Of a DNA stretch of 64,000 nucleotides, positions 1 to 64,000 are shown piece after piece; position 1 is the stretch's first letter; every line of letters starts with the position of its first letter. Location: positions 1 to 64,000 of IMG/VR virus record IMGVR_UViG_3300030330_001898. One strand, 5' to 3'. Position numbers and translations under genes: made by a program. The DNA comes from an uncultured virus (IMG/VR IMGVR_UViG_3300030330_001898) (Duplodnaviria > Heunggongvirae > Uroviricota > Caudoviricetes). The notes under the pieces were generated by a model. The model worked only from the letters and a program-made list of their open reading frames with translations. It did not search any database and had not been told where the DNA came from.

Positions 1-1
1 A

Positions 2-280
2 GTGTGGTCAAGACCTTACGAGAGAGGGGCATTTACATTTGGGAAGAACTATGGCATTTGGTTAGGTATCTGTAATGCGTTAGATTTACCTATTGTCAAA
101 GTTCTTCCTAAAGAATGGCAATCAGAAATAGGAAATAGAATACCAAAAGAATATCAAAAACGTAAACAATATTTCAAACGTAGAGCAAAAACATTTGCAG
201 GCAGTAAACATAAAGTTACACTTAAGAATGCAGATGCAATATGTATTGGAATGTATGCATTAAAAAAGGAGGATAAATGA
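2..280 (+). CDS. RuvC-like Holliday junction resolvase (5' truncated by window)
   Basis: FTFGKNYGIWLG...V.PKEWQ...ADAICIG resembles the C-terminal half of phage RuvC-like resolvases; lies at the end of a + strand module. Confidence 0.7.
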   Translation: MWSRPYERGAFTFGKNYGIWLGICNALDLPIVKVLPKEWQSEIGNRIPKEYQKRKQYFKRRAKTFAGSKHKVTLKNADAICIGMYALKKEDK

Positions 281-510
281 GTATAGAATATGAAATAGAA
301 ATGCAACGTTTAAAAGTAATGCAAGAACAAAAGAATCGTAAAGAAAGAATTTTGATGGAAAAACAAATTAAGACTATTGAAAGTGAGCTAAAACAAATGA
401 AGTATAAATATTTCCAAGACTCAGCAATGTCAGCTAAAATCAAAGTAGTAGAAGACAATCTACAAATAATGAAACGATTCCTTACAGAAATAAAATCACA
501 AGATAACTAG
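277..510 (+). CDS. hypothetical coiled-coil protein
   Basis: GGAGG SD upstream; overlaps the previous stop; converges on the late module. Confidence 0.7.
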   Translation: MSIEYEIEMQRLKVMQEQKNRKERILMEKQIKTIESELKQMKYKYFQDSAMSAKIKVVEDNLQIMKRFLTEIKSQDN

Positions 511-512
511 GA

Positions 513-3170
513 TTACTGCTCGAGCTTGTTCAAAGACTTGAGCACATCCTGCACATTAACATCAAGTATTGTTTTCATAGGTGTTGGTTTTTTCTTATCT
601 AAATCAATACCTAAAAGACCAAGTAAGTTTTCTTTACGCTGTTTACTTTCTCTTGTTGGATATAATGCAAGTTCACCCATAAGCATACTACCAAGATTTT
701 CACCTGCTTGCCAACTAGGTATAACTTGTTTAATAAATCTTCTTGTACCTGGACTAACAATTTGTAATATCTCTTCTGAATAATCTGTGTCGTTAGCCAT
801 TTCTTCATAACCAGCGACATAAGATAACCAACTATCAGATTCCATTTCATATAGTCCCATAACATTAAACAATCCTACTGCATCACTAATGAAAGGACCA
901 CCTAATGTACCAATCAAAGGACCTTTACCAAAAAATTGTTCTTTACGAGTTTCTTCATCTAAAGATTTATAATAACTACTTAGTCTTTCGTATGTATCGT
1001 TTTGTACAAGATTACCAGTATTAATATTTAACAATGGTGCTAATACACCATTTAATACTGTATACATAAGACCTAATCTATACATTCTATATGCAGCTGG
1101 ATTGGTCCACTGACTAGTAAATACTGCATCTGTACCATCTCTTACAATTTTTCTTTGTAGATTAAAAAAGTTAATACCATAATGTTGAAATTGTCCTAAT
1201 ACAGAACCAACTGGAGTAGTTAATATTTTAGATTTACCAGGCATAGAATAGTCAAAATGTATGTTGTTTGTCATATCATTTGCATAATTTTCAGCTCTTC
1301 TTTCTAAAAATTCATTATACTCTTTTTCATACCTAGCACTATCTTTTTCTAATTCTTTAAATTTTTCAAAACCATTTTTACTTGTATATCTATTTTGAAA
1401 TAATTTTCTCATTAGTCTAGCGTTGTTAGCATCTACGTTCCAAGCTTTTGCATACGCTATACCAAATGTAAGTCTTCTGTTTACTCTATTTTCAACCCAA
1501 CTCATAGGTTTACCTAATGTCTCAGCTATACTTTCCATTTTACTTAAAATATTATCAGACATAGATAGGTCAACTACTTCTCTATATGTACCTGTTTTAG
1601 CATCATATTCAGTTTTAGTTAATTTAGAACCATATACTTCTGCAATTTCAGGGAATAAAATACCATTGTTTTTTAATCCTTTTTCAATACGTACACGCAT
1701 ATCTGCATTACCTAATGCTTCTCTATATTCACCAATACCTTTGTTGCCAAAAAATATCCAGTTAAATAAACTTTGTGTAGCATTTCTAGCTGCACCTCTA
1801 ATGTTTAATCCTAGTTTAGAACCAAACTCATAAGCTGTAATAGCTCTAGCTACATCAGTCATCATAGGTTTTTCTGCAAATTTAGAACCATCTATAATAC
1901 TATAAGTATCAGACATATAGTTTTTCAAAAATCTAAGTTTTTTATCTAATTGTTTATTGTTATTTTTTTGCATTAAGTCAGACATTTTGTGCATTGCGTC
2001 AATAAACTTTGAGGCATTATATATACTATAATTAAATCTTGATACACTATTACCGTATGAATGAATTAATGGTATAACATTGTAATCAATATGACTATCT
2101 ACTCTAGCTTGTTCACGCATATTTTTATTCATATATATATTTGAATCTAACAACTCACCTACTTTAGCTATTAAATCTATACCCTCTTGGTTTTGTTTTA
2201 TGTCAGATTTATTATATATTTTTGAACTTGCTTTAGATAATGTAGGTAAAATGTCAAAAGTTAATACAGGAAAGTATCCATCTTTTTGCAGTTCACCTGA
2301 TTCAAATCTTTTTATTAATCCTTCTATTTGTTTGTAAGCTGCATCAAAGTTATCTAGTTTAGAACTATATTCTTCTTTTCTTCTATTTAATACATTTCTA
2401 AAATTTTTTAATCCAGAAAGTAAAACATCTTTACCTTTTTTTTGTAATCCCCCTAAACCAGATTCACCTCTCCAAACCTGAACAGCACGTACAACATCTG
2501 CATATTTTTCTTCACGTACTTTTAACTTATATTCAGCTACAGGCATAGATGCTAGTTCATGAAATAATTGCAGAACTTTACCTTCTCCTTTTGTTACAAA
2601 TTCTTGTATTTCAGTTTCATAATATCTTTCAGCGTCTGCTTTCTTACCTTCTTGTTGTAGTTTATTGTATTTTTTATATTTGTTTGTAAGCTCACGTTGT
2701 AGTCTTTTAGAATCTAATCCTACTTTTTCAAAAAAAGATTCTTTGTATCCTTGTCTAGAAGCTGCTGGTCTAAGAAAATTAATAATTTGATTTACACCAT
2801 TGTTAAACTCTTGCGTATTACCTTTAAGAATTAAATCTGACCTTTGTACATCTTTGTACCAAGTTTTTAAAAATGGTATATCTGCATATATTTCATTTGG
2901 TAGATATAATAGCTCAGCTAATTTACCTCTATTTTTACCTACACGCTTTAACTCTCTATCTACTATTCTAGTTAGTAATTTTAATTCTTCTACCTTAGGC
3001 ATTCTATACTCCGCATCTGTAACTTGATATAGCAATTTTTTAAACATAGAAGTTTGTGTACCTTTATCAAATTGTTTTACTACATCATTATCAAGAAATT
3101 TTTTACCAATTATTTCTAGTGATTTTTCTCTTGTTTCAAAATCTTTAGTTACTGTTGTACATCTTGCCAT
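513..3170 (-). CDS. internal virion/ejection protein, homologous to the C-terminal part of the 3056-aa protein
   Basis: Likely ATG at 3170 (TAATG overlap, GGAGG SD). Shared blocks with 47969-57139: GYFPVL/GYFPRL, PMSWVE/PMKWSE, VGSVLGQFQHY/LGRVLTRFQPY. Confidence 0.65.
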   Translation of the reverse strand: MARCTTVTKDFETREKSLEIIGKKFLDNDVVKQFDKGTQTSMFKKLLYQVTDAEYRMPKVEELKLLTRIVDRELKRVGKNRGKLAELLYLPNEIYADIPFLKTWYKDVQRSDLILKGNTQEFNNGVNQIINFLRPAASRQGYKESFFEKVGLDSKRLQRELTNKYKKYNKLQQEGKKADAERYYETEIQEFVTKGEGKVLQLFHELASMPVAEYKLKVREEKYADVVRAVQVWRGESGLGGLQKKGKDVLLSGLKNFRNVLNRRKEEYSSKLDNFDAAYKQIEGLIKRFESGELQKDGYFPVLTFDILPTLSKASSKIYNKSDIKQNQEGIDLIAKVGELLDSNIYMNKNMREQARVDSHIDYNVIPLIHSYGNSVSRFNYSIYNASKFIDAMHKMSDLMQKNNNKQLDKKLRFLKNYMSDTYSIIDGSKFAEKPMMTDVARAITAYEFGSKLGLNIRGAARNATQSLFNWIFFGNKGIGEYREALGNADMRVRIEKGLKNNGILFPEIAEVYGSKLTKTEYDAKTGTYREVVDLSMSDNILSKMESIAETLGKPMSWVENRVNRRLTFGIAYAKAWNVDANNARLMRKLFQNRYTSKNGFEKFKELEKDSARYEKEYNEFLERRAENYANDMTNNIHFDYSMPGKSKILTTPVGSVLGQFQHYGINFFNLQRKIVRDGTDAVFTSQWTNPAAYRMYRLGLMYTVLNGVLAPLLNINTGNLVQNDTYERLSSYYKSLDEETRKEQFFGKGPLIGTLGGPFISDAVGLFNVMGLYEMESDSWLSYVAGYEEMANDTDYSEEILQIVSPGTRRFIKQVIPSWQAGENLGSMLMGELALYPTRESKQRKENLLGLLGIDLDKKKPTPMKTILDVNVQDVLKSLNKLEQ

Positions 3171-6100
3171 TAACAAACCTCCTTAGTTGTTTTACCTAAA
3201 TCAGAAATAAATTCTTTTACATTTTGTGTACCGCCATCATAATAGTCTTTTGTTATGTATGGGTCAATATCTGTTTCAGTACCTTTTATAATTTGTTTTA
3301 AACTATCTTCACTCTTTCTACTAAAAATATTAAACAATGCTTCGTTTTTTAAGGAGTTTTGGAATGTGTGCATACCATCTATCGCTTCAATTCTATTTTT
3401 TGTAATGCTATATGAAGGAGCTAAATTACCTCCGCTTAATACATCTTTTACGGTAGCTGTTCCAAACACATCTAAAAATGTTTGATAACTATCTAATCTA
3501 GAAGCACTTGATAATCTACCAGTTAATGTTTCTTCAGGATTAAATGATTGAAACAAACTAAACGCATCTCTTGTATGACCAGTAGGTAATAAATGTGGGA
3601 ATTGATATACCTCACCTGTAGTAATCTCTAATGGTAAACCATCTGAACTAAACTTAGAATTAATTCCATGTAGTTTTAAATATACTTGATTGTATGCTCC
3701 AGAATAATCTCTTACAAAATCACCTGTAAATTGCTTACTAAATCTTGGACTTTGTAATGCATATCCAGTTACCAAATTAATAAAAGATTCTGTATTAGTA
3801 TCTATTGGTTTTGGAAAATATTTATCTTGATATTTTACAATCTTAGTAAAATCTACTCTAGGAGTCATTATCTTTGTAAGAATAAATTCAGGTGCTACAT
3901 CATTGTATCTATCTAATATCCTATCAATTTTTTCAAACATATTTTGTTTAATTTGGTCAGGGTGAAATACTTCTTTATTGTTTAAGTTAAAGTAGTCTTT
4001 CCATGATTTATTATAAAAATCTTTTAGGTCTTTTATTTCTGTTTCAAAATCTCTTGATAGCTCTGTACTTTTGATACCCATACTTTCTAATGTTCGATTA
4101 CCTCTATAACTAAATGCATAACTCAATGCAATATTATTTACAAGGTCTGCATTATCAACAAAGTCTATATCTAATTTTTCTTTTTTAAATTGTTCTTTAG
4201 CTTGGTCGATTATTTCTTGTTTTTGTTTTGAATCTAAATCTGGTTGTTTACGATATTCTTTTGCTAATGCTTCAGTTACATAGCGTTGCTCTACTAATGC
4301 AAACATATTTTTATCTAAGTTAGATACATTAATAGCATTTTTTAAACTTTCTCTAGCTGTTTTTAATTTGTCTAATCTATTCGATAATGTTTCGTAATAC
4401 TCAGGACTTTCAAACTTATTAATTTTTTTCATATAAGATTCTTTTCTTCGTATTTCTACATCTATCTGTTTAGCTGCATTATATTTTTGTACATCAGTAT
4501 TAAAGTTTTCAACGAATTTTTTTGTACCTGTTGTACCAGCTTCCATAAATTCTATTGCAGTACTAATAGTTTCACTGAGTACACCTTCTGAGTTTGCTTT
4601 AGTAGGTTCTAATAATAAATTTTTAATTTGTGACATATCAGCTATTAGTCTATCAAAAGTTAAACTACTTCTCATATTAGTATTTTCTCCATATAACATT
4701 AATGATTTAGTATAACCACTAAATACACTTTCAACATTTTTAGGGTTTCCCAATTTCTTTTTAGCATTTTTACTTGCAAAAAATAATTGAGTATCAAAAT
4801 TACTAGAGTATGTAGCAATATCTCTTAGTGATACTTTTCGTTGTTGCCCACTATCATATAGTCTATTATTTAATTTTAAAAGTTGTCTATATGGTTGTAT
4901 AATATTTTCTTTTAACAATTTTATTTCAGTACTAGAAAACTCTGCATCTACTTGTTCGTATTTAGCACCTTCTGCTGTATCTTTAGTTGTAAGTTTATAA
5001 AGCTGAAATAGTCCTTTATTTGTTCTAACACCATTACCATCTATGCCAAAAAATATATCATCGTATAAAGAATTAATATCTTTAAATATGTTAGAATCAT
5101 ATCCATTGTCTTTATCTAGTATTGATTGCACTAGGTCAGCTATACGTTGATATGTTTTATTAACATCTGCTCTTACACCTATAAATCTTTGGTCTCCTGT
5201 TTTAGCTATAATAATTTTATTTTCACTTCTTCCATCAAAAAACTCTCCCTCTCTAGTACTTTTACCGCTTAATATTTTTTGTACTATTCTATTAGCATTA
5301 ATAGCTGAACCCATTACATATTGTGCATTATATTTTCTTTCTACATATCTTTCTCTAGATTCAAAATTTGTAAAGTCTATATCTTTAAATGAAGGATTAC
5401 TACCTACACCTAAAGGAACAGAATCTAAGACTTTACCTCTTGACTCTATAAATCCTAATGCAACATTATGAGGCATTTTCCATATAGCGCTACCAGAATC
5501 AATATCAAAATCTCCTTCTGCTGCTCTTTTCAAATCTGCATCATTTAATACAATTTGGTCTGCTTCATTTCTACTTCTAAATTTCTTTATACCTACAGGC
5601 ATAACACTTGAAGGTTTAGTATGTGGTTGTCTTTCGAAAAATGATAACACTTGATAACCTACTTTTTCAGCATTCTTTACAGCTTCTCCTAATGTTTCTA
5701 CATCTTTAATAATTGCTTGACCTTCTTTAGATGCACCATTAACTACTTCATCAGCTGCACCTTTTAACTTTTTCACTAAAGTAATATTGTTTTTATCTAT
5801 AGGTTTAAACTGTGCTGAGTATGGTAATTCTATTTCGCCAAATTTATAGTGTTGTCCATTTTCTAATATAATAGTGTTTTGTAGTTTTGTATCTGCTAAA
5901 AATGTACCAGGTGCTAATACTGCTGTACTGCCATCTACTTTTAACTGAAACATCTTATCAAGATATTGTTGTTTAATCATATCTTCCCACATTCTTGTTT
6001 TGATTGTAGGCATAGCACCAGAATCTGCTAGTAGTTTCATTAATGTATCATTACCAAATACTTCTAAATCACTATTTAATTTATTATTTATTCTATCTGT

Positions 6101-9100
6101 AGAAAGTCTTTGAAACTCTGCAATCATTTTAGCGTAGTTTGCTGGGTTTTTAAGTGATTGTATAAATGCTCTTTTATTATCAAACCCGTTAATATCTCTA
6201 ATATAATAATCATAATATTCATTTCTTTGAGTTCTATTTAACAAATGAACACTATTGTTAGCACCTAAAGATGCAAATTTTTTATTTTTCTTTGTAGATA
6301 TAATTGCAATATTTTCAGGACCAATAGGTACTATCTCTTTTATATTTTTACCAGATATTAATTTACTCATAGAAATTACTGGTGTCATTCTCTCTTTAGT
6401 TATTTTTTTACTAGCACTTGTAAATGTAATAAAATCTAAGTCAGGATTATTTTTAAATATTTGTTCTACTTTAGAATTATTGTTTTTTAAGAATGCTGTT
6501 TTATTTATAAATAATTGTGGTCCATTACCTAAATTATACATAATAGGTTTAATACCGCCTACGCTACTAGAACTAGTTTCTCCAGATAAAAATGATAACA
6601 TTTTAAATGTTTTGTCGCTTACAATAGTTACTCCATTTACAGTACTTGCATCTGCTATACCTAACTCTTGTAGTTGTATATTAAATTGAGATTTTTGTTC
6701 TTGTAATTGTCTTTGTATTTTTGGGTCTTTTGCTAATCCTATTTCAATATCGTAAGAATCATTTATTTGTTTATTTATACTTACTAAATTATCTATTGCT
6801 CCTGGTAACTCATCAGCAACAGTGACTTGTTTTAACTTGCCATCTCTAAATTGTTTTAATTTTTCTATAACTTCTGTTTTATATGTATCACTTTCAAATT
6901 TTATTTTATTAGCTTCAACAATATTAAACTGAACAAGTTGTTTATCAAAACGTAATGCGTTATTATTATTTATTAAACTATCACGTTTAAATAATCCTTT
7001 TATTAAGCCTATTCCTGATTGTTGTCTGAATCCTGTACCAAATATATTTTCACCACCAAGAGTGTCAGATAGTAATATATCATCTAATATCTGTGTTAGC
7101 TTTTGTGTTTCTTTTTGCCAAGCACTACCTATTGTATATTCATATTTACCTTCGTTTAAAACTATATCTACTTTTTTTAATTTTGTATCTATATTTTTAG
7201 GGTCAAACTTTTTTAACACTTCAGCATATCTATTTGCTATATTATTTAATACGTCTTGATTTTTTCTAATAAAATAAACATTGTCTGAATCAGCAAATCT
7301 ATATATAATACCAGGCTCAGCATTTACAGGAGCTTTATTATTTAATATATCTTTACCTGCTTGTGTTAAATCTACTTTTTCAAAAGTATTAAGTGTGTAA
7401 TCGCCTTCAAATGCTTTTTGCCTAAATGACTCCATAGACTTACCAATTAAAGGACCAGGTAGTCCTTCAGTATTAATAGTATTACTATTTACTTGTCTTA
7501 AGAAAGGTTGTGCATCTCCCATAGCTTTGAGCAATGCATCATCTATAGGTGTTCTATTTTTAATATCAGTTCTAGTCATACTATTGTCTGGTGCATTAGC
7601 ATTAAACTCTAGTATTTCTACTTCTGTATTATTTTTTAACTGGGTGTAGAATGATTTCATTGACATTCTAACTCCATCTATTTCTGCTTGACTTAGTTTA
7701 GGGTTTTGTTTTACAACATCATTTACAAAATCTTCACTAAATTTATTAAAATTGTTTTGATACTCAGGAGTATTGTATACTTCTTGTATCTTTTTTAAAG
7801 GTTGTTCTGCTAATAAATCATTTGCTCTAAACTTACTATCTGTAGGTAAAGCATAAGTATTAAGTATTTCTCCTAATTTTATTTTGTTTTGCTCTGTAAA
7901 ATCTTTAGGAAAAAAATCACCTTGTTCTCTAATTTCAGTTGCCGCTTTTTCAGTATCTACAAAGTCTATAATTTTGTTGTCTCTCATTTCTTTTAAACGA
8001 GCTTCAACCTGAGTTTCGCTTAGCTTATCTGTTTTCCAAGACCTTGTTTGTGTATCATATAAGTCATATTTAATTGCAGATTCATATAGCTTAATAGGAT
8101 TTTTACTAAATGTCATCATATTCATTAATGATTTCATTGCTTTTTTTGTACCAGCGAACTCTACTCTATCTACTTGATATATATCATTTAAAAATAATCT
8201 CACATCTTCAGTAACCATATTGTTTTTAATTAAATTTAAACGTTGTGCTAATTGATTAACTTGTATAAAATCACCACCACTTGTTAAATCACTTCTATTT
8301 AAAACACCTTTACCATCTGTTCCTCTTACATATTTACCAAATGTATCATCAATCATCTTAACAGTATTTTCAAATATCTCATTAAATCTAAATATAGAAC
8401 CAGGAGTATCTCCTACTACTTGTTTTACTTCTTTTAGTGTTTGTTTTATTACTGCTGTTTCAGCATTACTTTGCCCAACAAATGATTCAATAGCTGAAAA
8501 ATTATTATCTTTAGTAATTTTATTTAATACATCAGATTCAACTACTTTGAACATTGCTTCTGTAACGGGTCTATATTGTAAATTAGAGCCAATAATACCA
8601 TGGTCCATACCTACTTGTATAATATTTCTATCTGTTTGCGTTAATAGCCTACCAGTATTATCCGTACCATTGATTAATAAATTTCTCATATATTTGCTTG
8701 TAATTAATCTACCCATAGCATTTATAGGCATAGCAATACTATAATCAGCTGGTGAAGCAAAAGCCATAATACCTTTATCTTTTAATATTTCTAATATATT
8801 TCTTGCTTGTTTAGCGTCTATTGTTTTTACAGACGCACTTTCATTAGAAAAAAGTTTATCATAACTATCATCAAATTTGCTTACTACATCTAGAATAGCA
8901 TTCATTTTCTTTTCTAGTGTTTTATTTCCTTTTACTTGAATCTTTGCAGCTAAAATATCGTTTTGTGCTCTAAATGTATTTGAAAAATTAGCATTGGTAT
9001 TAAATACATCTAAAATACCTTCACCATTTTTATTAGCTGCTGCTTTAATAACATTAATATTTATTCTATTTAAATCTAAAGCTGAACGCAATACACTATC

Positions 9101-11491
9101 AGAAAACTCTACTGAATTTTGTATGTTATGTTGTTCTGACATATATTTGTTAAAACCTTCTAAAGAATTTTGATAAGTTTCTTTGAATGATTGTTGTACA
9201 TCTTTACTACTTGTAATAGCAAACGCTCTTGGATTTACCTCATAGTTTCCTGAACCTTTTAATATAGTACCCAATGCATTATATTCTTTTATAGCTTGAG
9301 CTAGTTCAGTATCTATTCTACCTGATATATTTTCTATAGATATATCTTGTATCTGAGGAACTTCTCTTGTACCTATTATAGTTGCTTGTAAACGTTCGTA
9401 GGTTTGTGCTAATTCTCTTTCTATGTCAGCAAAACTTTCTGTTTTAATTTCACTAGAGTATTCAATCATCTGCTCAGGTGTACTAATTCCTTCTTGCTCT
9501 ACTCGTTTAATAAAATTATCTTTCTCTTTTTTACTTAACTCACTCCAGTCTTTATATCTATTACCTTCAGTTAACAAAGTTTTAGATTCACCTAATGCTA
9601 TATATGCATCATAAACTGGTTTGTATCCACTCTTACTTGCTACCGCATTTGTAGAGGTAATTGCTGTTTGTGAACGTACTTGAAATGCTTCTGGGTTATC
9701 TAGTTTAATTACAAACTCATCAGTCTTTGGTTGTACTTGATTGTTTAAGAAACGACCACCATCTGAATTAGCTTGGTGTGCTTTTTGTAATAATATTCTA
9801 TATGAAGGATTTCCATCAAAACTAGTACCTAATGCTTTGAGTGCGTGTTCTTGTTCAATTAATCTACTATCAATTGTTTTAGGGTCTTTACCTAGTTGGT
9901 TAACTTCATTATATTTTTCCCCACTTCTCCACTCTAATTTTTTACCACCCTTAGTAATAAACGCACCCATAAAAAATCCAATTAATTTATCTTCTAATGG
10001 CACATCTTCACTTAATAACATTGTTGGTCCACCAGCCATAGCAATACCACCAATTAACATACGAGGACTACTACCTACAATATCAGCTCCCCATGTTCTT
10101 AACATACCTTCTCTCCATTCTCTATTAATATGAGAAGCTAAGAACTGCAATCCATCTTGCATGATTTCAGCTGCTGCTTGTTTTTGTTCAGGTGTAGACT
10201 CAGGACTCATTACAATTCTTTCTAATGTTTCTCTCGACACGTCTTGTGTTTGAAGCTTAGCTCTTCTAGCTGCGTTTACTTTAGGAACATCATCTAATAT
10301 GTCTAATGCTTTATCATTTAACAACTTTCTTACATTGGTACCTGATACAATATTTGAACCAGTTAAACCAGCAAAGTATTCATATTGTGAAAGTATACCT
10401 TTTTGTGCTGATTCTACAGATGGATTTAAGCTTTTAGTATAGTTTCTACTACCAGCCATAATACGAGCAATACGTTCAGGACCTTTTTTTATACCTCCTA
10501 TACCACCTGCTACTCCACCTGGTATAAATCTTACACCACCTAGAATAGAACCTAATACTAATGCGTGTTTAGAAGTTCCTGCAAAGTCTTCAAGTGTTGC
10601 ATCTCCTGCTAATGCATCTACCGTTAACATTAGATTTTCAGCACCAGCAAACAATAGTGCTTCTTCTACTACATGACTCATAAATGAACCTTTTAAACCG
10701 CTACCAAACTTAGAAGCTAAATATGTTTGCATACCATTAATAGGCTGATTATTTGCTTTGGCAAGATTTGTTGATACTATTTCACCTAATTCATCTAGTA
10801 GTTTACTTTTATTAGCTAGTTTAAATCCTAGTTCATCTGCTTGTTCAGTTAAATATTTACCAGCATTATCTGTAATTCTTTTTACAAAATCATCTTTATC
10901 TCTAATAGATTTAAATGTTCTATCAAAGTTAGCTATTTTTTTAGTAGTACCAGCAAATACTTGGTCTTGTAATCCTTTCATCGGTGATTTATAAAATGCC
11001 GAAAGTTCATTATCAAAGGATAATACGTCATCACTATATTTTTTAAATACTTCTTTGGCTTGGTCATCCATTGTTTTTGCTAACTTAGGAGCTGATTTAG
11101 CACCAGCTAAACCTCTTGCTACCATATTTAATCCACCTCTTACTGCTTGAAATGGTACTAAAAACCCTGCTGCACCACCAACAGCTTGTCCTACTTTTTC
11201 AGCAACAGTATCTACATCTTCTCCAGGTTCATAAATACCAAGTGCGCTTGGTACACCAAATAAAGCTGTGTCTATAAGACTTTCAGCAGCTTCACTACCA
11301 AATTCAAATAAACCAGTACCAATACGTTCAAACATATTTTTATCTGATTCTACTATTTGAGGATTAACTGCTCTCACTTGTTGAGACAATGATGGTAGTG
11401 TAGATGTGTTTATACCAGACAAGTTTTGGTCTAGTCTTTTTTGTAGACCCTGTTCTAGGGTTTGATTATTATTGTCGATTAGTTTTGGCAT
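3170..11491 (-). CDS. giant virion protein, putative single-chain two-barrel (crAss gp66-like) virion RNA polymerase
   Basis: GDFDID motif (D1994-D1998, nt 5498-5512) preceded by ERQP; upstream DFITFTSASK and conserved Lys block; located in the ejection-protein locus. Confidence 0.7.
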   Translation of the reverse strand: MPKLIDNNNQTLEQGLQKRLDQNLSGINTSTLPSLSQQVRAVNPQIVESDKNMFERIGTGLFEFGSEAAESLIDTALFGVPSALGIYEPGEDVDTVAEKVGQAVGGAAGFLVPFQAVRGGLNMVARGLAGAKSAPKLAKTMDDQAKEVFKKYSDDVLSFDNELSAFYKSPMKGLQDQVFAGTTKKIANFDRTFKSIRDKDDFVKRITDNAGKYLTEQADELGFKLANKSKLLDELGEIVSTNLAKANNQPINGMQTYLASKFGSGLKGSFMSHVVEEALLFAGAENLMLTVDALAGDATLEDFAGTSKHALVLGSILGGVRFIPGGVAGGIGGIKKGPERIARIMAGSRNYTKSLNPSVESAQKGILSQYEYFAGLTGSNIVSGTNVRKLLNDKALDILDDVPKVNAARRAKLQTQDVSRETLERIVMSPESTPEQKQAAAEIMQDGLQFLASHINREWREGMLRTWGADIVGSSPRMLIGGIAMAGGPTMLLSEDVPLEDKLIGFFMGAFITKGGKKLEWRSGEKYNEVNQLGKDPKTIDSRLIEQEHALKALGTSFDGNPSYRILLQKAHQANSDGGRFLNNQVQPKTDEFVIKLDNPEAFQVRSQTAITSTNAVASKSGYKPVYDAYIALGESKTLLTEGNRYKDWSELSKKEKDNFIKRVEQEGISTPEQMIEYSSEIKTESFADIERELAQTYERLQATIIGTREVPQIQDISIENISGRIDTELAQAIKEYNALGTILKGSGNYEVNPRAFAITSSKDVQQSFKETYQNSLEGFNKYMSEQHNIQNSVEFSDSVLRSALDLNRININVIKAAANKNGEGILDVFNTNANFSNTFRAQNDILAAKIQVKGNKTLEKKMNAILDVVSKFDDSYDKLFSNESASVKTIDAKQARNILEILKDKGIMAFASPADYSIAMPINAMGRLITSKYMRNLLINGTDNTGRLLTQTDRNIIQVGMDHGIIGSNLQYRPVTEAMFKVVESDVLNKITKDNNFSAIESFVGQSNAETAVIKQTLKEVKQVVGDTPGSIFRFNEIFENTVKMIDDTFGKYVRGTDGKGVLNRSDLTSGGDFIQVNQLAQRLNLIKNNMVTEDVRLFLNDIYQVDRVEFAGTKKAMKSLMNMMTFSKNPIKLYESAIKYDLYDTQTRSWKTDKLSETQVEARLKEMRDNKIIDFVDTEKAATEIREQGDFFPKDFTEQNKIKLGEILNTYALPTDSKFRANDLLAEQPLKKIQEVYNTPEYQNNFNKFSEDFVNDVVKQNPKLSQAEIDGVRMSMKSFYTQLKNNTEVEILEFNANAPDNSMTRTDIKNRTPIDDALLKAMGDAQPFLRQVNSNTINTEGLPGPLIGKSMESFRQKAFEGDYTLNTFEKVDLTQAGKDILNNKAPVNAEPGIIYRFADSDNVYFIRKNQDVLNNIANRYAEVLKKFDPKNIDTKLKKVDIVLNEGKYEYTIGSAWQKETQKLTQILDDILLSDTLGGENIFGTGFRQQSGIGLIKGLFKRDSLINNNNALRFDKQLVQFNIVEANKIKFESDTYKTEVIEKLKQFRDGKLKQVTVADELPGAIDNLVSINKQINDSYDIEIGLAKDPKIQRQLQEQKSQFNIQLQELGIADASTVNGVTIVSDKTFKMLSFLSGETSSSSVGGIKPIMYNLGNGPQLFINKTAFLKNNNSKVEQIFKNNPDLDFITFTSASKKITKERMTPVISMSKLISGKNIKEIVPIGPENIAIISTKKNKKFASLGANNSVHLLNRTQRNEYYDYYIRDINGFDNKRAFIQSLKNPANYAKMIAEFQRLSTDRINNKLNSDLEVFGNDTLMKLLADSGAMPTIKTRMWEDMIKQQYLDKMFQLKVDGSTAVLAPGTFLADTKLQNTIILENGQHYKFGEIELPYSAQFKPIDKNNITLVKKLKGAADEVVNGASKEGQAIIKDVETLGEAVKNAEKVGYQVLSFFERQPHTKPSSVMPVGIKKFRSRNEADQIVLNDADLKRAAEGDFDIDSGSAIWKMPHNVALGFIESRGKVLDSVPLGVGSNPSFKDIDFTNFESRERYVERKYNAQYVMGSAINANRIVQKILSGKSTREGEFFDGRSENKIIIAKTGDQRFIGVRADVNKTYQRIADLVQSILDKDNGYDSNIFKDINSLYDDIFFGIDGNGVRTNKGLFQLYKLTTKDTAEGAKYEQVDAEFSSTEIKLLKENIIQPYRQLLKLNNRLYDSGQQRKVSLRDIATYSSNFDTQLFFASKNAKKKLGNPKNVESVFSGYTKSLMLYGENTNMRSSLTFDRLIADMSQIKNLLLEPTKANSEGVLSETISTAIEFMEAGTTGTKKFVENFNTDVQKYNAAKQIDVEIRRKESYMKKINKFESPEYYETLSNRLDKLKTARESLKNAINVSNLDKNMFALVEQRYVTEALAKEYRKQPDLDSKQKQEIIDQAKEQFKKEKLDIDFVDNADLVNNIALSYAFSYRGNRTLESMGIKSTELSRDFETEIKDLKDFYNKSWKDYFNLNNKEVFHPDQIKQNMFEKIDRILDRYNDVAPEFILTKIMTPRVDFTKIVKYQDKYFPKPIDTNTESFINLVTGYALQSPRFSKQFTGDFVRDYSGAYNQVYLKLHGINSKFSSDGLPLEITTGEVYQFPHLLPTGHTRDAFSLFQSFNPEETLTGRLSSASRLDSYQTFLDVFGTATVKDVLSGGNLAPSYSITKNRIEAIDGMHTFQNSLKNEALFNIFSRKSEDSLKQIIKGTETDIDPYITKDYYDGGTQNVKEFISDLGKTTKEVC

Positions 11492-11498
11492 ATATTAA

Positions 11499-12638
11499 TT
11501 AAAATGAACCAGACATACTTATTTGTTTAAATGAATTTTCTAAATTCTTTTCAGTAAGTCTAGGTCTTATATTTGCTATTTCATTACTTAATTCTAGCAA
11601 CTCTAAATTATTTAATTCGTTTGCATATTCATATAGTTTTTTTGTTGCTAATAATTCTTCTTTACTTTTTGTATCTGGTCCACCAAATTCAATTTTTTCT
11701 ATTCTATCATCAATTAATTTTATTTGATTATCATTTAACGCTATTTCATCTTTTACTAATTTTTTGTTATGTTTTTTTGCTTTTGATAAATCGTATAGAT
11801 TTTTTATATCATCTACATTTACATAATTTTGTTGATAAGCGTTCCATGTAGCATCTACTCCATCAACATTTCTATACATTTCATCTAAAACATAAGTTAA
11901 TTTTTCTTTTTGATTATTACCTGGTGCATTATTTAAAGCATTAACAACATCATTTGTTGCTAAACTAGCTGAAGGTAAAATTGCTTCAGCAGATTCGCTA
12001 TCAACAAAATCTTGACCTTCTGGTAATATAGAATATTGAGTATCAAACTTATAGTCTCCAGTTTGTATGTCGTTAAGTTCTTCTCCTAACTCTCTATATC
12101 TTTGTCTATACAATCTAAAATTTTGTGCGTTTGATAAAGTAGTTTTAGTTAGTCTTTCCCAATTATCAACTGTTCTTTCAATTACTTGCACAGTAGGAGC
12201 TTCATTCACATATAACGCTGATAATTGATTTACAAGTTCTACTGATTCTTCGGTTGACATACCATATTTTTTAACTAATATCTTAGAAAAATCACTTGTG
12301 CCATCTTTTTTTAAACCACGTAATTCAAACCCATCTTCTTTCTTTTCTAAATAACCCTCTACTAGCGGAGCAAACTCAGCTTGTGCTAATCCTAAACCTT
12401 CTTCTAATGCATATTTTTCTGCTTGTCCACGAAGTAGTTCACCTTGCTGTATAAAAAATTCTTGTTGTTGCTGTTGAAACTGTTGTTGTTTTAAAGCATA
12501 CTCTTGTTGAAACTGCTTATCTTGTTGTGCTATTCTTAGCCCTTGTAACGCAGCTTGTTCTTCAGCTTGTTCTCTTCTTGCTCTTGACTCAAGCATCATA
12601 CTTAGAGATTGAATTATATTTGCATATTGTACTGCCAT
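11499..12638 (-). CDS. putative ejection/internal virion protein
   Basis: Gln-rich helical N-terminus; sits directly upstream of the giant protein. Confidence 0.5.
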   Translation of the reverse strand: MAVQYANIIQSLSMMLESRARREQAEEQAALQGLRIAQQDKQFQQEYALKQQQFQQQQQEFFIQQGELLRGQAEKYALEEGLGLAQAEFAPLVEGYLEKKEDGFELRGLKKDGTSDFSKILVKKYGMSTEESVELVNQLSALYVNEAPTVQVIERTVDNWERLTKTTLSNAQNFRLYRQRYRELGEELNDIQTGDYKFDTQYSILPEGQDFVDSESAEAILPSASLATNDVVNALNNAPGNNQKEKLTYVLDEMYRNVDGVDATWNAYQQNYVNVDDIKNLYDLSKAKKHNKKLVKDEIALNDNQIKLIDDRIEKIEFGGPDTKSKEELLATKKLYEYANELNNLELLELSNEIANIRPRLTEKNLENSFKQISMSGSF

Positions 12639-12646
12639 AATTATTC

Positions 12647-13159
12647 CTATCTAAATAAAGCTTCAAACATAGTGTTTCGTTTTCTAGCTTCTCTATTTTG
12701 TCTTTTTAATAATTTTCTTTGATTTTCTATTCTTGATTCTTCTGCTATTTGAAATGATTCAGCTTGTGCTATTTCCAAGTCACGTTGTCTACCTAATTGT
12801 TCTACTTGTGCTTGAAACTTTTCTTGTTGTTGATTTGTGATTAAATCTAATCTACTATTTAATTGTCCATAGTTAGAAAATTTATTTGTATCCATAAGTG
12901 AATCCATAGTCATATTTACTTTATCCCATTGAATGCCTGCTCCCATACCTAAAACATCCATTTTATCTTGCATTTTATCTCTTGATGCTTCTTTAGCTAA
13001 TTCAGTCATTTCAGGCAATTGTTCCATTTGGTCTTGTAAATATTGTAACTGGATATTATTTGTACCTATAGTTAACCTATTTTGTGCTGCTATATTGTTT
13101 GCACCACTTAGTAAACTTACAGCTTGTGTTCCAAGCATTGCAATTTCTAATCCAGTCAT
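12647..13159 (-). CDS. putative ejection (pilot-like) protein
   Basis: Hydrophobic Ala/Gly N-terminus followed by a Gln-rich helix; syntenic with 57940-58635. Confidence 0.5.
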   Translation of the reverse strand: MTGLEIAMLGTQAVSLLSGANNIAAQNRLTIGTNNIQLQYLQDQMEQLPEMTELAKEASRDKMQDKMDVLGMGAGIQWDKVNMTMDSLMDTNKFSNYGQLNSRLDLITNQQQEKFQAQVEQLGRQRDLEIAQAESFQIAEESRIENQRKLLKRQNREARKRNTMFEALFR

Positions 13160-14397
13160 TATTTATTCTCCAAGTTATAGTCGTACATATTCCAGTTTTC
13201 GTCTATTAAATTATTATCGTATAATGCTTCATAAATATTTTTATCTTCAAATCCATAATCTATTTCTTCTTCTTTATTAAATATAGAATTTTTACCAATT
13301 AAATCACCAATATCAGGACCAATCATTCTACCTGTAAAATTATCTTTTGGTTCTATTTTGACATCACCTAAACCTCTATCTATTATTTCTTTTATATCTT
13401 GAAACATTTGTGAAGGTGTTCCATCTGCATTTAATTCATAACTTCCTTCTCCTCCAATTAAATATCTACTATTTATTTGATATTTACCTACATCAAATCC
13501 TCTACCTTCTTTATTAATATTTATAGCATAAGGATTATCAGAAGACTCAGCTTGTGCTATCTCACCTTTAATTTCATCCCAACTATATACTTGACTTATT
13601 TGAGCATACATGTCTTGCAATTCTTCATTTGCTTTTCTTATAACGGCATCACTATTTAGTTTATTATTTACTGTATCACGTAATGTTGTAAATCTTTCTT
13701 TTAAATTTACTCTTTGATTATCTTTTCCATAAACTGCTAAATCAGGATTTTTATTTAATAAATTTTCTACAACTTTAGCAGCTGTAGACCATTGTTTAAT
13801 ACCACCTTGTTTTTCATAAATATACTTTGCTGTTTCTTCATTTACTTGCTCATTTAATGCAACGCCAAGCCTTAAAGAATCTTTAGAGCTATTAGCTAAA
13901 ACTTCTGATTCTCCTTGAGCAAATGTAAATCCAGAAGAACCACTTAAATCAATTGGCTCTACATCTTCACCAGCTAATATAGCCATTTCATTTTCTTGTA
14001 CAGTTCTACCTAATGCTTTTAGTTGTGCTCTTGTATATTCTACATTACCAAATAAAAAACTTTGTTCACCTAAATCTTTAAGCTTTGCATCTCCACGAAG
14101 AACATCATCAAAACCTACTCTTTGATAGTTTACTTTAGTTTTTAGATTAACTTCAGCTTGAGCAATACCATCTTCTATAATTTTATTTTCTTTATTATAG
14201 TTATTTAGTTTGTCTAGATAATTTATAAATGCTCCAGAAAAACCTAAAAAATTTTGTCTAGCTTGTTCTCTTTGGTTTAATGAATTAATTCCAAGTTTTA
14301 GAAGACCACGTTGTCCCATTAAGTCATAACTAGTTGCTTTATATTCTCCTTTTGAAATAACTAAATTTTCAGCAGCTGTTTTTATTTTATCAGACAT
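13159..14397 (-). CDS. virion protein with C-terminal lytic transglycosylase (SLT-like) domain
   Basis: IAQAESSDNPYAIN...DVGKYQINS matches the SLT ES and GxxQ motifs. Confidence 0.7.
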   Translation of the reverse strand: MSDKIKTAAENLVISKGEYKATSYDLMGQRGLLKLGINSLNQREQARQNFLGFSGAFINYLDKLNNYNKENKIIEDGIAQAEVNLKTKVNYQRVGFDDVLRGDAKLKDLGEQSFLFGNVEYTRAQLKALGRTVQENEMAILAGEDVEPIDLSGSSGFTFAQGESEVLANSSKDSLRLGVALNEQVNEETAKYIYEKQGGIKQWSTAAKVVENLLNKNPDLAVYGKDNQRVNLKERFTTLRDTVNNKLNSDAVIRKANEELQDMYAQISQVYSWDEIKGEIAQAESSDNPYAININKEGRGFDVGKYQINSRYLIGGEGSYELNADGTPSQMFQDIKEIIDRGLGDVKIEPKDNFTGRMIGPDIGDLIGKNSIFNKEEEIDYGFEDKNIYEALYDNNLIDENWNMYDYNLENK

Positions 14398-14420
14398 AAT
14401 GTTTCCTAATTTTTATACAT

Positions 14421-14449
14421 AATATATTACTTATAGTCATAACTTTCAA
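14421..14449 (-). promoter_or_regulatory. sigma70-like promoter for the ejection-protein operon
   Basis: TTGAAA-N17-TATATT in the intergenic gap, followed by AGGA SD and ATG at 14397. Confidence 0.6.
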
Positions 14450-14454
14450 CTGTT

Positions 14455-14754
14455 TTATCCAGACTTTGCCTTTACAAACCTTTTTACTACAGGACTATCA
14501 TTAATTGGTCTACCATCAGACAGATTAATCCACTCACCATTTCTTTTAATATACTGTTCTATTCTATTTAAATTACCAGGATTTTCATAGAAAACAATAT
14601 CTCCTTCTAGTCCTGATTCTTGTGTAGGTATTTCATCTACAAACCTTGGTCTTTGTTGTGAATAGTGATTTGTTCTTCTTTTATTGTTAGAAGTTCCTCC
14701 TCCACTACCAGCATGTATTGTAGTTCTAAATTTATTTTCTGCTTGTTCTGCCAT
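14455..14754 (-). CDS. small tail-associated hypothetical protein
   Basis: GLEGD...YIKRNGEW resembles GSDGD...YIKVENRW of 60057-60284. Confidence 0.55.
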   Translation of the reverse strand: MAEQAENKFRTTIHAGSGGGTSNNKRRTNHYSQQRPRFVDEIPTQESGLEGDIVFYENPGNLNRIEQYIKRNGEWINLSDGRPINDSPVVKRFVKAKSG

Positions 14755-15932
14755 TATTTTATACTTTTTTGTCTTAAAATTATTGACATATCATTTATTT
14801 CAAAATCAGCTGATACATTTTGACCACTTACATCTTCAAATTTTATACTAAATGTTTTAATATTATTTGCATTAGATTGAGTAAATAATTCAATAACTGT
14901 GAAGTCTGCACTACCAGGTATATTATTAATTTGAGAACCAGAACTATCTAAAAAATTATTATTATATGCTCCTCCGTCTACAGAATATTTAGGTAAAACA
15001 TTTGTATTTCCTCCACTAGCTCCTCTATAAGTTAATTCTATTTTTATAACTTTCTTTTTAGCTTGGGTGCCAAAGTTTAATTCTTTAAACTGAACATTAA
15101 AATTATTTATAGCTTCTGTAGGATTTGATTGCCAAGGAACAATAGTTGTTTGATTAGTTGTGTTTTCAAAACCATAAATTAAACTACCATCCCACATATT
15201 TATTAAGTTTGTTTTATCTTCAGTATTTAATCTAGCTGTTCCTTTTACCCAAGAACTTGTAACCATATCGTAAACTAAAATATCACCACTATTGTTTGTA
15301 GAATTTTTAAAAGATTTTATAATAACTAGTTGTTTTGATTTAGGAGAAAACCCTATCATTGTTTCTCCGTCTACGTAAAAACTATTCCACAAAGATTCTG
15401 ATATAAAACGAACTCCTTCTTTTACTAATAAATCTCCTACCTGTCTACCATTATATAGATATACTCCATGTTGGTTACACCAAGCAACACCAAAATCAGT
15501 TTCACATACTGCGTTATGATGTGATACTCCTTTATGTTTATGTGTAGCTTCTAAAAATTCTTGGCTTTTAGTTGCGTTAATTATGTATAATGTATTTTGT
15601 TTGTATTGCAATAGTCTATCAGCATAAGTTGCTAGTCTGATAATTTCTTCACCATCATTAACTGCAACGTCAATTCTTCTATCCATTGTAAAAGTATCAA
15701 ATTGTCCAGCCCTAGACTTAAATACACTATCGCTTAGAATGCGTTCTTTGTTATGTTTATCAACTAATTTTACATTTCCTAAGTATAACCTTTGTCCAAT
15801 TAAAACAGACGTTTTCCATTTGATTTGTTTTATTAAATGTTCTTGCCTTAATCTTTTATTAGCTAAAGGTGGAAAATTAAAAGGAACTCCTAATCTATAT
15901 TTACCTGGATTCATTACTGCGTAGTTAGGCAT
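14754..15932 (-). CDS. tail nozzle/stabilization protein, C-terminal part
   Basis: RLYLGNV...SDSVFKSRAGQFD...DGEEIIRL...RLLQYK aligns with the C-half of 60284-62710; beta-rich. Confidence 0.6.
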   Translation of the reverse strand: MPNYAVMNPGKYRLGVPFNFPPLANKRLRQEHLIKQIKWKTSVLIGQRLYLGNVKLVDKHNKERILSDSVFKSRAGQFDTFTMDRRIDVAVNDGEEIIRLATYADRLLQYKQNTLYIINATKSQEFLEATHKHKGVSHHNAVCETDFGVAWCNQHGVYLYNGRQVGDLLVKEGVRFISESLWNSFYVDGETMIGFSPKSKQLVIIKSFKNSTNNSGDILVYDMVTSSWVKGTARLNTEDKTNLINMWDGSLIYGFENTTNQTTIVPWQSNPTEAINNFNVQFKELNFGTQAKKKVIKIELTYRGASGGNTNVLPKYSVDGGAYNNNFLDSSGSQINNIPGSADFTVIELFTQSNANNIKTFSIKFEDVSGQNVSADFEINDMSIILRQKSIK

Positions 15933-17485
15933 TAGTACTCCCTTTCTTGTTGGTCTTCATCATAATCAGGTGGAGCTGATAAACCACTATCTTCAATAGT
16001 CATTGTTTTTATACCACTATCTGCTATAACATCAAAGTTTTCATCTAATACTTGTACTCTAAATTCTCTATCTGTTCCATGTGTTGGTAATGTCATAGGA
16101 ATGTAATAAGTATCTATAGTAGTTCCTGGTGTATCAGATATACCAGTTTTTAATGCAATTCTATTTCCAGATACACCCCCTACATATAAAGGAGATACTG
16201 CTCCCCCCCAAACTCTTATAAATCCAAATCTATTATCAAATCCATTAACATTAGTGTTGCTTAATTTTACTCTTAAATATACATTAGAATAAGATTTACC
16301 TGCTTGAGTAGAACCATTTCCAGTTCCTTCCCAATCAGTTCCAGTTCCATCTGCATTATCAGAAAAAGCAATATGATTAACCATAGAACCACTATTATCT
16401 AAAATATCTACACCTTCAAACGATTGTTTCGTAGAACCTTGAGCTGCTGGAGTAACCTCAAGTCCTACCCACTTACCGTGAGTAGTTTCGTTTTGTGGGT
16501 CGTATATATCCCAAAAATGTTTACCACCTTCTTTTAAATCTGTATGCATTAAAAATATCCAATCATCATCTGCTTGTTCTTTAAAATAAAAGTTTAATCC
16601 AATTAAACGATTGTCTCCAAATATGTTATCACCAGATAAAGATGTTGGTTTAGAGCCAGCAGTTCCTGCTCCTATAAATACTTGAAAAGAAATTTGTTCG
16701 TTATACAAAGGTATAGAATCTTCCACTCTATTTAAAAAGTCACTATAGAATATTGATATTTCTCCTTCTTGATTACCTTGATAAATTGGTGTTGCTCCAA
16801 ATGTAAAGTTTCCATTCCACTCTCCACCTTCAGTACTTTTATATCCTAAAATTAAACTACCTTTTTGCGCAGTAATAGTAGAAGCGTTAGGACTAGAGTT
16901 TTCTATATTTACTAATTTCATATTTACACCTGATAAAGCATCAAGCTTACGAAGTTTTTGATTGCCGCTATCCCATTTAGTTATATCGTGTAAGTTTGTA
17001 GAATTACCTCTATCATCAGTCCAAAACAATGATTGGTCTATATATCCAAACCATTTACTATCTTGACTAAAAGAAGCATCTCCAATACGTAATAAACCAT
17101 CACCATAATAGTAATTTGGTTTTATATTGCCACCAAACGTTACTTCATCAGATAAAAAATTAGGGCTAGAACCATCTTTATCTCTATAATAAAAACGAAC
17201 TTTAGTGTTTGCTTTATCATATACTGCTAGATAATCATCTGGATTATTAGCACTTGCGTGGTCGTAGTCTGAAGAAAAATAATGTAGTCCATATCCAGGC
17301 TCAATATCAGCGGTAGCACCACTTGTAATAGCACTACCTTTGTTTCCTAAACCTACTAGTCTACCTATCTTATGAGTAGATACACCATCAGCTTCACGTA
17401 AATCTATATCACGTATATCTTTTGCGTCAGAATTGTCATGTATTCCACCATGAAATCCTAATATTTTAAACTCTTTTTTTGGCAT
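15932..17485 (-). CDS. tail nozzle/stabilization protein, N-terminal part
   Basis: MPKKEFKILGFHGGI start, typical FxGG N-terminus of P22 gp10/T7 gp12-like proteins; matches MPKKTINITNFSGGL. Confidence 0.6.
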   Translation of the reverse strand: MPKKEFKILGFHGGIHDNSDAKDIRDIDLREADGVSTHKIGRLVGLGNKGSAITSGATADIEPGYGLHYFSSDYDHASANNPDDYLAVYDKANTKVRFYYRDKDGSSPNFLSDEVTFGGNIKPNYYYGDGLLRIGDASFSQDSKWFGYIDQSLFWTDDRGNSTNLHDITKWDSGNQKLRKLDALSGVNMKLVNIENSSPNASTITAQKGSLILGYKSTEGGEWNGNFTFGATPIYQGNQEGEISIFYSDFLNRVEDSIPLYNEQISFQVFIGAGTAGSKPTSLSGDNIFGDNRLIGLNFYFKEQADDDWIFLMHTDLKEGGKHFWDIYDPQNETTHGKWVGLEVTPAAQGSTKQSFEGVDILDNSGSMVNHIAFSDNADGTGTDWEGTGNGSTQAGKSYSNVYLRVKLSNTNVNGFDNRFGFIRVWGGAVSPLYVGGVSGNRIALKTGISDTPGTTIDTYYIPMTLPTHGTDREFRVQVLDENFDVIADSGIKTMTIEDSGLSAPPDYDEDQQEREY

Positions 17486-17488
17486 TGA

Positions 17489-17518
17489 TTAACATCCACA
17501 TCCGCATTCACAGTTCAT
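17489..17518 (-). CDS. putative 9-aa Cys-rich micropeptide MNCECGCGC (not in ORF track)
   Basis: AGGAGG SD 5 nt upstream of ATG; fills the gap between flanking genes. Confidence 0.45.
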   Translation of the reverse strand: MNCECGCGC

Positions 17519-17527
17519 GCTAACCTC

Positions 17528-17680
17528 CTATTTTAATGCTTTTCTTACTTCAGCCCAAACTTCATCATCTAGTTTATTGTCAGACTTAGCAATAAAATAA
17601 TCGCCTAGCTTTAATAATACAGCTTTAAGAATTTTTTCGCTTAAGAGGCTTGTAAGTAATTTACTAACTACAATATTCAT
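17528..17680 (-). CDS. small amphipathic protein, possibly lysis-related (50 aa, not in ORF track)
   Basis: MNIVVSKLLTSLLSEKILKAVLLKLGDYFIAKSDNKLDDEVWAEVRKALK; GGAG SD; clear homologue at 63649-63807. Confidence 0.7.
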   Translation of the reverse strand: MNIVVSKLLTSLLSEKILKAVLLKLGDYFIAKSDNKLDDEVWAEVRKALK

Positions 17681-17688
17681 ATTATCTC

Positions 17689-18075
17689 CTATTTAATTTC
17701 CTTTTTTATCTTATCAAATACCTCTTTCTCGTTAAACCTCATACTAATACCAGGTTCAAATCTTCTAACCTCTTTACCATTTTTTAAAATAATAATTGTA
17801 GGCACAACTTTTATTTTCCATTCTTTTTGTATTACTGCACCAACAGCTTTATTTGTTAAATCTATTTCAGCTACATAACAATCTTTTAGTTTTTCTATTG
17901 GTAATCTATTTTTAAAATTCCAAGATGCATTGACTTGTATAACGGCACATTCTTCTAAACTTACTAATTGTATTTTTTGAAAATTGTCTAAGTTAACTGA
18001 TTGCGAGTGCAACGACGATTGCAGCAGCAATAAACCAAAGACACCAAAAAATAAATTGTAATATTTTTTCATCAT
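17689..18075 (-). CDS. exported thioredoxin-fold protein lacking CxxC
   Basis: Signal peptide; NASWN in place of WCxxC; IKVVPTIIILKNGKEV thioredoxin cis-Pro motif. Confidence 0.65.
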   Translation of the reverse strand: MMKKYYNLFFGVFGLLLLQSSLHSQSVNLDNFQKIQLVSLEECAVIQVNASWNFKNRLPIEKLKDCYVAEIDLTNKAVGAVIQKEWKIKVVPTIIILKNGKEVRRFEPGISMRFNEKEVFDKIKKEIK

Positions 18076-18084
18076 AGTCTTTCC

Positions 18085-18381
18085 TCATTTGTTATTCATG
18101 TCAATAAGCGTTTCAGTTATAGCTCTAGTATCTTCTTTAATATCGTCTACTTTTTCTTCTAACTTATCAACTTTACCTTCAGTATTTAATATTGACTCAC
18201 GAATCATCTGGTCTTTTAAATCATATTCCATACGTGATACTTCTGGTTCTGGTAATTCTTTAGCAAGTTCTATTTCTGCTTGAAGTGAATACCACATACC
18301 TATAACCATACCTATAGTTACAGCAATACTGATTGCAGTTTCTATAGAAAGTGTAAATTTTGTGTCTTTACCGACTTCCAT
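18085..18381 (-). CDS. single-TM coiled-coil protein (holin/spanin-like candidate)
   Basis: One N-terminal hydrophobic helix followed by a heptad-rich region. Confidence 0.5.
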   Translation of the reverse strand: MEVGKDTKFTLSIETAISIAVTIGMVIGMWYSLQAEIELAKELPEPEVSRMEYDLKDQMIRESILNTEGKVDKLEEKVDDIKEDTRAITETLIDMNNK

Positions 18382-18411
18382 TTTAGTCCCCTATTATTGT
18401 AAATTAAAGTT

Positions 18412-18429
18412 AGGGGGATTGCTCCCCCT
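18412..18429 (-). terminator. hairpin with GCAA tetraloop
   Basis: AGGGGGA-GCAA-TCCCCCT just after the stop of 18436-18600; weak U tract. Confidence 0.55.
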
Positions 18430-18435
18430 CCCTTT

Positions 18436-18600
18436 CTACTTTTCCTCTTTTGGTAGAGGAGGTATAACCTTAAAGCCTTGTTCTTTTAAACCAACAATAT
18501 AGTTATACATACCACGTAATTCAGCTATTTGAGCCTCAATAGATTTTAGAGTATCATCTAAATTCATTTCTTGTTGTTGCTCTACTTTTTCTTTAGCCAT
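18436..18600 (-). CDS. small coiled-coil protein (54 aa, not in ORF track)
   Basis: MAKEKVEQQQEMNLDD...; GGAG SD; similar in start and position to the ORF at 63807-64000. Confidence 0.6.
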   Translation of the reverse strand: MAKEKVEQQQEMNLDDTLKSIEAQIAELRGMYNYIVGLKEQGFKVIPPLPKEEK

Positions 18601-18669
18601 TATATTCTCCTTATTACTATTAATAGTTTTATAATTTATTAAGTATACATATTAATTTCCATAAGTATT

Positions 18670-18990
18670 TTATTGCCCAGGTCCACCACCAGCAATGTGG
18701 TCTCCGCCTATAGCATGACTCATGTGAAATGGTTGTGTAAGAAAATTTTGTAATTGACTAGTCGTTGCATTTGAATTTGGTGTGCTTTGTAATGGATTAT
18801 TACTGCCACCAATTTTTTCAAACGCACTACATGGACCACCAGTGCTAGTATTAGCAAAAGTATTTAATATACCATTTACTGTTACACCACCAACAAAAAT
18901 AGATTTCATGCTTAAATTAGTAGTTTGTACTACCTTACATTCATCAGCTATTTGTGCTTTTAACTTCACATTTGTATTACTTACTGCCAT
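18670..18990 (-). CDS. tail-fibre-associated hypothetical protein
   Basis: Translationally coupled downstream of the tail fibre. Confidence 0.55.
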   Translation of the reverse strand: MAVSNTNVKLKAQIADECKVVQTTNLSMKSIFVGGVTVNGILNTFANTSTGGPCSAFEKIGGSNNPLQSTPNSNATTSQLQNFLTQPFHMSHAIGGDHIAGGGPGQ

Positions 18991-19238
18991 TATTCAGCAT
19001 CTCTTATTGCTACATAGTCTGCCATTTCAGATTCACACTCAGCAAGTTGTGCTTCTAAATTAGCTTTATGTGCTTCACATTCTGATATAGCTTCATCTAC
19101 TAACTTAGTTTCAGTCCAATCTACTACTTCTACATTTTTACCAGCTGGACTTTTCATAGTTCTTGTATGTTTAATTTCAACCATTTTTGTTGATTCTTCT
19201 GGTGATGCTGCTTCTGTTGAACTTATTATTTTAGCCAT
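18990..19238 (-). CDS. tail-fibre-associated hypothetical protein
   Basis: Overlaps the fibre stop; C-terminal coiled coil. Confidence 0.55.
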   Translation of the reverse strand: MAKIISSTEAASPEESTKMVEIKHTRTMKSPAGKNVEVVDWTETKLVDEAISECEAHKANLEAQLAECESEMADYVAIRDAE

Positions 19239-22200
19239 TTAACTTCTCCTCTAATTTGTTTATTTGTTCTTGTTGTTGTTGAACTGCTTTAATTAATACA
19301 GCAGTTAATTTTTCATAATCCATTGTTTTAATCTTATCATCAAACCATTCATTGTCTTTTACAATTTCAGGTATTACTTCTTCTACTTCTTGTGCAATGA
19401 ATCCTATATCTTTCCTATTATCTTTCTTCCAATCATACTGCTTTGGTTTTAGTTTCATAATAGTATCTAAACCATATTCAATATCTTTAACATTTGTTTT
19501 TAGCTTTCTATCAGATGGTGTTGAAGAAAATGCTACTACATCATTTGATACATGAAAAGCACCAGTAGAAGTTATATTAATTCTATCTGCACCTGCGTCT
19601 GAATCTCTAATTCTTAATTTTTCTCCATTAGTTCCAATAGTTGTTATAGACCACCTATCAGTTCCATTTGTTCTAAATCTTATACCTGCATTACCATTAT
19701 GAGTTTCAGTTTCAGATATGATACCACCTGAGCCATGTCCAGTTCCACTTTCTTTTATGTGAAGTTTTGCAGATGCAAAAGCACTACCTGTACCAACAGC
19801 TAAACCTGTGCTATTTATTTGTGCAAAATATGTACCACCACCTGCACTTCTAAACCTATGCCCTCCATTGTCATAGTAATGATTAGCATCTCCATTATCT
19901 CCAAGAAATATAGCATTGACACCTTGTGGCGTTCTTAACATAGTATAAGTACCATTATTTGTTAATGTTATTACACTTCCATTATCTGAACTATGAGTTA
20001 TAACCCCGTCATCTGCTCTTATATATCCGTCTGTTTGTATATCTCCACCTGCTACTGATAATTTAAAGCTTGGTGAGTTAGTTCCTATCCCAACATTTCC
20101 AGTAGTATGAGCAATACAAAATCTTACTGCATGGCTTTGACTTTGGTCTTCTATACCCCAAAAAGATGAAGGAATATTTGAAGAACCTGAACTTGCACCA
20201 CCAACACCTGCATTCCAATTATATGCAGTATCTCTACCATATTTAATTGTAGCACCATAGCTTGCATCTCCTTGTAAATATATACATTCTCCATTAGTTG
20301 TAGAAGTTGCTATGTGTAAAGGTCTGGAAGGTGATGTAGTTCGTATTCCAACATTTAAATTTCCATCTACAGATAAAGCAGTACCTACACCAGTTCTACC
20401 TAAACCTACCATTTCATTACTGCCAAAAGAACTACCAAACTGAATATAACCCATATCAGTAGCATCTATTCTTCTTCTTATTCTTTCTCTTGTAGTAGTC
20501 CAATCACTACCATTTGATACTCTTTCAGTTGAAAATATTAACTGATTTACATTAGCAGATGAAGATTCAAGTTTTAAATTATCAACACTATCACCTGAAG
20601 TACCTCCAAGAGAAAAGTCGCTTGATGCGTGTCCAATATGTAAAGTAGCATCAGCAGTTGTATTTCCTATTGCAATTTTATTTGCACCACTATCTACAAA
20701 AAACATATAAGCATTATCATTAGACTCTACTCTAAAATCAGTAGTTGCGTATGAGCCGTCATTAATAATAACACCATTTGCACTGTCAACAATAAGATTA
20801 TGTCTACCACCTGCACTTAGTCCTAACGAGTCAGAGCCATTTCTAAACATACCTGTATCTGTATCTGATACAAAACTATAACTTGGAGTACCTGCACTTC
20901 CTAAAACATTATTTCTTATACCATAACTACCAAATCTTGCTCTTTCTACTGTATCTCCATAAATTTTAGTTTCTGATGCTTCAATTTCAATTCTATCATC
21001 ATCGTTTAATCCTCTTGCTAATCTAGCATTCACACCATGATTACTTCTATAATATCCTGTTTGTGAAGCATAATCACCTGGTGTTTCAGTCACATCGTAT
21101 TGAGTCATGTTAGCTATATACCAAGTAAAGGCTGAATCACTTCCACCTGAAACATAGATAAAACCAGAAGTACTGAATGTACCACCTGTTCCTGCATGAC
21201 ATACTCTTGCGTACCACTCCCATTTACCAGTACCTTCAGGTGAAGTTAAAAAATAATCGATAGCACCAGTTCCCATAGAGTTAGCTGCTGTATTAAATGT
21301 TCTACCACTTGGTAGTTTAGCTTGAAATATTTGTACAAATGTATGATTTTTTTCAGTATTTATAAGTTGATAAACACCACCAAAACCTGGGCTAGTAGTT
21401 CCATTACCATTGTAAGCAACCTTAATTACTTTACCACTAGAATTTGGAGGTACTATACCATCATCTGATGCTGTAATTCTTGAAACTACAAGATTCTCGC
21501 CTCCTGCATTATTATATCGAATTACACTATTACTGCTATGAGCAAAATCTTCATCTAAATATCTTTGTTTACCACTATTTCTAACAGATGCTACAATAGG
21601 ATGAAAACCACCTCTTTCTGAAGAATTACTGGTTACCTCGTATATTCTTCTGTCATCTATAAAATAACCATTACTATTTAATGTATTAATTCCATTGTTT
21701 GTTATTGATGCACGAACAACACCACCTGTTGAAAAACCTATTTGGTCTCCTGTCATTAGATACATACCTGTGTTTGTATCGCTAGAAAAACTATAAGCAG
21801 GATTACCTACTGAATGATTAGGTGCTCTAAATGTGGCATTACCAGTAATACCTTGACTCGCTCCATCTACAAAAAAACCGCCATCAGACCTAATATATCT
21901 TGGTGTATAAATATTTTTATTAGTAGACTGATTTATTCTTAACCAAGTACTATCAGTAGCTTGTATATCTCCTATAATAGTGCCACTTTCAGTAATATTA
22001 AGTCTTTCTGCATTAATTGTTCCAGATGATTTAACATCTCCTGCTATGTCTAACTTTACTGAAGGTGAGTTCGTACCAATACCAACCCTATCATTACCAC
22101 CATCAGTAAATAATAAATTAGCATCACTTGAACTTTCTACTCTAAAATCTATATTTTTACTTAATTCATTTATAACAACATTAGAATTATTTATTTCAAA

Positions 22201-24285
22201 TAAATTAATATCAGAACTATAAAATTTTACACCTCTTGCAGTAGGGCTAGTGCCATTTATTTCTTCTCCTGTTACAGTTGGACTTGCTTCTTGCGTAAGT
22301 GGATTTTCTATACTCCAATTAGGATTATATTTATCTCGTGTAAATGTTACACGCATTGATTGTGTATTTTCGCTTTGCGATGTGCTTATTTCAAAATATG
22401 CTTGTAACTCTGTTGTGCTTCCAGTTTCTATAATTCTTACTTTTGTAATATCGTTGGTTTGATTACTGACTTCACATCTTATTAAATTACCGCTCCAATC
22501 AACCTGAAAATCACAAGTAAAAGTTCTTGGACCAAAATATCCACCAGTAAAGCTAATACCAATAATTCCACCACCTCTTGCATTTGCAGCTGCTGCACTT
22601 GCTATTGTATACCAACCTGATACTGCAGGACTTGTAACACCTGCATAATCTGTAACTAATACACTACCTGCTCTATTAGTTCCGTGTGGGTCAGGAATAT
22701 TTATTGGAATCTTAGAGGAATCTATAATGGTAGTTCCGTCCATTTGATAAACACCATTTGTATTGATATTTCCTGATGTACTTATTGAACCAGAAAGACT
22801 GCCAAAGCTTAAAGCTCCAGTAACATTTAAAGCTCCAGTGACAGTTGCACCAGTATTTGTAGTTTCTATCTTGTTACTACCATCATAATAAATTAATGCA
22901 CCTCCATTTGCATTAAATCTAATAGCATTTTCAAATGCATTACCAACAGGATTGTGATGTCTAATCTGTAAATAATTACTACCTTCTAAAGTTTCTACAT
23001 CTATATTTTTATTACCATTACCAGTAAAGTCTAACTCACTTTGTAATTTTAATGCATTTTGAAAAGTTTTAGTACCTGTAAAAGTCTGATTACCAGACAA
23101 GTGTGCAGTATCTGCGTCTAATCTTGCAGAAGCAATAGTACCACTTGTTATATTGCTACCATTTAATCCAGATGAAGAAGTTAAAAATGCAGATGCGTGA
23201 CTACCGTCTAATGTGTCAGCGTCTAATCCACTATTAGCTCCGTCATTACCACTATGCCATATCTTGTTGTCATATCTACCTACACTATCAAAATTAGTTT
23301 CACTATCTCTACCAGCTCTAAAATATAATTCATCGTTATAATGTGCATAAAGTTCTAAACTTCTTGTACTTCCACCTACTCCAGTAAAAGAAACTAATAA
23401 AGTACTATGTCCAGTTTCATTTACTTGATATAGTCCAGTTGCTTTTGCATTTTCTGTTGTAGTTCCACCAGTTAAAGTGCCAAGATTTTCTTTAAAAACT
23501 GTTGAAGGTATTCTTGCATCTGCTATTGTTCCAGATGAAATTAAATTAGCTGGTATAGTATCTAATAATGCTAAATCACCTAATTGTAAATTAGTTCTTG
23601 CACCTGCTGCACTTGTAGCACCAGTACCTCCTTCTGCTAACGCTAATGCTGTACCTAATGTTAAAGAACCAGGTATATCAACAACTCCACCAGTAGTAAT
23701 ACTAAGTTGTGCAGTTGAGTTGTTTCTAAATTCATAAGTTTTTGAACTTGGATTTATAATGTTAGCAACAAAATAACTTTCACCACTACCAAATGTAGTG
23801 TATGTGGCATCATTTGTTTTTTGTAATTTTACTTGAGGATAAGCAGCGTTAATGTGTAAAGGTTGTGAAGGTGATGATGTTCCTATGCCTAATTGATTTG
23901 CTACATATAAATCTGAATTAGAATTATTACCAATAGCTACATTACCATCTACATATCTTTGAAGATGTAACCATGATGCACCATCTAATGATTTTATTTC
24001 TGAATTTGTGTTTAATTGTACACCTCTACCATTTGAACTATTTTCTATCTCAAAATGGTTTCCATCAAAAGTTAAACTACCTTCAGAATTGATACCACCA
24101 GAACCATCATCAGTAAGTAATTGATTGTTAGAGCCAGATGTAGGCGAAGAGCCAATAGGTGTTATGGTGCTACCTACTTTAGTATATAGTTGATTATTAG
24201 TATAATCATATACTAATTCGTATTCATCTATAGCACCTTGAGAAGGTGCACCATCTCCCCTTTTTATTAAGAACTTATTAGCCAT
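19231..24285 (-). CDS. long tail fibre with C-terminal peptidase S74 intramolecular chaperone
   Basis: Repeated VGIGTxSP units, DADTLDG motif, C-terminal SDRKLK...IGFIAQEVEEVIPEIV plus coiled coil. Confidence 0.9.
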   Translation of the reverse strand: MANKFLIKRGDGAPSQGAIDEYELVYDYTNNQLYTKVGSTITPIGSSPTSGSNNQLLTDDGSGGINSEGSLTFDGNHFEIENSSNGRGVQLNTNSEIKSLDGASWLHLQRYVDGNVAIGNNSNSDLYVANQLGIGTSSPSQPLHINAAYPQVKLQKTNDATYTTFGSGESYFVANIINPSSKTYEFRNNSTAQLSITTGGVVDIPGSLTLGTALALAEGGTGATSAAGARTNLQLGDLALLDTIPANLISSGTIADARIPSTVFKENLGTLTGGTTTENAKATGLYQVNETGHSTLLVSFTGVGGSTRSLELYAHYNDELYFRAGRDSETNFDSVGRYDNKIWHSGNDGANSGLDADTLDGSHASAFLTSSSGLNGSNITSGTIASARLDADTAHLSGNQTFTGTKTFQNALKLQSELDFTGNGNKNIDVETLEGSNYLQIRHHNPVGNAFENAIRFNANGGALIYYDGSNKIETTNTGATVTGALNVTGALSFGSLSGSISTSGNINTNGVYQMDGTTIIDSSKIPINIPDPHGTNRAGSVLVTDYAGVTSPAVSGWYTIASAAAANARGGGIIGISFTGGYFGPRTFTCDFQVDWSGNLIRCEVSNQTNDITKVRIIETGSTTELQAYFEISTSQSENTQSMRVTFTRDKYNPNWSIENPLTQEASPTVTGEEINGTSPTARGVKFYSSDINLFEINNSNVVINELSKNIDFRVESSSDANLLFTDGGNDRVGIGTNSPSVKLDIAGDVKSSGTINAERLNITESGTIIGDIQATDSTWLRINQSTNKNIYTPRYIRSDGGFFVDGASQGITGNATFRAPNHSVGNPAYSFSSDTNTGMYLMTGDQIGFSTGGVVRASITNNGINTLNSNGYFIDDRRIYEVTSNSSERGGFHPIVASVRNSGKQRYLDEDFAHSSNSVIRYNNAGGENLVVSRITASDDGIVPPNSSGKVIKVAYNGNGTTSPGFGGVYQLINTEKNHTFVQIFQAKLPSGRTFNTAANSMGTGAIDYFLTSPEGTGKWEWYARVCHAGTGGTFSTSGFIYVSGGSDSAFTWYIANMTQYDVTETPGDYASQTGYYRSNHGVNARLARGLNDDDRIEIEASETKIYGDTVERARFGSYGIRNNVLGSAGTPSYSFVSDTDTGMFRNGSDSLGLSAGGRHNLIVDSANGVIINDGSYATTDFRVESNDNAYMFFVDSGANKIAIGNTTADATLHIGHASSDFSLGGTSGDSVDNLKLESSSANVNQLIFSTERVSNGSDWTTTRERIRRRIDATDMGYIQFGSSFGSNEMVGLGRTGVGTALSVDGNLNVGIRTTSPSRPLHIATSTTNGECIYLQGDASYGATIKYGRDTAYNWNAGVGGASSGSSNIPSSFWGIEDQSQSHAVRFCIAHTTGNVGIGTNSPSFKLSVAGGDIQTDGYIRADDGVITHSSDNGSVITLTNNGTYTMLRTPQGVNAIFLGDNGDANHYYDNGGHRFRSAGGGTYFAQINSTGLAVGTGSAFASAKLHIKESGTGHGSGGIISETETHNGNAGIRFRTNGTDRWSITTIGTNGEKLRIRDSDAGADRINITSTGAFHVSNDVVAFSSTPSDRKLKTNVKDIEYGLDTIMKLKPKQYDWKKDNRKDIGFIAQEVEEVIPEIVKDNEWFDDKIKTMDYEKLTAVLIKAVQQQQEQINKLEEKLNG

Positions 24286-24294
24286 TACAACCTA

Positions 24295-25119
24295 TTATGT
24301 AGTATATGTTCCAAAATTTAAAGTAGTATTTGCAATACCACCTGTTAATGTAGCTGCTCCCGAACATTTAAATGTACCAGTAACATCAGTATTTTTATTT
24401 AATTCCCACTGAGTTCCGTCGTCATCATATAAAATGCTAGGACAACCGCTCCATCCACCTACAATAATACCAGCTCCATCTGACGTTGATGAGTTTGTTG
24501 CATTTTTACCAATTTCTACCACTTTATCTTCTACTGTTAAAGTAGATGTATTTAATGTAACAGTATCACCTTCTACAGTCAAATCTCCTGTAAGTGTAAG
24601 ATTTCTCATTCCTGTTAAATCTTTATTGCCGTCTAATATAACTGCTTTACTTGCAGATGCTGTACCAGCTGTAACTCCGTCTACTAAGTTCAACTCTGCA
24701 GCTGTTGATGTAACGCTAGTACCACCAATTTGTAATGTAGTCATATTCAACTCACCGCTTGAACCATAAATAGCTGCTTTACTATTTACAACTGTTCCAG
24801 CTGAAGCTCCATCTACTAAATTTAATTCAGCTGCTGTTGATGTTGTAGCTAAACTTAATCCTCCGTCATTAGCAATATTAAAGTCAGTTGTATCAATTTT
24901 AACAACACCTTTTTGATTTGAAGTTGCTACTGGTACTATGGTAGCACCAAGATCTGTTGTTGTTACATCTGATGCCTGTCCATTATTAGCTGTTTGTCTA
25001 CCTATGTATAATTTTTGCGATGCACCGTCGTATGCTAACTCACCAGTTAACAAATCATTAGTACCAGGAGCACCACTTTGTCCGAAGACATTTCTTTTAA
25101 TCTGTAATCTATTTGCCAT
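24295..25119 (-). CDS. short tail fibre/fibre-anchor protein
   Basis: N-terminal LQIKR...GELAY...KLYIG anchor similar to the long fibre; two TSTAAELNLVDG repeats. Confidence 0.7.
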   Translation of the reverse strand: MANRLQIKRNVFGQSGAPGTNDLLTGELAYDGASQKLYIGRQTANNGQASDVTTTDLGATIVPVATSNQKGVVKIDTTDFNIANDGGLSLATTSTAAELNLVDGASAGTVVNSKAAIYGSSGELNMTTLQIGGTSVTSTAAELNLVDGVTAGTASASKAVILDGNKDLTGMRNLTLTGDLTVEGDTVTLNTSTLTVEDKVVEIGKNATNSSTSDGAGIIVGGWSGCPSILYDDDGTQWELNKNTDVTGTFKCSGAATLTGGIANTTLNFGTYTT

Positions 25120-25128
25120 TATCCTCTC

Positions 25129-25383
25129 CTATGGTTGATAGCTCCCGCCATCTATTGTTTCAGTTTCTAGTACGACTGCATCAGCCACACTAATTGTTGT
25201 TTGTCCGTTTAATTCAGCAGTTTGTATTCCTGTACCTGCTTGAATATCTGAACTAAAATTATCTGCTTCTGTAATTGTTACATCTGCAGTTCCATTATCA
25301 ATTTTTAATTTATTATTATCATAAAAAACAATTTTTTTATATACATCTTTAATTTTATTTGGTCCTGTTAAACTTCCACCCAT
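25129..25383 (-). CDS. small tail protein
   Basis: Ends in IDGGSY, a motif common in phage tail modules. Confidence 0.5.
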   Translation of the reverse strand: MGGSLTGPNKIKDVYKKIVFYDNNKLKIDNGTADVTITEADNFSSDIQAGTGIQTAELNGQTTISVADAVVLETETIDGGSYQP

Positions 25384-25745
25384 TATGTTGTCACTCCTAT
25401 ATCATCATATATTGGTTCATTTACTTTACCATTTGGCTGAGGTATATCTGTATATATTGGTTCAGATACTTTACCTTTAGGTAAAGGTATCATACTATAT
25501 GTAGGTTCAGGAACTTTTCCATTATTACTTACAGGTATAGCAACATATGTCGGCTCAGCAACTTTACCTAATGGACTTGGTATTAAAGTATAAATAGCTT
25601 CATCAACCTTTCCATCAGGTGTTGGTATATCTATAAAATTACCATCTGTGTTATCATTAAAATGTTGTTCAAGATCATCAAACGATACATGAATATCGCT
25701 AAATGATGCTAAACCAAAGTTTCCTTTCTTCCAAGCATTAGCCAT
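25383..25745 (-). CDS. protein with five ~15-aa IPxPxGKVxEPxY repeats
   Basis: Repeats visible in the translation; TAATG coupling at both ends. Confidence 0.6.
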   Translation of the reverse strand: MANAWKKGNFGLASFSDIHVSFDDLEQHFNDNTDGNFIDIPTPDGKVDEAIYTLIPSPLGKVAEPTYVAIPVSNNGKVPEPTYSMIPLPKGKVSEPIYTDIPQPNGKVNEPIYDDIGVTT

Positions 25746-25918
25746 TATTTTCCTACTTTTCTCATAGCTTGTTTATGTGATGCTGTAAATGTAGCACCTT
25801 TCATCATAGCTTTTACCATAACATTTATATGATTTTTTGTATGATGTTTTGCATGTCTTTTCATAGTAGTCTGTTGTCTTTTTGTTAAACCAGATATATC
25901 TATATTTTTTATTTTCAC
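25745..25918 (-). CDS. small basic His/Met-rich protein (57 aa, not in ORF track)
   Basis: GTG start overlapping the upstream TAG; MKIKNIDISGLTKRQQTTMKRHAKHHTKNH...MRKVGK. Confidence 0.6.
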   Translation of the reverse strand: MKIKNIDISGLTKRQQTTMKRHAKHHTKNHINVMVKAMMKGATFTASHKQAMRKVGK

Positions 25919-26187
25919 TATTTGCTCCTTTTTGCAAATGTTTTTACATTGTTAGGTTTTTTACCTTTACGACCTTTACTTTCAGCTTTACGTTTTCTTC
26001 TAACAGCAGAAGCTATTTGAGACTTAGTCATACGTGCAGCCTTTGCAGCAGGTACACATTTAGGATATTTTCTTTTGCTTCCTTTAGCAGATTTACGACC
26101 ACACTTATTATATCCTCCATTCTTTTTTCTAGAACTAATATCTACCCAGTCTTCTTTAAACCACTTTTTTAAACCAGTCTCTGCCAT
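25918..26187 (-). CDS. small basic phage protein (DUF5872-like)
   Basis: GLKKWFKEDWVDI...CGR...YPKCVP motif. Confidence 0.6.
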   Translation of the reverse strand: MAETGLKKWFKEDWVDISSRKKNGGYNKCGRKSAKGSKRKYPKCVPAAKAARMTKSQIASAVRRKRKAESKGRKGKKPNNVKTFAKRSK

Positions 26188-26339
26188 TACTTGCCTTTTC
26201 TATATCTTCCGCCTTTTTTCTTATAACATCTAACAAGCCATGCATTAGCATAAGCAGATGGATAAACATCAAACTTACGTTTTGCTTGTGACTTGCAACT
26301 AGCATACAACGCTTTATCTATAGGATTATTTTTAGCCAT
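26187..26339 (-). CDS. small basic phage protein (50 aa, not in ORF track)
   Basis: MAKNNPIDKALYASCKSQAKRKFDVYPSAYANAWLVRCYKKKGGRYRKGK; TAATG coupling. Confidence 0.65.
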   Translation of the reverse strand: MAKNNPIDKALYASCKSQAKRKFDVYPSAYANAWLVRCYKKKGGRYRKGK

Positions 26340-26340
26340 A

Positions 26341-26520
26341 TTACTTCTTCTTTCTTTTTTTAGCTGCTAATATTTTTTTCTGTAAAGCAGGTGGTAATGT
26401 TTTTTGTTTAGCTGTTAAACCACCAGAAGCTTTTGTTTTCTTTTTTTTCTTTTTCATAGTTTTCTTTTTCTTTGCTGGTCTTCCTTTTTTACTACCGTAT
26501 GATCCTGCTCCGTATGGCAT
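26341..26520 (-). CDS. very Lys-rich protein (59 aa, not in ORF track)
   Basis: MPYGAGSYGSKKGRPAKKKK...LTAKQKTLPPALQKKILAAKKRKKK; GGAG SD. Confidence 0.65.
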   Translation of the reverse strand: MPYGAGSYGSKKGRPAKKKKTMKKKKKKTKASGGLTAKQKTLPPALQKKILAAKKRKKK

Positions 26521-26532
26521 CTTATTCTCCTT

Positions 26533-26817
26533 TTAGCACTTCCATCTTCTACGTGCTTGTCTTAGTCTTGAATTTGGATTTCTTGCTGCCTTTGGAAACT
26601 TCTTCATTTGTCCTGCTGATCTAGCACAAAATGATTTACGTCTCTTTGCAGCCTTGCTTCCCTTCTTTACTTTACCCGTAACTGCTGTCTTTAACTTACT
26701 ACCAGGGTTTAATCTTCTATAAGCTTTTACCCCAGCCTTAGTCATACCAGCACCTTTTTTAGTTGCTCTAAAATTTTTTTTATTTCTTGGTGGCATCTTT
26801 GCTTTTTTTCTTGGCAT
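26533..26817 (-). CDS. small basic phage protein (DUF6321-like)
   Basis: RRKSFCARSAG...NSRLRQARRRWKC motif. Confidence 0.65.
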   Translation of the reverse strand: MPRKKAKMPPRNKKNFRATKKGAGMTKAGVKAYRRLNPGSKLKTAVTGKVKKGSKAAKRRKSFCARSAGQMKKFPKAARNPNSRLRQARRRWKC

Positions 26818-26825
26818 ACCTACTC

Positions 26826-27236
26826 CTAATAATTACTTTGTTGTACGTGTCTCATGCCAGAAACTCTATTTCTATTAGCAAACATCTTACCTTCTTTAAT
26901 ACCTTTTTCAAATTTTGCATTAAAATATGGTGCCATTTGTATCATATCTGGTTTTGTTTCATATCCTAAGGCAATAGCTTTATCAACTAAATATTGATGA
27001 AACTGACCTGGCAATTCACTCTGATCACCCATACCACCAGTATCATCTTCTAAAGTTTTAAAATGATCTGCTTTCTTGTGATAAAATAATGTAATAGTAA
27101 ATGCTGCATCAACAGATGTAAATCTATTCTTCTCACTTTTTAGTGGATCATATAATGCAATACCTATTGAATCACGTTCAAACCAATAAACATACTGCTT
27201 TGTTGTTCTTGTATATACTCTACTATAATTTGGCAT
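26826..27236 (-). CDS. head-tail adaptor-like protein, C-terminal part
   Basis: ELPGQFHQYLVDKAI motif typical of podovirus adaptor C-termini. Confidence 0.55.
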   Translation of the reverse strand: MPNYSRVYTRTTKQYVYWFERDSIGIALYDPLKSEKNRFTSVDAAFTITLFYHKKADHFKTLEDDTGGMGDQSELPGQFHQYLVDKAIALGYETKPDMIQMAPYFNAKFEKGIKEGKMFANRNRVSGMRHVQQSNY

Positions 27237-27514
27237 TATGTTATATCCCTATATTCTGGTCTACCTATTAATCTTTTAATTTCTTTTACATTGCCGTCAG
27301 CATCTTGTAAATCAACTGACTTTACTTCTAATATAGAATCTTTTAATCCATAAAATCTTTGGTCAGCAACTGTATTAAATTGAGTCGCTTCATCTAAAAC
27401 TAAAGTTCTTTGAGAAAACTCATCAGATGCTTGATTCAATAAATGAATTATTTCATTAGTGCCAAGTTCTGGATGATGTTTTTTAACTTGGTCTATCATC
27501 TGTTGCAACTTCAT
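27236..27514 (-). CDS. head-tail adaptor-like protein, N-terminal part
   Basis: MKLQQMIDQV...LNQA...TVADQRFYGL typical of adaptor N-termini. Confidence 0.55.
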   Translation of the reverse strand: MKLQQMIDQVKKHHPELGTNEIIHLLNQASDEFSQRTLVLDEATQFNTVADQRFYGLKDSILEVKSVDLQDADGNVKEIKRLIGRPEYRDIT

Positions 27515-28337
27515 TTCTTGCCTCCTGTCCCATATATAATGTTAAAAATGCTAATAAATCTTGTGTTACTTTAACATACTGACTTTCATACCATTGATAA
27601 GATTGAGTATCAGCACTTAAATCAACTTGATAATTTTGTAAATAGGTTTGTATTTGCTGCATCATTGTTTGTGCTAACTCTACATCTTCATCTGCTATAA
27701 AATCCATAGACATGTCAAAATATTTTATATAATCTCTTTTATGTGAATCTGTTGCAATATCACCTGCTTCTAAATCTGATGTTAATTCTGCAGCACCCGA
27801 TACATTAGGTTTACGTATTTGATTCATAATATATCTTAATAATTCTCTAGAGGCATATAATACAACACCTCTTTCTAATTCATCTGGAAAATTATCAATA
27901 AATGTATCACCTAAACCAACAGATGTATCTGGAGTTATATGCTTTACCAAAGCACTTTGTCCGCTAGCAGGAGTTGGTATAACATTTAAAGTGTCATTTG
28001 CTATAAAATACTTTGGATCTAACTTGCTAGTATAATAAATACTATTTACATCTGTATAGTCTCCAACATCTTCTGGTAATATTTCAGTTGCTTTTCTATC
28101 ACGTGAACCATCGTTTCTAGTAACACTTACAATCTGTAGTACTGATGCAGTACTCATAGTTGTAGGTGAATTATTTAATGTTGTAGAACTTGTTAAGCGA
28201 TTTGCTATTTCTGGTAAGTTCATTAAACTTTTTGTAATAAACTTAACACCTTCTACTAAATATAGTTCAGCCTCTGATGTATAATTTGGACTATCTATAT
28301 CACCAACTATTGCTTCTATCTGTGTTTTAAAACTCAT
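27483..28337 (-). CDS. head-tail adaptor/ring protein
   Basis: PKYFI...LNVIPTP...FPDELERGVVLYA; located downstream of the capsid gene. Confidence 0.55.
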   Translation of the reverse strand: MSFKTQIEAIVGDIDSPNYTSEAELYLVEGVKFITKSLMNLPEIANRLTSSTTLNNSPTTMSTASVLQIVSVTRNDGSRDRKATEILPEDVGDYTDVNSIYYTSKLDPKYFIANDTLNVIPTPASGQSALVKHITPDTSVGLGDTFIDNFPDELERGVVLYASRELLRYIMNQIRKPNVSGAAELTSDLEAGDIATDSHKRDYIKYFDMSMDFIADEDVELAQTMMQQIQTYLQNYQVDLSADTQSYQWYESQYVKVTQDLLAFLTLYMGQEARNEVATDDRPS

Positions 28338-28339
28338 TA

Positions 28340-28882
28340 TTAACCCTTAACTTTTGGTTTTCTTTGTTTTAAAATTGCCTTTTCAAACTGTCCCATTTTC
28401 CTTAAATCTCCTACACTCATTTTATTCATATGTTGTTCCATTTGAGTCATATTCATACTAGGAGTTTCTCCACCTCTACCAACATTAGATTTTGGATCTC
28501 TAAATGATTTTCTACCTATAATACCTTTACCTCTTTCAATTACATCTCTTGCACCTTCATCTCCCATTGCAGGTCTTCTAATAGGAAAATTATATTCCGT
28601 TTTTGTCATAGGTGAAGACTCTCTCATTAATTTTTCTTTTTGTGATAAATTTTGAAAACTATGTTGTCCACTTCTTTTAAATTGTTCTACTCTTCTTCCT
28701 GCTTTATAAGCATTAATAGATCCTGCAATAAAATTTTTAGCTCCCGTAATAACATTAGCAACAGGTTTAAGTCTAGGAGTTCCTACAACCAAAGCAGTTT
28801 TTCCTAAATTTGTAAGTAAAGTTCTAGCATCTGATAAATTCTTTAACTGTATCTTTTTTATTGGTTTATTATTTTTAATCAT
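28340..28882 (-). CDS. basic hypothetical protein
   Basis: Open frame between capsid and adaptor genes. Confidence 0.5.
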   Translation of the reverse strand: MIKNNKPIKKIQLKNLSDARTLLTNLGKTALVVGTPRLKPVANVITGAKNFIAGSINAYKAGRRVEQFKRSGQHSFQNLSQKEKLMRESSPMTKTEYNFPIRRPAMGDEGARDVIERGKGIIGRKSFRDPKSNVGRGGETPSMNMTQMEQHMNKMSVGDLRKMGQFEKAILKQRKPKVKG

Positions 28883-28901
28883 CTCTATCTCTCTCTTTTA
28901 A

Positions 28902-28925
28902 GGGGGAGTATATTTCAACTCCCCC
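28902..28925 (-). terminator. hairpin downstream of the major capsid gene
   Basis: GGGGGAGT-N8-ACTCCCCC, 8 nt after the MCP stop. Confidence 0.6.
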
Positions 28926-28932
28926 ATTTATA

Positions 28933-30375
28933 TTATGAACTAAACTGTAATACAGTGTGTGTTTCAGGAAGTTGAATTTCAAGACCTGCTTCTGTAAGAA
29001 TCATGTCTTTTCTTCCATCAACGTCACGACTTTGAACATTAGTAATAATTTGAGTATCTCTTGATACGCCATTACCAACTAATGGTCTGTAAGCTACATT
29101 GTTTAGATCAATCATAATTGCTGTATTTTCATACGGCCCTCTAAATAGAGGTTCCATTACAAGGTTTAAATTACCATATAATGTTGATATTCTAGTTACT
29201 AAGTGACCAAATTCACCTTGTACATTTTGAATATCCATACCACTACCAACCTGTGAGTTCAACGCCATAGTATTACCTAGGAATGAAGAACCACCAAGTT
29301 TGTTGAAGTATGACATAACTTTTCTAGATGCTAGAACAAGTTTCTCTCCACTGTTTCCAGATTCTGGTGAGAATACATCTTCCATTGCATCAATAAAAGT
29401 ATCGTATGAAGCTGAACTATAACTAAATGTTTTGACTTTACCAAAACGTTCAGTGTAAGGTACAATACCATGTGTTCTACGAACTGGACCAGTTGCTGTT
29501 GAGTCATCTGTTCCAATACCAAATAACATAGCGTGCTCAAGATCCATCTTATGTTCCATAAGTTTTTCTTGATATACTCTCATGTATTCGTTGTTCACTC
29601 CACGATATCTTGTTGCAAGAGCTGTACCAGAGAATAGAGGTACTGAAGTCTTAAAGATCTGACAGTATCCTTCTCTGTTGTAGAACTCATCGTGCCAAGA
29701 TTCTGGATCTTCAGAACCTTCAGCAAAAGCTGAACCAATTACTTGACCGTCTGCATCTGCTCTAAAAATAAGTTTAGAACCTGAAGCAATTGGTGTAATA
29801 GTTCCAGCGTTAGTTGCTGTAGCTCCATTAGAACCAGTTGGTTTATATGCTACATAAATAAACTCTAAAGTTAATCTTGCAGCTGCTGCATCTGAACTTA
29901 AGTCAGGTGCTGCTGTGATTTTATAATATGCTATTGCAGCAGTTTCACTGCCAACTCCAGCATCTGAACCGTTAGCATCGTATTCACATTCGATTGCTAC
30001 GATTTGATTTTCCAACAAGAAGTTCGGCTGAACTGCTGTTGAAACCTCTCTACCAAATTTGTCATATAAAACATCTACGTCAAATCCAGCACCTGCAGCA
30101 AAATTCCAGTTAGCATCAGAACCTGAATGTGCTGATGTTGTTTTTGCTACTTGTACTTGGAAGTTACGTCTTTGATATTGATGTCTTTGCTCTAAGAATT
30201 TAAATACAGGGTCGTCTGTAGGCACCTTAGATACGTTTGACAAATATGTGAAGAAAGGCGATTGTTGAGGAGCTAACTCAGCTACTCTCTCACCAAAGTT
30301 GAAGATTCGTCTATCAACATTGATGGAAGTACCCTGAACTGCTTCTCCTGGTGTCATGCTATATACATTTGCCAT
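28933..30375 (-). CDS. major capsid protein (DUF5309/SU10-like HK97 fold)
   Basis: SPFFTYL, CQIFKTS, EHKMDLEHAMLFG, ILTEAGLEI motifs; follows portal and scaffold. Confidence 0.85.
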   Translation of the reverse strand: MANVYSMTPGEAVQGTSINVDRRIFNFGERVAELAPQQSPFFTYLSNVSKVPTDDPVFKFLEQRHQYQRRNFQVQVAKTTSAHSGSDANWNFAAGAGFDVDVLYDKFGREVSTAVQPNFLLENQIVAIECEYDANGSDAGVGSETAAIAYYKITAAPDLSSDAAAARLTLEFIYVAYKPTGSNGATATNAGTITPIASGSKLIFRADADGQVIGSAFAEGSEDPESWHDEFYNREGYCQIFKTSVPLFSGTALATRYRGVNNEYMRVYQEKLMEHKMDLEHAMLFGIGTDDSTATGPVRRTHGIVPYTERFGKVKTFSYSSASYDTFIDAMEDVFSPESGNSGEKLVLASRKVMSYFNKLGGSSFLGNTMALNSQVGSGMDIQNVQGEFGHLVTRISTLYGNLNLVMEPLFRGPYENTAIMIDLNNVAYRPLVGNGVSRDTQIITNVQSRDVDGRKDMILTEAGLEIQLPETHTVLQFSS

Positions 30376-30392
30376 CTTAATCTCTCCTTAAA

Positions 30393-31298
30393 TTAATTTC
30401 CAAACGGATTCTTTTTCTTGTAATTACCAATCATAGAATCCATCATTCTATCTTCCACACTTTTTGATGACTGCACATTAGCACCTGGCTGTACACCTAT
30501 TGGCGTAGGTATACTTAATTTTTCCTGTCTTTGAGTCATTATGTTAGATTTTAATTGAGCTTCTGGTGTTACTTGTTGTACAACCTGCTGAGGAGCCTGT
30601 TGTTCTAAAGTACCAGTGTTCAATTTATGTAATTTAACTAAATTATCTAAAGACAATGAATCTGGACTACTCATATTATTTATAAACTGATCTGCTTCTT
30701 GAGGACTAAATCCATAATCACTTTGCAACTGAGAAGAAACCTGTTGATTTCTAACAACTACTCTTTGTTCAGCCTCTTGAAGTTGAAGTTGTCTAGTTTG
30801 TTTTTCTTCAATATCAGTCATATAGTTTGTTAAGTTTTCCATATACTGTTCCTGTTTTGCCAGATATTTACCTGACGCACTTTCAGGATCAGCCAGTGCC
30901 TCAGAATGATCATAGTCAGCAGGCTTCGAAGGTTTAACAGGTCTTTCTATTTGAGCTATTTCCTCTCTAGGCTCTTCTGCAGGTGTAGATGTTTGAGCTT
31001 TCATTAGCTCTGTAACTTGTGATTTCAATAAATCTACTTCAGCTGCACGTTTATCTGCTTGACTTTGCCAGTATTTATAACTGTCAACATCACTCTTTGG
31101 ATCTTCTACACTTTGAACATCGGAAGGTTCACTTTCAATGGATGTCTCTGGTTCTGATTCAACTTTTGCAACAAACTGATCAGTATTTGGTTGACCAAAA
31201 ATGTCATTAAAAATATCTTCTTGTGTGGTAGGTTCAGTTGCAGTCTGACTTTCTACCTGTTGTTCTTGCGTATTGTCCATATTTTTTTCTTCTTGCAT
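30393..31298 (-). CDS. capsid scaffolding protein
   Basis: Acidic N-terminus, YWQSQADK coiled coil; lies between portal and MCP. Confidence 0.75.
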   Translation of the reverse strand: MQEEKNMDNTQEQQVESQTATEPTTQEDIFNDIFGQPNTDQFVAKVESEPETSIESEPSDVQSVEDPKSDVDSYKYWQSQADKRAAEVDLLKSQVTELMKAQTSTPAEEPREEIAQIERPVKPSKPADYDHSEALADPESASGKYLAKQEQYMENLTNYMTDIEEKQTRQLQLQEAEQRVVVRNQQVSSQLQSDYGFSPQEADQFINNMSSPDSLSLDNLVKLHKLNTGTLEQQAPQQVVQQVTPEAQLKSNIMTQRQEKLSIPTPIGVQPGANVQSSKSVEDRMMDSMIGNYKKKNPFGN

Positions 31299-31312
31299 AT
31301 TTTCTCCTTACT

Positions 31313-33643
31313 CTAACTCTCCATCTCCTCAGGTAGTATATCGAAAACATTTTCTTCTTCCATGTTATCTACTTCCTCAGGTGCAACGGAGTTTATCAGA
31401 TTTGATTTTGCATCATTAAGTCTAGCTTTATATAAGCTAGCTGCCATATCAGCACGATTAGATATTTTATCTAAGTCCCCACTGAATTTTTCCACCTCTA
31501 AACGTTTCTTAGCATGTACTTCTTCACGTTCAGCGGTTTGAAGATCTCCACGAGTCTTCTTTAATTCTTGTTGTAACATCTGTATTTGTTGTGCCATTTG
31601 TTGTATTTGTCCAGAACGTTGCATTACTCCTTCAATATCTACAAGTTCTGTCTTCTTCAATACTTCTGTTTGATCTATTAATCCCATTTGGAACATTTGC
31701 ATATATGTATTTAATAGTGCCATTCTATTTGTAGGTAATGTAGAGCCAGATACAACAACTAAATCATATCTTCCTACACCCACATCATGAAACTTAACTA
31801 CTGTACCATCTTCCATTTCTTTAAATACATTAATCATTTCTTCTTTCTCTAAACCGTTAGGTTGTATTAAACGTATAACTTTTTCTTCTGTATATATTTG
31901 TTGAATCAAAGGTATAGCAACTTTAGCACATTGATTTAAAAATTTTTCTATATCATCTCTTCTTGATTTAATTCTACGCTGACCAAATTCATCTACTACT
32001 AATGTTCCTCTATATGTTGATGGTGCACTTTTACCACTACCCTGCATCAATTCAAAAATACCAAAGCCGTATTCTAAATCATATTTAGCATCAGCTTCAT
32101 TTTTATACAGTTCATTTGGTAGTGGGACTGGGCCAGCAACAATCGGTGCACCTAACTCAGCATCGAACTCAATAACGCTAGTACCAGCTTTACTCCATTC
32201 TTGTTCTATCTGATTAAGATCAGCAGAGCCTCTTGGTATTAAAAGTTTAACGTTAGTACTAGTACTAGCATGAGCTATAATTAATGAACGTATTTTATTT
32301 ATATATTCTTGTAAAGGTCTATATAACCTAACATCAGATTCTGGATATGGATTACGATGATGCACATTCATTAATGGAATAATAGGGTAATCTTCTGTTG
32401 GTAGCATTCTTTTGTATAGTAAATGATCTCCAACACTAACAACTAACTCAATACATGCTTTTTGTATTGCATTAGCATTTATTTGTTCCATACCAATTAA
32501 TTCTTCTACAGAAACAGGTATTAACGTAGTTGTACTGCCTGGTATACCATCTTCATCTTCTCTACCGTTTACCCTCACTGGAGGTTTAGGTATAATTCTA
32601 CCATCAGGACCTATTTCTGGATCTGGTAATTCAAAATGAAATACTCCACCTGTTTCTATTAATATGTCATAAAGTTGAGATACAGACTCATCTTCAAACA
32701 CAATTACTTCTTCTCCTGTAATTTTTCTTACCTTAATATAACTTTTGCTTAAATACTTGCTATATTCTGATGGTGTAAACAAAAACTCTCTTTGAGAAAA
32801 AGGTTCATAAATATTAAAATAAGGCATAATTGTTTTTGTATAACGTTCTGTATACTTTCTTTTATTGTGTATTGTAGTATCATCGTCACCAAAAAACATT
32901 TGCCCTTCTGTTGCTGCCAGATTTGTTACAGGATAATCATCATCGTTATCAGGTTCTGGATTTGATTGCTCTATAATATCCATATAGTCAGGATATACTA
33001 ACTCTGCATATTCATCTGTCATGTACTTACATACTAAAATATGTGCAGCATCTCTAGCGTATATATCTTTTGAGTTAGGATCTATGTAAACATCTAAAGG
33101 GTTTATTGATTTTAAACAAACTTCTCCTTTACCTAAGTCAGCTTGAGGATCTTGAAACACCTGCATAACTCCCATACCACCAACATAATAATCATCTATA
33201 ATTCTTTTCAACTCTTCATCACCACTAGATGTCTGCCATATGTATTGAAATAAATCAGAAAATACTTTTGCAGTATCTCTATCTGAATCTTCTCTAGCTG
33301 TTGCTCTAAATTGTGGTGAATTGTAGGTAAGTAAAGATTTTGCTGTTTCTACAATAGGATGAATACGATTTACTACGATTGGTGCTTGACCACGAGACTC
33401 TAGTACTTCTTGTTCTTCGTTAGTCCATTGAGCTCCAGCTCTAAACTCTAATGATTCTTGAAATTTTTGTGCCCAAAGTTCTCTTGAACTTTTATATTCT
33501 GTAAATATCTCTCTTGTTAACTCTACTTCTTCAGGAATAGTATATGCATCTATTCGTCCATTATCAAAACCAAAAACAGTTTTATTGTCTTTCTTGTTTT
33601 GTTTTCTTGTCCTTGATGTCTTCTTTTGTATTGTTTTTGGCAA
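31313..33643 (-). CDS. portal protein (P22-like)
   Basis: GAQW...GQAPIVVNRIHP, PLDVYIDP, YRPLQEYINK motifs; C-terminal coiled barrel. Confidence 0.9.
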   Translation of the reverse strand: MPKTIQKKTSRTRKQNKKDNKTVFGFDNGRIDAYTIPEEVELTREIFTEYKSSRELWAQKFQESLEFRAGAQWTNEEQEVLESRGQAPIVVNRIHPIVETAKSLLTYNSPQFRATAREDSDRDTAKVFSDLFQYIWQTSSGDEELKRIIDDYYVGGMGVMQVFQDPQADLGKGEVCLKSINPLDVYIDPNSKDIYARDAAHILVCKYMTDEYAELVYPDYMDIIEQSNPEPDNDDDYPVTNLAATEGQMFFGDDDTTIHNKRKYTERYTKTIMPYFNIYEPFSQREFLFTPSEYSKYLSKSYIKVRKITGEEVIVFEDESVSQLYDILIETGGVFHFELPDPEIGPDGRIIPKPPVRVNGREDEDGIPGSTTTLIPVSVEELIGMEQINANAIQKACIELVVSVGDHLLYKRMLPTEDYPIIPLMNVHHRNPYPESDVRLYRPLQEYINKIRSLIIAHASTSTNVKLLIPRGSADLNQIEQEWSKAGTSVIEFDAELGAPIVAGPVPLPNELYKNEADAKYDLEYGFGIFELMQGSGKSAPSTYRGTLVVDEFGQRRIKSRRDDIEKFLNQCAKVAIPLIQQIYTEEKVIRLIQPNGLEKEEMINVFKEMEDGTVVKFHDVGVGRYDLVVVSGSTLPTNRMALLNTYMQMFQMGLIDQTEVLKKTELVDIEGVMQRSGQIQQMAQQIQMLQQELKKTRGDLQTAEREEVHAKKRLEVEKFSGDLDKISNRADMAASLYKARLNDAKSNLINSVAPEEVDNMEEENVFDILPEEMES

Positions 33644-33752
33644 CTTTTACCTCAATGTATCCCTTTGGAATTTTTACTTGCAAATTAGATAAAATATCCT
33701 TAAGATCTAGCTTATACTTATCTTTGTCGTAATCCATTTAAATTTTATCAGT

Positions 33753-33782
33753 AATTTAATATCAATTAGATTTACTTGTCAA
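33753..33782 (-). promoter_or_regulatory. sigma70-like promoter upstream of the portal operon
   Basis: TTGACA-N18-TAAATT just after the terL stop. Confidence 0.5.
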
Positions 33783-33789
33783 GTCTTTT

Positions 33790-35274
33790 TTACAAAGTTT
33801 TCCAACTTTTTCTAGGACCCAATAAATACGTTTCTTCTTCAAGATATAAACTTTCAGATGTATGTGCAGGTTTATAACAATTCTTATTAGCATAATAGAA
33901 TCCATCTAACAAATCATCATGCTTGCCTCTAGGGTAAAGAGTTAGCTCATCTACTAAAGCCTGCATTTCTTTTTTTATAAATACTTTTTTATTAGCAAAT
34001 ATAGGTTGCAGACTCTCTAATCTGTAAGATTTTCTAGTTCTAGGGTTCTCTTTAATCTCTAAACCTGGTATAAACATACCCATCTCTTCTGCTTTCTCTT
34101 TAATGTATTGACGTAACATTTCCTGATAACCTACAGATTCTATTCTAGTCTTTGAACTTTTGTAAGTTTTAAAGTTGTGTATAATAGCATCAGCTAAATC
34201 TAAAGGTGTTGCTCTCTTTCTATAATATGGTAATACCCAGCGATTATTATCGGAATCAATAGCAATATTAAATATAACACTATAGTCTGCTCCTTTCTTA
34301 GTACTAGATGCGGGATCGACACCAGTAAACACGTTTACAGGTCGAATATCCTGTACTTCCTCACCATTTACGTTCGTCAGCACAAGATTCGACAATCCCT
34401 GCTGATCTTGCTCTATATATCCATCATAGTAACAAATATCCTCTGCACGAAACAAATTATCTTCATCTCCTACAATTTGACAAAGATATTCTCTATAAAA
34501 CACAGATAATCTGTTAATACTGTCTAATTCTTCTTTCTTTTCTTTTAATTTGTCTATGGGCCATACTTCAGGCCATAAGGCTTGACCACTCTCTAGGTCA
34601 GGGCTAAACTGTAAATTTTTCCAACCTTTCATGTCCTTTAACGTCTCAACCATACATCTTTCATGTTGAGGAGTACCAATAACACATATCCTCCCACGGA
34701 TTGGGTCCAAGGATGGAACACCAGATTGTAAAAGCCAACGTAAGTTATATTCCATAGCTTCTGAAGTTTTTGTATTAACTTCGTCTTCTGGATCATCCAG
34801 TATAAGTAAAGTTGGTCTTTGATTCCCATGTTTGATTCCCCTAATTTGCTGTCCTGTTCCTTTGCATATAATAATGCTTCCATCCTTTAGTTCTATTTCT
34901 GTATTTGTCCACTTCCTTGCCGAGTTCTGCCCCCAGTATCCAAAAAAATATCTAAACTCTTGAGAATAGTCTAATACATCTTTTATAGTTCCCATTAACT
35001 TTGTAGCATGTGATTGTGTTCTAGATACAAGTACAATTACCTTTACACCCTTATCCATCATCAAATGCCACAAAGGGTATACACCTGCAACAATAGAAGA
35101 CTTAGCATGTCCACGAGGTGCAATAATATTTATTTGTTTATGATCACTTTTTAGTTCTTTTACAATATCATAGTGAAATCCTGGTGAGTTCTCACTAAAC
35201 ATATTAGGCATAACCATACGACCAAATAACAACATATCTTGTTGCATTTCTAATAAAATTTTCTTTTTATCCAT
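33790..35274 (-). CDS. terL: terminase large subunit
   Basis: Walker A APRGHAKS, Walker B LLILDDPE, nuclease GVDPA and HDDLLD motifs. Confidence 0.95.
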   Translation of the reverse strand: MDKKKILLEMQQDMLLFGRMVMPNMFSENSPGFHYDIVKELKSDHKQINIIAPRGHAKSSIVAGVYPLWHLMMDKGVKVIVLVSRTQSHATKLMGTIKDVLDYSQEFRYFFGYWGQNSARKWTNTEIELKDGSIIICKGTGQQIRGIKHGNQRPTLLILDDPEDEVNTKTSEAMEYNLRWLLQSGVPSLDPIRGRICVIGTPQHERCMVETLKDMKGWKNLQFSPDLESGQALWPEVWPIDKLKEKKEELDSINRLSVFYREYLCQIVGDEDNLFRAEDICYYDGYIEQDQQGLSNLVLTNVNGEEVQDIRPVNVFTGVDPASSTKKGADYSVIFNIAIDSDNNRWVLPYYRKRATPLDLADAIIHNFKTYKSSKTRIESVGYQEMLRQYIKEKAEEMGMFIPGLEIKENPRTRKSYRLESLQPIFANKKVFIKKEMQALVDELTLYPRGKHDDLLDGFYYANKNCYKPAHTSESLYLEEETYLLGPRKSWKTL

Positions 35275-35367
35275 TAATCTTTTATAACTAAAGTAAGTTT
35301 AAAATCTTTTGCTACTTCTGCAAGTACAGTAAGAAACAGTGTCATATCATCTTTCTTACCTTTTAAC

Positions 35368-36135
35368 TTAATCGTTTTCTTCATCTAACATTCTCGTTTG
35401 TGTTGCTTTTAACTTTTTGGTTTGTTTATCATACGTATCAGCTATTTGATGAGACATATCCATTTCTATAGATTCTGTAACCTGTTTATTCTTAGGCTGC
35501 ATATCTAAAAATACAGACAACTCCTTAGCTGCACGTATCATATTAGCTGCATCTTCTTTTACTTTAGCTACATCTACTGCATCTTTCATCACATCTAATA
35601 CATAACCTTCGTCAATTTCTTTTTCAACTAGTATTTCTTTTAGCTTATCAGCCATAATCTTCTTAACCTCTTTAGTTTTTAGTAATTTCTTTACAGCAAG
35701 TCCTGGATTTTTTTGATCAGGCCTGTAAATCGTACCTATTTTCTCCATATCTGGTGTTTGACCTGCCATTTTATAAGCTAAAAACGCATCTATTGCTAAA
35801 TCTGCCCTATCTCTAGTAGATTCTAGCTCTGCATAGCTCTTTGTAGACACATTACTGTAGTTTTTACTGTAATAGTGAGGCTCAAACTCTAATTTACCAG
35901 TCTTTGATACCCATTGTCTACCATATGGAAACACCATTTCAACATTTGTACCGTAAATGTTACGCTGTAAACACTCAGCCACATAATCATCATCACTAAT
36001 TCCCCAATCACCTGGAGTACACTTGTTCCAATATTTATATTTCTTGCCAGTTTCCTTAAATTCTTCCAGAGGATAGATATAATAGTCTTCCTCTTCAAAG
36101 TTATTTGCCTTCAGTCTTCTTGTTATCTTTATCAT
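35368..36135 (-). CDS. putative terminase small subunit
   Basis: Upstream of terL; C-terminal helical region VLDVMKDAV...IRAAKEL. Confidence 0.55.
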   Translation of the reverse strand: MIKITRRLKANNFEEEDYYIYPLEEFKETGKKYKYWNKCTPGDWGISDDDYVAECLQRNIYGTNVEMVFPYGRQWVSKTGKLEFEPHYYSKNYSNVSTKSYAELESTRDRADLAIDAFLAYKMAGQTPDMEKIGTIYRPDQKNPGLAVKKLLKTKEVKKIMADKLKEILVEKEIDEGYVLDVMKDAVDVAKVKEDAANMIRAAKELSVFLDMQPKNKQVTESIEMDMSHQIADTYDKQTKKLKATQTRMLDEEND

Positions 36136-36328
36136 CTAACGGATATTTTTTTTCTAAAAATTTTATAAAGTCTTCTTTATCACCTTTCATGTCCATATAT
36201 TCATCTAGGGCCTTATCACCGTTGTAAATCTGTAACTTCAACTGTTCTATCTGAACCATTAAGGCTCCAATCATACCTGCCATTTCTTTAATAGTAGGTT
36301 TTTTAGTACTTTTTTTACCTGTGATCAT
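36101..36328 (-). CDS. hypothetical protein
   Basis: Coupled to the next gene; GAGG SD upstream. Confidence 0.6.
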   Translation of the reverse strand: MITGKKSTKKPTIKEMAGMIGALMVQIEQLKLQIYNGDKALDEYMDMKGDKEDFIKFLEKKYPLDDKDNKKTEGK

Positions 36329-36335
36329 TTTTTAC

Positions 36336-36364
36336 TTGACATCCTCATTTTTCGTTAGTATACT
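36336..36364 (+). promoter_or_regulatory. near-consensus sigma70 promoter pointing toward the early module
   Basis: TTGACA-N17-TATACT. Confidence 0.6.
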
Positions 36365-36367
36365 TTA

Positions 36368-36414
36368 AGTAATACTTAGCAACTTACTTGCGTATTTATA
36401 CTATAAGTATTACT
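36368..36414. repeat. perfect 11-bp inverted repeat (operator or hairpin)
   Basis: AGTAATACTTA (36368-36378) ... TAAGTATTACT (36404-36414). Confidence 0.55.
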
Positions 36415-36625
36415 AGTTCAAATCTCTAAATATTGTAACTCCCATCTGCATTGCTTCAAATACAAAATCTATTTCAGCCTGAGCATAATGCTGCATTTTA
36501 ATTTGAATATGTTCTTCATTATCTGGATCAAATGAAACTTTTATCCAACAATCCTGGTCATGATCAAATTTTTGTAGCTTACCTTGCATAACCATTTCAA
36601 ATAACATCTTCTTCGGAATCTTCAT
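36413..36625 (-). CDS. hypothetical protein, probably leaderless (70 aa; ATG at 36625)
   Basis: ATG lies 7 nt downstream of a -10 box; no SD. Confidence 0.55.
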   Translation of the reverse strand: MKIPKKMLFEMVMQGKLQKFDHDQDCWIKVSFDPDNEEHIQIKMQHYAQAEIDFVFEAMQMGVTIFRDLN

Positions 36626-36632
36626 AATAAAA

Positions 36633-36661
36633 AATTTACAACTCATTTTTAAAAAATGCAA
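36633..36661 (-). promoter_or_regulatory. sigma70-like promoter at the head of the late operon
   Basis: TTGCAT-N17-TAAATT. Confidence 0.5.
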
Positions 36662-36792
36662 CTAGAATGTGTGTGGGTCTTATATATAGTGCCCACCTAC
36701 CTTTTTGCTTATATTTTCTTATAAGTTTGGTTGAGTTTTGTCAATCAATTAGTTAAAAAACATCGTCTTATTGGCGAGAAAGTGAGTTAATA

Positions 36793-37206
36793 ATGAATAC
36801 AGAAGTAATGACAGCGGAACAACTACAAGCAAGATTCTTAAAACATCTTATAGATACTGATAATCCTTGTAGTGTTAGTCTATTTAAGACTAATAAAGGT
36901 GTTAATGAAAAAGATGAATTGGCTAAGAAAGGCGACACAGTCGTTAAGGCTATTGTTAAAGTTGATGATAATTCTTTCGATTTGTCTAAGAAAGTTAATG
37001 GTAAATATGTTCATATGCTTGCCTTAATGGAATATATGTCAACTGATGATAAATTTCAGAATCTTGTAGAAACGCAAGGTATGAAGTTAAAAGACAGTAT
37101 TGAAAACATTAACTATACTGATAGTTCGATCTCTAATTATGGTAAGGACGCTAATAAACCAAAAGACTTGGTTTGTTTAACATTTAGCAGTGCTTATTCA
37201 TTCTAA
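36793..37206 (+). CDS. hypothetical early protein
   Basis: First + strand ORF; followed by a terminator. Confidence 0.7.
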   Translation: MNTEVMTAEQLQARFLKHLIDTDNPCSVSLFKTNKGVNEKDELAKKGDTVVKAIVKVDDNSFDLSKKVNGKYVHMLALMEYMSTDDKFQNLVETQGMKLKDSIENINYTDSSISNYGKDANKPKDLVCLTFSSAYSF

Positions 37207-37213
37207 TATTGTT

Positions 37214-37249
37214 AAGGGCATTTACTTGTTGTAGGTGCCCTTTTCTCTT
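37214..37249 (+). terminator. rho-independent terminator
   Basis: AAGGGCATTTAC-TTGTT-GTAGGTGCCCTT followed by TTCTCTT. Confidence 0.7.
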
Positions 37250-37252
37250 GTA

Positions 37253-37371
37253 TATTATATACCCTACAATACAATAATTGAATGAAAGCGACATATCGTT
37301 GTCGCACTCTCTCTTTTTCTGAGAACCATTCAATACGACTTATAGTTCGTATTATATACCATTCAATACAA
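37253..37371 (+). repeat. 22-bp imperfect direct repeats with interleaved hairpins
   Basis: TATTATATACCCTACAATACAA (37253-37274) and TATTATATACCATTCAATACAA (37350-37371); partial copy at 37325-37336. Confidence 0.65.
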
Positions 37372-37414
37372 CAGATCGAAGCAATATAACATATGAAAGG
37401 AGTAACTATATGAG

Positions 37415-37621
37415 ATGAGTAAATACAAACAAACAGAACTGTTCAGTAAGAAAGAGATGAAAGAGTTAGTGGAAGATGAAGTAGCAAAACAATCATGTAG
37501 TACAGATGAGGCTACGAAGTCAATAAATGATAGAGCATTAGAAATTATAGACTATAATTTAGATACTATAGAAGATGCGATAGAGGATAAACTCTTAGAC
37601 TTGTCTGAACAGTTTAGATAA
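37415..37621 (+). CDS. hypothetical acidic early protein
   Basis: AAGGAG SD upstream. Confidence 0.65.
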   Translation: MSKYKQTELFSKKEMKELVEDEVAKQSCSTDEATKSINDRALEIIDYNLDTIEDAIEDKLLDLSEQFR

Positions 37622-37693
37622 ATCGGTGGCTAATAGTGCGGTGAACGGGATTACTTAATAGCCGCACTTGCCTTAACAAAGAAAGGAAATATT

Positions 37694-37936
37694 ATGATAG
37701 GATATATATCATTAGCAATACTATTTGGTTTCATATCAATATTGGTATGGAAAGATGTGACTTGCACAAATACAAAAACAAGAAGTTACTATCCGATTCT
37801 AAGTGAAATGGATTACCAGCAAGCAATAGAAATAAAGAAACATATAGATAAGTTGGTAGCTGATTTAGAAAAAGGTGGTTGGGATTACACAAAATACAAT
37901 ATGATAAGTAGTATCAGAAGGAGAAATGATGTTTAA
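37694..37936 (+). CDS. hypothetical single-TM protein
   Basis: AAGGA SD; N-terminal hydrophobic helix. Confidence 0.6.
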   Translation: MIGYISLAILFGFISILVWKDVTCTNTKTRSYYPILSEMDYQQAIEIKKHIDKLVADLEKGGWDYTKYNMISSIRRRNDV

Positions 37937-38333
37937 CAATGAAGAGATATACGATAGAGCGGTGAAATCATTTAATGAAGTAATTAATGAAAAGGTAATA
38001 GCCGCTACAGAATCGAAAGAGTGGGCAAAGTTTAAGTTTGCTACACTTACAAAACAAAAACTTAGGGAAGGTGCAATTAAACACGAGGCACAAATCCCTA
38101 TAACTCTTGTAGAATGTATTAAAGTTAACAGAGACAATTTACAAGAAGCAATAGAAGAAGGTATTGATATGCCAATATATGTTGAAGCAGAGTCAGTTTT
38201 ACAGACTCAACTTGATAGCAATACAACATATGAATACCTTAAAATAGCAAAAGAGTTCATGTATAAGGCAGTGTTTTATTTATTGTTAGCCTTATTTCAT
38301 GACTCAAAACCGAAAGGAAATGAAAATGAGTAA
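37926..38333 (+). CDS. hypothetical protein
   Basis: Overlapping-gene arrangement with an SD. Confidence 0.6.
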   Translation: MMFNNEEIYDRAVKSFNEVINEKVIAATESKEWAKFKFATLTKQKLREGAIKHEAQIPITLVECIKVNRDNLQEAIEEGIDMPIYVEAESVLQTQLDSNTTYEYLKIAKEFMYKAVFYLLLALFHDSKPKGNENE

Positions 38334-38634
38334 CTCAACACAGATAGAAGCGATTCTATATAATGTAAATAACACTGGCTTTGTAGAAGCAAGAGATGAA
38401 AGAGCACTTGCGTGCAGAAATGTGCAAGAGTTTGTGGATTATCTTAGAGACGCAAGTCCTAGTTTGTATGAACAAATTAACTTGTCTAATACAAAGATCA
38501 AAGTAAACTGGGAAGACAATGCAGTTTCTGGTGAATCACCATCTGCTAATCTTCAGACTTTACTGACCAGAACTAGTGCTACTGACGGTAGATGTATTAT
38601 TGCATTTAACGAGCACACGGTTAAAGGTGGATAA
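38326..38634 (+). CDS. ubiquitin-like (beta-grasp, MoaD/SAMP/Urm1-like) protein with C-terminal GG
   Basis: Ends VKGG-stop; NVQEFVDYL..ASPSL helix, IKVN strand and LQTLL..DG.CII pattern fit a beta-grasp; likely start ATG 38326 after AAGGA. Confidence 0.75.
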   Translation: MSNSTQIEAILYNVNNTGFVEARDERALACRNVQEFVDYLRDASPSLYEQINLSNTKIKVNWEDNAVSGESPSANLQTLLTRTSATDGRCIIAFNEHTVKGG

Positions 38635-38645
38635 TAAAAACAACA

Positions 38646-38669
38646 GAGGGGCAGTTTCGGCTGTCCCTC
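38646..38669 (+). terminator. UUCG-loop hairpin after the Ubl gene
   Basis: GAGGGGCAG-TTTCGG-CTGTCCCTC; no strong U tract. Confidence 0.55.
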
Positions 38670-38691
38670 ATAACTTTAAGGAGAGAATAAT

Positions 38692-38919
38692 ATGGCTGAG
38701 AAAGTGAAAACATGCGGTATTAATAAAGAAAAGGGTTATCTATATTACTTGAACATACATGGTGATGTGTATCGTAAAACTATAGATAAGAGAAGTGAGA
38801 AAGTTCTTGATACAAATATATTGCGTGAAAGTGGATACTTATACTTTATCGATAGAGAAGGTGATGTATCAAGAGCACCAATGGTAAGAAAGGAGTATAT
38901 AAATGTGGAAAGAAGTTGA
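38692..38919 (+). CDS. small CC1-like (crenarchaeal chromatin protein 1-like) nucleic-acid-binding protein
   Basis: Internal duplication KEKGYLYYLNIHGDV / RESGYLYFIDREGDV; family recalled from memory. Confidence 0.55.
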   Translation: MAEKVKTCGINKEKGYLYYLNIHGDVYRKTIDKRSEKVLDTNILRESGYLYFIDREGDVSRAPMVRKEYINVERS

Positions 38920-40897
38920 ATGGGATGACTTAGAAATGGACATATCTGATGTTTCATCTGAAATGATTATAGGTCCAAAGAATATAGTGATGAGAAAGAT
39001 TAACGACTTCAACAGATACTTTACTCAAAACACTTATGTTAGTGGCAATAGAACAATGGTAGAACCATTACCACCACTAGCATTTACAAGAACATATAGG
39101 TGGAAACCTGGATATATGAAAATTGTTAATGAAGTAATATCTGAAAGATTGTTGCAACTACATAAAGGTGGTAGCTTAGAAACTAAATTCAATAGAATGG
39201 ATAGAGCTCAACATCAACTCAGACAACTAAGAGAAAGACTCTTAGATATTGATACTCTGATGAGAGAGTTGAGAGTGAGAAAAGCAACAACTGATCAAGA
39301 TGTAGAAGCAGCAACAGAAAATATGCAAAATGTTATGGATATATTTCAGAACAAAACAAAAGAAGCAGAGTCTTACTTTTCTTTGAGAGATGATATGGAA
39401 ATATCAATGATATTTAAATATTGGGAACCAAATACTTCTCATTTAGATGAGGATGAACAGTTGTCAATGTCTCAGATAAACTTACTAAAGTTTCTTACTG
39501 GACATTTATCTATGGCTATACATATCAAAGATCCTGAAATGGAAATATTGCATAGTAGTTTTGGACAGCAAAGAAAAGTAAAATCGTATGGTAAGATTAA
39601 ACTTATGGACGATATATTTGTTCTTTATGAAATACCATTTTATGCAATGTTTCAAGCACTATACACTTCTAAATTTCATGATTTGAAAGCAAGCGATATC
39701 AGCAACAATTATCAATATAGAAATATGATTGACGGATATCTCAGAGGACAAAATCTGAATAGATCTTACGAAAGTCATGGTATGACAAGATATTCTGGTA
39801 GACCTACTGAACTATCAGGTTGGTGTGGAAGTGATAGTCCTGGACAAAGAACATTCCCATACATTAGTAAAGGTCATAGTTATGAAACAGACACTAATAG
39901 TTTTTCAGCTTTCGGTGTTAATCATAATGCAGTAAGCACTTGTTTTGGTAATATGGATCAACATATTCGAGATGCATTTGTAAGACTAGATTTCTTATCT
40001 ATTATGGATATATTATCACATTGGATTAGATATGATATACACGATACAAGACCTCTAAACAACTTACAAGAAAGTTTCTACACTTTACCAAAAAATCGTA
40101 TTAGATCTGATTTTATAAAAGATTATACGGATTTTGATATAGGTAGAATGCATTCAAAATTGTTTAATGATTTTGATTGTGATAGACATTTCAGAAATTA
40201 TTGGTCTCAACCAACTCACGAATATATTGGTCAAGTAGATCAGTATGGTACGAGAAAATATCTAGAGTCTGGTTATGCTATGTTGGGTAAAGGTTGGTTG
40301 CAAGAACCTGAATCACCAGTAGTTTCAGTTGGTAATTCACAAGAACAATATCGTGCAATATTTGGTTGGGACTTTAGTCGTCCTAACTGGATACCTAACA
40401 GTCTTATCATAATGGAACTTCAAAGTAGACTTGCTACTTATGGATTTCTAAATGATGATACATATGTTGAGGATACCAAGAACATCAAAGATGTTCATAT
40501 AACTGCTTATCAAGAATACACATATGCTTTGGTAGATGCAGTTAAAAGAATATTAGATGAAGATCAATGTATTACTATTGGTCATGGATTATACAAACAT
40601 ATGGAAAATCTGGTAGAGTTTGTTGACAATATTGAATGGACTGAATTAGAGGAAATGAATCAGAAAGTGAAAAAGGAACTAGAAAAAGAAATCAATATGG
40701 TGCAAAGTAGAATAAACAGTAGAATAGACAATGATCTTCCATTTCAAGAGGATGAAGATCCATATGAATTAGATTATGATGATGATGAATATGAATACGA
40801 GTTAAACAGAGTAGATTTTCCTGGATTATTACCAGGTGAATCACCAATACAATATGAACGTAGAATATTAAACGAAAGAGAGGATAGTAATGAGTAA
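38903..40897 (+). CDS. large protein with putative prokaryotic E2 (UBC-like) domain
   Basis: FPYIS...STC347FGN...IRDAF..LDFLSIMDILSHW resembles the E2 HP...C-LG...helix core; lies between Ubl and JAB genes. Confidence 0.55.
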   Translation: MWKEVEWDDLEMDISDVSSEMIIGPKNIVMRKINDFNRYFTQNTYVSGNRTMVEPLPPLAFTRTYRWKPGYMKIVNEVISERLLQLHKGGSLETKFNRMDRAQHQLRQLRERLLDIDTLMRELRVRKATTDQDVEAATENMQNVMDIFQNKTKEAESYFSLRDDMEISMIFKYWEPNTSHLDEDEQLSMSQINLLKFLTGHLSMAIHIKDPEMEILHSSFGQQRKVKSYGKIKLMDDIFVLYEIPFYAMFQALYTSKFHDLKASDISNNYQYRNMIDGYLRGQNLNRSYESHGMTRYSGRPTELSGWCGSDSPGQRTFPYISKGHSYETDTNSFSAFGVNHNAVSTCFGNMDQHIRDAFVRLDFLSIMDILSHWIRYDIHDTRPLNNLQESFYTLPKNRIRSDFIKDYTDFDIGRMHSKLFNDFDCDRHFRNYWSQPTHEYIGQVDQYGTRKYLESGYAMLGKGWLQEPESPVVSVGNSQEQYRAIFGWDFSRPNWIPNSLIIMELQSRLATYGFLNDDTYVEDTKNIKDVHITAYQEYTYALVDAVKRILDEDQCITIGHGLYKHMENLVEFVDNIEWTELEEMNQKVKKELEKEINMVQSRINSRIDNDLPFQEDEDPYELDYDDDEYEYELNRVDFPGLLPGESPIQYERRILNEREDSNE

Positions 40898-41813
40898 GTT
40901 CATAATGAATCAGAAAGACTGGGATACTATACAAAATTATTCCAGATATGCTTATGATGAGCACAAGTCAGAAATTGGTGGATATATGCTTGTTAAAGAA
41001 ATTGATAACAAGTTTGTATTTACTAATCCAGTAATACTTGAACAAGAAATTACTGCTAGTAATACAGAGATAACAGCAGACGCTGTTAGTGATTATACAG
41101 TTAAAATGGAAGTGCAACACGGTAAAGAGGAATATTGGTTGTGCTGGTGGCATAGTCATCACACTATGGATGTTTTCTGGTCCCCAACTGACCATACAGC
41201 TATTAATCAACATAAAACAATAACAGGTAAATATACATTTAATCTTGTTGTTAATCTTAAAGAAGAACATATTCTTAGAGTATGTGATTGGAGAACTGGT
41301 ACACAAACTGATCTTCAAATGGAAATAGGTGATAAAACTGAAATACCAGATTATATTATCAATGAAGTTGAAGAGAAATGTTCAAAACCTAAACCTGTAA
41401 CATACAAATATCAGACTACGAAAACAAATAATGCATTTAGTAGTATGTATAATGGTGGATATGTTAATCAGATGAATATATGGGCTTCGGATAAAACAGA
41501 TGAAGAAAGAGTAGATGTTGAAGCAAAGTTAGATACTATCTTACAAGAATATCTTAATGATTCTGATTATCCAAAATACAGAAAAGCTGTAGGAAATCTA
41601 AATAGAAAACTTGGTAGAGATCAAAGTGAGCTTAGAGTTCTTATAGTAGATAAAGAACAACTTGTGCAATGTGTTCATTTGTTAATGGCAGATGAATATA
41701 TTTATGCAAAAGGTGGTGATAAACCAGATATACAAACATCAATAGATTTTGAAAGGTCTTTTGATATGACTGGTAATGTAAATATAATTAATGCGAAAGG
41801 AGAAGTGAAATGA
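40890..41813 (+). CDS. JAB/JAMM (MPN+) metalloprotease
   Basis: E28 plus H88-S-H90-x7-S98-x2-D101, a complete JAMM motif. Confidence 0.9.
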   Translation: MSKFIMNQKDWDTIQNYSRYAYDEHKSEIGGYMLVKEIDNKFVFTNPVILEQEITASNTEITADAVSDYTVKMEVQHGKEEYWLCWWHSHHTMDVFWSPTDHTAINQHKTITGKYTFNLVVNLKEEHILRVCDWRTGTQTDLQMEIGDKTEIPDYIINEVEEKCSKPKPVTYKYQTTKTNNAFSSMYNGGYVNQMNIWASDKTDEERVDVEAKLDTILQEYLNDSDYPKYRKAVGNLNRKLGRDQSELRVLIVDKEQLVQCVHLLMADEYIYAKGGDKPDIQTSIDFERSFDMTGNVNIINAKGEVK

Positions 41814-42448
41814 ATGAGAGATATTCTGGGTTAGTTAATAACTTTGATGAATATGCTTATCATTTCTTGGGTTGCGGTGCTATTGGTAGTGCCGCAGCTA
41901 CAACTATGGTAAGAATGGGTGCTAATATGGTCCATTTGTATGATATGGATCGTGTTGAAAGCCCTAATATTGGTGTATCAATATATGATACTAATGATAT
42001 TAATAAACCAAAAGTAGAAGCATTGAAAGATAAACTCTTAGCAATCAATCCAAATGCCTATATTAATACTCATAATGGTGAATTTGAAAACATATTACAA
42101 GAACCTCGTAATGTAGTTATTCTTGGATTTGATTCTATGAGTTCAAGATTAGATGCAGTAAAGAATATTCTAAACTTAGAAAAACCTGAGATACTTATTG
42201 ACGGTAGAATGGGTGCAGAATATTATCAGCAATATACATTTGAACAACCAACTTTGAAAGAGTATATGAAAACTTGGTATACAGATGATATAGCAGATGA
42301 TGTTCCATGTAATCAAAAAGCAACTAGTTATTGTAGTAATATGACTGGTAGTTTGATATGCAACAATGTAAAAAAGATACTGAAAGATGAACCTTATATG
42401 AAAAATTTCTCTTTCAACTTTGTTACTTGTTCATTAGATTTACATTAG
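41810..42448 (+). CDS. ThiF/E1-like adenylating enzyme
   Basis: GCGAIGS, YDMDRVESPN, KPKVEAL, FDS, IDGRMG motifs; candidate catalytic C167. Confidence 0.92.
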   Translation: MNERYSGLVNNFDEYAYHFLGCGAIGSAAATTMVRMGANMVHLYDMDRVESPNIGVSIYDTNDINKPKVEALKDKLLAINPNAYINTHNGEFENILQEPRNVVILGFDSMSSRLDAVKNILNLEKPEILIDGRMGAEYYQQYTFEQPTLKEYMKTWYTDDIADDVPCNQKATSYCSNMTGSLICNNVKKILKDEPYMKNFSFNFVTCSLDLH

Positions 42449-42538
42449 TAATATATTAACTGGTGTGGGGGCTATATACCTCTCTATATCCACTATCAAT
42501 CTCATTGGTCCCCGCACTCTATTAGAAAAGGAAAGGAA

Positions 42539-42949
42539 ATGAAAGCATATATAAGTGAACTTATATACACTCAAGAAACTCAATCAGAACATAATAGTTG
42601 GGAACATAGAATGCCTTACAAAGAAATGTTCCAAAGCATGGATATAGACTTTACAATACAACTTGAAAACTTAATTACATTTCATCAATGTTGGGAAAAA
42701 TATCACAACAATACAATATGGTGTCAATTAGGTTTAATAAGAGATGATTCAGATAAAGTTTTAATGGCTTCACAAGGTTATCCAGCAAACGAAATAACTG
42801 ATCAAAAACCATATGGTCCAAGTATGCGTATAGACATAGGAACTTTGCATGAAGTTGCTATATGTGAGAAACATTCAATACCATATGAATTAATATTAAA
42901 AATGAAAATCAAATATATACATGTTAAAATGAGAAGGAGAGTGTTATGA
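42539..42949 (+). CDS. hypothetical protein
   Basis: AAGGA SD upstream. Confidence 0.6.
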   Translation: MKAYISELIYTQETQSEHNSWEHRMPYKEMFQSMDIDFTIQLENLITFHQCWEKYHNNTIWCQLGLIRDDSDKVLMASQGYPANEITDQKPYGPSMRIDIGTLHEVAICEKHSIPYELILKMKIKYIHVKMRRRVL

Positions 42950-43149
42950 AAACAGAAGTAATAAAGCCTAAAAGCAAAGCAATGACGGCAAAAGAGAGAG
43001 CTCTAACAGCAGAGCTCTTTCGTAAAAGATACGGAGCATGGTATTTCTTTAATTATAAGAAGTATGGAACATTTCGTATAAATGAAAAAAAAGAATCTTG
43101 GTTAGAAAAGTTTGATAAACAAACACCAAGAGATAGGCAAGGATGGTAG
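42946..43149 (+). CDS. hypothetical protein
   Basis: ATGA overlap; GGAG SD. Confidence 0.6.
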   Translation: MKTEVIKPKSKAMTAKERALTAELFRKRYGAWYFFNYKKYGTFRINEKKESWLEKFDKQTPRDRQGW

Positions 43150-43427
43150 TTATGAATGAAAAAAAATGGTCAATAAAACATGAAGGTAAATTGAATCCAA
43201 ATAATATAGTATTTAATAATAAATATAAAGAACTATATGAAAAGATGAAAAAAGTTGATGATAAAATAAAAGAAATACACAATGAAGATCCAGGACAATT
43301 AGTATGTACAGTATGTAATACAGGTGCAAATCCACAAGGACATGCTGATCAATGTGATGACATATGGGTTGCATATTGTAATGGTTGTGGTGATTATGGT
43401 GAATTTATTTACGAAAAAGACTTGTAA
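43143..43427 (+). CDS. small zinc-ribbon protein
   Basis: CTVC...CNGC pairs. Confidence 0.6.
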   Translation: MVVMNEKKWSIKHEGKLNPNNIVFNNKYKELYEKMKKVDDKIKEIHNEDPGQLVCTVCNTGANPQGHADQCDDIWVAYCNGCGDYGEFIYEKDL

Positions 43428-43450
43428 AATTCAATACTTAGGAGTATATT
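43422..43450 (+). promoter_or_regulatory. sigma70-like promoter for the replication genes
   Basis: TTGTAA-N17-TATATT. Confidence 0.5.
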
Positions 43451-43495
43451 AGTAGGCTCAAAAGAGCATAATAATAATAAGAAAAAGAAAGGTAA

Positions 43496-44086
43496 TTGAA
43501 TATGAAGTTCAAAGGTAAAGAATATACTGAAGTCAAAGATCGTATCGATGCATTCTTATCTGAATATCCTGAAGCTACAATAGAAACAACATTAGTTTCA
43601 GTAAACAATATAACAGATACACCAACAGGTGAAAGATGTAATGAATACTTAATATCTGCTACAGTATACCCTTCAAAAGAAAACAATCCAGATCAATATT
43701 ACACTGGTCATGCAGCTGAACGTGACAATACTGGATTTGTTAACAAAACATCAGCACTAGAAAATTGTGAAACATCAGCAGTCGGTAGAGCATTAGCCTT
43801 TGCTGGATATGGTGGTGGATACGCAATAGCTTCGAAAGAAGAAGTGGATAATGCAAAAGCTGCACAAAAGAAATCTCATGTAACAATAAAAATGTTAGAA
43901 GAGTTAGATGCTGGTTTCAAGAAAGCTACACCTTACTTAGACGAAGCAATGATAAAAAGATACAATGAACAGCGTACTGCTGGACATTTCGATACTAAAC
44001 TTAGAGTAAATGCTACAATGCAATACTTTAATCAAATGATTAAGGAGGGCAAGGATGTCGGAAAAGACAAAAAAGATGCCAAGTGA
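43496..44086 (+). CDS. single-strand annealing protein (Rad52/Sak-like)
   Basis: YTEVKDRI...TGHAAE...NKTSALENCETSAVGRAL motif; upstream of an SSB-like gene. Confidence 0.7.
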   Translation: MNMKFKGKEYTEVKDRIDAFLSEYPEATIETTLVSVNNITDTPTGERCNEYLISATVYPSKENNPDQYYTGHAAERDNTGFVNKTSALENCETSAVGRALAFAGYGGGYAIASKEEVDNAKAAQKKSHVTIKMLEELDAGFKKATPYLDEAMIKRYNEQRTAGHFDTKLRVNATMQYFNQMIKEGKDVGKDKKDAK

Positions 44087-44312
44087 GCATAGAATAGTAG
44101 GTTTAGAAGAAGGAGATATTGAATCTATCAGCAATGATCATGGTGATTTTGTATTACTAAGATTACCATTCAATGGTGGTGAATATGGATATAACCTTAT
44201 CGACACAACAAGAGCTGTAGTCGCATTACAAACACATTGTGAATCTCATAATGAAATGATGCGTGATGCTATTACAGATAAGACAAACGAATACATGGAG
44301 GATAGTAAATAA
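44055..44312 (+). CDS. hypothetical protein
   Basis: Coupled ORF within the replication operon. Confidence 0.55.
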   Translation: MSEKTKKMPSEHRIVGLEEGDIESISNDHGDFVLLRLPFNGGEYGYNLIDTTRAVVALQTHCESHNEMMRDAITDKTNEYMEDSK

Positions 44313-44851
44313 TGGCTATTACAGGTACTAAATACAAAAACAGTAGTAAAAACATTCGTAATTATTTTGTGAATGATACTACAATAACTGATGTTGAAGT
44401 AATGGACTCACCTTATACAGATATGAGTTTAAAACTTCAATTGACTGATGATAATAATGGATATACATACACTTGTTTTGTAAATCAAAACTTTGAAAAA
44501 GATACAAGTGGTGTTGTAACAGGTATGGCTTATCCAGACGATCTTAATACATTGTTTGTTGCAGCAAAATGTGATCTTAATGTAAGTGATGCTGGTATAC
44601 TAGACACTAAATCATTAGAATCATTAGTTGATAAAAAAGTATCTTGTATTAGTTACAAATCTACAGGTAAATACAAACGTAATACTTGGGGAGTTGTATC
44701 TAATCCAGATAGTAAAGAACAACTTGAATCTAGGTTCAATCAACAAATATCAAAAGGTTATCCTAAAGACTATGATAAGTCTACATCCGAGACTGAAACT
44801 ATTGTTGAAGTTGCAAAAGAAACCTTCAAAGGTGAGGAAGTACCCTTTTAA
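44312..44851 (+). CDS. putative ssDNA-binding protein
   Basis: Beta-rich body with acidic C-terminal EEVPF tail; between SSAP and primase-helicase. Confidence 0.6.
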   Translation: MAITGTKYKNSSKNIRNYFVNDTTITDVEVMDSPYTDMSLKLQLTDDNNGYTYTCFVNQNFEKDTSGVVTGMAYPDDLNTLFVAAKCDLNVSDAGILDTKSLESLVDKKVSCISYKSTGKYKRNTWGVVSNPDSKEQLESRFNQQISKGYPKDYDKSTSETETIVEVAKETFKGEEVPF

Positions 44852-45105
44852 TGACAGCTGAAGAAATAGTTATTGCGTGGATTAAAAGTATCAAAGGTAA
44901 AAGAAGTGATATCTTTTATAGTTATGATTTGGAAGGTGCACTACCATTGTATGGTAGGTTAGCACATCAAAAATTACACACTGCAAGTACTTATGCTAGA
45001 GCATTTAGAAAGATACGTGAAAGTAATACTTTAAGAAAGCATGGCATAAAACTAGAAGAAGTTGAACATAAAAGTGGGAAAGTAAAAGGATGGAAAATAG
45101 GATAA
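44851..45105 (+). CDS. hypothetical protein
   Basis: TAATG-coupled ORF. Confidence 0.55.
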   Translation: MTAEEIVIAWIKSIKGKRSDIFYSYDLEGALPLYGRLAHQKLHTASTYARAFRKIRESNTLRKHGIKLEEVEHKSGKVKGWKIG

Positions 45106-46880
45106 TAGAGGTAGTTGAAGGTGGTGTACAGAAAAGAAATAAAATTTGTACATACACTGAATACTTAACAAAACAAAAAGCAAATGCTTTTAAAAAAGAA
45201 ATGTATAGATCATATTATTTGTTTGACAATACATTTCGTGATCATTTACTTAAACATAAAACAGTTAAAGGATATGATGGACTTGTTTATCCAGATAAGT
45301 TTATTATAGACTTAGACAAAGGAGATATTGATGGAGAAAATATGCAAAGCTATTTACAACATACTTGTAATGAGTTGTTTGATTTTGGCATTGACAGTAG
45401 CCATATCAATATCTGGTTTAGTGGTAGCGGTTATCATATTGAGTTACTTAACGTATTTGGCTTTCAACCAAATAAAAAGTTGCATGATAAAGTGAAAGCT
45501 ACGTTTACTAAACATTTTAGTTTTGGTGATAATATTTACGACAAGACAAGAATCATTAGATCAAACTGGTCGTTAAATAAAAAGACTAAGCTGTATAAAG
45601 TTTGGATACCATTAGAAGATATATGGAACTTATCTTATGATGATGTATGTTTATATGCTTCATCTAAAGAAGAGTATACTAAATATATTAAGTCTAAACC
45701 AAACTTTTATGCAACAATGAATGATGAAAGTGCTTTTGTAGAACCTTATCTACAAACATCAATAATATCAAGTATCAATAAAAATATTGAATTAACACCT
45801 ATGAGAAGTGGTGAAACTAATTCTGTTGTTACTTGTGTGCAACATATATTTAATGAAGGACCAACTCAAGGTTCACGTAATAAAAATATGATGCGTATGG
45901 TAAGTTCTTGGAAAAGAGCTGGAATACCATTTATTGTTGCATTAAACGGCATAGTAAAATGGTCTCAAAACGAGTTAGATATATCTGAAATAGAACGCAC
46001 TGTTACAAATGTATATGACAATCAATATATATACGGTTGTGATGATGCAATACTTATGGAGTATTGTGATCCAAAGTGTATTCATTTCAAACGTAAAGAT
46101 TATGTATTAGATATTAGAGATGTTGCTTCGTTAGAAGATACATTTAAACAATACATAACTAACGATCTAACAGCAAGGAGTATTAATATACAAGACATAT
46201 TTGATGGTGCTCCTGATTACGTATTCAAACCAGGTGAACTAGTAATATTTAGTGGTGATACTGGTATGGGTAAAACTGCATTCGTTCAAAATATAGTGAC
46301 AAAAGCCAAAAAAGATACTTTATTCTTATCTTTAGAGATGAATGAAATATTGATATGGAGAAGATTCGGACAAATAGCTGAAGAGAAAACAAGTGAATGG
46401 GTTATTAATCAATATAAAAATAATCCAGAGTTTTCTTTGAAAGATAAGTTAGATCATCTTAATATTATGGTGATTGCTCCTGAGATCGAAGCAATTAAAA
46501 AGGTTGTAGCACAATATGAACCTAATGTATTAGTAGTTGATACTACTGATGAAATGCAAGTAGATAGGTTTGATGGTGATATACAAAAACAAAATTTTAT
46601 TATAGATGCACTCAAACAGATTGCACAACGTAATAACACTTTAATTTTTGCTATACATCATTTAAACAAAGCTAGTGCTTCTCAAGGTACTATAGGATTA
46701 CATTCCTTGAAAGGTTCATCTAATGTGGTACAAAAAGCAGATAAAGTAATTGTGATTAAAGGTAATCGTAATGAAGTATATCGTACTGTTATGTCTGAGA
46801 AATCAAGAGATGATGGTAGGTTAGAATTTGTTACTGAGTTTAATCCAAGCACTATGACATTTAAACGTATAGAAATATAA
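45090..46880 (+). CDS. primase-polymerase (AEP) fused to SF4/DnaB-like helicase
   Basis: IDLD, FSGSGYH and R..R AEP motifs; GSRN PriCT-like segment; Walker A GDTGMGKT, SLEM, VVD, HHLNK, KGSS. Confidence 0.85.
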   Translation: MENRIIEVVEGGVQKRNKICTYTEYLTKQKANAFKKEMYRSYYLFDNTFRDHLLKHKTVKGYDGLVYPDKFIIDLDKGDIDGENMQSYLQHTCNELFDFGIDSSHINIWFSGSGYHIELLNVFGFQPNKKLHDKVKATFTKHFSFGDNIYDKTRIIRSNWSLNKKTKLYKVWIPLEDIWNLSYDDVCLYASSKEEYTKYIKSKPNFYATMNDESAFVEPYLQTSIISSINKNIELTPMRSGETNSVVTCVQHIFNEGPTQGSRNKNMMRMVSSWKRAGIPFIVALNGIVKWSQNELDISEIERTVTNVYDNQYIYGCDDAILMEYCDPKCIHFKRKDYVLDIRDVASLEDTFKQYITNDLTARSINIQDIFDGAPDYVFKPGELVIFSGDTGMGKTAFVQNIVTKAKKDTLFLSLEMNEILIWRRFGQIAEEKTSEWVINQYKNNPEFSLKDKLDHLNIMVIAPEIEAIKKVVAQYEPNVLVVDTTDEMQVDRFDGDIQKQNFIIDALKQIAQRNNTLIFAIHHLNKASASQGTIGLHSLKGSSNVVQKADKVIVIKGNRNEVYRTVMSEKSRDDGRLEFVTEFNPSTMTFKRIEI

Positions 46881-46891
46881 AGGAAAATAAT

Positions 46892-47107
46892 ATGGAATAT
46901 ATATTCAAATACTCAAGTACAAACGAGTTAAACGTAAAGGTTTATGATTTTAAATTCTTTAACTTTGTCCGTATAGGATGCATGTTAAACAAAAATCATG
47001 GACAAAGTATATCTATTTACTTAGGAGTTGGTATAAAATATCAACTTATTCTAGGTGCACATAAATGGGATACTAAAATAAACTTTGGTGAAATGTATGA
47101 CGCATAA
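46892..47107 (+). CDS. hypothetical protein
   Basis: AAGGA SD upstream. Confidence 0.5.
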   Translation: MEYIFKYSSTNELNVKVYDFKFFNFVRIGCMLNKNHGQSISIYLGVGIKYQLILGAHKWDTKINFGEMYDA

Positions 47108-47423
47108 AAACAAAGTTCGTGGAAACAACCTTGAACGTGAAGTTGTAAATGCAGCTAAAGATGCTGGGCTCTCTGCAAAGAGGGCCTATGCCTCTGATGG
47201 TAGATCACTAGGTAAATCAGAAGTTGTTGATGTAATAGTAGAAGATTATTGCATTCAAGCTAAACGTAGAAAACGTATAGCAGAGTGGCTTTATCCAGAT
47301 AATCATGGCGATGATGTTGATATTGTTGTTACACGTATGGATAGAAAAGAAGCGTTAGTTGTAATACCACTAACTGAATGGTTAAGATTAATTAAAATAG
47401 AAAGGGACAATCATGATGATTGA
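47085..47423 (+). CDS. Hjc-type (PD-(D/E)xK) Holliday junction resolvase
   Basis: KVRGNNLERE...DV...IQAKRR motif. Confidence 0.75.
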   Translation: MVKCMTHKNKVRGNNLEREVVNAAKDAGLSAKRAYASDGRSLGKSEVVDVIVEDYCIQAKRRKRIAEWLYPDNHGDDVDIVVTRMDRKEALVVIPLTEWLRLIKIERDNHDD

Positions 47424-47557
47424 AATGAATAAAGATGAAGCTACTATAATAATTAAGTTAGCTCAGAAAATTATAACAGCTCTTGAAGAAGAGTTAAAAA
47501 ATAAACATAACAAACAAATAAGAGAATCAGAAGATAGCGTAGATAGTACAGAAGGTT

Positions 47558-47755
47558 ATGTTAATGGGAGTGGCAGCTATGAGTAATAATATAACAACTA
47601 TGCATGTAGATACAGAATTAGTTTTGTTATTCTATAATCCAGCTGAAGTACTGTTAGTAAAAGCAGCTTTAGTTAATTATAAAAAAGCACCATTTGTATC
47701 TAAACAAGAGATGATCATATTAGAAGAATTACTAGATCGTGTAAACGAACTGTAA
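47558..47755 (+). CDS. hypothetical protein
   Basis: Last + strand ORF before a hairpin. Confidence 0.5.
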   Translation: MLMGVAAMSNNITTMHVDTELVLLFYNPAEVLLVKAALVNYKKAPFVSKQEMIILEELLDRVNEL

Positions 47756-47778
47756 TATCATATACTCCTATGTGTGAA

Positions 47779-47824
47779 GATGGGGACGATTTTAACTCAC
47801 TTGTCGTCTCCATCACTTATTTTT
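47779..47824 (+). terminator. terminator-like hairpin ending the early module
   Basis: GATGGGGACGAT ... GTCGTCTCCATC followed by ACTTATTTTT. Confidence 0.6.
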
Positions 47825-47968
47825 CCCCTCTTTATAATACAGCTTAAAAGGAGTTGGGCAGGTATTAAACCCTGTATTACCTTTGTAAGCAAATAAAAAT
47901 TGGTTGGCAAACTAATAATAACAAAAAAAAGGGGGGAAAAAATATTAGCCACCGATAAAAAAAAAGAA

Positions 47969-50900
47969 TTAATCTTCTGGGATTGTATCAAGTTCTTCTT
48001 CTATAGCAGCTTGTTGTTCCATTTGATTACGTCTAATTGAATGTAATCTTCTTAATGGCAATCCAGTCATAAAATCTACTGCCATAGCAGGACTATCATA
48101 CGTCTTTTTTAAGTCTCTGAATAGTCTACCAAAAGGAAAGTATGTAGCAACTTGATATTTATAAAAGTTTTCCATATCACCATTTAATATAGCAGTGATA
48201 GGAGACAATACAAATCTAGCAATAGGTGGTGTTACGATCTGTAATGGTGCTAAATATTGAGAAGGATATGAACTAAAGAATGCACGTTCTCTTTCTTTTT
48301 CATCACCAAACAATAATGCAGATGTATCTTGTAACCAGTTCATAGGTGGTGATAATGCATATTCAAAAATACTAGCAATAAATATATTACCAAGTGCTAA
48401 TGCCATTAAATCTAGAGTTAGTTGTCTTTCAAATTTCTTTTGAGACAATGTATCTCTTTTCCAACCTTCAAGCTTAGCATCTTTTGTGATCTGTATACGT
48501 CTACCAATACTATTCCATGCATATGGTTGGAATCTGGTTAATACACGACCTAAAGATGTATTAGCAAAGTTAGGCCTGAATGTAGCCTGATACATAAACT
48601 GAGATGCTTTAACACCTTTCATAGCAAAGTCTGTAATAACTGGACTATTAAATGGTATTCCATCAAAAATTTTCTCACCTAAAATAGTTCTCATATTAAT
48701 ATAGTTAGCTAAAAATGCGGTACCACGTAGTTTACGTTCCGACCATTTCATTGGTAAAGCACCAGCTTCAACAACAGGTATTTCTACTTTTAAATATTCT
48801 GCTGTTTCTCTTAAAGTTCTTTTAGATTCAATGTCGTGCAGCTCTTTAGAAGTTATTCTGCCTTCTTTATAAGATTTATTCATACGTGATATAAATTCAA
48901 TCCAAAACTTTTTTACACCCTGTCTACCAAAGTTTTTATCAAGAGATACAAGATCTAAGAACATCTGATCATATACCCCAATAGTTTCCATCCATTCAAA
49001 AATTCTTTTCATACTATTAATCTGAACCTTTTGTACTCTACCATCTGGTCCTACTACAGAAAACTCTGCTTTACCTCCACCAAATAAGTTCTGTATCATC
49101 CACTCAGAATCATTTGCTTTCCTAAATGCTGACCAACCTGTATCAGATATCGTATTAACAGTACCACCATATAAGTTAGTAATAGCTGTTTTAGGGTGTG
49201 ATAATAATGATAATAGCTCAAACTTACCTTCTAGGTCACTCAACTGTCTTACACGTTGCATAATAGCAAATTGTCTATCTTTAGAATTAGTAGGTAAAGG
49301 ACCAAATAATTTACCACCAAAGGCTCTGTCTAGCTTATTAAAGAATCTAACTGCTACTTCATCACTTGTTAGATGATACAATGATCCATACTTACCAGTA
49401 GAGTTTACTCTTTCTACTAACTTATTAGCTCTTGAAAGTCTTAATGCTTTAATTTCTGCTTTAGTCTTTTCAACATTTCTATTATTTCTTTTAAATATCA
49501 ACATCTGTTCATGGGGCATAACATCAATAGCTGCATCAAAATCTTTAATCAAATCTTTTTTATATCTACCAGTACCTTCTTTAGGTCCAGTCAAACCATC
49601 TTTTATATATTGTCTTAAGAACTCTTGGTCTTTTTTTTGTATACCATGCAAGTTCAATGCACGATATGTACTTAAACCCATCATATTTGTAAAAGAATCT
49701 CTCATATAGTTTGACCAATCAGCTGCCCATTCTTGACCTTTATGAACATTATCAAAGTTTCTTAACAATATTTCAGATCTTAATCCAGCAAGATTTGTAA
49801 ACCACATCTTAAACAATCCACTTGTATAAAAACGTACAGCATCAATATCTTTTTGATAAAAAGGCATAAACGTTTCACCTCTATTTTTAGTCATGCTAGC
49901 TGCATAATCACCAATAAATCCATCAAGATTTGGTCTTTCCATTAAATCAGTTATTTGTCTTTCAGCAGCTGCTTGACCATTAGTTATAGAAACACCTATC
50001 ATTCTTTCAAAACCTGCTTTTAAATCTCTTTTATATGTAAGAGCTGCCTCCATATGACTTACACCATCTATGTCCATCTTTGCTTGTAGGTAAGTTGGTA
50101 ATAACTTTTTATCTTGTAATGCTCTGTTAAACTTAACTTCAACATTATCTTTAATCCACTCTGCAAGTTTTTCTTGATTAGCCTGATATCTACCATGTCC
50201 TAACCTAGGAAAATAACCTTCTACAATATCACCAACATAATATTTAGTATACTCACCTTTAGTTTTTGCTAACTCTTTTAATACTGTCTGTTTTACAATG
50301 TAAGCTTGTGAACCTTTTTGAGATACTTTACCCTTAGGTTTACTTACATTAATGCCTTTTGGTTCTAATAAAAATTGTATTCTATCTCTCAACTCCATAT
50401 GGAATTTGATAAATCTATAATCATTAACACTCATAAGATATTTACCAATATATTCTCTGTCAGTTACATTTCTGTTCATCATATCTTTATATAACAATGA
50501 CACCCTATTTTCATTTATAATGCCTGTTTCTTGCAAGAAAGTTTGTTCAAGGTTACGTGAGTCTAGGTCTTTTGTTTGTGAGCCTTTAAACACCCCTTCT
50601 ACTACAAACGCACCATCTTTATTAGTGCCATATGAAAGTCCTTTAACTTTTTGTAGATCTACTAATGTTTTAGATAACTGTTTTACATTTGTTTTTATGT
50701 ATGTATTCTTAATACTTTGTAATAATTTAGATGTATCAGATGCAATTCTATCTACAAATTGTTGAGGTTTTATAGGTGTTAATGTACCATCTATATTACC
50801 TTGTGGTATATTAAATACAACTCCACTATCTTCTAGTTTTTTAATTGCTGATTGAGTATCTAAATAAGATTCTACAATGTAAGTTCTTTCCCCCTCACCA

Positions 50901-53900
50901 CCAACTTGCGTAGGAAACCTTGGTTTACCATCAGGTCCTGGATTGTATTCTATTTTATTTACAGCAGCTTGAAACAACAAGTCTCTATGTTCTGCCATTA
51001 ATTTATCAGTGGTATTAAAATAATAATATACACCATCAACTTTATCTTGTTGTAGTTTATAAATAATCTTTTGATATGTATCAAATTTATCTATAGCTAC
51101 TCTACCTGCTTCAAGAGTAGTAACAGGTATAGATATTCTTTTTTTAGATATTTTTCCATTTTTATCTAATGTAGGTCTAGCATTAGTCTCTATCTCAAAT
51201 CTATCTAAATTAAATAAATATTTAGCAGCCTGTCCATATCCTAACGTCTGATCAATAGCACTAGGCTTTCTAACAGCTTCTCTTTGTTTTTGAAATGCTG
51301 TCTTTTTACTTAACAACATTTCTAAACTTTTATTAAACATAACAAGATCTTCTGTGGTCATAGTCTCTAATCTTCTTTGAACACCAGTTTGATTGTATGT
51401 TAATTCCATAAACATTTCTTCTAATCTCATTATAGTGTCTGGATTTTGAAACAATATTTCTCTAAGTTTTTTAATTTCTTTACTAGCTTTGTCTGTTAAG
51501 ATAGCATTCTTATCAGATTCTACTCTAAATAAATATTCAAACTGAGGTATAAGTTCTCCTATATATCCATCTAAATTTTCTTGTTTAGTTTTTAAGCTAG
51601 GAGCATCTTCTATTATTGTATCAACTATCTTATCTTTATTACCAAAGAAATTAAATTTTACTCTATCTTCTACTATTTCAAAATTATTTTGATATACAGT
51701 ATTTTCTGATAAAGATCTATCAAATGCTTCAATACTAAATGTTGTTTTAAACTGCTCTTCAAACTTAATTGCATCATTATCTATAAGTTTTTGAGATAGT
51801 TTTTCTCCAACTCTTTGACCATTAGACTCTAACATTTGACGCATATCAGAAAAGAAACTTTGTCTACCTCTATCACTTATAGCTATATAGCTAGATATAT
51901 TATCTACGTTAGGTCTATATTTTGTTAATGCTAAATTTTTAAAATACAAAGCTCTTGAATAGTCTTCATTATTTAATCTATCACCATCTTTTATAAACTT
52001 ACTAATATTAGAATTTTCTTTTTCTATATCTAACAATGCAAGTTTTTGTATATCAGTAGTAGGTCCTTTCAATGGACTTGATAATAACCATGTTTCTATA
52101 ATAGGTTCTATATCTTTATAGATAGTAGGATACTTATCTTTAAAGTTTAATTTTATTCTTCTAATTAATGTATTTACATCATTACCAGATAATTCTAAAT
52201 GTTTTTTGCCAGGAAAACTTAAGTTATTTCCTCTATCAAATAAAGATTTTATCATAAATGTTTGATCTATAATATCTTTTACAATCATTTCAGCAGTTTC
52301 AGATCCATATTCATTAGGTTTTTTCTGTTGTATATCTCTAATAAATTGTTCAGACATTTTTAAACTTCTAAATATACCTTGGTATTCAAAAACTTTTTGA
52401 TGCAATAATCCTGGTTCATTAATAATTAAATTTAATGTATCCTTAGCTTCTAGTTGAGAGTTATAATTATCAGTTAAACCAAACCTTTGCAACAATGGAT
52501 GATCAACTACAAGTTCTCTATATCTTAATATTAATGCTTTTGCTACATCAGTAGCAGCAAAGTCTTTAAATTCTTTAGCATAAAATTTAAAAGGATTAAT
52601 AACAAAATTAGGATAATCAACTAAAGCTTTTGCTATATGGTAATAGAATCTATTTTGTGAGCCAAAAGTTTTTAAATAATTTTCTCCAATAGTAGTAGAT
52701 ATTGTTGGATCTGTTACATTTTTATTTCTATATCCGACAGAATGTATATCTTTAAATGACTTTAATTCTGTAATTCTATTAAAAGCATACTCGTATTCAT
52801 TGCTATATCTTTCAAACATATCAAATTCTTTGCCTTGAACTTCAGGCTTACCTGTAATTTCAAAATGTTTAGACCAAAAAGTATCTAATATTTTATCGTA
52901 GGTTGCTACTTTTGTAAAGTTTGCAGAGTCTGCCATTAGATTAATACCTCTATATGTATCTAATTGTAACTCTCTCACAGATGTTTTTAACTTTAAACCA
53001 ATAGGAAACATTGTACCTTTAATAAATGTAGTCAGTTTCATTTCTGGTATTCCCATAGCGGTATCTTGTTGAATAATATCAGCTACCATTTGCATACGAT
53101 TAAATCCAGATACTACATACTCAATATTTTTTTTACCAATACGTGCATTTCTAGCTACATCAATTCTTAGATTACTATTCATTAAATCTTCTAATGCTCT
53201 AGTACCATTTGCTCCACCTTCAGATACTTTAATATCTGGATATTGTTCAACTAAACTTTGCCATTCTTTACCTTGAGGAGTTTCAAATGATAATGCATCT
53301 TCATTGTTTTTACCTGCTAATTCATTCTCATATTTCTTAAATACTTTCTTAAAAGATTCAGGCATATTCTGATACATAAATACACTGTCAGCATCTTTAT
53401 CTGCACCACCTAAGTAATAATCTGTTTTAGATGTAGTGACAACATTCATACCTCTTCTACCTGTAAATCCAACTACCTCTACAACACGTACACCACCATT
53501 ACCACTATTAGGATTACGCATAATTAAAAATGTAAGAGCATCTCTTAATTGATTTATTTCTGTACCAAATTGTTGTATATCATTTTTTATAACGTTTAAT
53601 CTATCAATAGCTTTTCCTAAAGTTATCTGATCATTTCCAACCATTATAGGCATATCTCTAAAAGTTTCTCCTAATCTTATTTGATTATCACGTAATCCAG
53701 TAGCAGTTTCTGGATCAGCAGGTCCTAACTTACCTTCTACGGCATTATTTACTCTAGGTTTTACTACTCTTTTATGACGATATTCTGTTAAACTTCTATT
53801 AATAAAAGATAAATATGGAGGATAAATTACAGATCCAATATCATATCCAGTTTTAAATAATGCATTTGGCACATCATATTTAACAAGTTGTTGTAAAGTA

Positions 53901-56900
53901 ACATCTATTAAATCAGTAGCTTCTTGTATATTTTGATGATAATCTTCACGACCTCTTTCTAATATTTTTCTTAATAATTTTAAACCAAAAGGAGTTTTTA
54001 TTTGATCAGACTCTAATACTCTATTAATTGCACCTAATGATATTGTATCTATATTATACTCTAAACTTAAATCTTGTTTTGCAAAAGCTTGTTCAAAGGC
54101 TTTGGTTTTTTCAGGATTACCTACAACAGAAGATTCAATCATTCTATCATAATCAGCTACAAAGTTATCATAGTCTTTACCTATTTGCTCTTTGTTGAGT
54201 TTATCAAACATTTGTTTAGCAATTAATAAACCATTATAAAGTTTGTTAGGGTTTTCATAAACACCATAATTCAAATATAATTCTTCTGGTTTTATACCAA
54301 ATGATTCTATGTTATCTTTTATAGAGTATTCTTTAGTATTATTATTCCATTCTAGTTTATGTTTTTTAATACCTAACATTGTTTTTGTTGCAGATTCAGC
54401 AGTAATAATATCTATATTATTAGCTTTCATAAACTTATCCATTGCAGTAGTAGCTCTAAATGTACCAGTTTTAAATAATATAGTACCAGTTCCTTCTCTA
54501 GGAGCTTTAAATCCTACAAGTTTTAAAAATCCACTATCTGGATCTCTATAATTAGCATCAGAAATAGCATCAAATATTTCTTTTCTTATATATACAACAG
54601 CATCTATAGCACTCTTAGAAGGCTCTCCATCTACTTTAAATGTAGAAGGTATGTCTTCTATCTGTACAACTTTCCACTCTCCATTATCATCTAGTTTACC
54701 TTTGTAATCTACAGACTCCAATTTTACTTCTTGACCTTGAGCTAAACTATTGTATTTATTAAATTTTTGTACAGTTTCAAATAAAGGATTCTGTCTAAAC
54801 TTTTTTAATCCATCATTTAATTTGTCATAAGTTATTGGTTCATTAGCTTTTATATAGCCAGCATCTAACAAAGAATAATAAATATTACTTGCATAATCTT
54901 CTGCTTGCACATCTGTTAATTTATCCTGTGTAAATAATTTATTATCTCTTAATAATTGTTTTTGTAAAGCAGTGGTAATTTCTGTGTCTGTAAATGGACG
55001 TTTGTGTAATATAATCTCTCCAGTATCTTTAGCACCACCATATATATAATATCCTTGTTCTCTAGCAGAAGCATTTAAATCATTTAACATAGCGTCTTTA
55101 AGAAAATATTCAAACTTTTGATATAATACTTTTTTATTTTTACCTGAACCTATTGTAATATCATTGTCAGAAAAATCTAAAATTTTCTTTCTACCAAATA
55201 TAGGTACTTCTACTAAACCTCCGTCCTTTATTAATAGACCAAACTTATGAAGTTTTTCTTGTATATAAGCTTGTCTAACAATAATACGTACTCTTCTGCC
55301 ATTTCCTATATGTTCATTGTATTTACTTTTTTGTCTTGGAGCACCAACTGGTTTATCTCCTATATCTCTCATAGGTTGTCTTGTAACAACTGGTTGACCA
55401 CTACTAAAATCTATCTCATAATCTTCTCTTATTTGTACATTTTTTTTAAGTTTTAAATATGAACCTAATAACGATTCATTAACTTCTTTGAAAAAAACTT
55501 TTCCATCTTTTATTTGCTCAGGATATTTTTCTTTTAAAGCCTCTTTAAATTTAGGTAAATTGTACTCAGTCTCTACAGCAAGTCTACCTATATCAACTAA
55601 CAACTGGTCTTGACTTGTAGATATATTCATAGACCTAAGTTTTTCTACTAAAGTTTTTATCTGTGGATTACTAATAGCTGGTTCATTTAAATCCTTAGAA
55701 GTTAAATTTACTAGGTCAGCTAAATCCATTCCTAAGTTTTCTTTTATTTCTCTCTTAAATGCTTCTAATCCACTTTTATCTTTATCACTTATTACTGCTA
55801 TATTCTCAACACTTTCTAATGCTTCTGCTATTTTAGTTTGTTCTACTTCAGCTTTAATTTGCTCCCACTGTTCACGAGTAGGTCTTGTAATACCTTTTTC
55901 ATCTAATATAGCTTTTACTTCAGGTATAACAACTTTAGTAATAGAAACATCTCTGTCAAATACCTGTTGTTGTATTAATGGTATTCTACTCTTTACATAG
56001 TCTCTATCAAATTTAGGTAATGCTAAAAACTCTGGATCAGCTTCAAGTTCTCTTGTTAAAGTTTGTTCTGTTTTTTCTAATGAACGAAAACGTTCTGAGT
56101 TTTTATTTAGATACTTAATTCTTTGTATAAATCCTGCATCTCTAGCAGTAGCACCAAAGAAAGCACCTAATAAATATTCATATACCTGTTCTGGTACAGG
56201 TAAATTTTGTGCAGTAGCCATACCACCTTGTAATCCAGAACCAATAGCACCTTTAATAGCCATATTGATTCCTTCTAAAGTTCTATCTTCTGCTGCTAAC
56301 TCATCAGCTTTTCTACGAATAATATTTTCACCAAGTTTTCTTGTCTTAGGATTAGCATATATACGTGCTACATTTACATAATTACCAATAGTTCCAAACA
56401 TACCACCAGCTATAGCACCATGTATAGCTGCATCTGCTGCACCTTTAGCACCTTCTGTCCAACTACTTACACCCATAGCTATACCTAAGTGTGCAGCCTG
56501 CTCTCCTATATCTCTAAACCTTGGACTTTTTAATATACCCTTAGCAAGAAAGCCGTCCTTTAATACACCTGCATCTCCAAAAGATGCCTTAGCCTGCTCT
56601 ATAACTTTATCAGCTACCTTCATTGGTATTGATTGTAAAGCAAAGGTATCTGTACCTATTTCTTTTCTAAATGCAGGAGGAGCCGCTTCACCAGCAGCAC
56701 GTAAGCCTTTTGTTACACCACCAGCTGCTTTTAAACTAGCACGTTTAGCTACAGCTACTGGTATATACTGGCCCATAGATAGTGCACTTGCAATAACATC
56801 AGGAGCAAAACCAACAAGGTGTCCTACTTTATTAGCTATAGATTCTATAGATGTATCAGGTTCATCTGACCAACCAAGAGTTGTAAAACCTTCAACAAGT

Positions 56901-57139
56901 CCAGATACAAATTGATTAGCAGTACTTATAAGATTAGCATCAGCAACCTTTAAATCTCTGTTAAAATCAACACCAGTTTTTTTAAATTGTTTTTCTATAT
57001 AATCTACTTCTTCTTCGGTAAAAGATGTAGGGTTTGCTTTATATATAGTATCAAGTTTTTGTAAAAACCTTTCTTGATTTATAAGACCAACTTCAAGTTC
57101 CCTAATGGTTTGTTTTAATAATCGATTGTTTAATTTCAT
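47969..57139 (-). CDS. giant virion protein, putative two-barrel virion RNA polymerase fused to ejection domain
   Basis: GGADKDAD (D1247-D1251, nt 53387-53401) preceded by MRNP; DIITAESATK and K...K blocks parallel the 2773-aa protein. Confidence 0.65.
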   Translation of the reverse strand: MKLNNRLLKQTIRELEVGLINQERFLQKLDTIYKANPTSFTEEEVDYIEKQFKKTGVDFNRDLKVADANLISTANQFVSGLVEGFTTLGWSDEPDTSIESIANKVGHLVGFAPDVIASALSMGQYIPVAVAKRASLKAAGGVTKGLRAAGEAAPPAFRKEIGTDTFALQSIPMKVADKVIEQAKASFGDAGVLKDGFLAKGILKSPRFRDIGEQAAHLGIAMGVSSWTEGAKGAADAAIHGAIAGGMFGTIGNYVNVARIYANPKTRKLGENIIRRKADELAAEDRTLEGINMAIKGAIGSGLQGGMATAQNLPVPEQVYEYLLGAFFGATARDAGFIQRIKYLNKNSERFRSLEKTEQTLTRELEADPEFLALPKFDRDYVKSRIPLIQQQVFDRDVSITKVVIPEVKAILDEKGITRPTREQWEQIKAEVEQTKIAEALESVENIAVISDKDKSGLEAFKREIKENLGMDLADLVNLTSKDLNEPAISNPQIKTLVEKLRSMNISTSQDQLLVDIGRLAVETEYNLPKFKEALKEKYPEQIKDGKVFFKEVNESLLGSYLKLKKNVQIREDYEIDFSSGQPVVTRQPMRDIGDKPVGAPRQKSKYNEHIGNGRRVRIIVRQAYIQEKLHKFGLLIKDGGLVEVPIFGRKKILDFSDNDITIGSGKNKKVLYQKFEYFLKDAMLNDLNASAREQGYYIYGGAKDTGEIILHKRPFTDTEITTALQKQLLRDNKLFTQDKLTDVQAEDYASNIYYSLLDAGYIKANEPITYDKLNDGLKKFRQNPLFETVQKFNKYNSLAQGQEVKLESVDYKGKLDDNGEWKVVQIEDIPSTFKVDGEPSKSAIDAVVYIRKEIFDAISDANYRDPDSGFLKLVGFKAPREGTGTILFKTGTFRATTAMDKFMKANNIDIITAESATKTMLGIKKHKLEWNNNTKEYSIKDNIESFGIKPEELYLNYGVYENPNKLYNGLLIAKQMFDKLNKEQIGKDYDNFVADYDRMIESSVVGNPEKTKAFEQAFAKQDLSLEYNIDTISLGAINRVLESDQIKTPFGLKLLRKILERGREDYHQNIQEATDLIDVTLQQLVKYDVPNALFKTGYDIGSVIYPPYLSFINRSLTEYRHKRVVKPRVNNAVEGKLGPADPETATGLRDNQIRLGETFRDMPIMVGNDQITLGKAIDRLNVIKNDIQQFGTEINQLRDALTFLIMRNPNSGNGGVRVVEVVGFTGRRGMNVVTTSKTDYYLGGADKDADSVFMYQNMPESFKKVFKKYENELAGKNNEDALSFETPQGKEWQSLVEQYPDIKVSEGGANGTRALEDLMNSNLRIDVARNARIGKKNIEYVVSGFNRMQMVADIIQQDTAMGIPEMKLTTFIKGTMFPIGLKLKTSVRELQLDTYRGINLMADSANFTKVATYDKILDTFWSKHFEITGKPEVQGKEFDMFERYSNEYEYAFNRITELKSFKDIHSVGYRNKNVTDPTISTTIGENYLKTFGSQNRFYYHIAKALVDYPNFVINPFKFYAKEFKDFAATDVAKALILRYRELVVDHPLLQRFGLTDNYNSQLEAKDTLNLIINEPGLLHQKVFEYQGIFRSLKMSEQFIRDIQQKKPNEYGSETAEMIVKDIIDQTFMIKSLFDRGNNLSFPGKKHLELSGNDVNTLIRRIKLNFKDKYPTIYKDIEPIIETWLLSSPLKGPTTDIQKLALLDIEKENSNISKFIKDGDRLNNEDYSRALYFKNLALTKYRPNVDNISSYIAISDRGRQSFFSDMRQMLESNGQRVGEKLSQKLIDNDAIKFEEQFKTTFSIEAFDRSLSENTVYQNNFEIVEDRVKFNFFGNKDKIVDTIIEDAPSLKTKQENLDGYIGELIPQFEYLFRVESDKNAILTDKASKEIKKLREILFQNPDTIMRLEEMFMELTYNQTGVQRRLETMTTEDLVMFNKSLEMLLSKKTAFQKQREAVRKPSAIDQTLGYGQAAKYLFNLDRFEIETNARPTLDKNGKISKKRISIPVTTLEAGRVAIDKFDTYQKIIYKLQQDKVDGVYYYFNTTDKLMAEHRDLLFQAAVNKIEYNPGPDGKPRFPTQVGGEGERTYIVESYLDTQSAIKKLEDSGVVFNIPQGNIDGTLTPIKPQQFVDRIASDTSKLLQSIKNTYIKTNVKQLSKTLVDLQKVKGLSYGTNKDGAFVVEGVFKGSQTKDLDSRNLEQTFLQETGIINENRVSLLYKDMMNRNVTDREYIGKYLMSVNDYRFIKFHMELRDRIQFLLEPKGINVSKPKGKVSQKGSQAYIVKQTVLKELAKTKGEYTKYYVGDIVEGYFPRLGHGRYQANQEKLAEWIKDNVEVKFNRALQDKKLLPTYLQAKMDIDGVSHMEAALTYKRDLKAGFERMIGVSITNGQAAAERQITDLMERPNLDGFIGDYAASMTKNRGETFMPFYQKDIDAVRFYTSGLFKMWFTNLAGLRSEILLRNFDNVHKGQEWAADWSNYMRDSFTNMMGLSTYRALNLHGIQKKDQEFLRQYIKDGLTGPKEGTGRYKKDLIKDFDAAIDVMPHEQMLIFKRNNRNVEKTKAEIKALRLSRANKLVERVNSTGKYGSLYHLTSDEVAVRFFNKLDRAFGGKLFGPLPTNSKDRQFAIMQRVRQLSDLEGKFELLSLLSHPKTAITNLYGGTVNTISDTGWSAFRKANDSEWMIQNLFGGGKAEFSVVGPDGRVQKVQINSMKRIFEWMETIGVYDQMFLDLVSLDKNFGRQGVKKFWIEFISRMNKSYKEGRITSKELHDIESKRTLRETAEYLKVEIPVVEAGALPMKWSERKLRGTAFLANYINMRTILGEKIFDGIPFNSPVITDFAMKGVKASQFMYQATFRPNFANTSLGRVLTRFQPYAWNSIGRRIQITKDAKLEGWKRDTLSQKKFERQLTLDLMALALGNIFIASIFEYALSPPMNWLQDTSALLFGDEKERERAFFSSYPSQYLAPLQIVTPPIARFVLSPITAILNGDMENFYKYQVATYFPFGRLFRDLKKTYDSPAMAVDFMTGLPLRRLHSIRRNQMEQQAAIEEELDTIPED

Positions 57140-57930
57140 TAGTCAGTTAATTGTTTGAAATAACCTTCTAACTCTTTGATAGTATTATCTATCATAATCA
57201 ATTCATCTTTCATCTGTCTTTGACCTGCACTAGAGAAGTTTTTAATTTGTTCTTTATTAGACTTTAATAAATTAATGTCTTTCATTATACCATTAGCAGC
57301 TATATCAAATGCAGCATTATCACCTAATACTTCTTTTTTCATAAGCATTCTTTGAAAACTATCTTGAGCATTAGAATAACCATCTGTTACTGCTTTTACT
57401 TGTTGCATTACAGCATCTTCGGCATTACCTATCTTAGGTCCAAAGATCATACCTCCACCTCTAAGTATACCAGCTCTACCTGTTGAAAATGCTGCAAATG
57501 CAGGATTGTCCATTAAATCAGGAACTGCAACAGAACCTACTGTTATTCCTGCTTCTTCTAAAAGTCTTTTATCTGCTAATTTTTCTGCTCTAGTTTCTTT
57601 TTTCTGTGCAAATTTATCTTCTATTCCAAGTTGTGTTCCATAATCTTCCAAAGCTCTATCTTCTGCTGCTTGTGCTCTTGTATCTGCTCTATCTTCTGCT
57701 CTTATAGCTGCAGCTTCTTGCTGAACTGATTGATAATCAGATATTCCAATTTGTATTGCAGCGTTAGTAATTTTATTAGCTACTTCTGCTTCACCCTTTA
57801 ATTGTGCTAGTATAACCTCTTTAGCAGCTGCTGTTGGATCAATATCATCTTTAGTAAAATAATCTACTGTATTTCTTCCTACTTGTCCAAACATTATTAA
57901 AGAGTCTATCAATGATTTACTATATGACAT
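57139..57930 (-). CDS. putative ejection protein
   Basis: Ala-rich helical; syntenic with 11499-12638. Confidence 0.5.
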   Translation of the reverse strand: MSYSKSLIDSLIMFGQVGRNTVDYFTKDDIDPTAAAKEVILAQLKGEAEVANKITNAAIQIGISDYQSVQQEAAAIRAEDRADTRAQAAEDRALEDYGTQLGIEDKFAQKKETRAEKLADKRLLEEAGITVGSVAVPDLMDNPAFAAFSTGRAGILRGGGMIFGPKIGNAEDAVMQQVKAVTDGYSNAQDSFQRMLMKKEVLGDNAAFDIAANGIMKDINLLKSNKEQIKNFSSAGQRQMKDELIMIDNTIKELEGYFKQLTD

Positions 57931-57939
57931 TTCTATCTC

Positions 57940-58635
57940 CTATACATTATCTAATACGTTAATCTTACTACCAGTATACTGAGATAACTCTAATAAATTA
58001 TTCTGTATACTTCTTAATTGACTTTCTTCAGACTGGTCTAGTCTAAATTGTGCTTGCTGTTCTTGTAGTTGCAAGTTATCTGCACTCATAGCAAACCTGT
58101 CATCTAACTGTGCCATAGTTGTATCTACAGCTCCAGAGCCAGCTAAATTAGTAGCACCTAAATTATACTGAGCTCTTTCTCTTACTCTCTCAAAATTGTC
58201 TACAGCAGCTTCTTGTCTAAAACCAACAGACTGACCAAGAAAATCTCTTTGAACTCCAAAATCTTCTCTTACTCCTCCAGCTGCTTCTACTAATCTTTGT
58301 TCAGCCTCTAATGCTTTTTGTTTTCTTTCTCTAAGCATTTTCCTTCTTCTACGTCTTGCTTTTCTTGCTGCAAAAAAACCGCCAACTAAACCTATAGCTC
58401 CTAATGCAAATCCCAAAGGATTAGCTGCTGCTGCTCCAGCAAGTTTACCACCAAACTTACCCATAGCACCACCAAGTCTAGGCATTGCAGGAGTTATTCT
58501 ACTTCCCATGTTAGCAAAACGAGAACCAAATCCAGATGCAGAACCTATATTGCTACCCATACTACTTGATCCAAAAAATTGTGCAGCATTAAAACTAGGC
58601 ATTCTATATTGCAAATCATCATTATAATCAGTCAT
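57940..58635 (-). CDS. putative ejection (pilot-like) protein
   Basis: Gly/Ala-rich hydrophobic segment followed by a basic stretch and a Gln-rich helix. Confidence 0.55.
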   Translation of the reverse strand: MTDYNDDLQYRMPSFNAAQFFGSSSMGSNIGSASGFGSRFANMGSRITPAMPRLGGAMGKFGGKLAGAAAANPLGFALGAIGLVGGFFAARKARRRRRKMLRERKQKALEAEQRLVEAAGGVREDFGVQRDFLGQSVGFRQEAAVDNFERVRERAQYNLGATNLAGSGAVDTTMAQLDDRFAMSADNLQLQEQQAQFRLDQSEESQLRSIQNNLLELSQYTGSKINVLDNV

Positions 58636-59087
58636 TATATAATCTCCTCCCCTCTTTCATCAAAAGATACAAACTCCATACCTAATAAATCCATAACTTG
58701 AGGCAGTCCAAAACTATATGCATATCTTTTTGAAGCTTCTTGTTTATTTATTCTCATTTGAATCATATTATTATTCATAGATATAGGTTCTTTCATTTTT
58801 TCTAATTGTTTTCTTTTTTTAAAATCTCTTTCAAGTTGTAAAGCATTTTGTTTTTTCATTTCTTTATCAAAATAAGGATCACGAGTATTAGGAGTACCTT
58901 GTAATTCATTTTGCCCCATACGTCTCATTTCTTCTGCCTGATCTAAACTGTCTTGTTGTGCTTGCATTGCTCTAACAAAATCTGGATTAGGCGTAGGATT
59001 ACCACCATCGCTTCCCATTATCTTTTTTTCAGATAAAAAAGGTAGCATTAAATCTTGTGCTGAACCTTTCTTTTTACCTTGTGCCAT
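58635..59087 (-). CDS. hypothetical virion-module protein
   Basis: TAATG-coupled ORF. Confidence 0.5.
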   Translation of the reverse strand: MAQGKKKGSAQDLMLPFLSEKKIMGSDGGNPTPNPDFVRAMQAQQDSLDQAEEMRRMGQNELQGTPNTRDPYFDKEMKKQNALQLERDFKKRKQLEKMKEPISMNNNMIQMRINKQEASKRYAYSFGLPQVMDLLGMEFVSFDERGEEII

Positions 59088-59581
59088 TATACATTCTCCT
59101 TAATATTCTCTATTGCCTCTACAAAATCTTTTACTCTTACTGGTGTTTGCTTGTACCATCTAGAGTATCTTTCTTCTTCTTTGTTAGCATACATAATTTC
59201 ATCTATTGCTTTATCATACTCCTTATGACACAATGCTTTCCATGCTGATGGAAACTTTCTAAACCACTTAGTACCAAGTTGAAAGTTTACAGATGTTAAA
59301 GCTATTTTGAAATCAACATCATGTATATTTAGTATTTTACATTGATCATTACAAGCATCTAATGATTTCTGTATATCATTATCATACCACTCTCTAATAA
59401 TAGACTCTTTTAATAAACACCCTACTGGATATATTTTTTTTTCTTCAGAAGATAATAAATGTCCTATGCCACCAGTAGGTTTACCCAATGTATCTAAGTA
59501 TACTACATTCTTATAACCTTCACGCAACTTAATATGGTCGTAAAGTTTTTGTCTAAAACTAATATCGTTAGGCACTATCAT
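59087..59581 (-). CDS. lysozyme (GH24/T4-like muramidase)
   Basis: LREG...VYLDTLGKPTGGIGH (E-x8-D-x5-T) and WYKQTPVR motifs. Confidence 0.9.
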   Translation of the reverse strand: MIVPNDISFRQKLYDHIKLREGYKNVVYLDTLGKPTGGIGHLLSSEEKKIYPVGCLLKESIIREWYDNDIQKSLDACNDQCKILNIHDVDFKIALTSVNFQLGTKWFRKFPSAWKALCHKEYDKAIDEIMYANKEEERYSRWYKQTPVRVKDFVEAIENIKENV

Positions 59582-60087
59582 AAATTACCTGCATTAAAAT
59601 ATTCTTCTGGTATAAAATTTTCTACACCTTGTAAAAATATATTAACAAAATTTTCATCTGGTATAGGTATTCCTGCATCTGTTCTTATTTTATTAGTTGA
59701 CTTATCTAAACTAAATAAAAATCTTCTCGCAGCTGAAAACTGATTGCTCTTATCATAGCCATACATTTTTCTTATAGACTCTAATTGATCTGCAGGTATC
59801 TTATCAACAAAGTTATTTATAGTCTCAGCATTTTTTGCAACAGTATCTAGTCCTTTTTGAAACCTTTGTTCTGGTGTCATTAAAAAGTTTTGAACGCCAG
59901 TTACCATTCCATGCAATCCAGTCATTGCACTTATTCCTCCAACAACATCCATTAAACCAGCTCCAGGTCCACTTACTTGAGCAAATTGATCTTTTACTGC
60001 TTGACGTTTTCCAAACTGATTAAACTCTGTCATAGCATTTTTTGCTTGATATATACTCATATTTCCTCCAATTTTGTTTTCATCCAT
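59578..60087 (-). CDS. hypothetical virion-module protein
   Basis: Coupled ORF; probable start at ATG 60060. Confidence 0.5.
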   Translation of the reverse strand: MDENKIGGNMSIYQAKNAMTEFNQFGKRQAVKDQFAQVSGPGAGLMDVVGGISAMTGLHGMVTGVQNFLMTPEQRFQKGLDTVAKNAETINNFVDKIPADQLESIRKMYGYDKSNQFSAARRFLFSLDKSTNKIRTDAGIPIPDENFVNIFLQGVENFIPEEYFNAGNL

Positions 60088-60284
60088 CTATTCTCTACTT
60101 TTATATAAAGATAATGTTCGTCTTGTTCTTTTACTACCAATCTATCTCCATCTGAACCTTCAAAATTATTAGGTTTAGTTTTTTTAGAAGTTATATGTGT
60201 AGTAAATTGTTGTTTAACATTGTCAACTTCTCTATCTAAATCTTTTAATTCACTTAATGATTCTATTAATGTTTGTTTTTCCAT
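60057..60284 (-). CDS. small tail-associated hypothetical protein
   Basis: Homologous to 14455-14754. Confidence 0.55.
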   Translation of the reverse strand: MEKQTLIESLSELKDLDREVDNVKQQFTTHITSKKTKPNNFEGSDGDRLVVKEQDEHYLYIKVENRWMKTKLEEI

Positions 60285-62710
60285 TACCTATATACCTTAT
60301 CTCTGTATACAATCTGTATATCATTAACTTCAAATCCAGCGTTTACGGCCCCTGTACTCTTTAAGGCTATACCAAAGCTCACTAAGTTCTTAAAAGTGTC
60401 AGGAAGGACCAATTTAATCGTTTTAAAGGTATTTGTAGTGTTTGTTAATGCACCAATATCAGTTAAATCTAATGGTGTATTGTCTCTTTTTGTGCCAAAT
60501 CCCTGTAATGTTATGTTAGCTGTTTGTTTACAATTTATATAAATAGTATTAATGTTTTTATTTACCATAGGAGTACCAAAATCAAACTCTTTAGACTTCA
60601 TTATAACTCCTGTTTTTGTAAAAGTTAAAGGAGTGTTACTCCATTTTTTTAATTCACCATCACCAGATACTACCTCCATCCAATTTAGATCACCATTTTC
60701 TCTTGTAATAATATTAGTAATATCATTTGTTGTTGCTACATCACCAGTTGTCCATGACTCAGACTTAATATCATATAATAATATATTAGCAGGAAAACTA
60801 TTAACATTTACAGTTTGTTTGCTTCTAATATATATTTGTTTTGTTTTAGGTATATATCCTATAACATTATTATCATGATAGTATTTTTCTCCCCAATCAT
60901 CAAACTTTGGTTGTCCATTTTTACCTAAAGTAATATCAACAATTCTTTTTCCTGTGTAAAGAAAAGCTCCGTATTTATTAAACCAAGCTACAAATCCTTC
61001 ACCTTTTGTTACATGATATTCTTTTTCACAACCTTTATAGTCGTATGCTGCTTCTAAAAATTCTATATTTCTACTTGTATTTATAATAAATAAATTACGT
61101 TTTTTAAATTGTAACAACTTACTACCTAATGACTCTAGCCTAATAATGCTATCACCATCTTCAACTTCTACATCTATAAAAGAAGTTTCTGGTATTATAT
61201 CAAACTTACCAGTTCTAGACTTTAATACTCTATCAGATTTAGTAACAAGGTTATTATCTTTATCATAATACTGAACATTACCAACATACAATCTTCTATT
61301 CATTACTGTGTGTGTTTTAAATCCTGTGTTAGCTCTACCTATAACAGATGTATCATCATTTATAAAAGGTTCTGCTGTTGATAAACTTGTTACTACTTTA
61401 CCATCTCCTGTGGTATCTGTAGCATTTGCAAAAAAATTAGTAGGAAACATAAAATTATTTTTACTATTTGCTTCTATAACACCAAAGGCACTATAGTCAT
61501 TACTACCAGCCATTCTTATTCCTTCTTCAAAATCAACTTCACAAAATAAATATTTTGCAGATACTGATCCAGTATGTCTGTCTTCCCCTTCTACAAAATC
61601 ATTTATTAATCCCCAGTATATTTTAAAACCACAATAGTTATGAGCTTTATCTCCCATTCTTCCAATTAAAGCAAATCTTAATTTTTGTTGTATATTATCA
61701 GAACTTCCATGTTGTGGTGCAATACCTAAAAATGTTGTATTAGATTCTTGCTCTGATGTAGTATTATAATTTTTATAAACCTTAGTAGCCCAAAAACCAT
61801 ATCTACTTTCCTGTGTTAATGTAATCGTAGAATCATTATCATCATTATTGTTATTAGGAAAGTACGCTAAAAATGCCATAGAACCATCTCCATTAACATC
61901 ATAAGCATTGCTAGAAAAAGTTTCATAATTATCTAATTCTAATTCTAACCAATTACTCATACTTTGAAATGAAAACTCTGTTCCACTTATAGCTGATAAC
62001 GTATTTGCTCTTGGCATATAAACTTCACTACCAAACTCTGGTTTAAATAAATTAATATTTTGATTGTTAGAATCTGGAGTAGCATGATTATACAAAGCAT
62101 TTACATCATAACTATATGGAGCAGCTGAACTACCACCACGAATAGGTGCTACAAACATATCTACAACCTTGTATGTACCTGTACTTAAAACATTTCTAAT
62201 AGATTCTGTAGTGTTAGTTCCTAATGTTCTTGAATATTTGTAATATGCTAAAGTCTTTGCTTTATTATTTTCACTACCATAGTGAGGAACTACTCTAACT
62301 ACACCATCAATAGTATACATATTTAACAAAGCATTATCACTACCATAGTCTATATCAAAAGCAGATGACTCTAAAGCATGTCCTCCTCCAGATAAATCTA
62401 AAGCAACAACTTTTGTATTTGGTTTATCATGTATGAATAAGTATTCTGTTTCAGATACAGTTTCAGCACCGCTAAGATTTCTATCAAAGTTTGTATTATG
62501 TATACCATTTCCATAGTTTACAGAATTAAGAGCATCTAAAGCATTAGCTGTTAAATTTTCAGCTGCATTACCTATTAATTTAATTTTACCAGGTACTTCA
62601 TTATCTAAATTCAATAGTAATTGAAATTCGTTATCTACTAAATCTCTTGGTGATGTATTGTTATTAAGACCACCACTAAAGTTTGTAATGTTAATTGTTT
62701 TCTTAGGCAT
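60284..62710 (-). CDS. tail nozzle/stabilization protein (full length; likely start MPKK at 62710)
   Basis: FSGGLN N-terminus; N- and C-halves match the two split ORFs at 14754-17485. Confidence 0.65.
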   Translation of the reverse strand: MPKKTINITNFSGGLNNNTSPRDLVDNEFQLLLNLDNEVPGKIKLIGNAAENLTANALDALNSVNYGNGIHNTNFDRNLSGAETVSETEYLFIHDKPNTKVVALDLSGGGHALESSAFDIDYGSDNALLNMYTIDGVVRVVPHYGSENNKAKTLAYYKYSRTLGTNTTESIRNVLSTGTYKVVDMFVAPIRGGSSAAPYSYDVNALYNHATPDSNNQNINLFKPEFGSEVYMPRANTLSAISGTEFSFQSMSNWLELELDNYETFSSNAYDVNGDGSMAFLAYFPNNNNDDNDSTITLTQESRYGFWATKVYKNYNTTSEQESNTTFLGIAPQHGSSDNIQQKLRFALIGRMGDKAHNYCGFKIYWGLINDFVEGEDRHTGSVSAKYLFCEVDFEEGIRMAGSNDYSAFGVIEANSKNNFMFPTNFFANATDTTGDGKVVTSLSTAEPFINDDTSVIGRANTGFKTHTVMNRRLYVGNVQYYDKDNNLVTKSDRVLKSRTGKFDIIPETSFIDVEVEDGDSIIRLESLGSKLLQFKKRNLFIINTSRNIEFLEAAYDYKGCEKEYHVTKGEGFVAWFNKYGAFLYTGKRIVDITLGKNGQPKFDDWGEKYYHDNNVIGYIPKTKQIYIRSKQTVNVNSFPANILLYDIKSESWTTGDVATTNDITNIITRENGDLNWMEVVSGDGELKKWSNTPLTFTKTGVIMKSKEFDFGTPMVNKNINTIYINCKQTANITLQGFGTKRDNTPLDLTDIGALTNTTNTFKTIKLVLPDTFKNLVSFGIALKSTGAVNAGFEVNDIQIVYRDKVYR

Positions 62711-62885
62711 TTGCTTTTTTCCTAAGTTGTGTACAGAATACATTACCTCTAGTAATTTCATCCATAGTTACAGCTTTCACTTTCTTTTTAGACTTTGTTT
62801 TTAAACTATACTTTCTTCTACTATCGTTTATAGATGTTCCTTTAAATTCTTGTCCTTTACCAGTTGATGTATTATATATTCCCAT
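62703..62885 (-). CDS. small basic hypothetical protein
   Basis: Overlaps neighbours in an operon-like manner. Confidence 0.5.
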   Translation of the reverse strand: MGIYNTSTGKGQEFKGTSINDSRRKYSLKTKSKKKVKAVTMDEITRGNVFCTQLRKKANA

Positions 62886-63639
62886 CTATTATCTCTCCCC
62901 ATAAAGATGTTTTACCATCTATTATTTCCACTACTTCTACTTTAAATTCACCATTGTTGTACCAATCTACAACAGCAAATGCATGACCCCAGTTGTGCAA
63001 TCTACCCTTAAGCCATTTATTTTGTTCATGTGACATATCTTTTAAACACCCCATAGACCAAGCACCAATATTGCCATTAAGCTTTGTCAGTGTATGTCTC
63101 TGTATATCATGTGTATGTCCATACATCACATTTTCTCCATAAGTTTCTAAATGTTTCTTTGCATGATATGTTGTAGCAAATGCTCCATGAAAGAATGTTA
63201 GTTTTCCTATTTGTATTGGTAAGTTATATTCGGTATATTTATACCCTCTTTCTTTTATTTTACACGCTTTAAAAAAGCTGTAATTACTAAGATAGGGATA
63301 CTTGTTAGAAAAATTATCCAACCAGAGATCGTGATTGCCTTGTAATAAATATTTCTTTTTACATTTGACTTCATCTAAAACCTCATCCCAAATATCCAAC
63401 CCTTTATTAACCAACCGTATATCTTCATTAACAATAGGCAATTGAAACTCAAGTGGTGGTAACTTTTTATCTTTATACTTCCACGCAGATACTGACTCCC
63501 ACTCACCAACATCTCCAAGATTAACAAATACATCTGGTTTTATTTTACGTATAGCTTTCACTACACAATTTACTGCAGCTTTATCATGTAAAGGATAATG
63601 CTGGTCTGGTATTATAATACCACGTTGCTTAAGTTTCAA
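62872..63639 (-). CDS. calcineurin-like metallophosphoesterase
   Basis: DQH, GD, GNHD, HG and GHTH motifs; GGAGG SD before TTG. Confidence 0.9.
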   Translation of the reverse strand: MKLKQRGIIIPDQHYPLHDKAAVNCVVKAIRKIKPDVFVNLGDVGEWESVSAWKYKDKKLPPLEFQLPIVNEDIRLVNKGLDIWDEVLDEVKCKKKYLLQGNHDLWLDNFSNKYPYLSNYSFFKACKIKERGYKYTEYNLPIQIGKLTFFHGAFATTYHAKKHLETYGENVMYGHTHDIQRHTLTKLNGNIGAWSMGCLKDMSHEQNKWLKGRLHNWGHAFAVVDWYNNGEFKVEVVEIIDGKTSLWGEIIDGNI

Positions 63640-63648
63640 TGGTACCTC

Positions 63649-63807
63649 CTATTTTTTATCTAAGGCTTTTTTAACTTCAGCCCATAGTTTGTCATCAAGT
63701 TTGTTAGATGATTTAGCTACTAACCAATCACCTAAATGCATGATAACTGCTTTAATTAGTTTTTCTGTTCCTAAACTTGTTAGAACTTTACCTAATATTG
63801 GTCCCAT
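63649..63807 (-). CDS. small amphipathic protein (52 aa, not in ORF track)
   Basis: MGPILGKVLTSLGTEKLIKAVIMHLGDWLVAKSSNKLDDKLWAEVKKALDKK; homologue of 17528-17680. Confidence 0.7.
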   Translation of the reverse strand: MGPILGKVLTSLGTEKLIKAVIMHLGDWLVAKSSNKLDDKLWAEVKKALDKK

Positions 63808-64000
63808 TATTTTTTCTCCTCACAGTTTATATCGCAAGCCTCAAGACCTTTTATATATCCTTGATGCTCAATGATCATTTGTTTTACTTCTCCTAGTCTA
63901 GCATTAGCTTCCTGAATTTGTCCAGCAAGTTCATTATGTTGCTCTACTAATGTTTCCATTTTACTTTCTGCTTCTTTACGAAGATCGACTTTTTCTTTAG
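63807..64000 (-). CDS. small coiled-coil protein, 5' truncated (not in ORF track)
   Basis: ..KEKVDLRKEAESKMETL...YIKGL...; parallels 18436-18600. Confidence 0.55.
   Translation of the reverse strand, partial: KEKVDLRKEAESKMETLVEQHNELAGQIQEANARLGEVKQMIIEHQGYIKGLEACDINCEEKK

Follow-up and report, generated by a model that had tools for sequence, protein, structure and literature searches.

The 69,528-bp record (G000) that holds the window, the 64,000-nt stretch of DNA analysed here, is best explained as a chimeric metagenome scaffold of two co-occurring, distantly related marine phages, a reading to which we assign a probability of about 0.85, and we infer that the mis-join was made in silico rather than in nature. 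The sharp switch in GATC content along the record is most likely no property of one genome, and should not be taken as the mark of a mosaic genome. In our proposal, one source, phage A, would be a circle of 46,650 bp (22879-69528) with GATC near its ordinary frequency, and the other, phage B', would give only positions 1-22801, from a lineage without any GATC. Closure of the phage A circle is probable; no independent contig joining its distal fibre to 22879 onwards was seen. Both phages would have the same genome architecture and fibre genes sharing 250 identical nucleotides (22802-23051). At this four-armed repeat the assembler would have linked the upstream arm of A to the downstream arm of B, leaving the unused arms as dead ends, namely the distal fibre of A at the right end of the record and the head-side contig of B. 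The features of the record are collected in Table 1.

Table 1. Features of the 69,528-bp record, named by proposed source phage where one applies
Feature	Position	Strand	Basis or remark
Phage B' branch of the GATC-free lineage	1..22801		0 GATC; homologues in G002
887-aa ORF, phage B' part	513-3176	-	ORF
2773-aa giant ORF, phage B' part	3170-11491	-	ORF
Other B' genes: fibre distal part, small post-fibre genes, ORFs of 517, 392, 99, 412, 170 and 379 aa	within 1..22801	-	
Small post-fibre genes, second copy at 63644-66168	17523..19410	-	68-81% nt identity
1684-aa 'fibre' ORF	19231..24285	-	PHROG tail-fibre matches; Pfam PF13884
Second near-exact node, against right-hand fibre copy 67612-67692	20911..20991		80/81 identical
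77 nt identical to the right end of the record (69452-69528)	22802..22878		suffix repeat
Identical stretch common to both phages, 250 nt, probable join site	22802..23051		fibre codons ~412-495
Phage A sequence without GATC: A-type fibre N-terminal part (to 24285), most of 274-aa ORF	23052..24950		
274-aa ORF containing the first GATC (24951)	24295..25119	-	directly upstream of fibre in all relatives
Phage A with GATC, running on to 69528 beyond the window	24951..64000		101 GATC; PHROG/Pfam matches; synteny
Major capsid protein, phage A	28933-30375		PHROG/Pfam matches
Portal, phage A	31313-33643		PHROG/Pfam matches
Terminase, phage A	33790-35274		PHROG/Pfam matches
Replication genes, phage A	36.8-47.8 kb	+	
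3056-aa giant ORF in phage A's own post-fibre module	47969-57139		

The GATC-free tract and its boundary

A computed scan counted 107 GATC in the whole record and 101 in the window, with the first at 24951, which confirmed the count of none in positions 1-24950 that an earlier note had made by eye. The positions quoted there for later sites were correct or 1 nt off (26617 for 26618, 27064 for 27065). It expected dozens of sites on the left, where three estimates give 52-67: base composition predicts 66.8, a maximal-order Markov model 52.4, and the GATC density of the remaining record 59.9. The probability of finding no GATC in this tract is about 1e-23 to 1e-26, and the second-longest GATC-free gap in the 69,528-bp record measures 1954 nt. 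A survey of short words had also been proposed. Among all strand-symmetrised 4-6-mers, GATC was the word most depleted on the left (p 9.8e-27), every word at ranks 2 to 11 includes GATC, and the best word without it, ATCCA, reached a p of only 2.6e-6; a near-expected frequency of GATC on the left was not found. The depletion is site-specific, with no general k-mer shift, and G+C is similar on either side (0.309 left, 0.318 right). A restriction-site profile can serve as a cheap finder of joins where G+C does not differ.

The tract would consist of two parts of different origin, that is, the purging of lineage B followed by an unremarkable gap in phage A. Positions 1-22801 hold no GATC against 47 expected under the Markov model. 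The last part of the tract, 22879-24950 (2.07 kb), is assigned to phage A, where about 0.9 gaps of this length without GATC are expected among its 107 gaps. An import of this segment from a GATC-free lineage was considered and is unneeded, since about 0.9 such gaps are expected and what the segment encodes is the N-terminal part of an A-type fibre.

The earlier note had placed the join at 24.3-24.95 kb, and this did not hold, because contigs of two public sequencing runs span that stretch without differences. A contig of run X2 (23251-25255) crosses both 24285 and 24951 with 0 differences at A-type depth, and a contig of run X3 (23137-24837), also with 0 differences and at A-type depth, crosses 24285 only. 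The switch of origin falls instead at 22802-23051. Contig depth, taken as the mean k-mer depth of exact-match Logan contigs over the pieces listed, is a poor measure, and on this measure depth left of the join exceeded that on the right in X2 (51.3 vs 31.6, ratio 1.63), in X3 (53.2 vs 40.3, ratio 1.32, with ranges that nearly touch at 45 left and 45.8 right), and in X9 (6.5 vs 3.7, ratio 1.75, with a single right-side piece listed). Such a drop to the right would not arise if the left genome continued into a stretch that is also present in phage A. None of the 32 contig pieces listed (32 of 561 pieces) bridges 22802-23051. Run X12, with 26 of 30 bins covered thinly, was left out of all claims.

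Two lineages and two gene sets in one record

The record belongs to an abundant family of uncultured marine phages, which splits into GATC-less and ordinary-GATC lineages; members of both are found together in the same samples, and fibre segments pass between them. Five GATC-containing relatives (G005-G009), 44.8-50.8 kb long and rated 92-100% complete, have one tail module each, in the order 274-aa ORF, fibre, small genes, phosphoesterase, 825-aa ORF, lysozyme, giant ORF and replication genes. Positions 22.9-69.5 kb of the record contain this full gene set, with synteny and 45-95% aa identity to the five relatives, and 1-22.8 kb contain a second, B-type set. Two fibres, two post-fibre gene sets and two giant ORFs are consequently present in one record, whose length is about 1.45 times that of complete relatives with 75-91% identity to it in the capsid protein. 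A record that is longer than its complete relatives and carries two diverged copies of their single-copy gene sets is what a chimera would produce, and the redundant modules, the 1.45-fold over-length and the unequal contig depth speak against a natural mosaic. As for the earlier suggestion that the halves evolved under different restriction-modification regimes, separate histories, with one part purged of GATC, are upheld, and a single mosaic genome is not.

Each of the 16 ORFs in 1-19238 has a homologue in G002, a record without GATC, with aa identity of 73-99% for 14 of the 16, and none of the 8 left-specific ORFs has one in the five complete GATC-containing relatives. GATC is absent from all 10 B-type records or loci (G002-G004, G011, G012 and L135-L139), which are 11.7-44.2 kb each. 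Left-part relatives of 36.7 kb and 44.2 kb hold no GATC anywhere, their terminase, portal and capsid genes included, and over 116.7 kb of B-type relatives 0 sites were counted against 283 expected. On the other side, GATC is found in 80 of 80 loci around relatives of phage A's major capsid protein, at 1.07-4.24 per kb. These counts bear on the idea of regional selection within one genome, for example if the first-entering or unmethylated part must avoid GATC. The tract does reach one end of the record; the relatives of the left part, however, are free of GATC over whole records, head genes included, and those of the right part have no such tract in the equivalent region, which leaves this idea almost no credit. 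Selection by order of DNA entry was rejected on the first of these grounds.

It is also highly improbable that the record is one real genome of 69.5 kb with two diverged tail modules, gained through duplication or double acquisition. In favour are its single scaffold and a CheckV completeness of 100%. Against this, it is too long by the comparison above, its right end breaks off within a fibre ORF where the sequence exactly repeats an internal stretch, the lineage matched by its GATC-free part lacks GATC in the heads as well, and contig depth differs between the two parts. A further record of the same family, G010 (89.8 kb), looks alike in that it comprises two collinear diverged genome copies, and its last 88 nt recur internally. 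The present record and a second scaffold with the same join (G001) should be flagged as probable chimeras.

Similarity to known phages was low. Neither half had a megablast match among 50,697 phage records, a tblastn search for cultured relatives of the 392-aa left ORF found none, and the identity of the terminase to that of any cultured phage in the collection does not exceed 26%. PHROGs matched none of 11 ORFs tested in the interval 513-19238, and Pfam gave three matches only for the left part, all below curated cut-offs. A naming of the 3056-aa ORF as LPD38/LPD39 was set aside, since the protein atlas gave unnamed clusters and a lead of 0.86, which is too weak.

The probable join within the fibre gene

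Judging from sequence comparison, the 1684-aa fibre ORF is a hybrid: it starts with an N-terminal part of A type, passes through the shared stretch, and continues as the distal part of a B' fibre, which has a C-terminal S74 chaperone domain (PF13884). From 24152 rightwards, best matches are GATC-containing contigs. The longest suffix of the record that recurs internally is exactly 77 nt, likewise in G001, and the sequence flanking this repeat is 88.5% similar. The fibre ORF at the right end stays open to the end of the record, and its reading frame there agrees with that of the left fibre at codon 470. The join thus lies within an exact repeat where the unused arms terminate. Two B-type contigs, G011 (17.1 kb) and G012 (11.7 kb), which lack GATC, have heads of B type and match G003 at 86-93% nt identity, enter the shared stretch at 23051 and terminate within it. 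Their ends are 100% identical to 23051-22964 (88 nt) in G011 and to 23051-22955 (97 nt) in G012, and right of 23051 both are unrelated to the window. The dead-end overlaps of 77, 88 and 97 nt do not correspond to one k-mer size, and the 77-nt overlap was dropped as proof of a k-mer size. The sample number in the IMG/VR name is the same for G011 and G001. Scaffold gaps lie beside the second shared node, at 67693-67702 in the record and at the equivalent of its 21007-21048 in G001, and in run X2 a loose end located at 20911 corresponds to 67582-67611 of the record. A 60-nt exact pattern from the shared stretch matched only G001, G011 and G012 in viral_contigs and nothing in metagenome_contigs, and this search of the two collections found no independent assembly that bridges the repeat.

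One observation against a chimera is that G001, with its gap placed differently, carries the same join. This would mean that assembly arrived at one path on two occasions, or that a single ambiguity in the graph underlies both scaffolds. The presence of the join in two scaffolds could also be because an A-type phage took up a B-type distal fibre and the whole post-fibre module by a crossover in the shared stretch, in which case the record would be this recombinant and an ordinary phage A collapsed into one path. Fibre segments clearly move between the lineages, as seen in the 250 identical nucleotides and in exact runs of 38-132 nt in a 76-88% background (the duplicated small post-fibre genes have runs of 38, 132, 83 and 48 nt), and the fibre genes of GATC-containing relatives are poor in GATC (8 observed, 32.9 expected). 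We nevertheless consider such a natural recombinant unlikely. Depth drops rather than rises over the join, with which a minority of true recombinants would be compatible; the parts may not fit together, given that head proteins of A and B are about 30% identical and the nozzle-like proteins of B (517 and 392 aa) are 26-35% identical to the 825-aa protein of A; and a second crossover was not seen. An A-type head with a B-type module occurs in none of the 5 complete A-type genomes and in neither of the 2 B-type records holding both parts, and both unused arms stop as dead ends at the repeat.

GATC avoidance in lineage B and comparison with known systems

The chimera, as the preferred reading, leaves the loss of GATC as a property of lineage B, in which avoidance is real and acts at synonymous sites. 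In lineage B, Asp before a codon starting with C is GAC in 23 of 23 cases and never GAT, compared with 85% GAT elsewhere; the figure for phage A is 82% GAT. ATC after a G-ending codon (0/29) and TCN after a GA-ending codon (0/6) are absent as well, and three alignable GATC sites of the right copy read AATC, GGTC and GATT in the left copy. The purge is most likely ordinary restriction-site avoidance, an already known kind of adaptation, with a host GATC-cutting restriction enzyme as the presumable selective agent. The avoided sets differ by lineage, with CCGG avoided in all and GGCC and GCTAGC in B-type only. A methyltransferase of the record's own that would explain the tolerance of phage A for GATC was also considered, and six-frame searches with PF02086, PF05869, PF01555 and PF00145 found no DNA methyltransferase in the record.

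In G002, outside the window and about 1.5 kb past the sequence homologous to the left end of the record, there is a gene that its sequence places among Dam-family (D12 class) DNA adenine methyltransferases, with PF02086 at 94.2 bits (cut-off 22) and FxGxG and DPPY motifs in the alignment to DpnM; its score for NCBIfam TIGR00571 (dam), 100.9 bits, is below the cut-off of 114.85. A GATC specificity would be putative; in the alignments to DpnM and E. coli Dam, gaps fall where the recognition hairpin of those enzymes lies. All 6 loci with the Dam-family methyltransferase of this lineage, G002 included, have no GATC. If the G002-type enzyme methylates GATC, the phage would offer it no target and its substrate must be host DNA, and a phage without sites would be immune; the enzyme might then, for instance, direct a host nuclease that depends on methylation against the chromosome, or interfere with replication or repair in the host. 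As a separate point, the four-fold deficit of GATC in the fibre genes of GATC-containing relatives would in that case trace repeated one-way import of fibre segments from GATC-free lineages. That the GATC loss of lineage B goes beyond passive escape in this way, with a methyltransferase acting on host DNA and one-way fibre import, seems to us distinctly doubtful.

Distal parts of tail fibres are exchanged modularly behind a lineage-specific N-terminal anchor. Here too each lineage has an N-terminal part of its own, of about 411 aa for A and about 451 aa for B, with distal parts that are 88-100% alike; this exchange accounts only for the existence of the shared repeat, without joining two genomes. 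In lacking every GATC, lineage B resembles Staphylococcus phage K, whose large genome has lost all GATC sites, which is read as escape from the GATC-cutting Type II enzyme Sau3A (PMC6532042); lineage B differs in that it is uncultured and marine, its host enzyme is only presumed, and sister lineages keep GATC. Short palindromes are described as under-represented in dsDNA phages, and GATC as depleted in 46 of 46 phages whose hosts have a matching enzyme (Rusinov et al. 2018, BMC Genomics, PMC6286503); the phages of that account have known hosts, in contrast to lineage B, for which a matching enzyme is likewise presumed. In the simulations reported by Roux et al. (2017, PeerJ, PMC5610896), chimeric contigs made up <5% of contigs of at least 10 kb. 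The present record would be like the virome and metagenome chimeras described there, with its join in 250 identical nucleotides of co-occurring phages, and unlike them in that its two genomes are not strains and share fibre-related segments only.

GATC distribution and gene content of the record

As the earlier note had read by eye, a computed scan placed no GATC in 1-24950 and the first at 24951, with 101 in the window and 107 in the full 69,528-bp record (G000), whose first 64 kb make up the window and in which the second-longest GATC-free gap is 1954 nt. The dozens predicted for the left part were also borne out: base composition gives an expectation of 66.8, a maximal-order Markov model 52.4, and the GATC density elsewhere in the record 59.9, so that a count of zero has a probability of ~1e-23 to 1e-26. 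When all strand-symmetrised 4-6-mers were ranked by depletion on the left, GATC came first (p 9.8e-27), the next ten words all contained GATC, and the best unrelated word reached 2.6e-6. G+C content was nearly equal in the two parts (0.309 vs 0.318). CATATG had 0 occurrences in the left part and 18 in the rest.

ORF calling with our own script gave 76 ORFs, and the main features are listed in the table. Cultured phages gave no megablast match and a terminase identity of at most 26%. The two giant ORFs occupy the equivalent place in their two modules; neither had a Pfam or PHROG match or detectable similarity to the other's lineage, and a protein atlas returned only unnamed clusters and a weak lead (0.86) to LPD38/LPD39 domains for the 3056-aa ORF. 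The 825-aa ORF of phage A, the GATC-containing phage of the right part, resembles two adjacent ORFs of the left part, of which the 517-aa ORF aligns with the N-terminal part (26-31%) and the 392-aa ORF with the C-terminal part (29-35%), a case of gene splitting or fusion between the lineages. The JAB-like ORF (PF14464, just under the cut-off) and the adjoining ThiF-family ORF (PF00899) of the replication module are kept in all five A-type relatives, at 35-72%.

Main features of record G000, with coordinates and strand
Feature	Position	Strand	Remark
Minus-strand gene run	~36.6 kb down to 0.5 kb	-	
Giant ORF, 2773 aa	3170-11491	-	among left ORFs without PHROG hits
Two adjacent B-type ORFs	14754-17485	-	517 and 392 aa
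Tail-fibre ORF, 1684 aa	19231-24285	-	S74 chaperone domain, C-terminal
274-aa ORF	24295-25119	-	
Direct repeat inside 274-aa ORF	24638-24711 and 24770-24843		75 nt, 78.7% identity
Several small ORFs	between head genes and fibre	-	
Major capsid protein	28933-30375	-	
Portal	31313-33643	-	
Terminase	33790-35274	-	
Replication genes	36.8-47.8 kb	+	
JAB-like and ThiF-family ORFs	40890-42448	+	
Second minus-strand block	47969 to record end	-	giant ORF, lysozyme, 825-aa ORF, metallophosphoesterase, small ORFs, second fibre ORF
Giant ORF, 3056 aa	47969-57139	-	
825-aa ORF	60284-62761	-	
Run of 10 N	67693-67702		

Two lineages of relatives and two tail modules

The major capsid protein had 421 relatives in IMG/VR, and all 80 loci kept contained GATC (1.07-4.24 per kb), one of them, L001, being part of a second IMG/VR record, G001. 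The 412-aa protein of the left part had just three relatives, whose whole records have 0 GATC (G002, 36.7 kb; G003, 44.2 kb; G004, 15.6 kb). Each of the 16 ORFs in 1-19238 had a homologue in G002, with amino acid identity of 73-99% for 14 of them, whereas capsid, portal and terminase shared only 29-30% identity with their counterparts in G002 and G003. Thus G002 and G003 are a distinct lineage (B-type) of the same architecture, with head genes that are GATC-free too.

The five GATC-containing A-type relatives (CheckV completeness 92-100%) measure 44.8-50.8 kb, and each carries a single tail module running from the 274-aa ORF through fibre, small genes, phosphoesterase, 825-aa ORF, lysozyme and giant ORF to the replication genes. 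The full set is present in 22.9-69.5 kb of G000, and no homologue of the eight ORFs specific to the left part (92, 78, 887, 2773, 379, 170, 412 and 99 aa) was present in any of the five. Self-comparison of G000 matched 21053-22878 to 67703-69528 (88.5%), 18662-19410 to 65417-66168 (80.6%) and 17690-18395 to 64717-65413 (79.2%), so that one record holds two diverged modules of fibre and post-fibre genes.

The stretch 22879-24950 is phage A; it covers the N-terminal part of an A-type fibre and the greater part of the 274-aa ORF. Going right from 24152, the top matches were GATC-containing loci (L124, 82.6%; L010, 94.9%; L005, 91.2%) in a comparison that excluded the six loci belonging to G001. 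At phage A density, a GATC-free gap of 2072 nt has a probability of 0.0086, and ~0.9 is expected among 107 gaps.

A shared 250-nt stretch at the join

The final 77 nt of the record (69452-69528) repeat 22802-22878 exactly and the match extends no further; if G000 is closed there, a circle of 46,650 bp results. The right-end fibre ORF runs open to the record end. Its coordinates put it in phase with codon 470 in the left fibre, and it has 1198 codons in G001, which fills the gap of G000. The opposite side is marked by two contigs, G011 (17.1 kb) and G012 (11.7 kb), which are free of GATC over their whole length and 86-93% identical to G003 in nucleotides. They lead from B-type portal and capsid genes to a fibre N-terminus of their own, an ORF of 481 codons that runs off the contig end. 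Leftwards of 23051 they show 100% identity to the window until they end at 22964 and 22955; rightwards of it such similarity is lacking (best match 66% over 24048-24482). Together, these overlaps indicate that 22802-23051 is a 250-nt stretch common to two genomes, with two arms leading in and two out. G000 follows the upstream arm of A into the downstream arm of B, and the remaining two arms terminate at the repeat. Another node, 20911-20991 vs 67612-67692, is nearly exact (80 of 81 identical). This second node lies beside scaffold gaps, which fall in the right copy in G000 (the N run) and in the left copy in G001.

In eight marine-metagenome runs from two studies, 95-97% of the words sampled from 20500-25500 were present. 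Four runs (X2, X3, X9 and X12), all existing as short contigs only, were compared over 14000-32000, and X12, thin and patchy, was left out of the results. The earlier note had proposed that halves shaped by different restriction regimes meet at 24.3-24.95 kb. The difference in regime agrees with the lineage-wide purge in B-type. No join lies at the proposed site: an X2 contig (23251-25255, 2005 nt) runs through 24285 and 24951, and an X3 contig (23137-24837, 1701 nt) through the fibre start at 24285, each with 0 differences.

We consider a chimeric scaffold the best explanation of G000, with a probability of about 0.85: assembly would have joined the upstream arm of phage A to the downstream arm of B inside the repeat. 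Chimeric contigs are a known result where co-existing viruses share highly similar regions (PMC5610896). If the left genome ran on into sequence also present in phage A, depth should rise there; instead, mean depth dropped rightwards across the repeat in X2 (51.3 vs 31.6; 3 and 5 pieces), X3 (53.2 vs 40.3; 3 and 5 pieces, with ranges that almost touch) and X9 (6.5 vs 3.7; 7 and 1 pieces). These figures come from the exact-match pieces listed, and contig depth, a poor measure, serves as supporting evidence only. A loose X2 end at 20911 equals 67582-67611 of G000, so X2 has a contig from phage A's own module into the second node. None of the 32 pieces listed spans 22802-23051, a count that, with 529 others beyond them, carries no weight as evidence.

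Against a chimera, the join is present in G001 as well, which equals 15839-69528 of G000 at 99.96-100% identity, and X3 shows only a weak depth contrast. A natural recombinant with an A-type head and a B-type tail module appears improbable, as this combination was seen in no other contig and the module proteins are just 26-35% identical between the lineages. Beside the probably chimeric G000, the 89.8-kb IMG/VR record G010 (L145-L149) holds two collinear, diverged A-type genome copies (66-91% in nucleotides, offset ~44-46 kb), and the 88 nt at its end occur once more inside it, at 43862; from this layout it is probably another two-phage scaffold, a second example in the same family.

The GATC purge and restriction-site avoidance

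The purge itself is real, lineage-wide and extends beyond B-type. B-type sequences (G002-G004 and loci L129 and L130; 116.7 kb) had 0 GATC vs 283 expected from a Markov model, and loci L135-L139 (five, 12-21 kb) also had 0. Six contigs, with A-type heads where heads were covered, had 1 GATC vs 191 expected in total; their heads share 55-57% identity in capsid, 68-82% in portal and 78-80% in terminase. A-type G005-G009 had 506 vs 785 expected (ratio 0.64).

Codon context demonstrates selection against GATC in the ORFs of B', the source of 1-22801 (16 ORFs of the B' branch vs 59 of A). Ahead of a C-starting codon, Asp was written GAT in 0 of 23 cases in B' vs 79 of 96 (82%) in A, and in other contexts in 323 of 378 (85%) vs 739 of 872 (85%). 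Ile was ATC behind a G-ending codon in 0 of 29 vs 10 of 112, and Ser was TCN behind a codon ending in GA in 0 of 6 vs 16 of 36. Three alignable GATC sites of the right copy read AATC, GGTC and GATT in the left copy, and three further sites face unaligned sequence.

Fibre genes of GATC-containing phages were GATC-poor, with about a quarter of the number expected from genome density (8 vs 32.9, P ~2e-7) in six fibre ORFs or parts (G005, G006, G008, G009, and 22879-24285 and 65983-69528 of phage A). Adding two rows at first omitted, a fused 2134-aa ORF of G007 (13 vs 19.5) and a 790-aa ORF of G006 (3 vs 5.2), gave 24 vs 57.6 (P ~5e-7), a deficit that does not follow from local Markov expectations.

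No DNA methyltransferase turned up in six-frame searches of G000. G002 carries a gene of the D12/Dam adenine methyltransferase family (286 aa, L091:12746-13606, minus strand) outside the window, ~1.5 kb past the homologue of G000's left end and adjoining a DnaB gene. All six loci with this gene were GATC-free, one of them within G002 itself; the other five contigs, whose putative methyltransferases share 95-97% identity, had 0 GATC over 12-21 kb. The putative G002 enzyme falls short of the TIGR00571 cut-off, and when it is aligned to DpnM and E. coli Dam, gaps fall at the position of their recognition hairpin.

Other sites were avoided as well. CCGG was absent from every lineage (7-39 expected), and GGCC (0 vs 16) and GCTAGC (0 vs 13) were missing from B-type only. 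CGCG was nearly missing, and GAATTC and GGTACC were low, throughout the window and its relatives. The pattern matches restriction-site avoidance as known from other phages (PMC6286503). Comparable cases are Staphylococcus phage K, from which GATC has been eliminated (PMC6532042), and phiX174, which is devoid of it (PMC5014478).

Follow-up and report, generated by a model that had tools for sequence, protein, structure and literature searches.

A conserved four-gene module with a ubiquitin-like protein, a JAB peptidase and an E1 enzyme among the replication genes of a marine phage

Here we report that the genome of an uncultured marine phage (Caudoviricetes; IMG/VR IMGVR_UViG_3300030330_001898) carries a conserved four-gene module, which encodes a ubiquitin-like protein (Ubl), a 664-aa protein, a JAB metallopeptidase and an E1 enzyme. 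The window analysed here is a stretch of 64,000 nucleotides (positions 1 to 64,000 of that record). We read the four genes, with middling confidence, as a self-contained phage-encoded ubiquitin-like conjugation module. In the literature, we found no paper that describes this module.

The record is rated 100% complete and represents a 69.5-kb genome, in which terminase, portal, major head protein, tail fibre and primase-helicase genes are all present, identifying the locus as a phage locus in agreement with the earlier note. The module is embedded among the replication genes and lies on their strand, and the structural genes occupy the opposite strand. As the earlier note had described, the Ubl, 75-aa, 664-aa, JAB and E1 open reading frames (ORFs) are all on the + strand at 38326–42448, next to replication genes. 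Three of the gene junctions overlap by 4–17 nt. The evidence bearing on the note's label of putative early genes is the strand and the neighbourhood. The features of the locus are as follows.

37926..38333, + strand: accessory 135-aa helical protein, overlapping the Ubl start; upstream of Ubl in 15 of 50 non-redundant loci
38299..38634 or 38326..38634, + strand: Ubl, beta-grasp with C-terminal Gly-Gly (ORF, model and fold matches)
38692..38919, + strand: 75-aa ORF with an internal two-fold repeat, between the Ubl and 664-aa genes
38903..40897, + strand: 664-aa protein, a phage family of its own; candidate E2/E3-like transferase
40890..41813, + strand: JAMM/MPN+ (JAB) metallopeptidase, 307 aa (Pfam, PADLOC, motif)
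41810..42448, + strand: minimal ThiF/MoeB-type E1 adenylation domain, 212 aa (Pfam, PADLOC, NCBIfam, PDB)
42539..42949, + strand: 136-aa protein downstream of E1; in 13 of 50 non-redundant loci

A search for conserved synteny in viral databases recovered the same gene order in 50 non-redundant viral loci, with the 664-aa family present in 50, the Ubl in 49, JAB in 43 and E1 in 40 of the 50, and any locus without one of the four genes is truncated by a contig end. The order remains constant while the identity of the big protein drops to 16–37%, the gene for this protein is always immediately 5′ of JAB–E1, and the neighbours co-conserved with the module are replication genes. Contigs bearing members of the big-protein family are 69.5 kb or shorter. 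The Ubl, 664-aa protein, JAB and E1 thus constitute a conserved four-gene module. The earlier note had proposed a five-gene operon, including the 75-aa protein as a 'CC1-like' component; the four genes are conserved, whereas the fifth is a lineage-specific insert, which among 17 loci compared occurs only in the closest relatives (L001 and L003) and in the locus of the window itself (L006), and its matches in Pfam, PADLOC, PHROGs and NCBIfam are at noise level only. The flanking genes are similarly restricted. The 135-aa protein, without a family match in the same four collections, is accessory and confined to this phage subgroup, and the 136-aa protein, for which these models gave nothing above noise, is subgroup-specific and variable in position, its gene preceding the module in more distant relatives.

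The Ubl is 102 aa long if translation starts at the ATG at 38326 and 111 aa long if it starts at that at 38299, and terminates in VKGG-stop. Its predicted model is a beta-grasp, and in model and fold comparisons it matches MoaD, CysO, SAMP1 and ubiquitin-like proteins, which bears out the fold that the earlier note had assigned. All Ubl homologues keep [KRTS]GG followed by 0–31 variable residues, and the C-termini of the wider family read ...dGD.VAAV..NK[TS]GG. Since 39 of the 49 homologues have 1–31 extra residues beyond Gly-Gly, trimming by a C-terminal peptidase, namely JAB, appears to be needed. The JAMM motif of JAB (E28/H88/H90/S98/D101) is intact, as the note had claimed, and is kept in 41–43 of 43 unique relatives. 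The protein has a conserved C-terminal extension of ~180 aa, and matches Pfam Prok-JAB (E 3.3e-5; 24.2 bits, just below the cut-off of 25) and the PADLOC JAB model (E 1.5e-4).

The E1 likewise has the predicted nucleotide-binding loop (GxGxxG) and Cys167, which is kept in 42 of 42 unique relatives, and it matches Pfam ThiF with 70.7 bits (1.4e-19; cut-off 28.1). Its best PADLOC match is the E1 half of the Cap2 models (E 1.3e-13). In NCBIfam, the best models are ThiF (4.3e-18, below their own cut-off), with E1 well under the ThiF and MoeB equivalog cut-offs (65.7 versus 159 bits), and 6A-MBL cap2_3 matches at 8.1e-12. Its matches in the PDB are ThiF-type proteins, UBA5, PaaA, MccB and MoeB.

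The 664-aa protein belongs to a family of 211 representatives without a Pfam domain. Its conserved residues are Cys347 (C-x-G-N), Pro319 (HP[FY]I in relatives), W374 and P384-L-N, and the family signature is HP[FY]I...CxG...W...TxPLN. The Cys347 column holds Cys in 115 of 115 aligned relatives, and the other 23 of the 138 spanning sequences have a gap there. The protein was unmatched in Pfam, PHROGs, PADLOC, NCBIfam and PDB sequence searches. No E2 was found by Pfam searches with the protein and sets of 87 and 32 relatives, by a UQ_con search or by a PDB profile search, and 11 viral records lacked Prok-E2_D matches at a threshold as loose as E ≤ 10. Foldseek against the PDB returned nothing at E ≤ 0.001, and the sole matches in a VIA-wide search were helical bundles at residues 22–132. 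There are three E2 leads in all, each under its tool's own noise mark; among them, residues ~128–400 have Prok-E2_D as the top three Atlas named clusters (scores 0.79–0.81) and a 'Type II CBASS E2 domain' protein at BFVD rank 35 (E 1.2). The predicted order of elements, a helix, four strands, an HPx loop and Cys at a helix start, fits the UBC topology. The HPx-to-Cys spacing speaks against an E2, at 18–28 residues as opposed to roughly 8–10 residues in canonical E2s. Of the earlier claim that this protein is E2-like, the invariant Cys347 therefore stands, whereas HMM, PDB and Foldseek searches were negative for a UBC fold around it; the label derives from motif resemblance, the three leads being sub-threshold.

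A comparison with bacterial systems excluded membership in Bil or type II CBASS, the architectures to which the earlier note had likened the locus, because E1 consists of one 212-aa adenylation domain and is neither fused to an E2 nor arranged in tandem. Like Bil (BilABCD), as its architecture is outlined in PMC11601596, the module unites in a single operon the genes for a glycine-ending Ubl, a cysteine-bearing transferase (a candidate one in the module), a JAB/JAMM peptidase and an E1. However, the E1 of the module is one domain, BilB is a recognizable E2 whereas the 664-aa protein is not, and Bil is a defence locus of the host, whereas the module is a conserved constituent of phage genomes. 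Type II CBASS shares with the module the Cap2- and cap2_3-like E1 and a JAB (Cap3), the module JAB weakly matching the PADLOC JAB models. In contrast, Cap2 is an E1–E2 fusion, and the tag in CBASS is the C-terminus of a cyclase rather than a separate Ubl; none of the seven module proteins scanned matched the PADLOC cyclase models. PRTRC_ThiF (TIGR03736) scores 15–37 bits against the E1s of the window, its relatives and crAss001, and the relatives' JABs match PRTRC_A (TIGR03735) at E 0.012–0.075, but these scores are far under the respective cut-offs (144.75 and 101.8 bits), the scores of ThiF models are better, and the Ubl and big protein are unmatched by the PRTRC B, C, E and F models, which rules out PRTRC membership. 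Bub (6E/DUF6527) systems, as summarized in PMC11601596, rely on Ubl–E2 or E2–E1 fusions, a serine protease of the DUF6527 type and oxyester chemistry, and their E1 fusion, BubCD, lacks a catalytic Cys; unlike these, the genes of the module are separate, both of its enzymes keep their cysteines, and DUF6527 is absent from it (Pfam).

Among phages, cassettes of the same order are found in Bacteroidota phages (crAss001 gp79–gp76, FpV4 gp53–gp50, cr106_1 and bajarodcaudo virus 1), beside primase and UDG, with a Ubl-like N-terminus (...KSGA / ...KSGG), a 420–444-aa protein, JAB and ThiF. The JAB and E1 are homologous to those of the module, E1 being 28–29% identical over 85–93% of its length with Cys167 kept, whereas no relationship was detected between the middle protein and the 664-aa family (hhalign probability ~1%, E 0.056), the Ubl-like domain continues into a fused tail of 130–200 residues, and JAB and E1 have additional domains. 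Existing annotations of these genes go no further than 'thiamine biosynthesis protein', 'metalloprotease domain' or hypothetical. In Lambda and T1, the tail-assembly Ubl TAPI adjoins the JAB–NlpC protein TAPK, in the account of Iyer et al. 2006, and thus is also a phage beta-grasp with a C-terminal glycine beside a JAB peptidase; however, it belongs to a tail-assembly cluster with no E1, whereas an E1 is part of the module, which occupies the strand of the replication genes.

The Ubl might instead carry sulfur, which we consider unlikely. JAB would trim the Ubl, E1 would adenylate it, a thiocarboxylate would form via a host persulfide, and the invariant Cys of the 664-aa protein would place the sulfur in a small molecule, in tRNA or in phage DNA made during replication. 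This explanation is consistent with the ThiS/MoaD-like C-termini of the wider Ubl family, with ThiF as the best named models for E1 and with the constant location among replication genes, also in crAss001 and FpV4. A GG-ending beta-grasp and a single-domain E1 with a Cys after the nucleotide-binding fold are common to the module and to ThiS–ThiF and MoaD–MoeB, and sulfur operons of ThiS/MoaD, JAB and E1, in which JAB trims the carrier, are listed in Iyer et al. 2006 (Table 1, rows 4a–4e). The operons printed there contain an E1–rhodanese fusion, or cysteine synthase or other sulfur genes. By contrast, the module lacks both a rhodanese fusion and an enzyme to accept the sulfur, its E1 is under the ThiF and MoeB cut-offs, and it belongs to the replication region of a phage. 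Across the entire 69.5-kb genome, searches for rhodanese, MoaE, ThiG, PP-loop ATPase and PALP returned no match at E ≤ 1, with control genomes positive; these enzymes are also absent from the conserved neighbours, in line with the earlier claim that thiamine, molybdopterin and sulfur-transfer enzymes are missing. Moreover, no known sulfurtransferase family was recovered with the big protein, and Ubl tails reach 31 residues, with a C-terminal extension of ~200 residues after KSGG in FpV4; long tails after GG are more typical of conjugated Ubls.

Conjugation by E1 alone, as occurs in archaeal SAMP/UbaA and Thermus TtuB/TtuC, seems comparably improbable; the 664-aa protein would then be the main target, or an effector switched by attachment of the Ubl and its removal by JAB. 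The undetectable E2 family and the invariant Cys167 of E1 itself favour this arrangement, as does the unrelated 420–444-aa protein in the same slot of crAss001, FpV4, cr106_1 and bajarodcaudo virus, because a position occupied by unrelated proteins might accommodate varying effectors or targets, as expected more for cargo than for a core enzyme. However, the signature of the big protein is enzyme-like, with Cys, Gly and Pro absolutely conserved among relatives only 16–37% identical to the protein of the window, a YMHSH...CxG pattern occurs at a comparable place in the crAss and FpV4 proteins, and the weak fold leads point toward UBC-like domains. Chance juxtaposition, or a decaying host-defence remnant acquired by one phage, is highly improbable and is refuted by the conservation data: the order is constant across the 50 loci despite the divergence of the big protein, all catalytic motifs are intact, genes overlap by 4–17 nt and family members reside on contigs of at most 69.5 kb. 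We found nothing in its favour, and solely the 75-aa ORF resembles a recent insert.

The favoured reading, ubiquitin-like conjugation, draws on the four-gene linkage, the tails past Gly-Gly, the beta-grasp model of the Ubl, the conserved JAMM and cysteine residues, the missing sulfur enzymes and the weak UBC-like leads; the negative E2 searches and the ThiF models as best NCBIfam matches of E1 count against it. Under this reading, the Ubl would be made in most relatives as a precursor with 1–31 residues past Gly-Gly and trimmed by the JAMM peptidase; because the Ubl gene of the window phage already ends at GG, JAB there would be mainly a de-conjugating or editing enzyme. The minimal ThiF-type E1 would catalyse ATP-dependent adenylation of the C-terminal glycine of the Ubl, and the acyl group would pass to Cys167 of E1, to Cys347 of the 664-aa protein, or to the two successively. 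The 664-aa protein may be a combined E2/E3-like transferase, with its other domains selecting host or phage proteins as targets, on which an isopeptide bond would form. Bacteria use modules of this kind against phages; here, one is carried by a marine phage together with dozens of related phages. As all these phages bring along the tag, the E1, the protease and the cysteine protein, protein tagging in infected cells is probably performed by the virus itself.

The module is real and conserved, and its genes lie on the + strand in the arrangement below. The ORF listing contains all five co-oriented genes claimed by the earlier note, in the places claimed for them.

Features of the module and its surroundings
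37926–38333, + strand, 135-aa ORF, overlapping the start of the Ubl gene
38299/38326–38634, + strand, Ubl, ending in VKGG-stop
38692–38919, + strand, 75-aa ORF with an internal two-fold repeat, GYLY[YF][LI]..[HE]GDV.R
38903–40897, + strand, the 664-aa protein carrying Cys347 (hereafter, the big protein)
40890–41813, + strand, JAB, 307 aa
41810–42448, + strand, E1, 212 aa
45090–46880, primase/DnaB-like helicase, recognized with PHROGs/Pfam

The final three junctions, from the 75-aa ORF to the E1 gene, overlap by 17, 8 and 4 nt. The 75-aa ORF has noise-level matches only (for example, to the PHROG endolysin family phrog_7854, E 0.016) and seems to have entered the operon recently. Because this ORF is restricted to the closest relatives and the flanking genes recur in few loci (the 135-aa gene in 15 of 50 and a 136-aa gene in 13 of 50), the conserved unit consists of four genes, namely Ubl, big protein, JAB and E1, and not of the five proposed previously. 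In Pfam, PADLOC, PHROGs and NCBIfam, the matches of the Ubl, the 75-aa ORF and the big protein do not rise above noise.

A word index returned 15 homologues of the big protein, and a full HMMER scan returned 211 cluster representatives (clusters at 50% identity) at E ≤ 0.001, of which 103 lie at ≤1e-10 and 23 at ≤1e-30. The viral contigs around three sub-families of the big protein comprise 50 loci after de-duplication. All 50 encode the big protein, with JAB immediately downstream in 43 and E1 after JAB in 40; the ten loci lacking E1 all stop at a contig edge, inside or just past the preceding gene. A small GG protein is encoded in 49 of the 50 loci, the lone exception being a contig that starts within the big gene. 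Its gene usually lies directly upstream of the big gene, is displaced 0.5–1 kb farther upstream in two loci, and sits between the big gene and JAB in one (7742–7957 of locus L032). The four-gene module thus has the conserved synteny across viral loci that the earlier note proposed to look for, and its commonest further neighbour, a primase-helicase in 37 of the 50 loci, agrees with the claimed proximity to replication genes. Ten family members retrieved by exact sequence are all unnamed or 'hypothetical' marine-metagenome proteins, and since none of their contigs exceeds 69.5 kb, a phage-only distribution of the family fits these members. Searches with the locus (blastn) and the big protein (tblastn) found no match among 50,697 phage records.

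The virus record spans 69,528 bases and is 100% complete according to CheckV; the window covers its first 64 kb, with a G+C content of 27–35%. Among the large ORFs, PHROG profiles identified a large terminase (E 2.8e-80), a portal (1.3e-62), a major head protein (5.6e-24), a tail fibre and the primase/DnaB-like helicase, and these virion genes in a complete record place the module in a phage, as claimed. A DNA polymerase was not recognized with PHROGs or Pfam among the ORFs of at least 120 aa in the window, which stops 5.5 kb short of the genome end. The module is located within the sole long + strand block (about 36.8–47.9 kb), where the GC skew switches sign; this block includes the primase-helicase, and the structural genes occupy the opposite strand. 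A terminator-like hairpin is present at 37214–37242, and the next on the + strand does not occur before 47858. A sigma-70 promoter scan found 69 sites, no better than shuffled sequences (mean 73.7). The public runs containing the locus are marine metagenomes. Short contigs from three metatranscriptomic runs of one study map to the Ubl gene and to portions of the big and JAB genes, each with at most 1 mismatch; because DNA carry-over may explain them, these RNA-library contigs are not counted as evidence of expression.

Several other features of the window were recorded. On the − strand lie two giant ORFs, 3170–11491 (2,773 aa) and 47969–57139 (3,056 aa), for which Pfam and PHROG scans gave no match at the chosen thresholds. 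The product of 27483–28337 (− strand) weakly matches the SU10 adaptor family PF24175 (E 1.3e-5; 26.2 bits, where the cut-off is 27), which may hint at the virion type. Word depth is elevated at 43763–43797, inside the ORF 43496–44086, where one DNA and two RNA-library runs have the same two breakpoints and foreign flanks; this may be a short segment common to other phages of the same samples.

The JAB protein has the complete E...HxH x7 S xx D motif (E28, H88, H90, S98 and D101), and these catalytic residues are kept in 41–43 of 43 unique sequences, consistent with the intact JAMM protease described in the earlier note. Its profile matches are to Prok-JAB in Pfam (E 3.3e-5, 24.2 bits, just below the cut-off of 25) and the PADLOC JAB models (E 1.5e-4). 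Residues from about 130 to 307 form a C-terminal extension of approximately 180 residues, which is conserved in relatives (C162 and a GNLNRKLG block) and has no family match. The 212-aa protein matches ThiF in Pfam well above the cut-off (E 1.4e-19, 70.7 bits against 28.1), and has a Rossmann-type adenylation domain with a GxGxxG loop. R4 is conserved, and the three glycines of G21-x-G23-x-x-G26, D45, K68 and D108 show little or no variation; we take their functional roles to be those established in MoeB work. Cys167 is kept in all 42 unique sequences, including gp76 of crAss001 and gp50 of FpV4, and the E1 assignment of the earlier note, with its nucleotide-binding loop and this cysteine, therefore holds. 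The best PADLOC matches are the E1 halves of CBASS Cap2 models (E 1.3e-13), and the nearest NCBIfam model is ThiF (E 4.3e-18). The scores fall far below those of ThiF or MoeB orthologues, with 65.7 bits against a cut-off of 159 for ThiF PRK08644, and 32–36 bits against 266–377 for the MoeB models of NCBIfam. The best PDB match of E1 is 9egc, for which a literature search returned unrelated texts only.

The AlphaFold model of the Ubl, computed from an 11-row alignment (pLDDT 76.5), comprises a strand-strand-helix-strand-strand arrangement followed by a disordered C-terminal tail. All 50 matches listed for it are beta-grasp proteins, including CysO, SAMP1, other MoaD proteins, ubiquitin-like domains, and bacterial multi-ubiquitin and BubA proteins; in Foldseek, the best rows are ubiquitin, NEDD8 and UBX domains, at E values of only about 0.01. 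The model and its matches support the predicted beta-grasp fold claimed for this 102-aa protein, and as modelled it appears closest in structure to MoaD and CysO. The window Ubl terminates in Gly-Gly, and the 49 Ubl homologues keep a [KRTS]GG motif, followed by 0–31 variable residues.

Residues after the GG motif in the Ubl homologues, and number of proteins
0 residues: 10
1 residue: 9
2 residues: 6
3 residues: 14
4 residues: 2
8 residues: 3
9 residues: 3
10 residues: 1
31 residues: 1

The longest extension belongs to the Ubl at 5520–5831 of locus L070. As 39 of the 49 proteins carry residues past the GG, C-terminal trimming is needed; the co-encoded JAMM peptidase would perform this task.

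In the big protein, Cys347 is a cysteine in all 115 relatives aligned there (138 span the column, 23 of them with a gap), accompanied by G349 (112/115), P319 (106/112), P384 (115/115) and the likewise conserved W374, T382, L385 and N386. Across an alignment of 32 sequences, with identity to the window protein as low as 16–37% for 30 of the 31 relatives, G24, P25, N37, T62, P319, C347, G349, W374 and P384 are invariant. On these alignments, the conservation has the appearance of an active site and not of a passive target. A putative HPN-type loop, FPYI in the window and HP[FY]I in relatives, is located 18–28 residues upstream of C347, the candidate catalytic cysteine. In canonical E2 enzymes, the corresponding spacing is about 8–10 residues. 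The model of the whole protein has a pLDDT of 65.7 overall and 70–89 across most of residues 1–420, and predicts a helix (189–199), four strands (201–245), a long loop containing F318-P-Y-I, and C347 at the start of a helix (349–360). This predicted order would be compatible with a UBC topology, yet the spacing between the HPx loop and the cysteine is longer.

Two further leads, both sub-threshold, point in the same direction. For residues 185–400, the top three named Atlas clusters are all Prok-E2_D and mostly viral, at scores of 0.79–0.81, where the tool treats scores under 0.9 as leads only. The best BFVD matches of the big protein are six unnamed members of its own family (E 1e-15 to 2e-12), and a 'Type II CBASS E2 protein domain-containing protein' appears at rank 35 with a sub-threshold E value of 1.2. 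The whole 664-aa model has no Foldseek match to the PDB at E ≤ 0.001; its top rows, the crAss001 vertex and the Sf6 and P22 portals, are meaningless (TM 0.07–0.08). A portal or connector identity was rejected: among 87 relatives, a single one has a sub-threshold Phage_connector match, which is the only support, and a separate portal gene is present in the phage. At the sequence level, E2 profiles are absent from the big protein and its relatives (Pfam on 87 and on 32 relatives; PADLOC E2 models on the protein itself), UQ_con has no match in the genome, and Prok-E2_D (PF14460) has no match in 11 viral records, this one included, at thresholds as loose as E ≤ 10. Against PDB sequences, the protein itself has no match at E ≤ 10, and a profile search returned a single hit (E 1.4), to the coiled-coil part. 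Complex prediction for residues 1–430 with the Ubl, run without controls, gave ipSAE values of 0.01 and 0.00, which speak neither for nor against an interaction. Of the E2-like character claimed earlier, C347 is invariant and a candidate HPx loop precedes it, E2 profiles do not match, and the fold leads remain sub-threshold. We lean slightly towards a UBC-like domain, and regard the E2 identity as the weakest link of the reading.

Similar cassettes occur in cultured phages. A tblastn search with E1 matched 76 phage records, every one at less than 60% identity (27.6–29.5% over 85–93% of the query among the best 40 of the 76); by the first word of the organism name, they comprise 29 Bacteroides, 29 Flavobacterium, 13 'uncultured' and 5 others.

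Cassettes of the same order in other viral loci
Locus L018, 3283–7693, gp79–gp76 of crAss001
Locus L019, 3595–7606, gp53–gp50 of FpV4
Loci L076 and L077, further cassettes

In ΦcrAss001, FpV4, cr106_1 and bajarodcaudo virus 1, a gene for a 401–423-aa protein comes before the E1 gene; in this protein, Prok-JAB was detected in the two phages scanned (E 4.9e-4 in crAss001 and 7.6e-3 in FpV4), and next upstream in all four is the gene for an unnamed 420–444-aa protein. The first cassette protein has a Ubl-like N-terminus ending in KSGA (crAss001 and bajarodcaudo) or KSGG (FpV4), followed by 130–200 residues; the upstream protein of cr106_1 lacks this pattern. The order of Ubl-like, 420–444-aa, JAB and E1 proteins is therefore the same as in the window, and the cassettes are located between the primase and UDG genes. 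The 420–444-aa protein keeps a YMHSH...CxG pattern of its own. Homology of the big protein to this middle protein (crAss001 gp78 and FpV4 gp52) is not supported, as neither a narrow nor a broad HMM found anything; hhalign gave a probability of about 1% (E 0.056) against a gp78 alignment of 7 sequences only, all 120 listed homologues being at least 79% identical. In GenBank, the cassette proteins are named 'thiamine biosynthesis protein', 'metalloprotease domain containing protein' or hypothetical.

Set against known systems, the module is a new form of the prokaryotic ubiquitin-like systems, carried by phages and centred on an unnamed cysteine-protein family. In its working, it would most resemble Bil, which brings together Ubl, transferase, JAB and E1 components. 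However, the Bil E1 architecture as set out in section 5 of PMC11601596 is not seen in the E1 here, which has 212 aa and one ThiF domain (residues 20–195), and Bil is a bacterial anti-phage locus, whereas the module resides in a complete phage genome and 50 viral contigs. Type II CBASS Cap2/Cap3 also differs in its E1-E2 fusion, which the module lacks: the PADLOC E1-E2 models align by their E1 half only (for example, profile positions 364–463 of 602); CD-NTase/cyclase models of PADLOC match none of 7 module proteins. The module accordingly belongs to neither Bil nor type II CBASS, the systems named in the earlier note. Nor is it a Bub system: as described in PMC11601596, these combine a DUF6527 serine protease with Ubl-E2, JAB-E1 or E2-E1 fusions, whereas the module genes are all separate, the cysteines are kept and DUF6527 is absent from Pfam scans of the module. 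The module is not a PRTRC cassette either: the PRTRC_ThiF model scores 15.3 bits on the window E1 and up to 37.5 on relatives, against a cut-off of 144.75; PRTRC_A reaches noise level on the JABs of relatives only (12.6–15.2 bits against 101.8), and the other PRTRC models of NCBIfam (B, C, E and F) have no match. The module differs from the Ubl-JAB pair of lambda/T1 tail assembly, as outlined in Iyer et al. 2006, by its E1 and its place among replication genes. Full-text literature searches, most subscription journals aside, gave no account of the module or of a crAss-like Ubl-JAB-E1 cassette.

What the module does can be read in three ways. Our best explanation, about as likely as not, is Ubl conjugation run by the phage. 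In a bolder form, which we hold to be less likely than not, many marine Bacteroidota phages, and Crassvirales and Flavobacterium phages in a parallel form, would run Ubl protein tagging from their replication module, with a transferase of a new cysteine-enzyme class unrelated in sequence to known E2s, and would thereby tag host or phage proteins for takeover or for blunting defences. The Ubl could instead be a sulfur carrier, and ThiS/MoaD + JAB + E1 operons devoted to such chemistry have been published (Iyer et al. 2006, Table 1 rows 4a–4e). The sulfur operons described there have an E1-rhodanese fusion, or cysteine synthase or other sulfur genes, whereas the E1 here is a bare 212-aa domain. 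Moreover, the profiles for rhodanese (PF00581), MoaE (PF02391), ThiG (PF05690), PP-loop ATPase (PF01171) and PALP, that is, cysteine synthase (PF00291), have no match at E ≤ 1 across the whole genome, and each was positive in 12–14 of 14 control genomes; the co-conserved neighbours in the 50 loci include no sulfur donor or acceptor enzyme. The earlier statement that sulfur-transfer, thiamine and molybdopterin enzymes are missing agrees with these five profiles. We nevertheless keep the sulfur carrier as an unlikely but live explanation, because host enzymes could supply and accept the sulfur and the modelled Ubl is nearest to MoaD and CysO.

In the remaining explanation, E1 conjugates the Ubl by itself, and the big protein is a target or an effector. 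E1 alone conjugates in the SAMP/UbaA and TtuB/TtuC systems, but a big protein that served as a passive target would not be expected to have its active-site-like conservation, and we consider this explanation improbable to a similar degree. To our knowledge, work on prokaryotic Ubl conjugation has until now dealt with host anti-phage weapons (Bil and type II CBASS) or with sulfur chemistry. Here, the whole Ubl kit is a fixed component of phage genomes, placed among replication genes in at least 50 distinct marine viral contigs, and includes a large cysteine-protein family without a name in any profile library. If the bolder form of phage-run tagging is true, the module would mirror, on the viral side, what Bil and CBASS are in bacteria. 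As cultured model phages, namely ΦcrAss001 of Bacteroides (grown on Bacteroides intestinalis) and the FpV4 group of Flavobacterium, carry a cassette of the same architecture, the question is directly testable, and both the choice between conjugation and sulfur transfer and the identity of the targets could be resolved by ordinary work in E. coli and with ΦcrAss001. Confirmed conjugation would mean that phages themselves use ubiquitin-type tagging, and would establish a new transferase family and lead to the re-annotation of a conserved crAss-like gene block.
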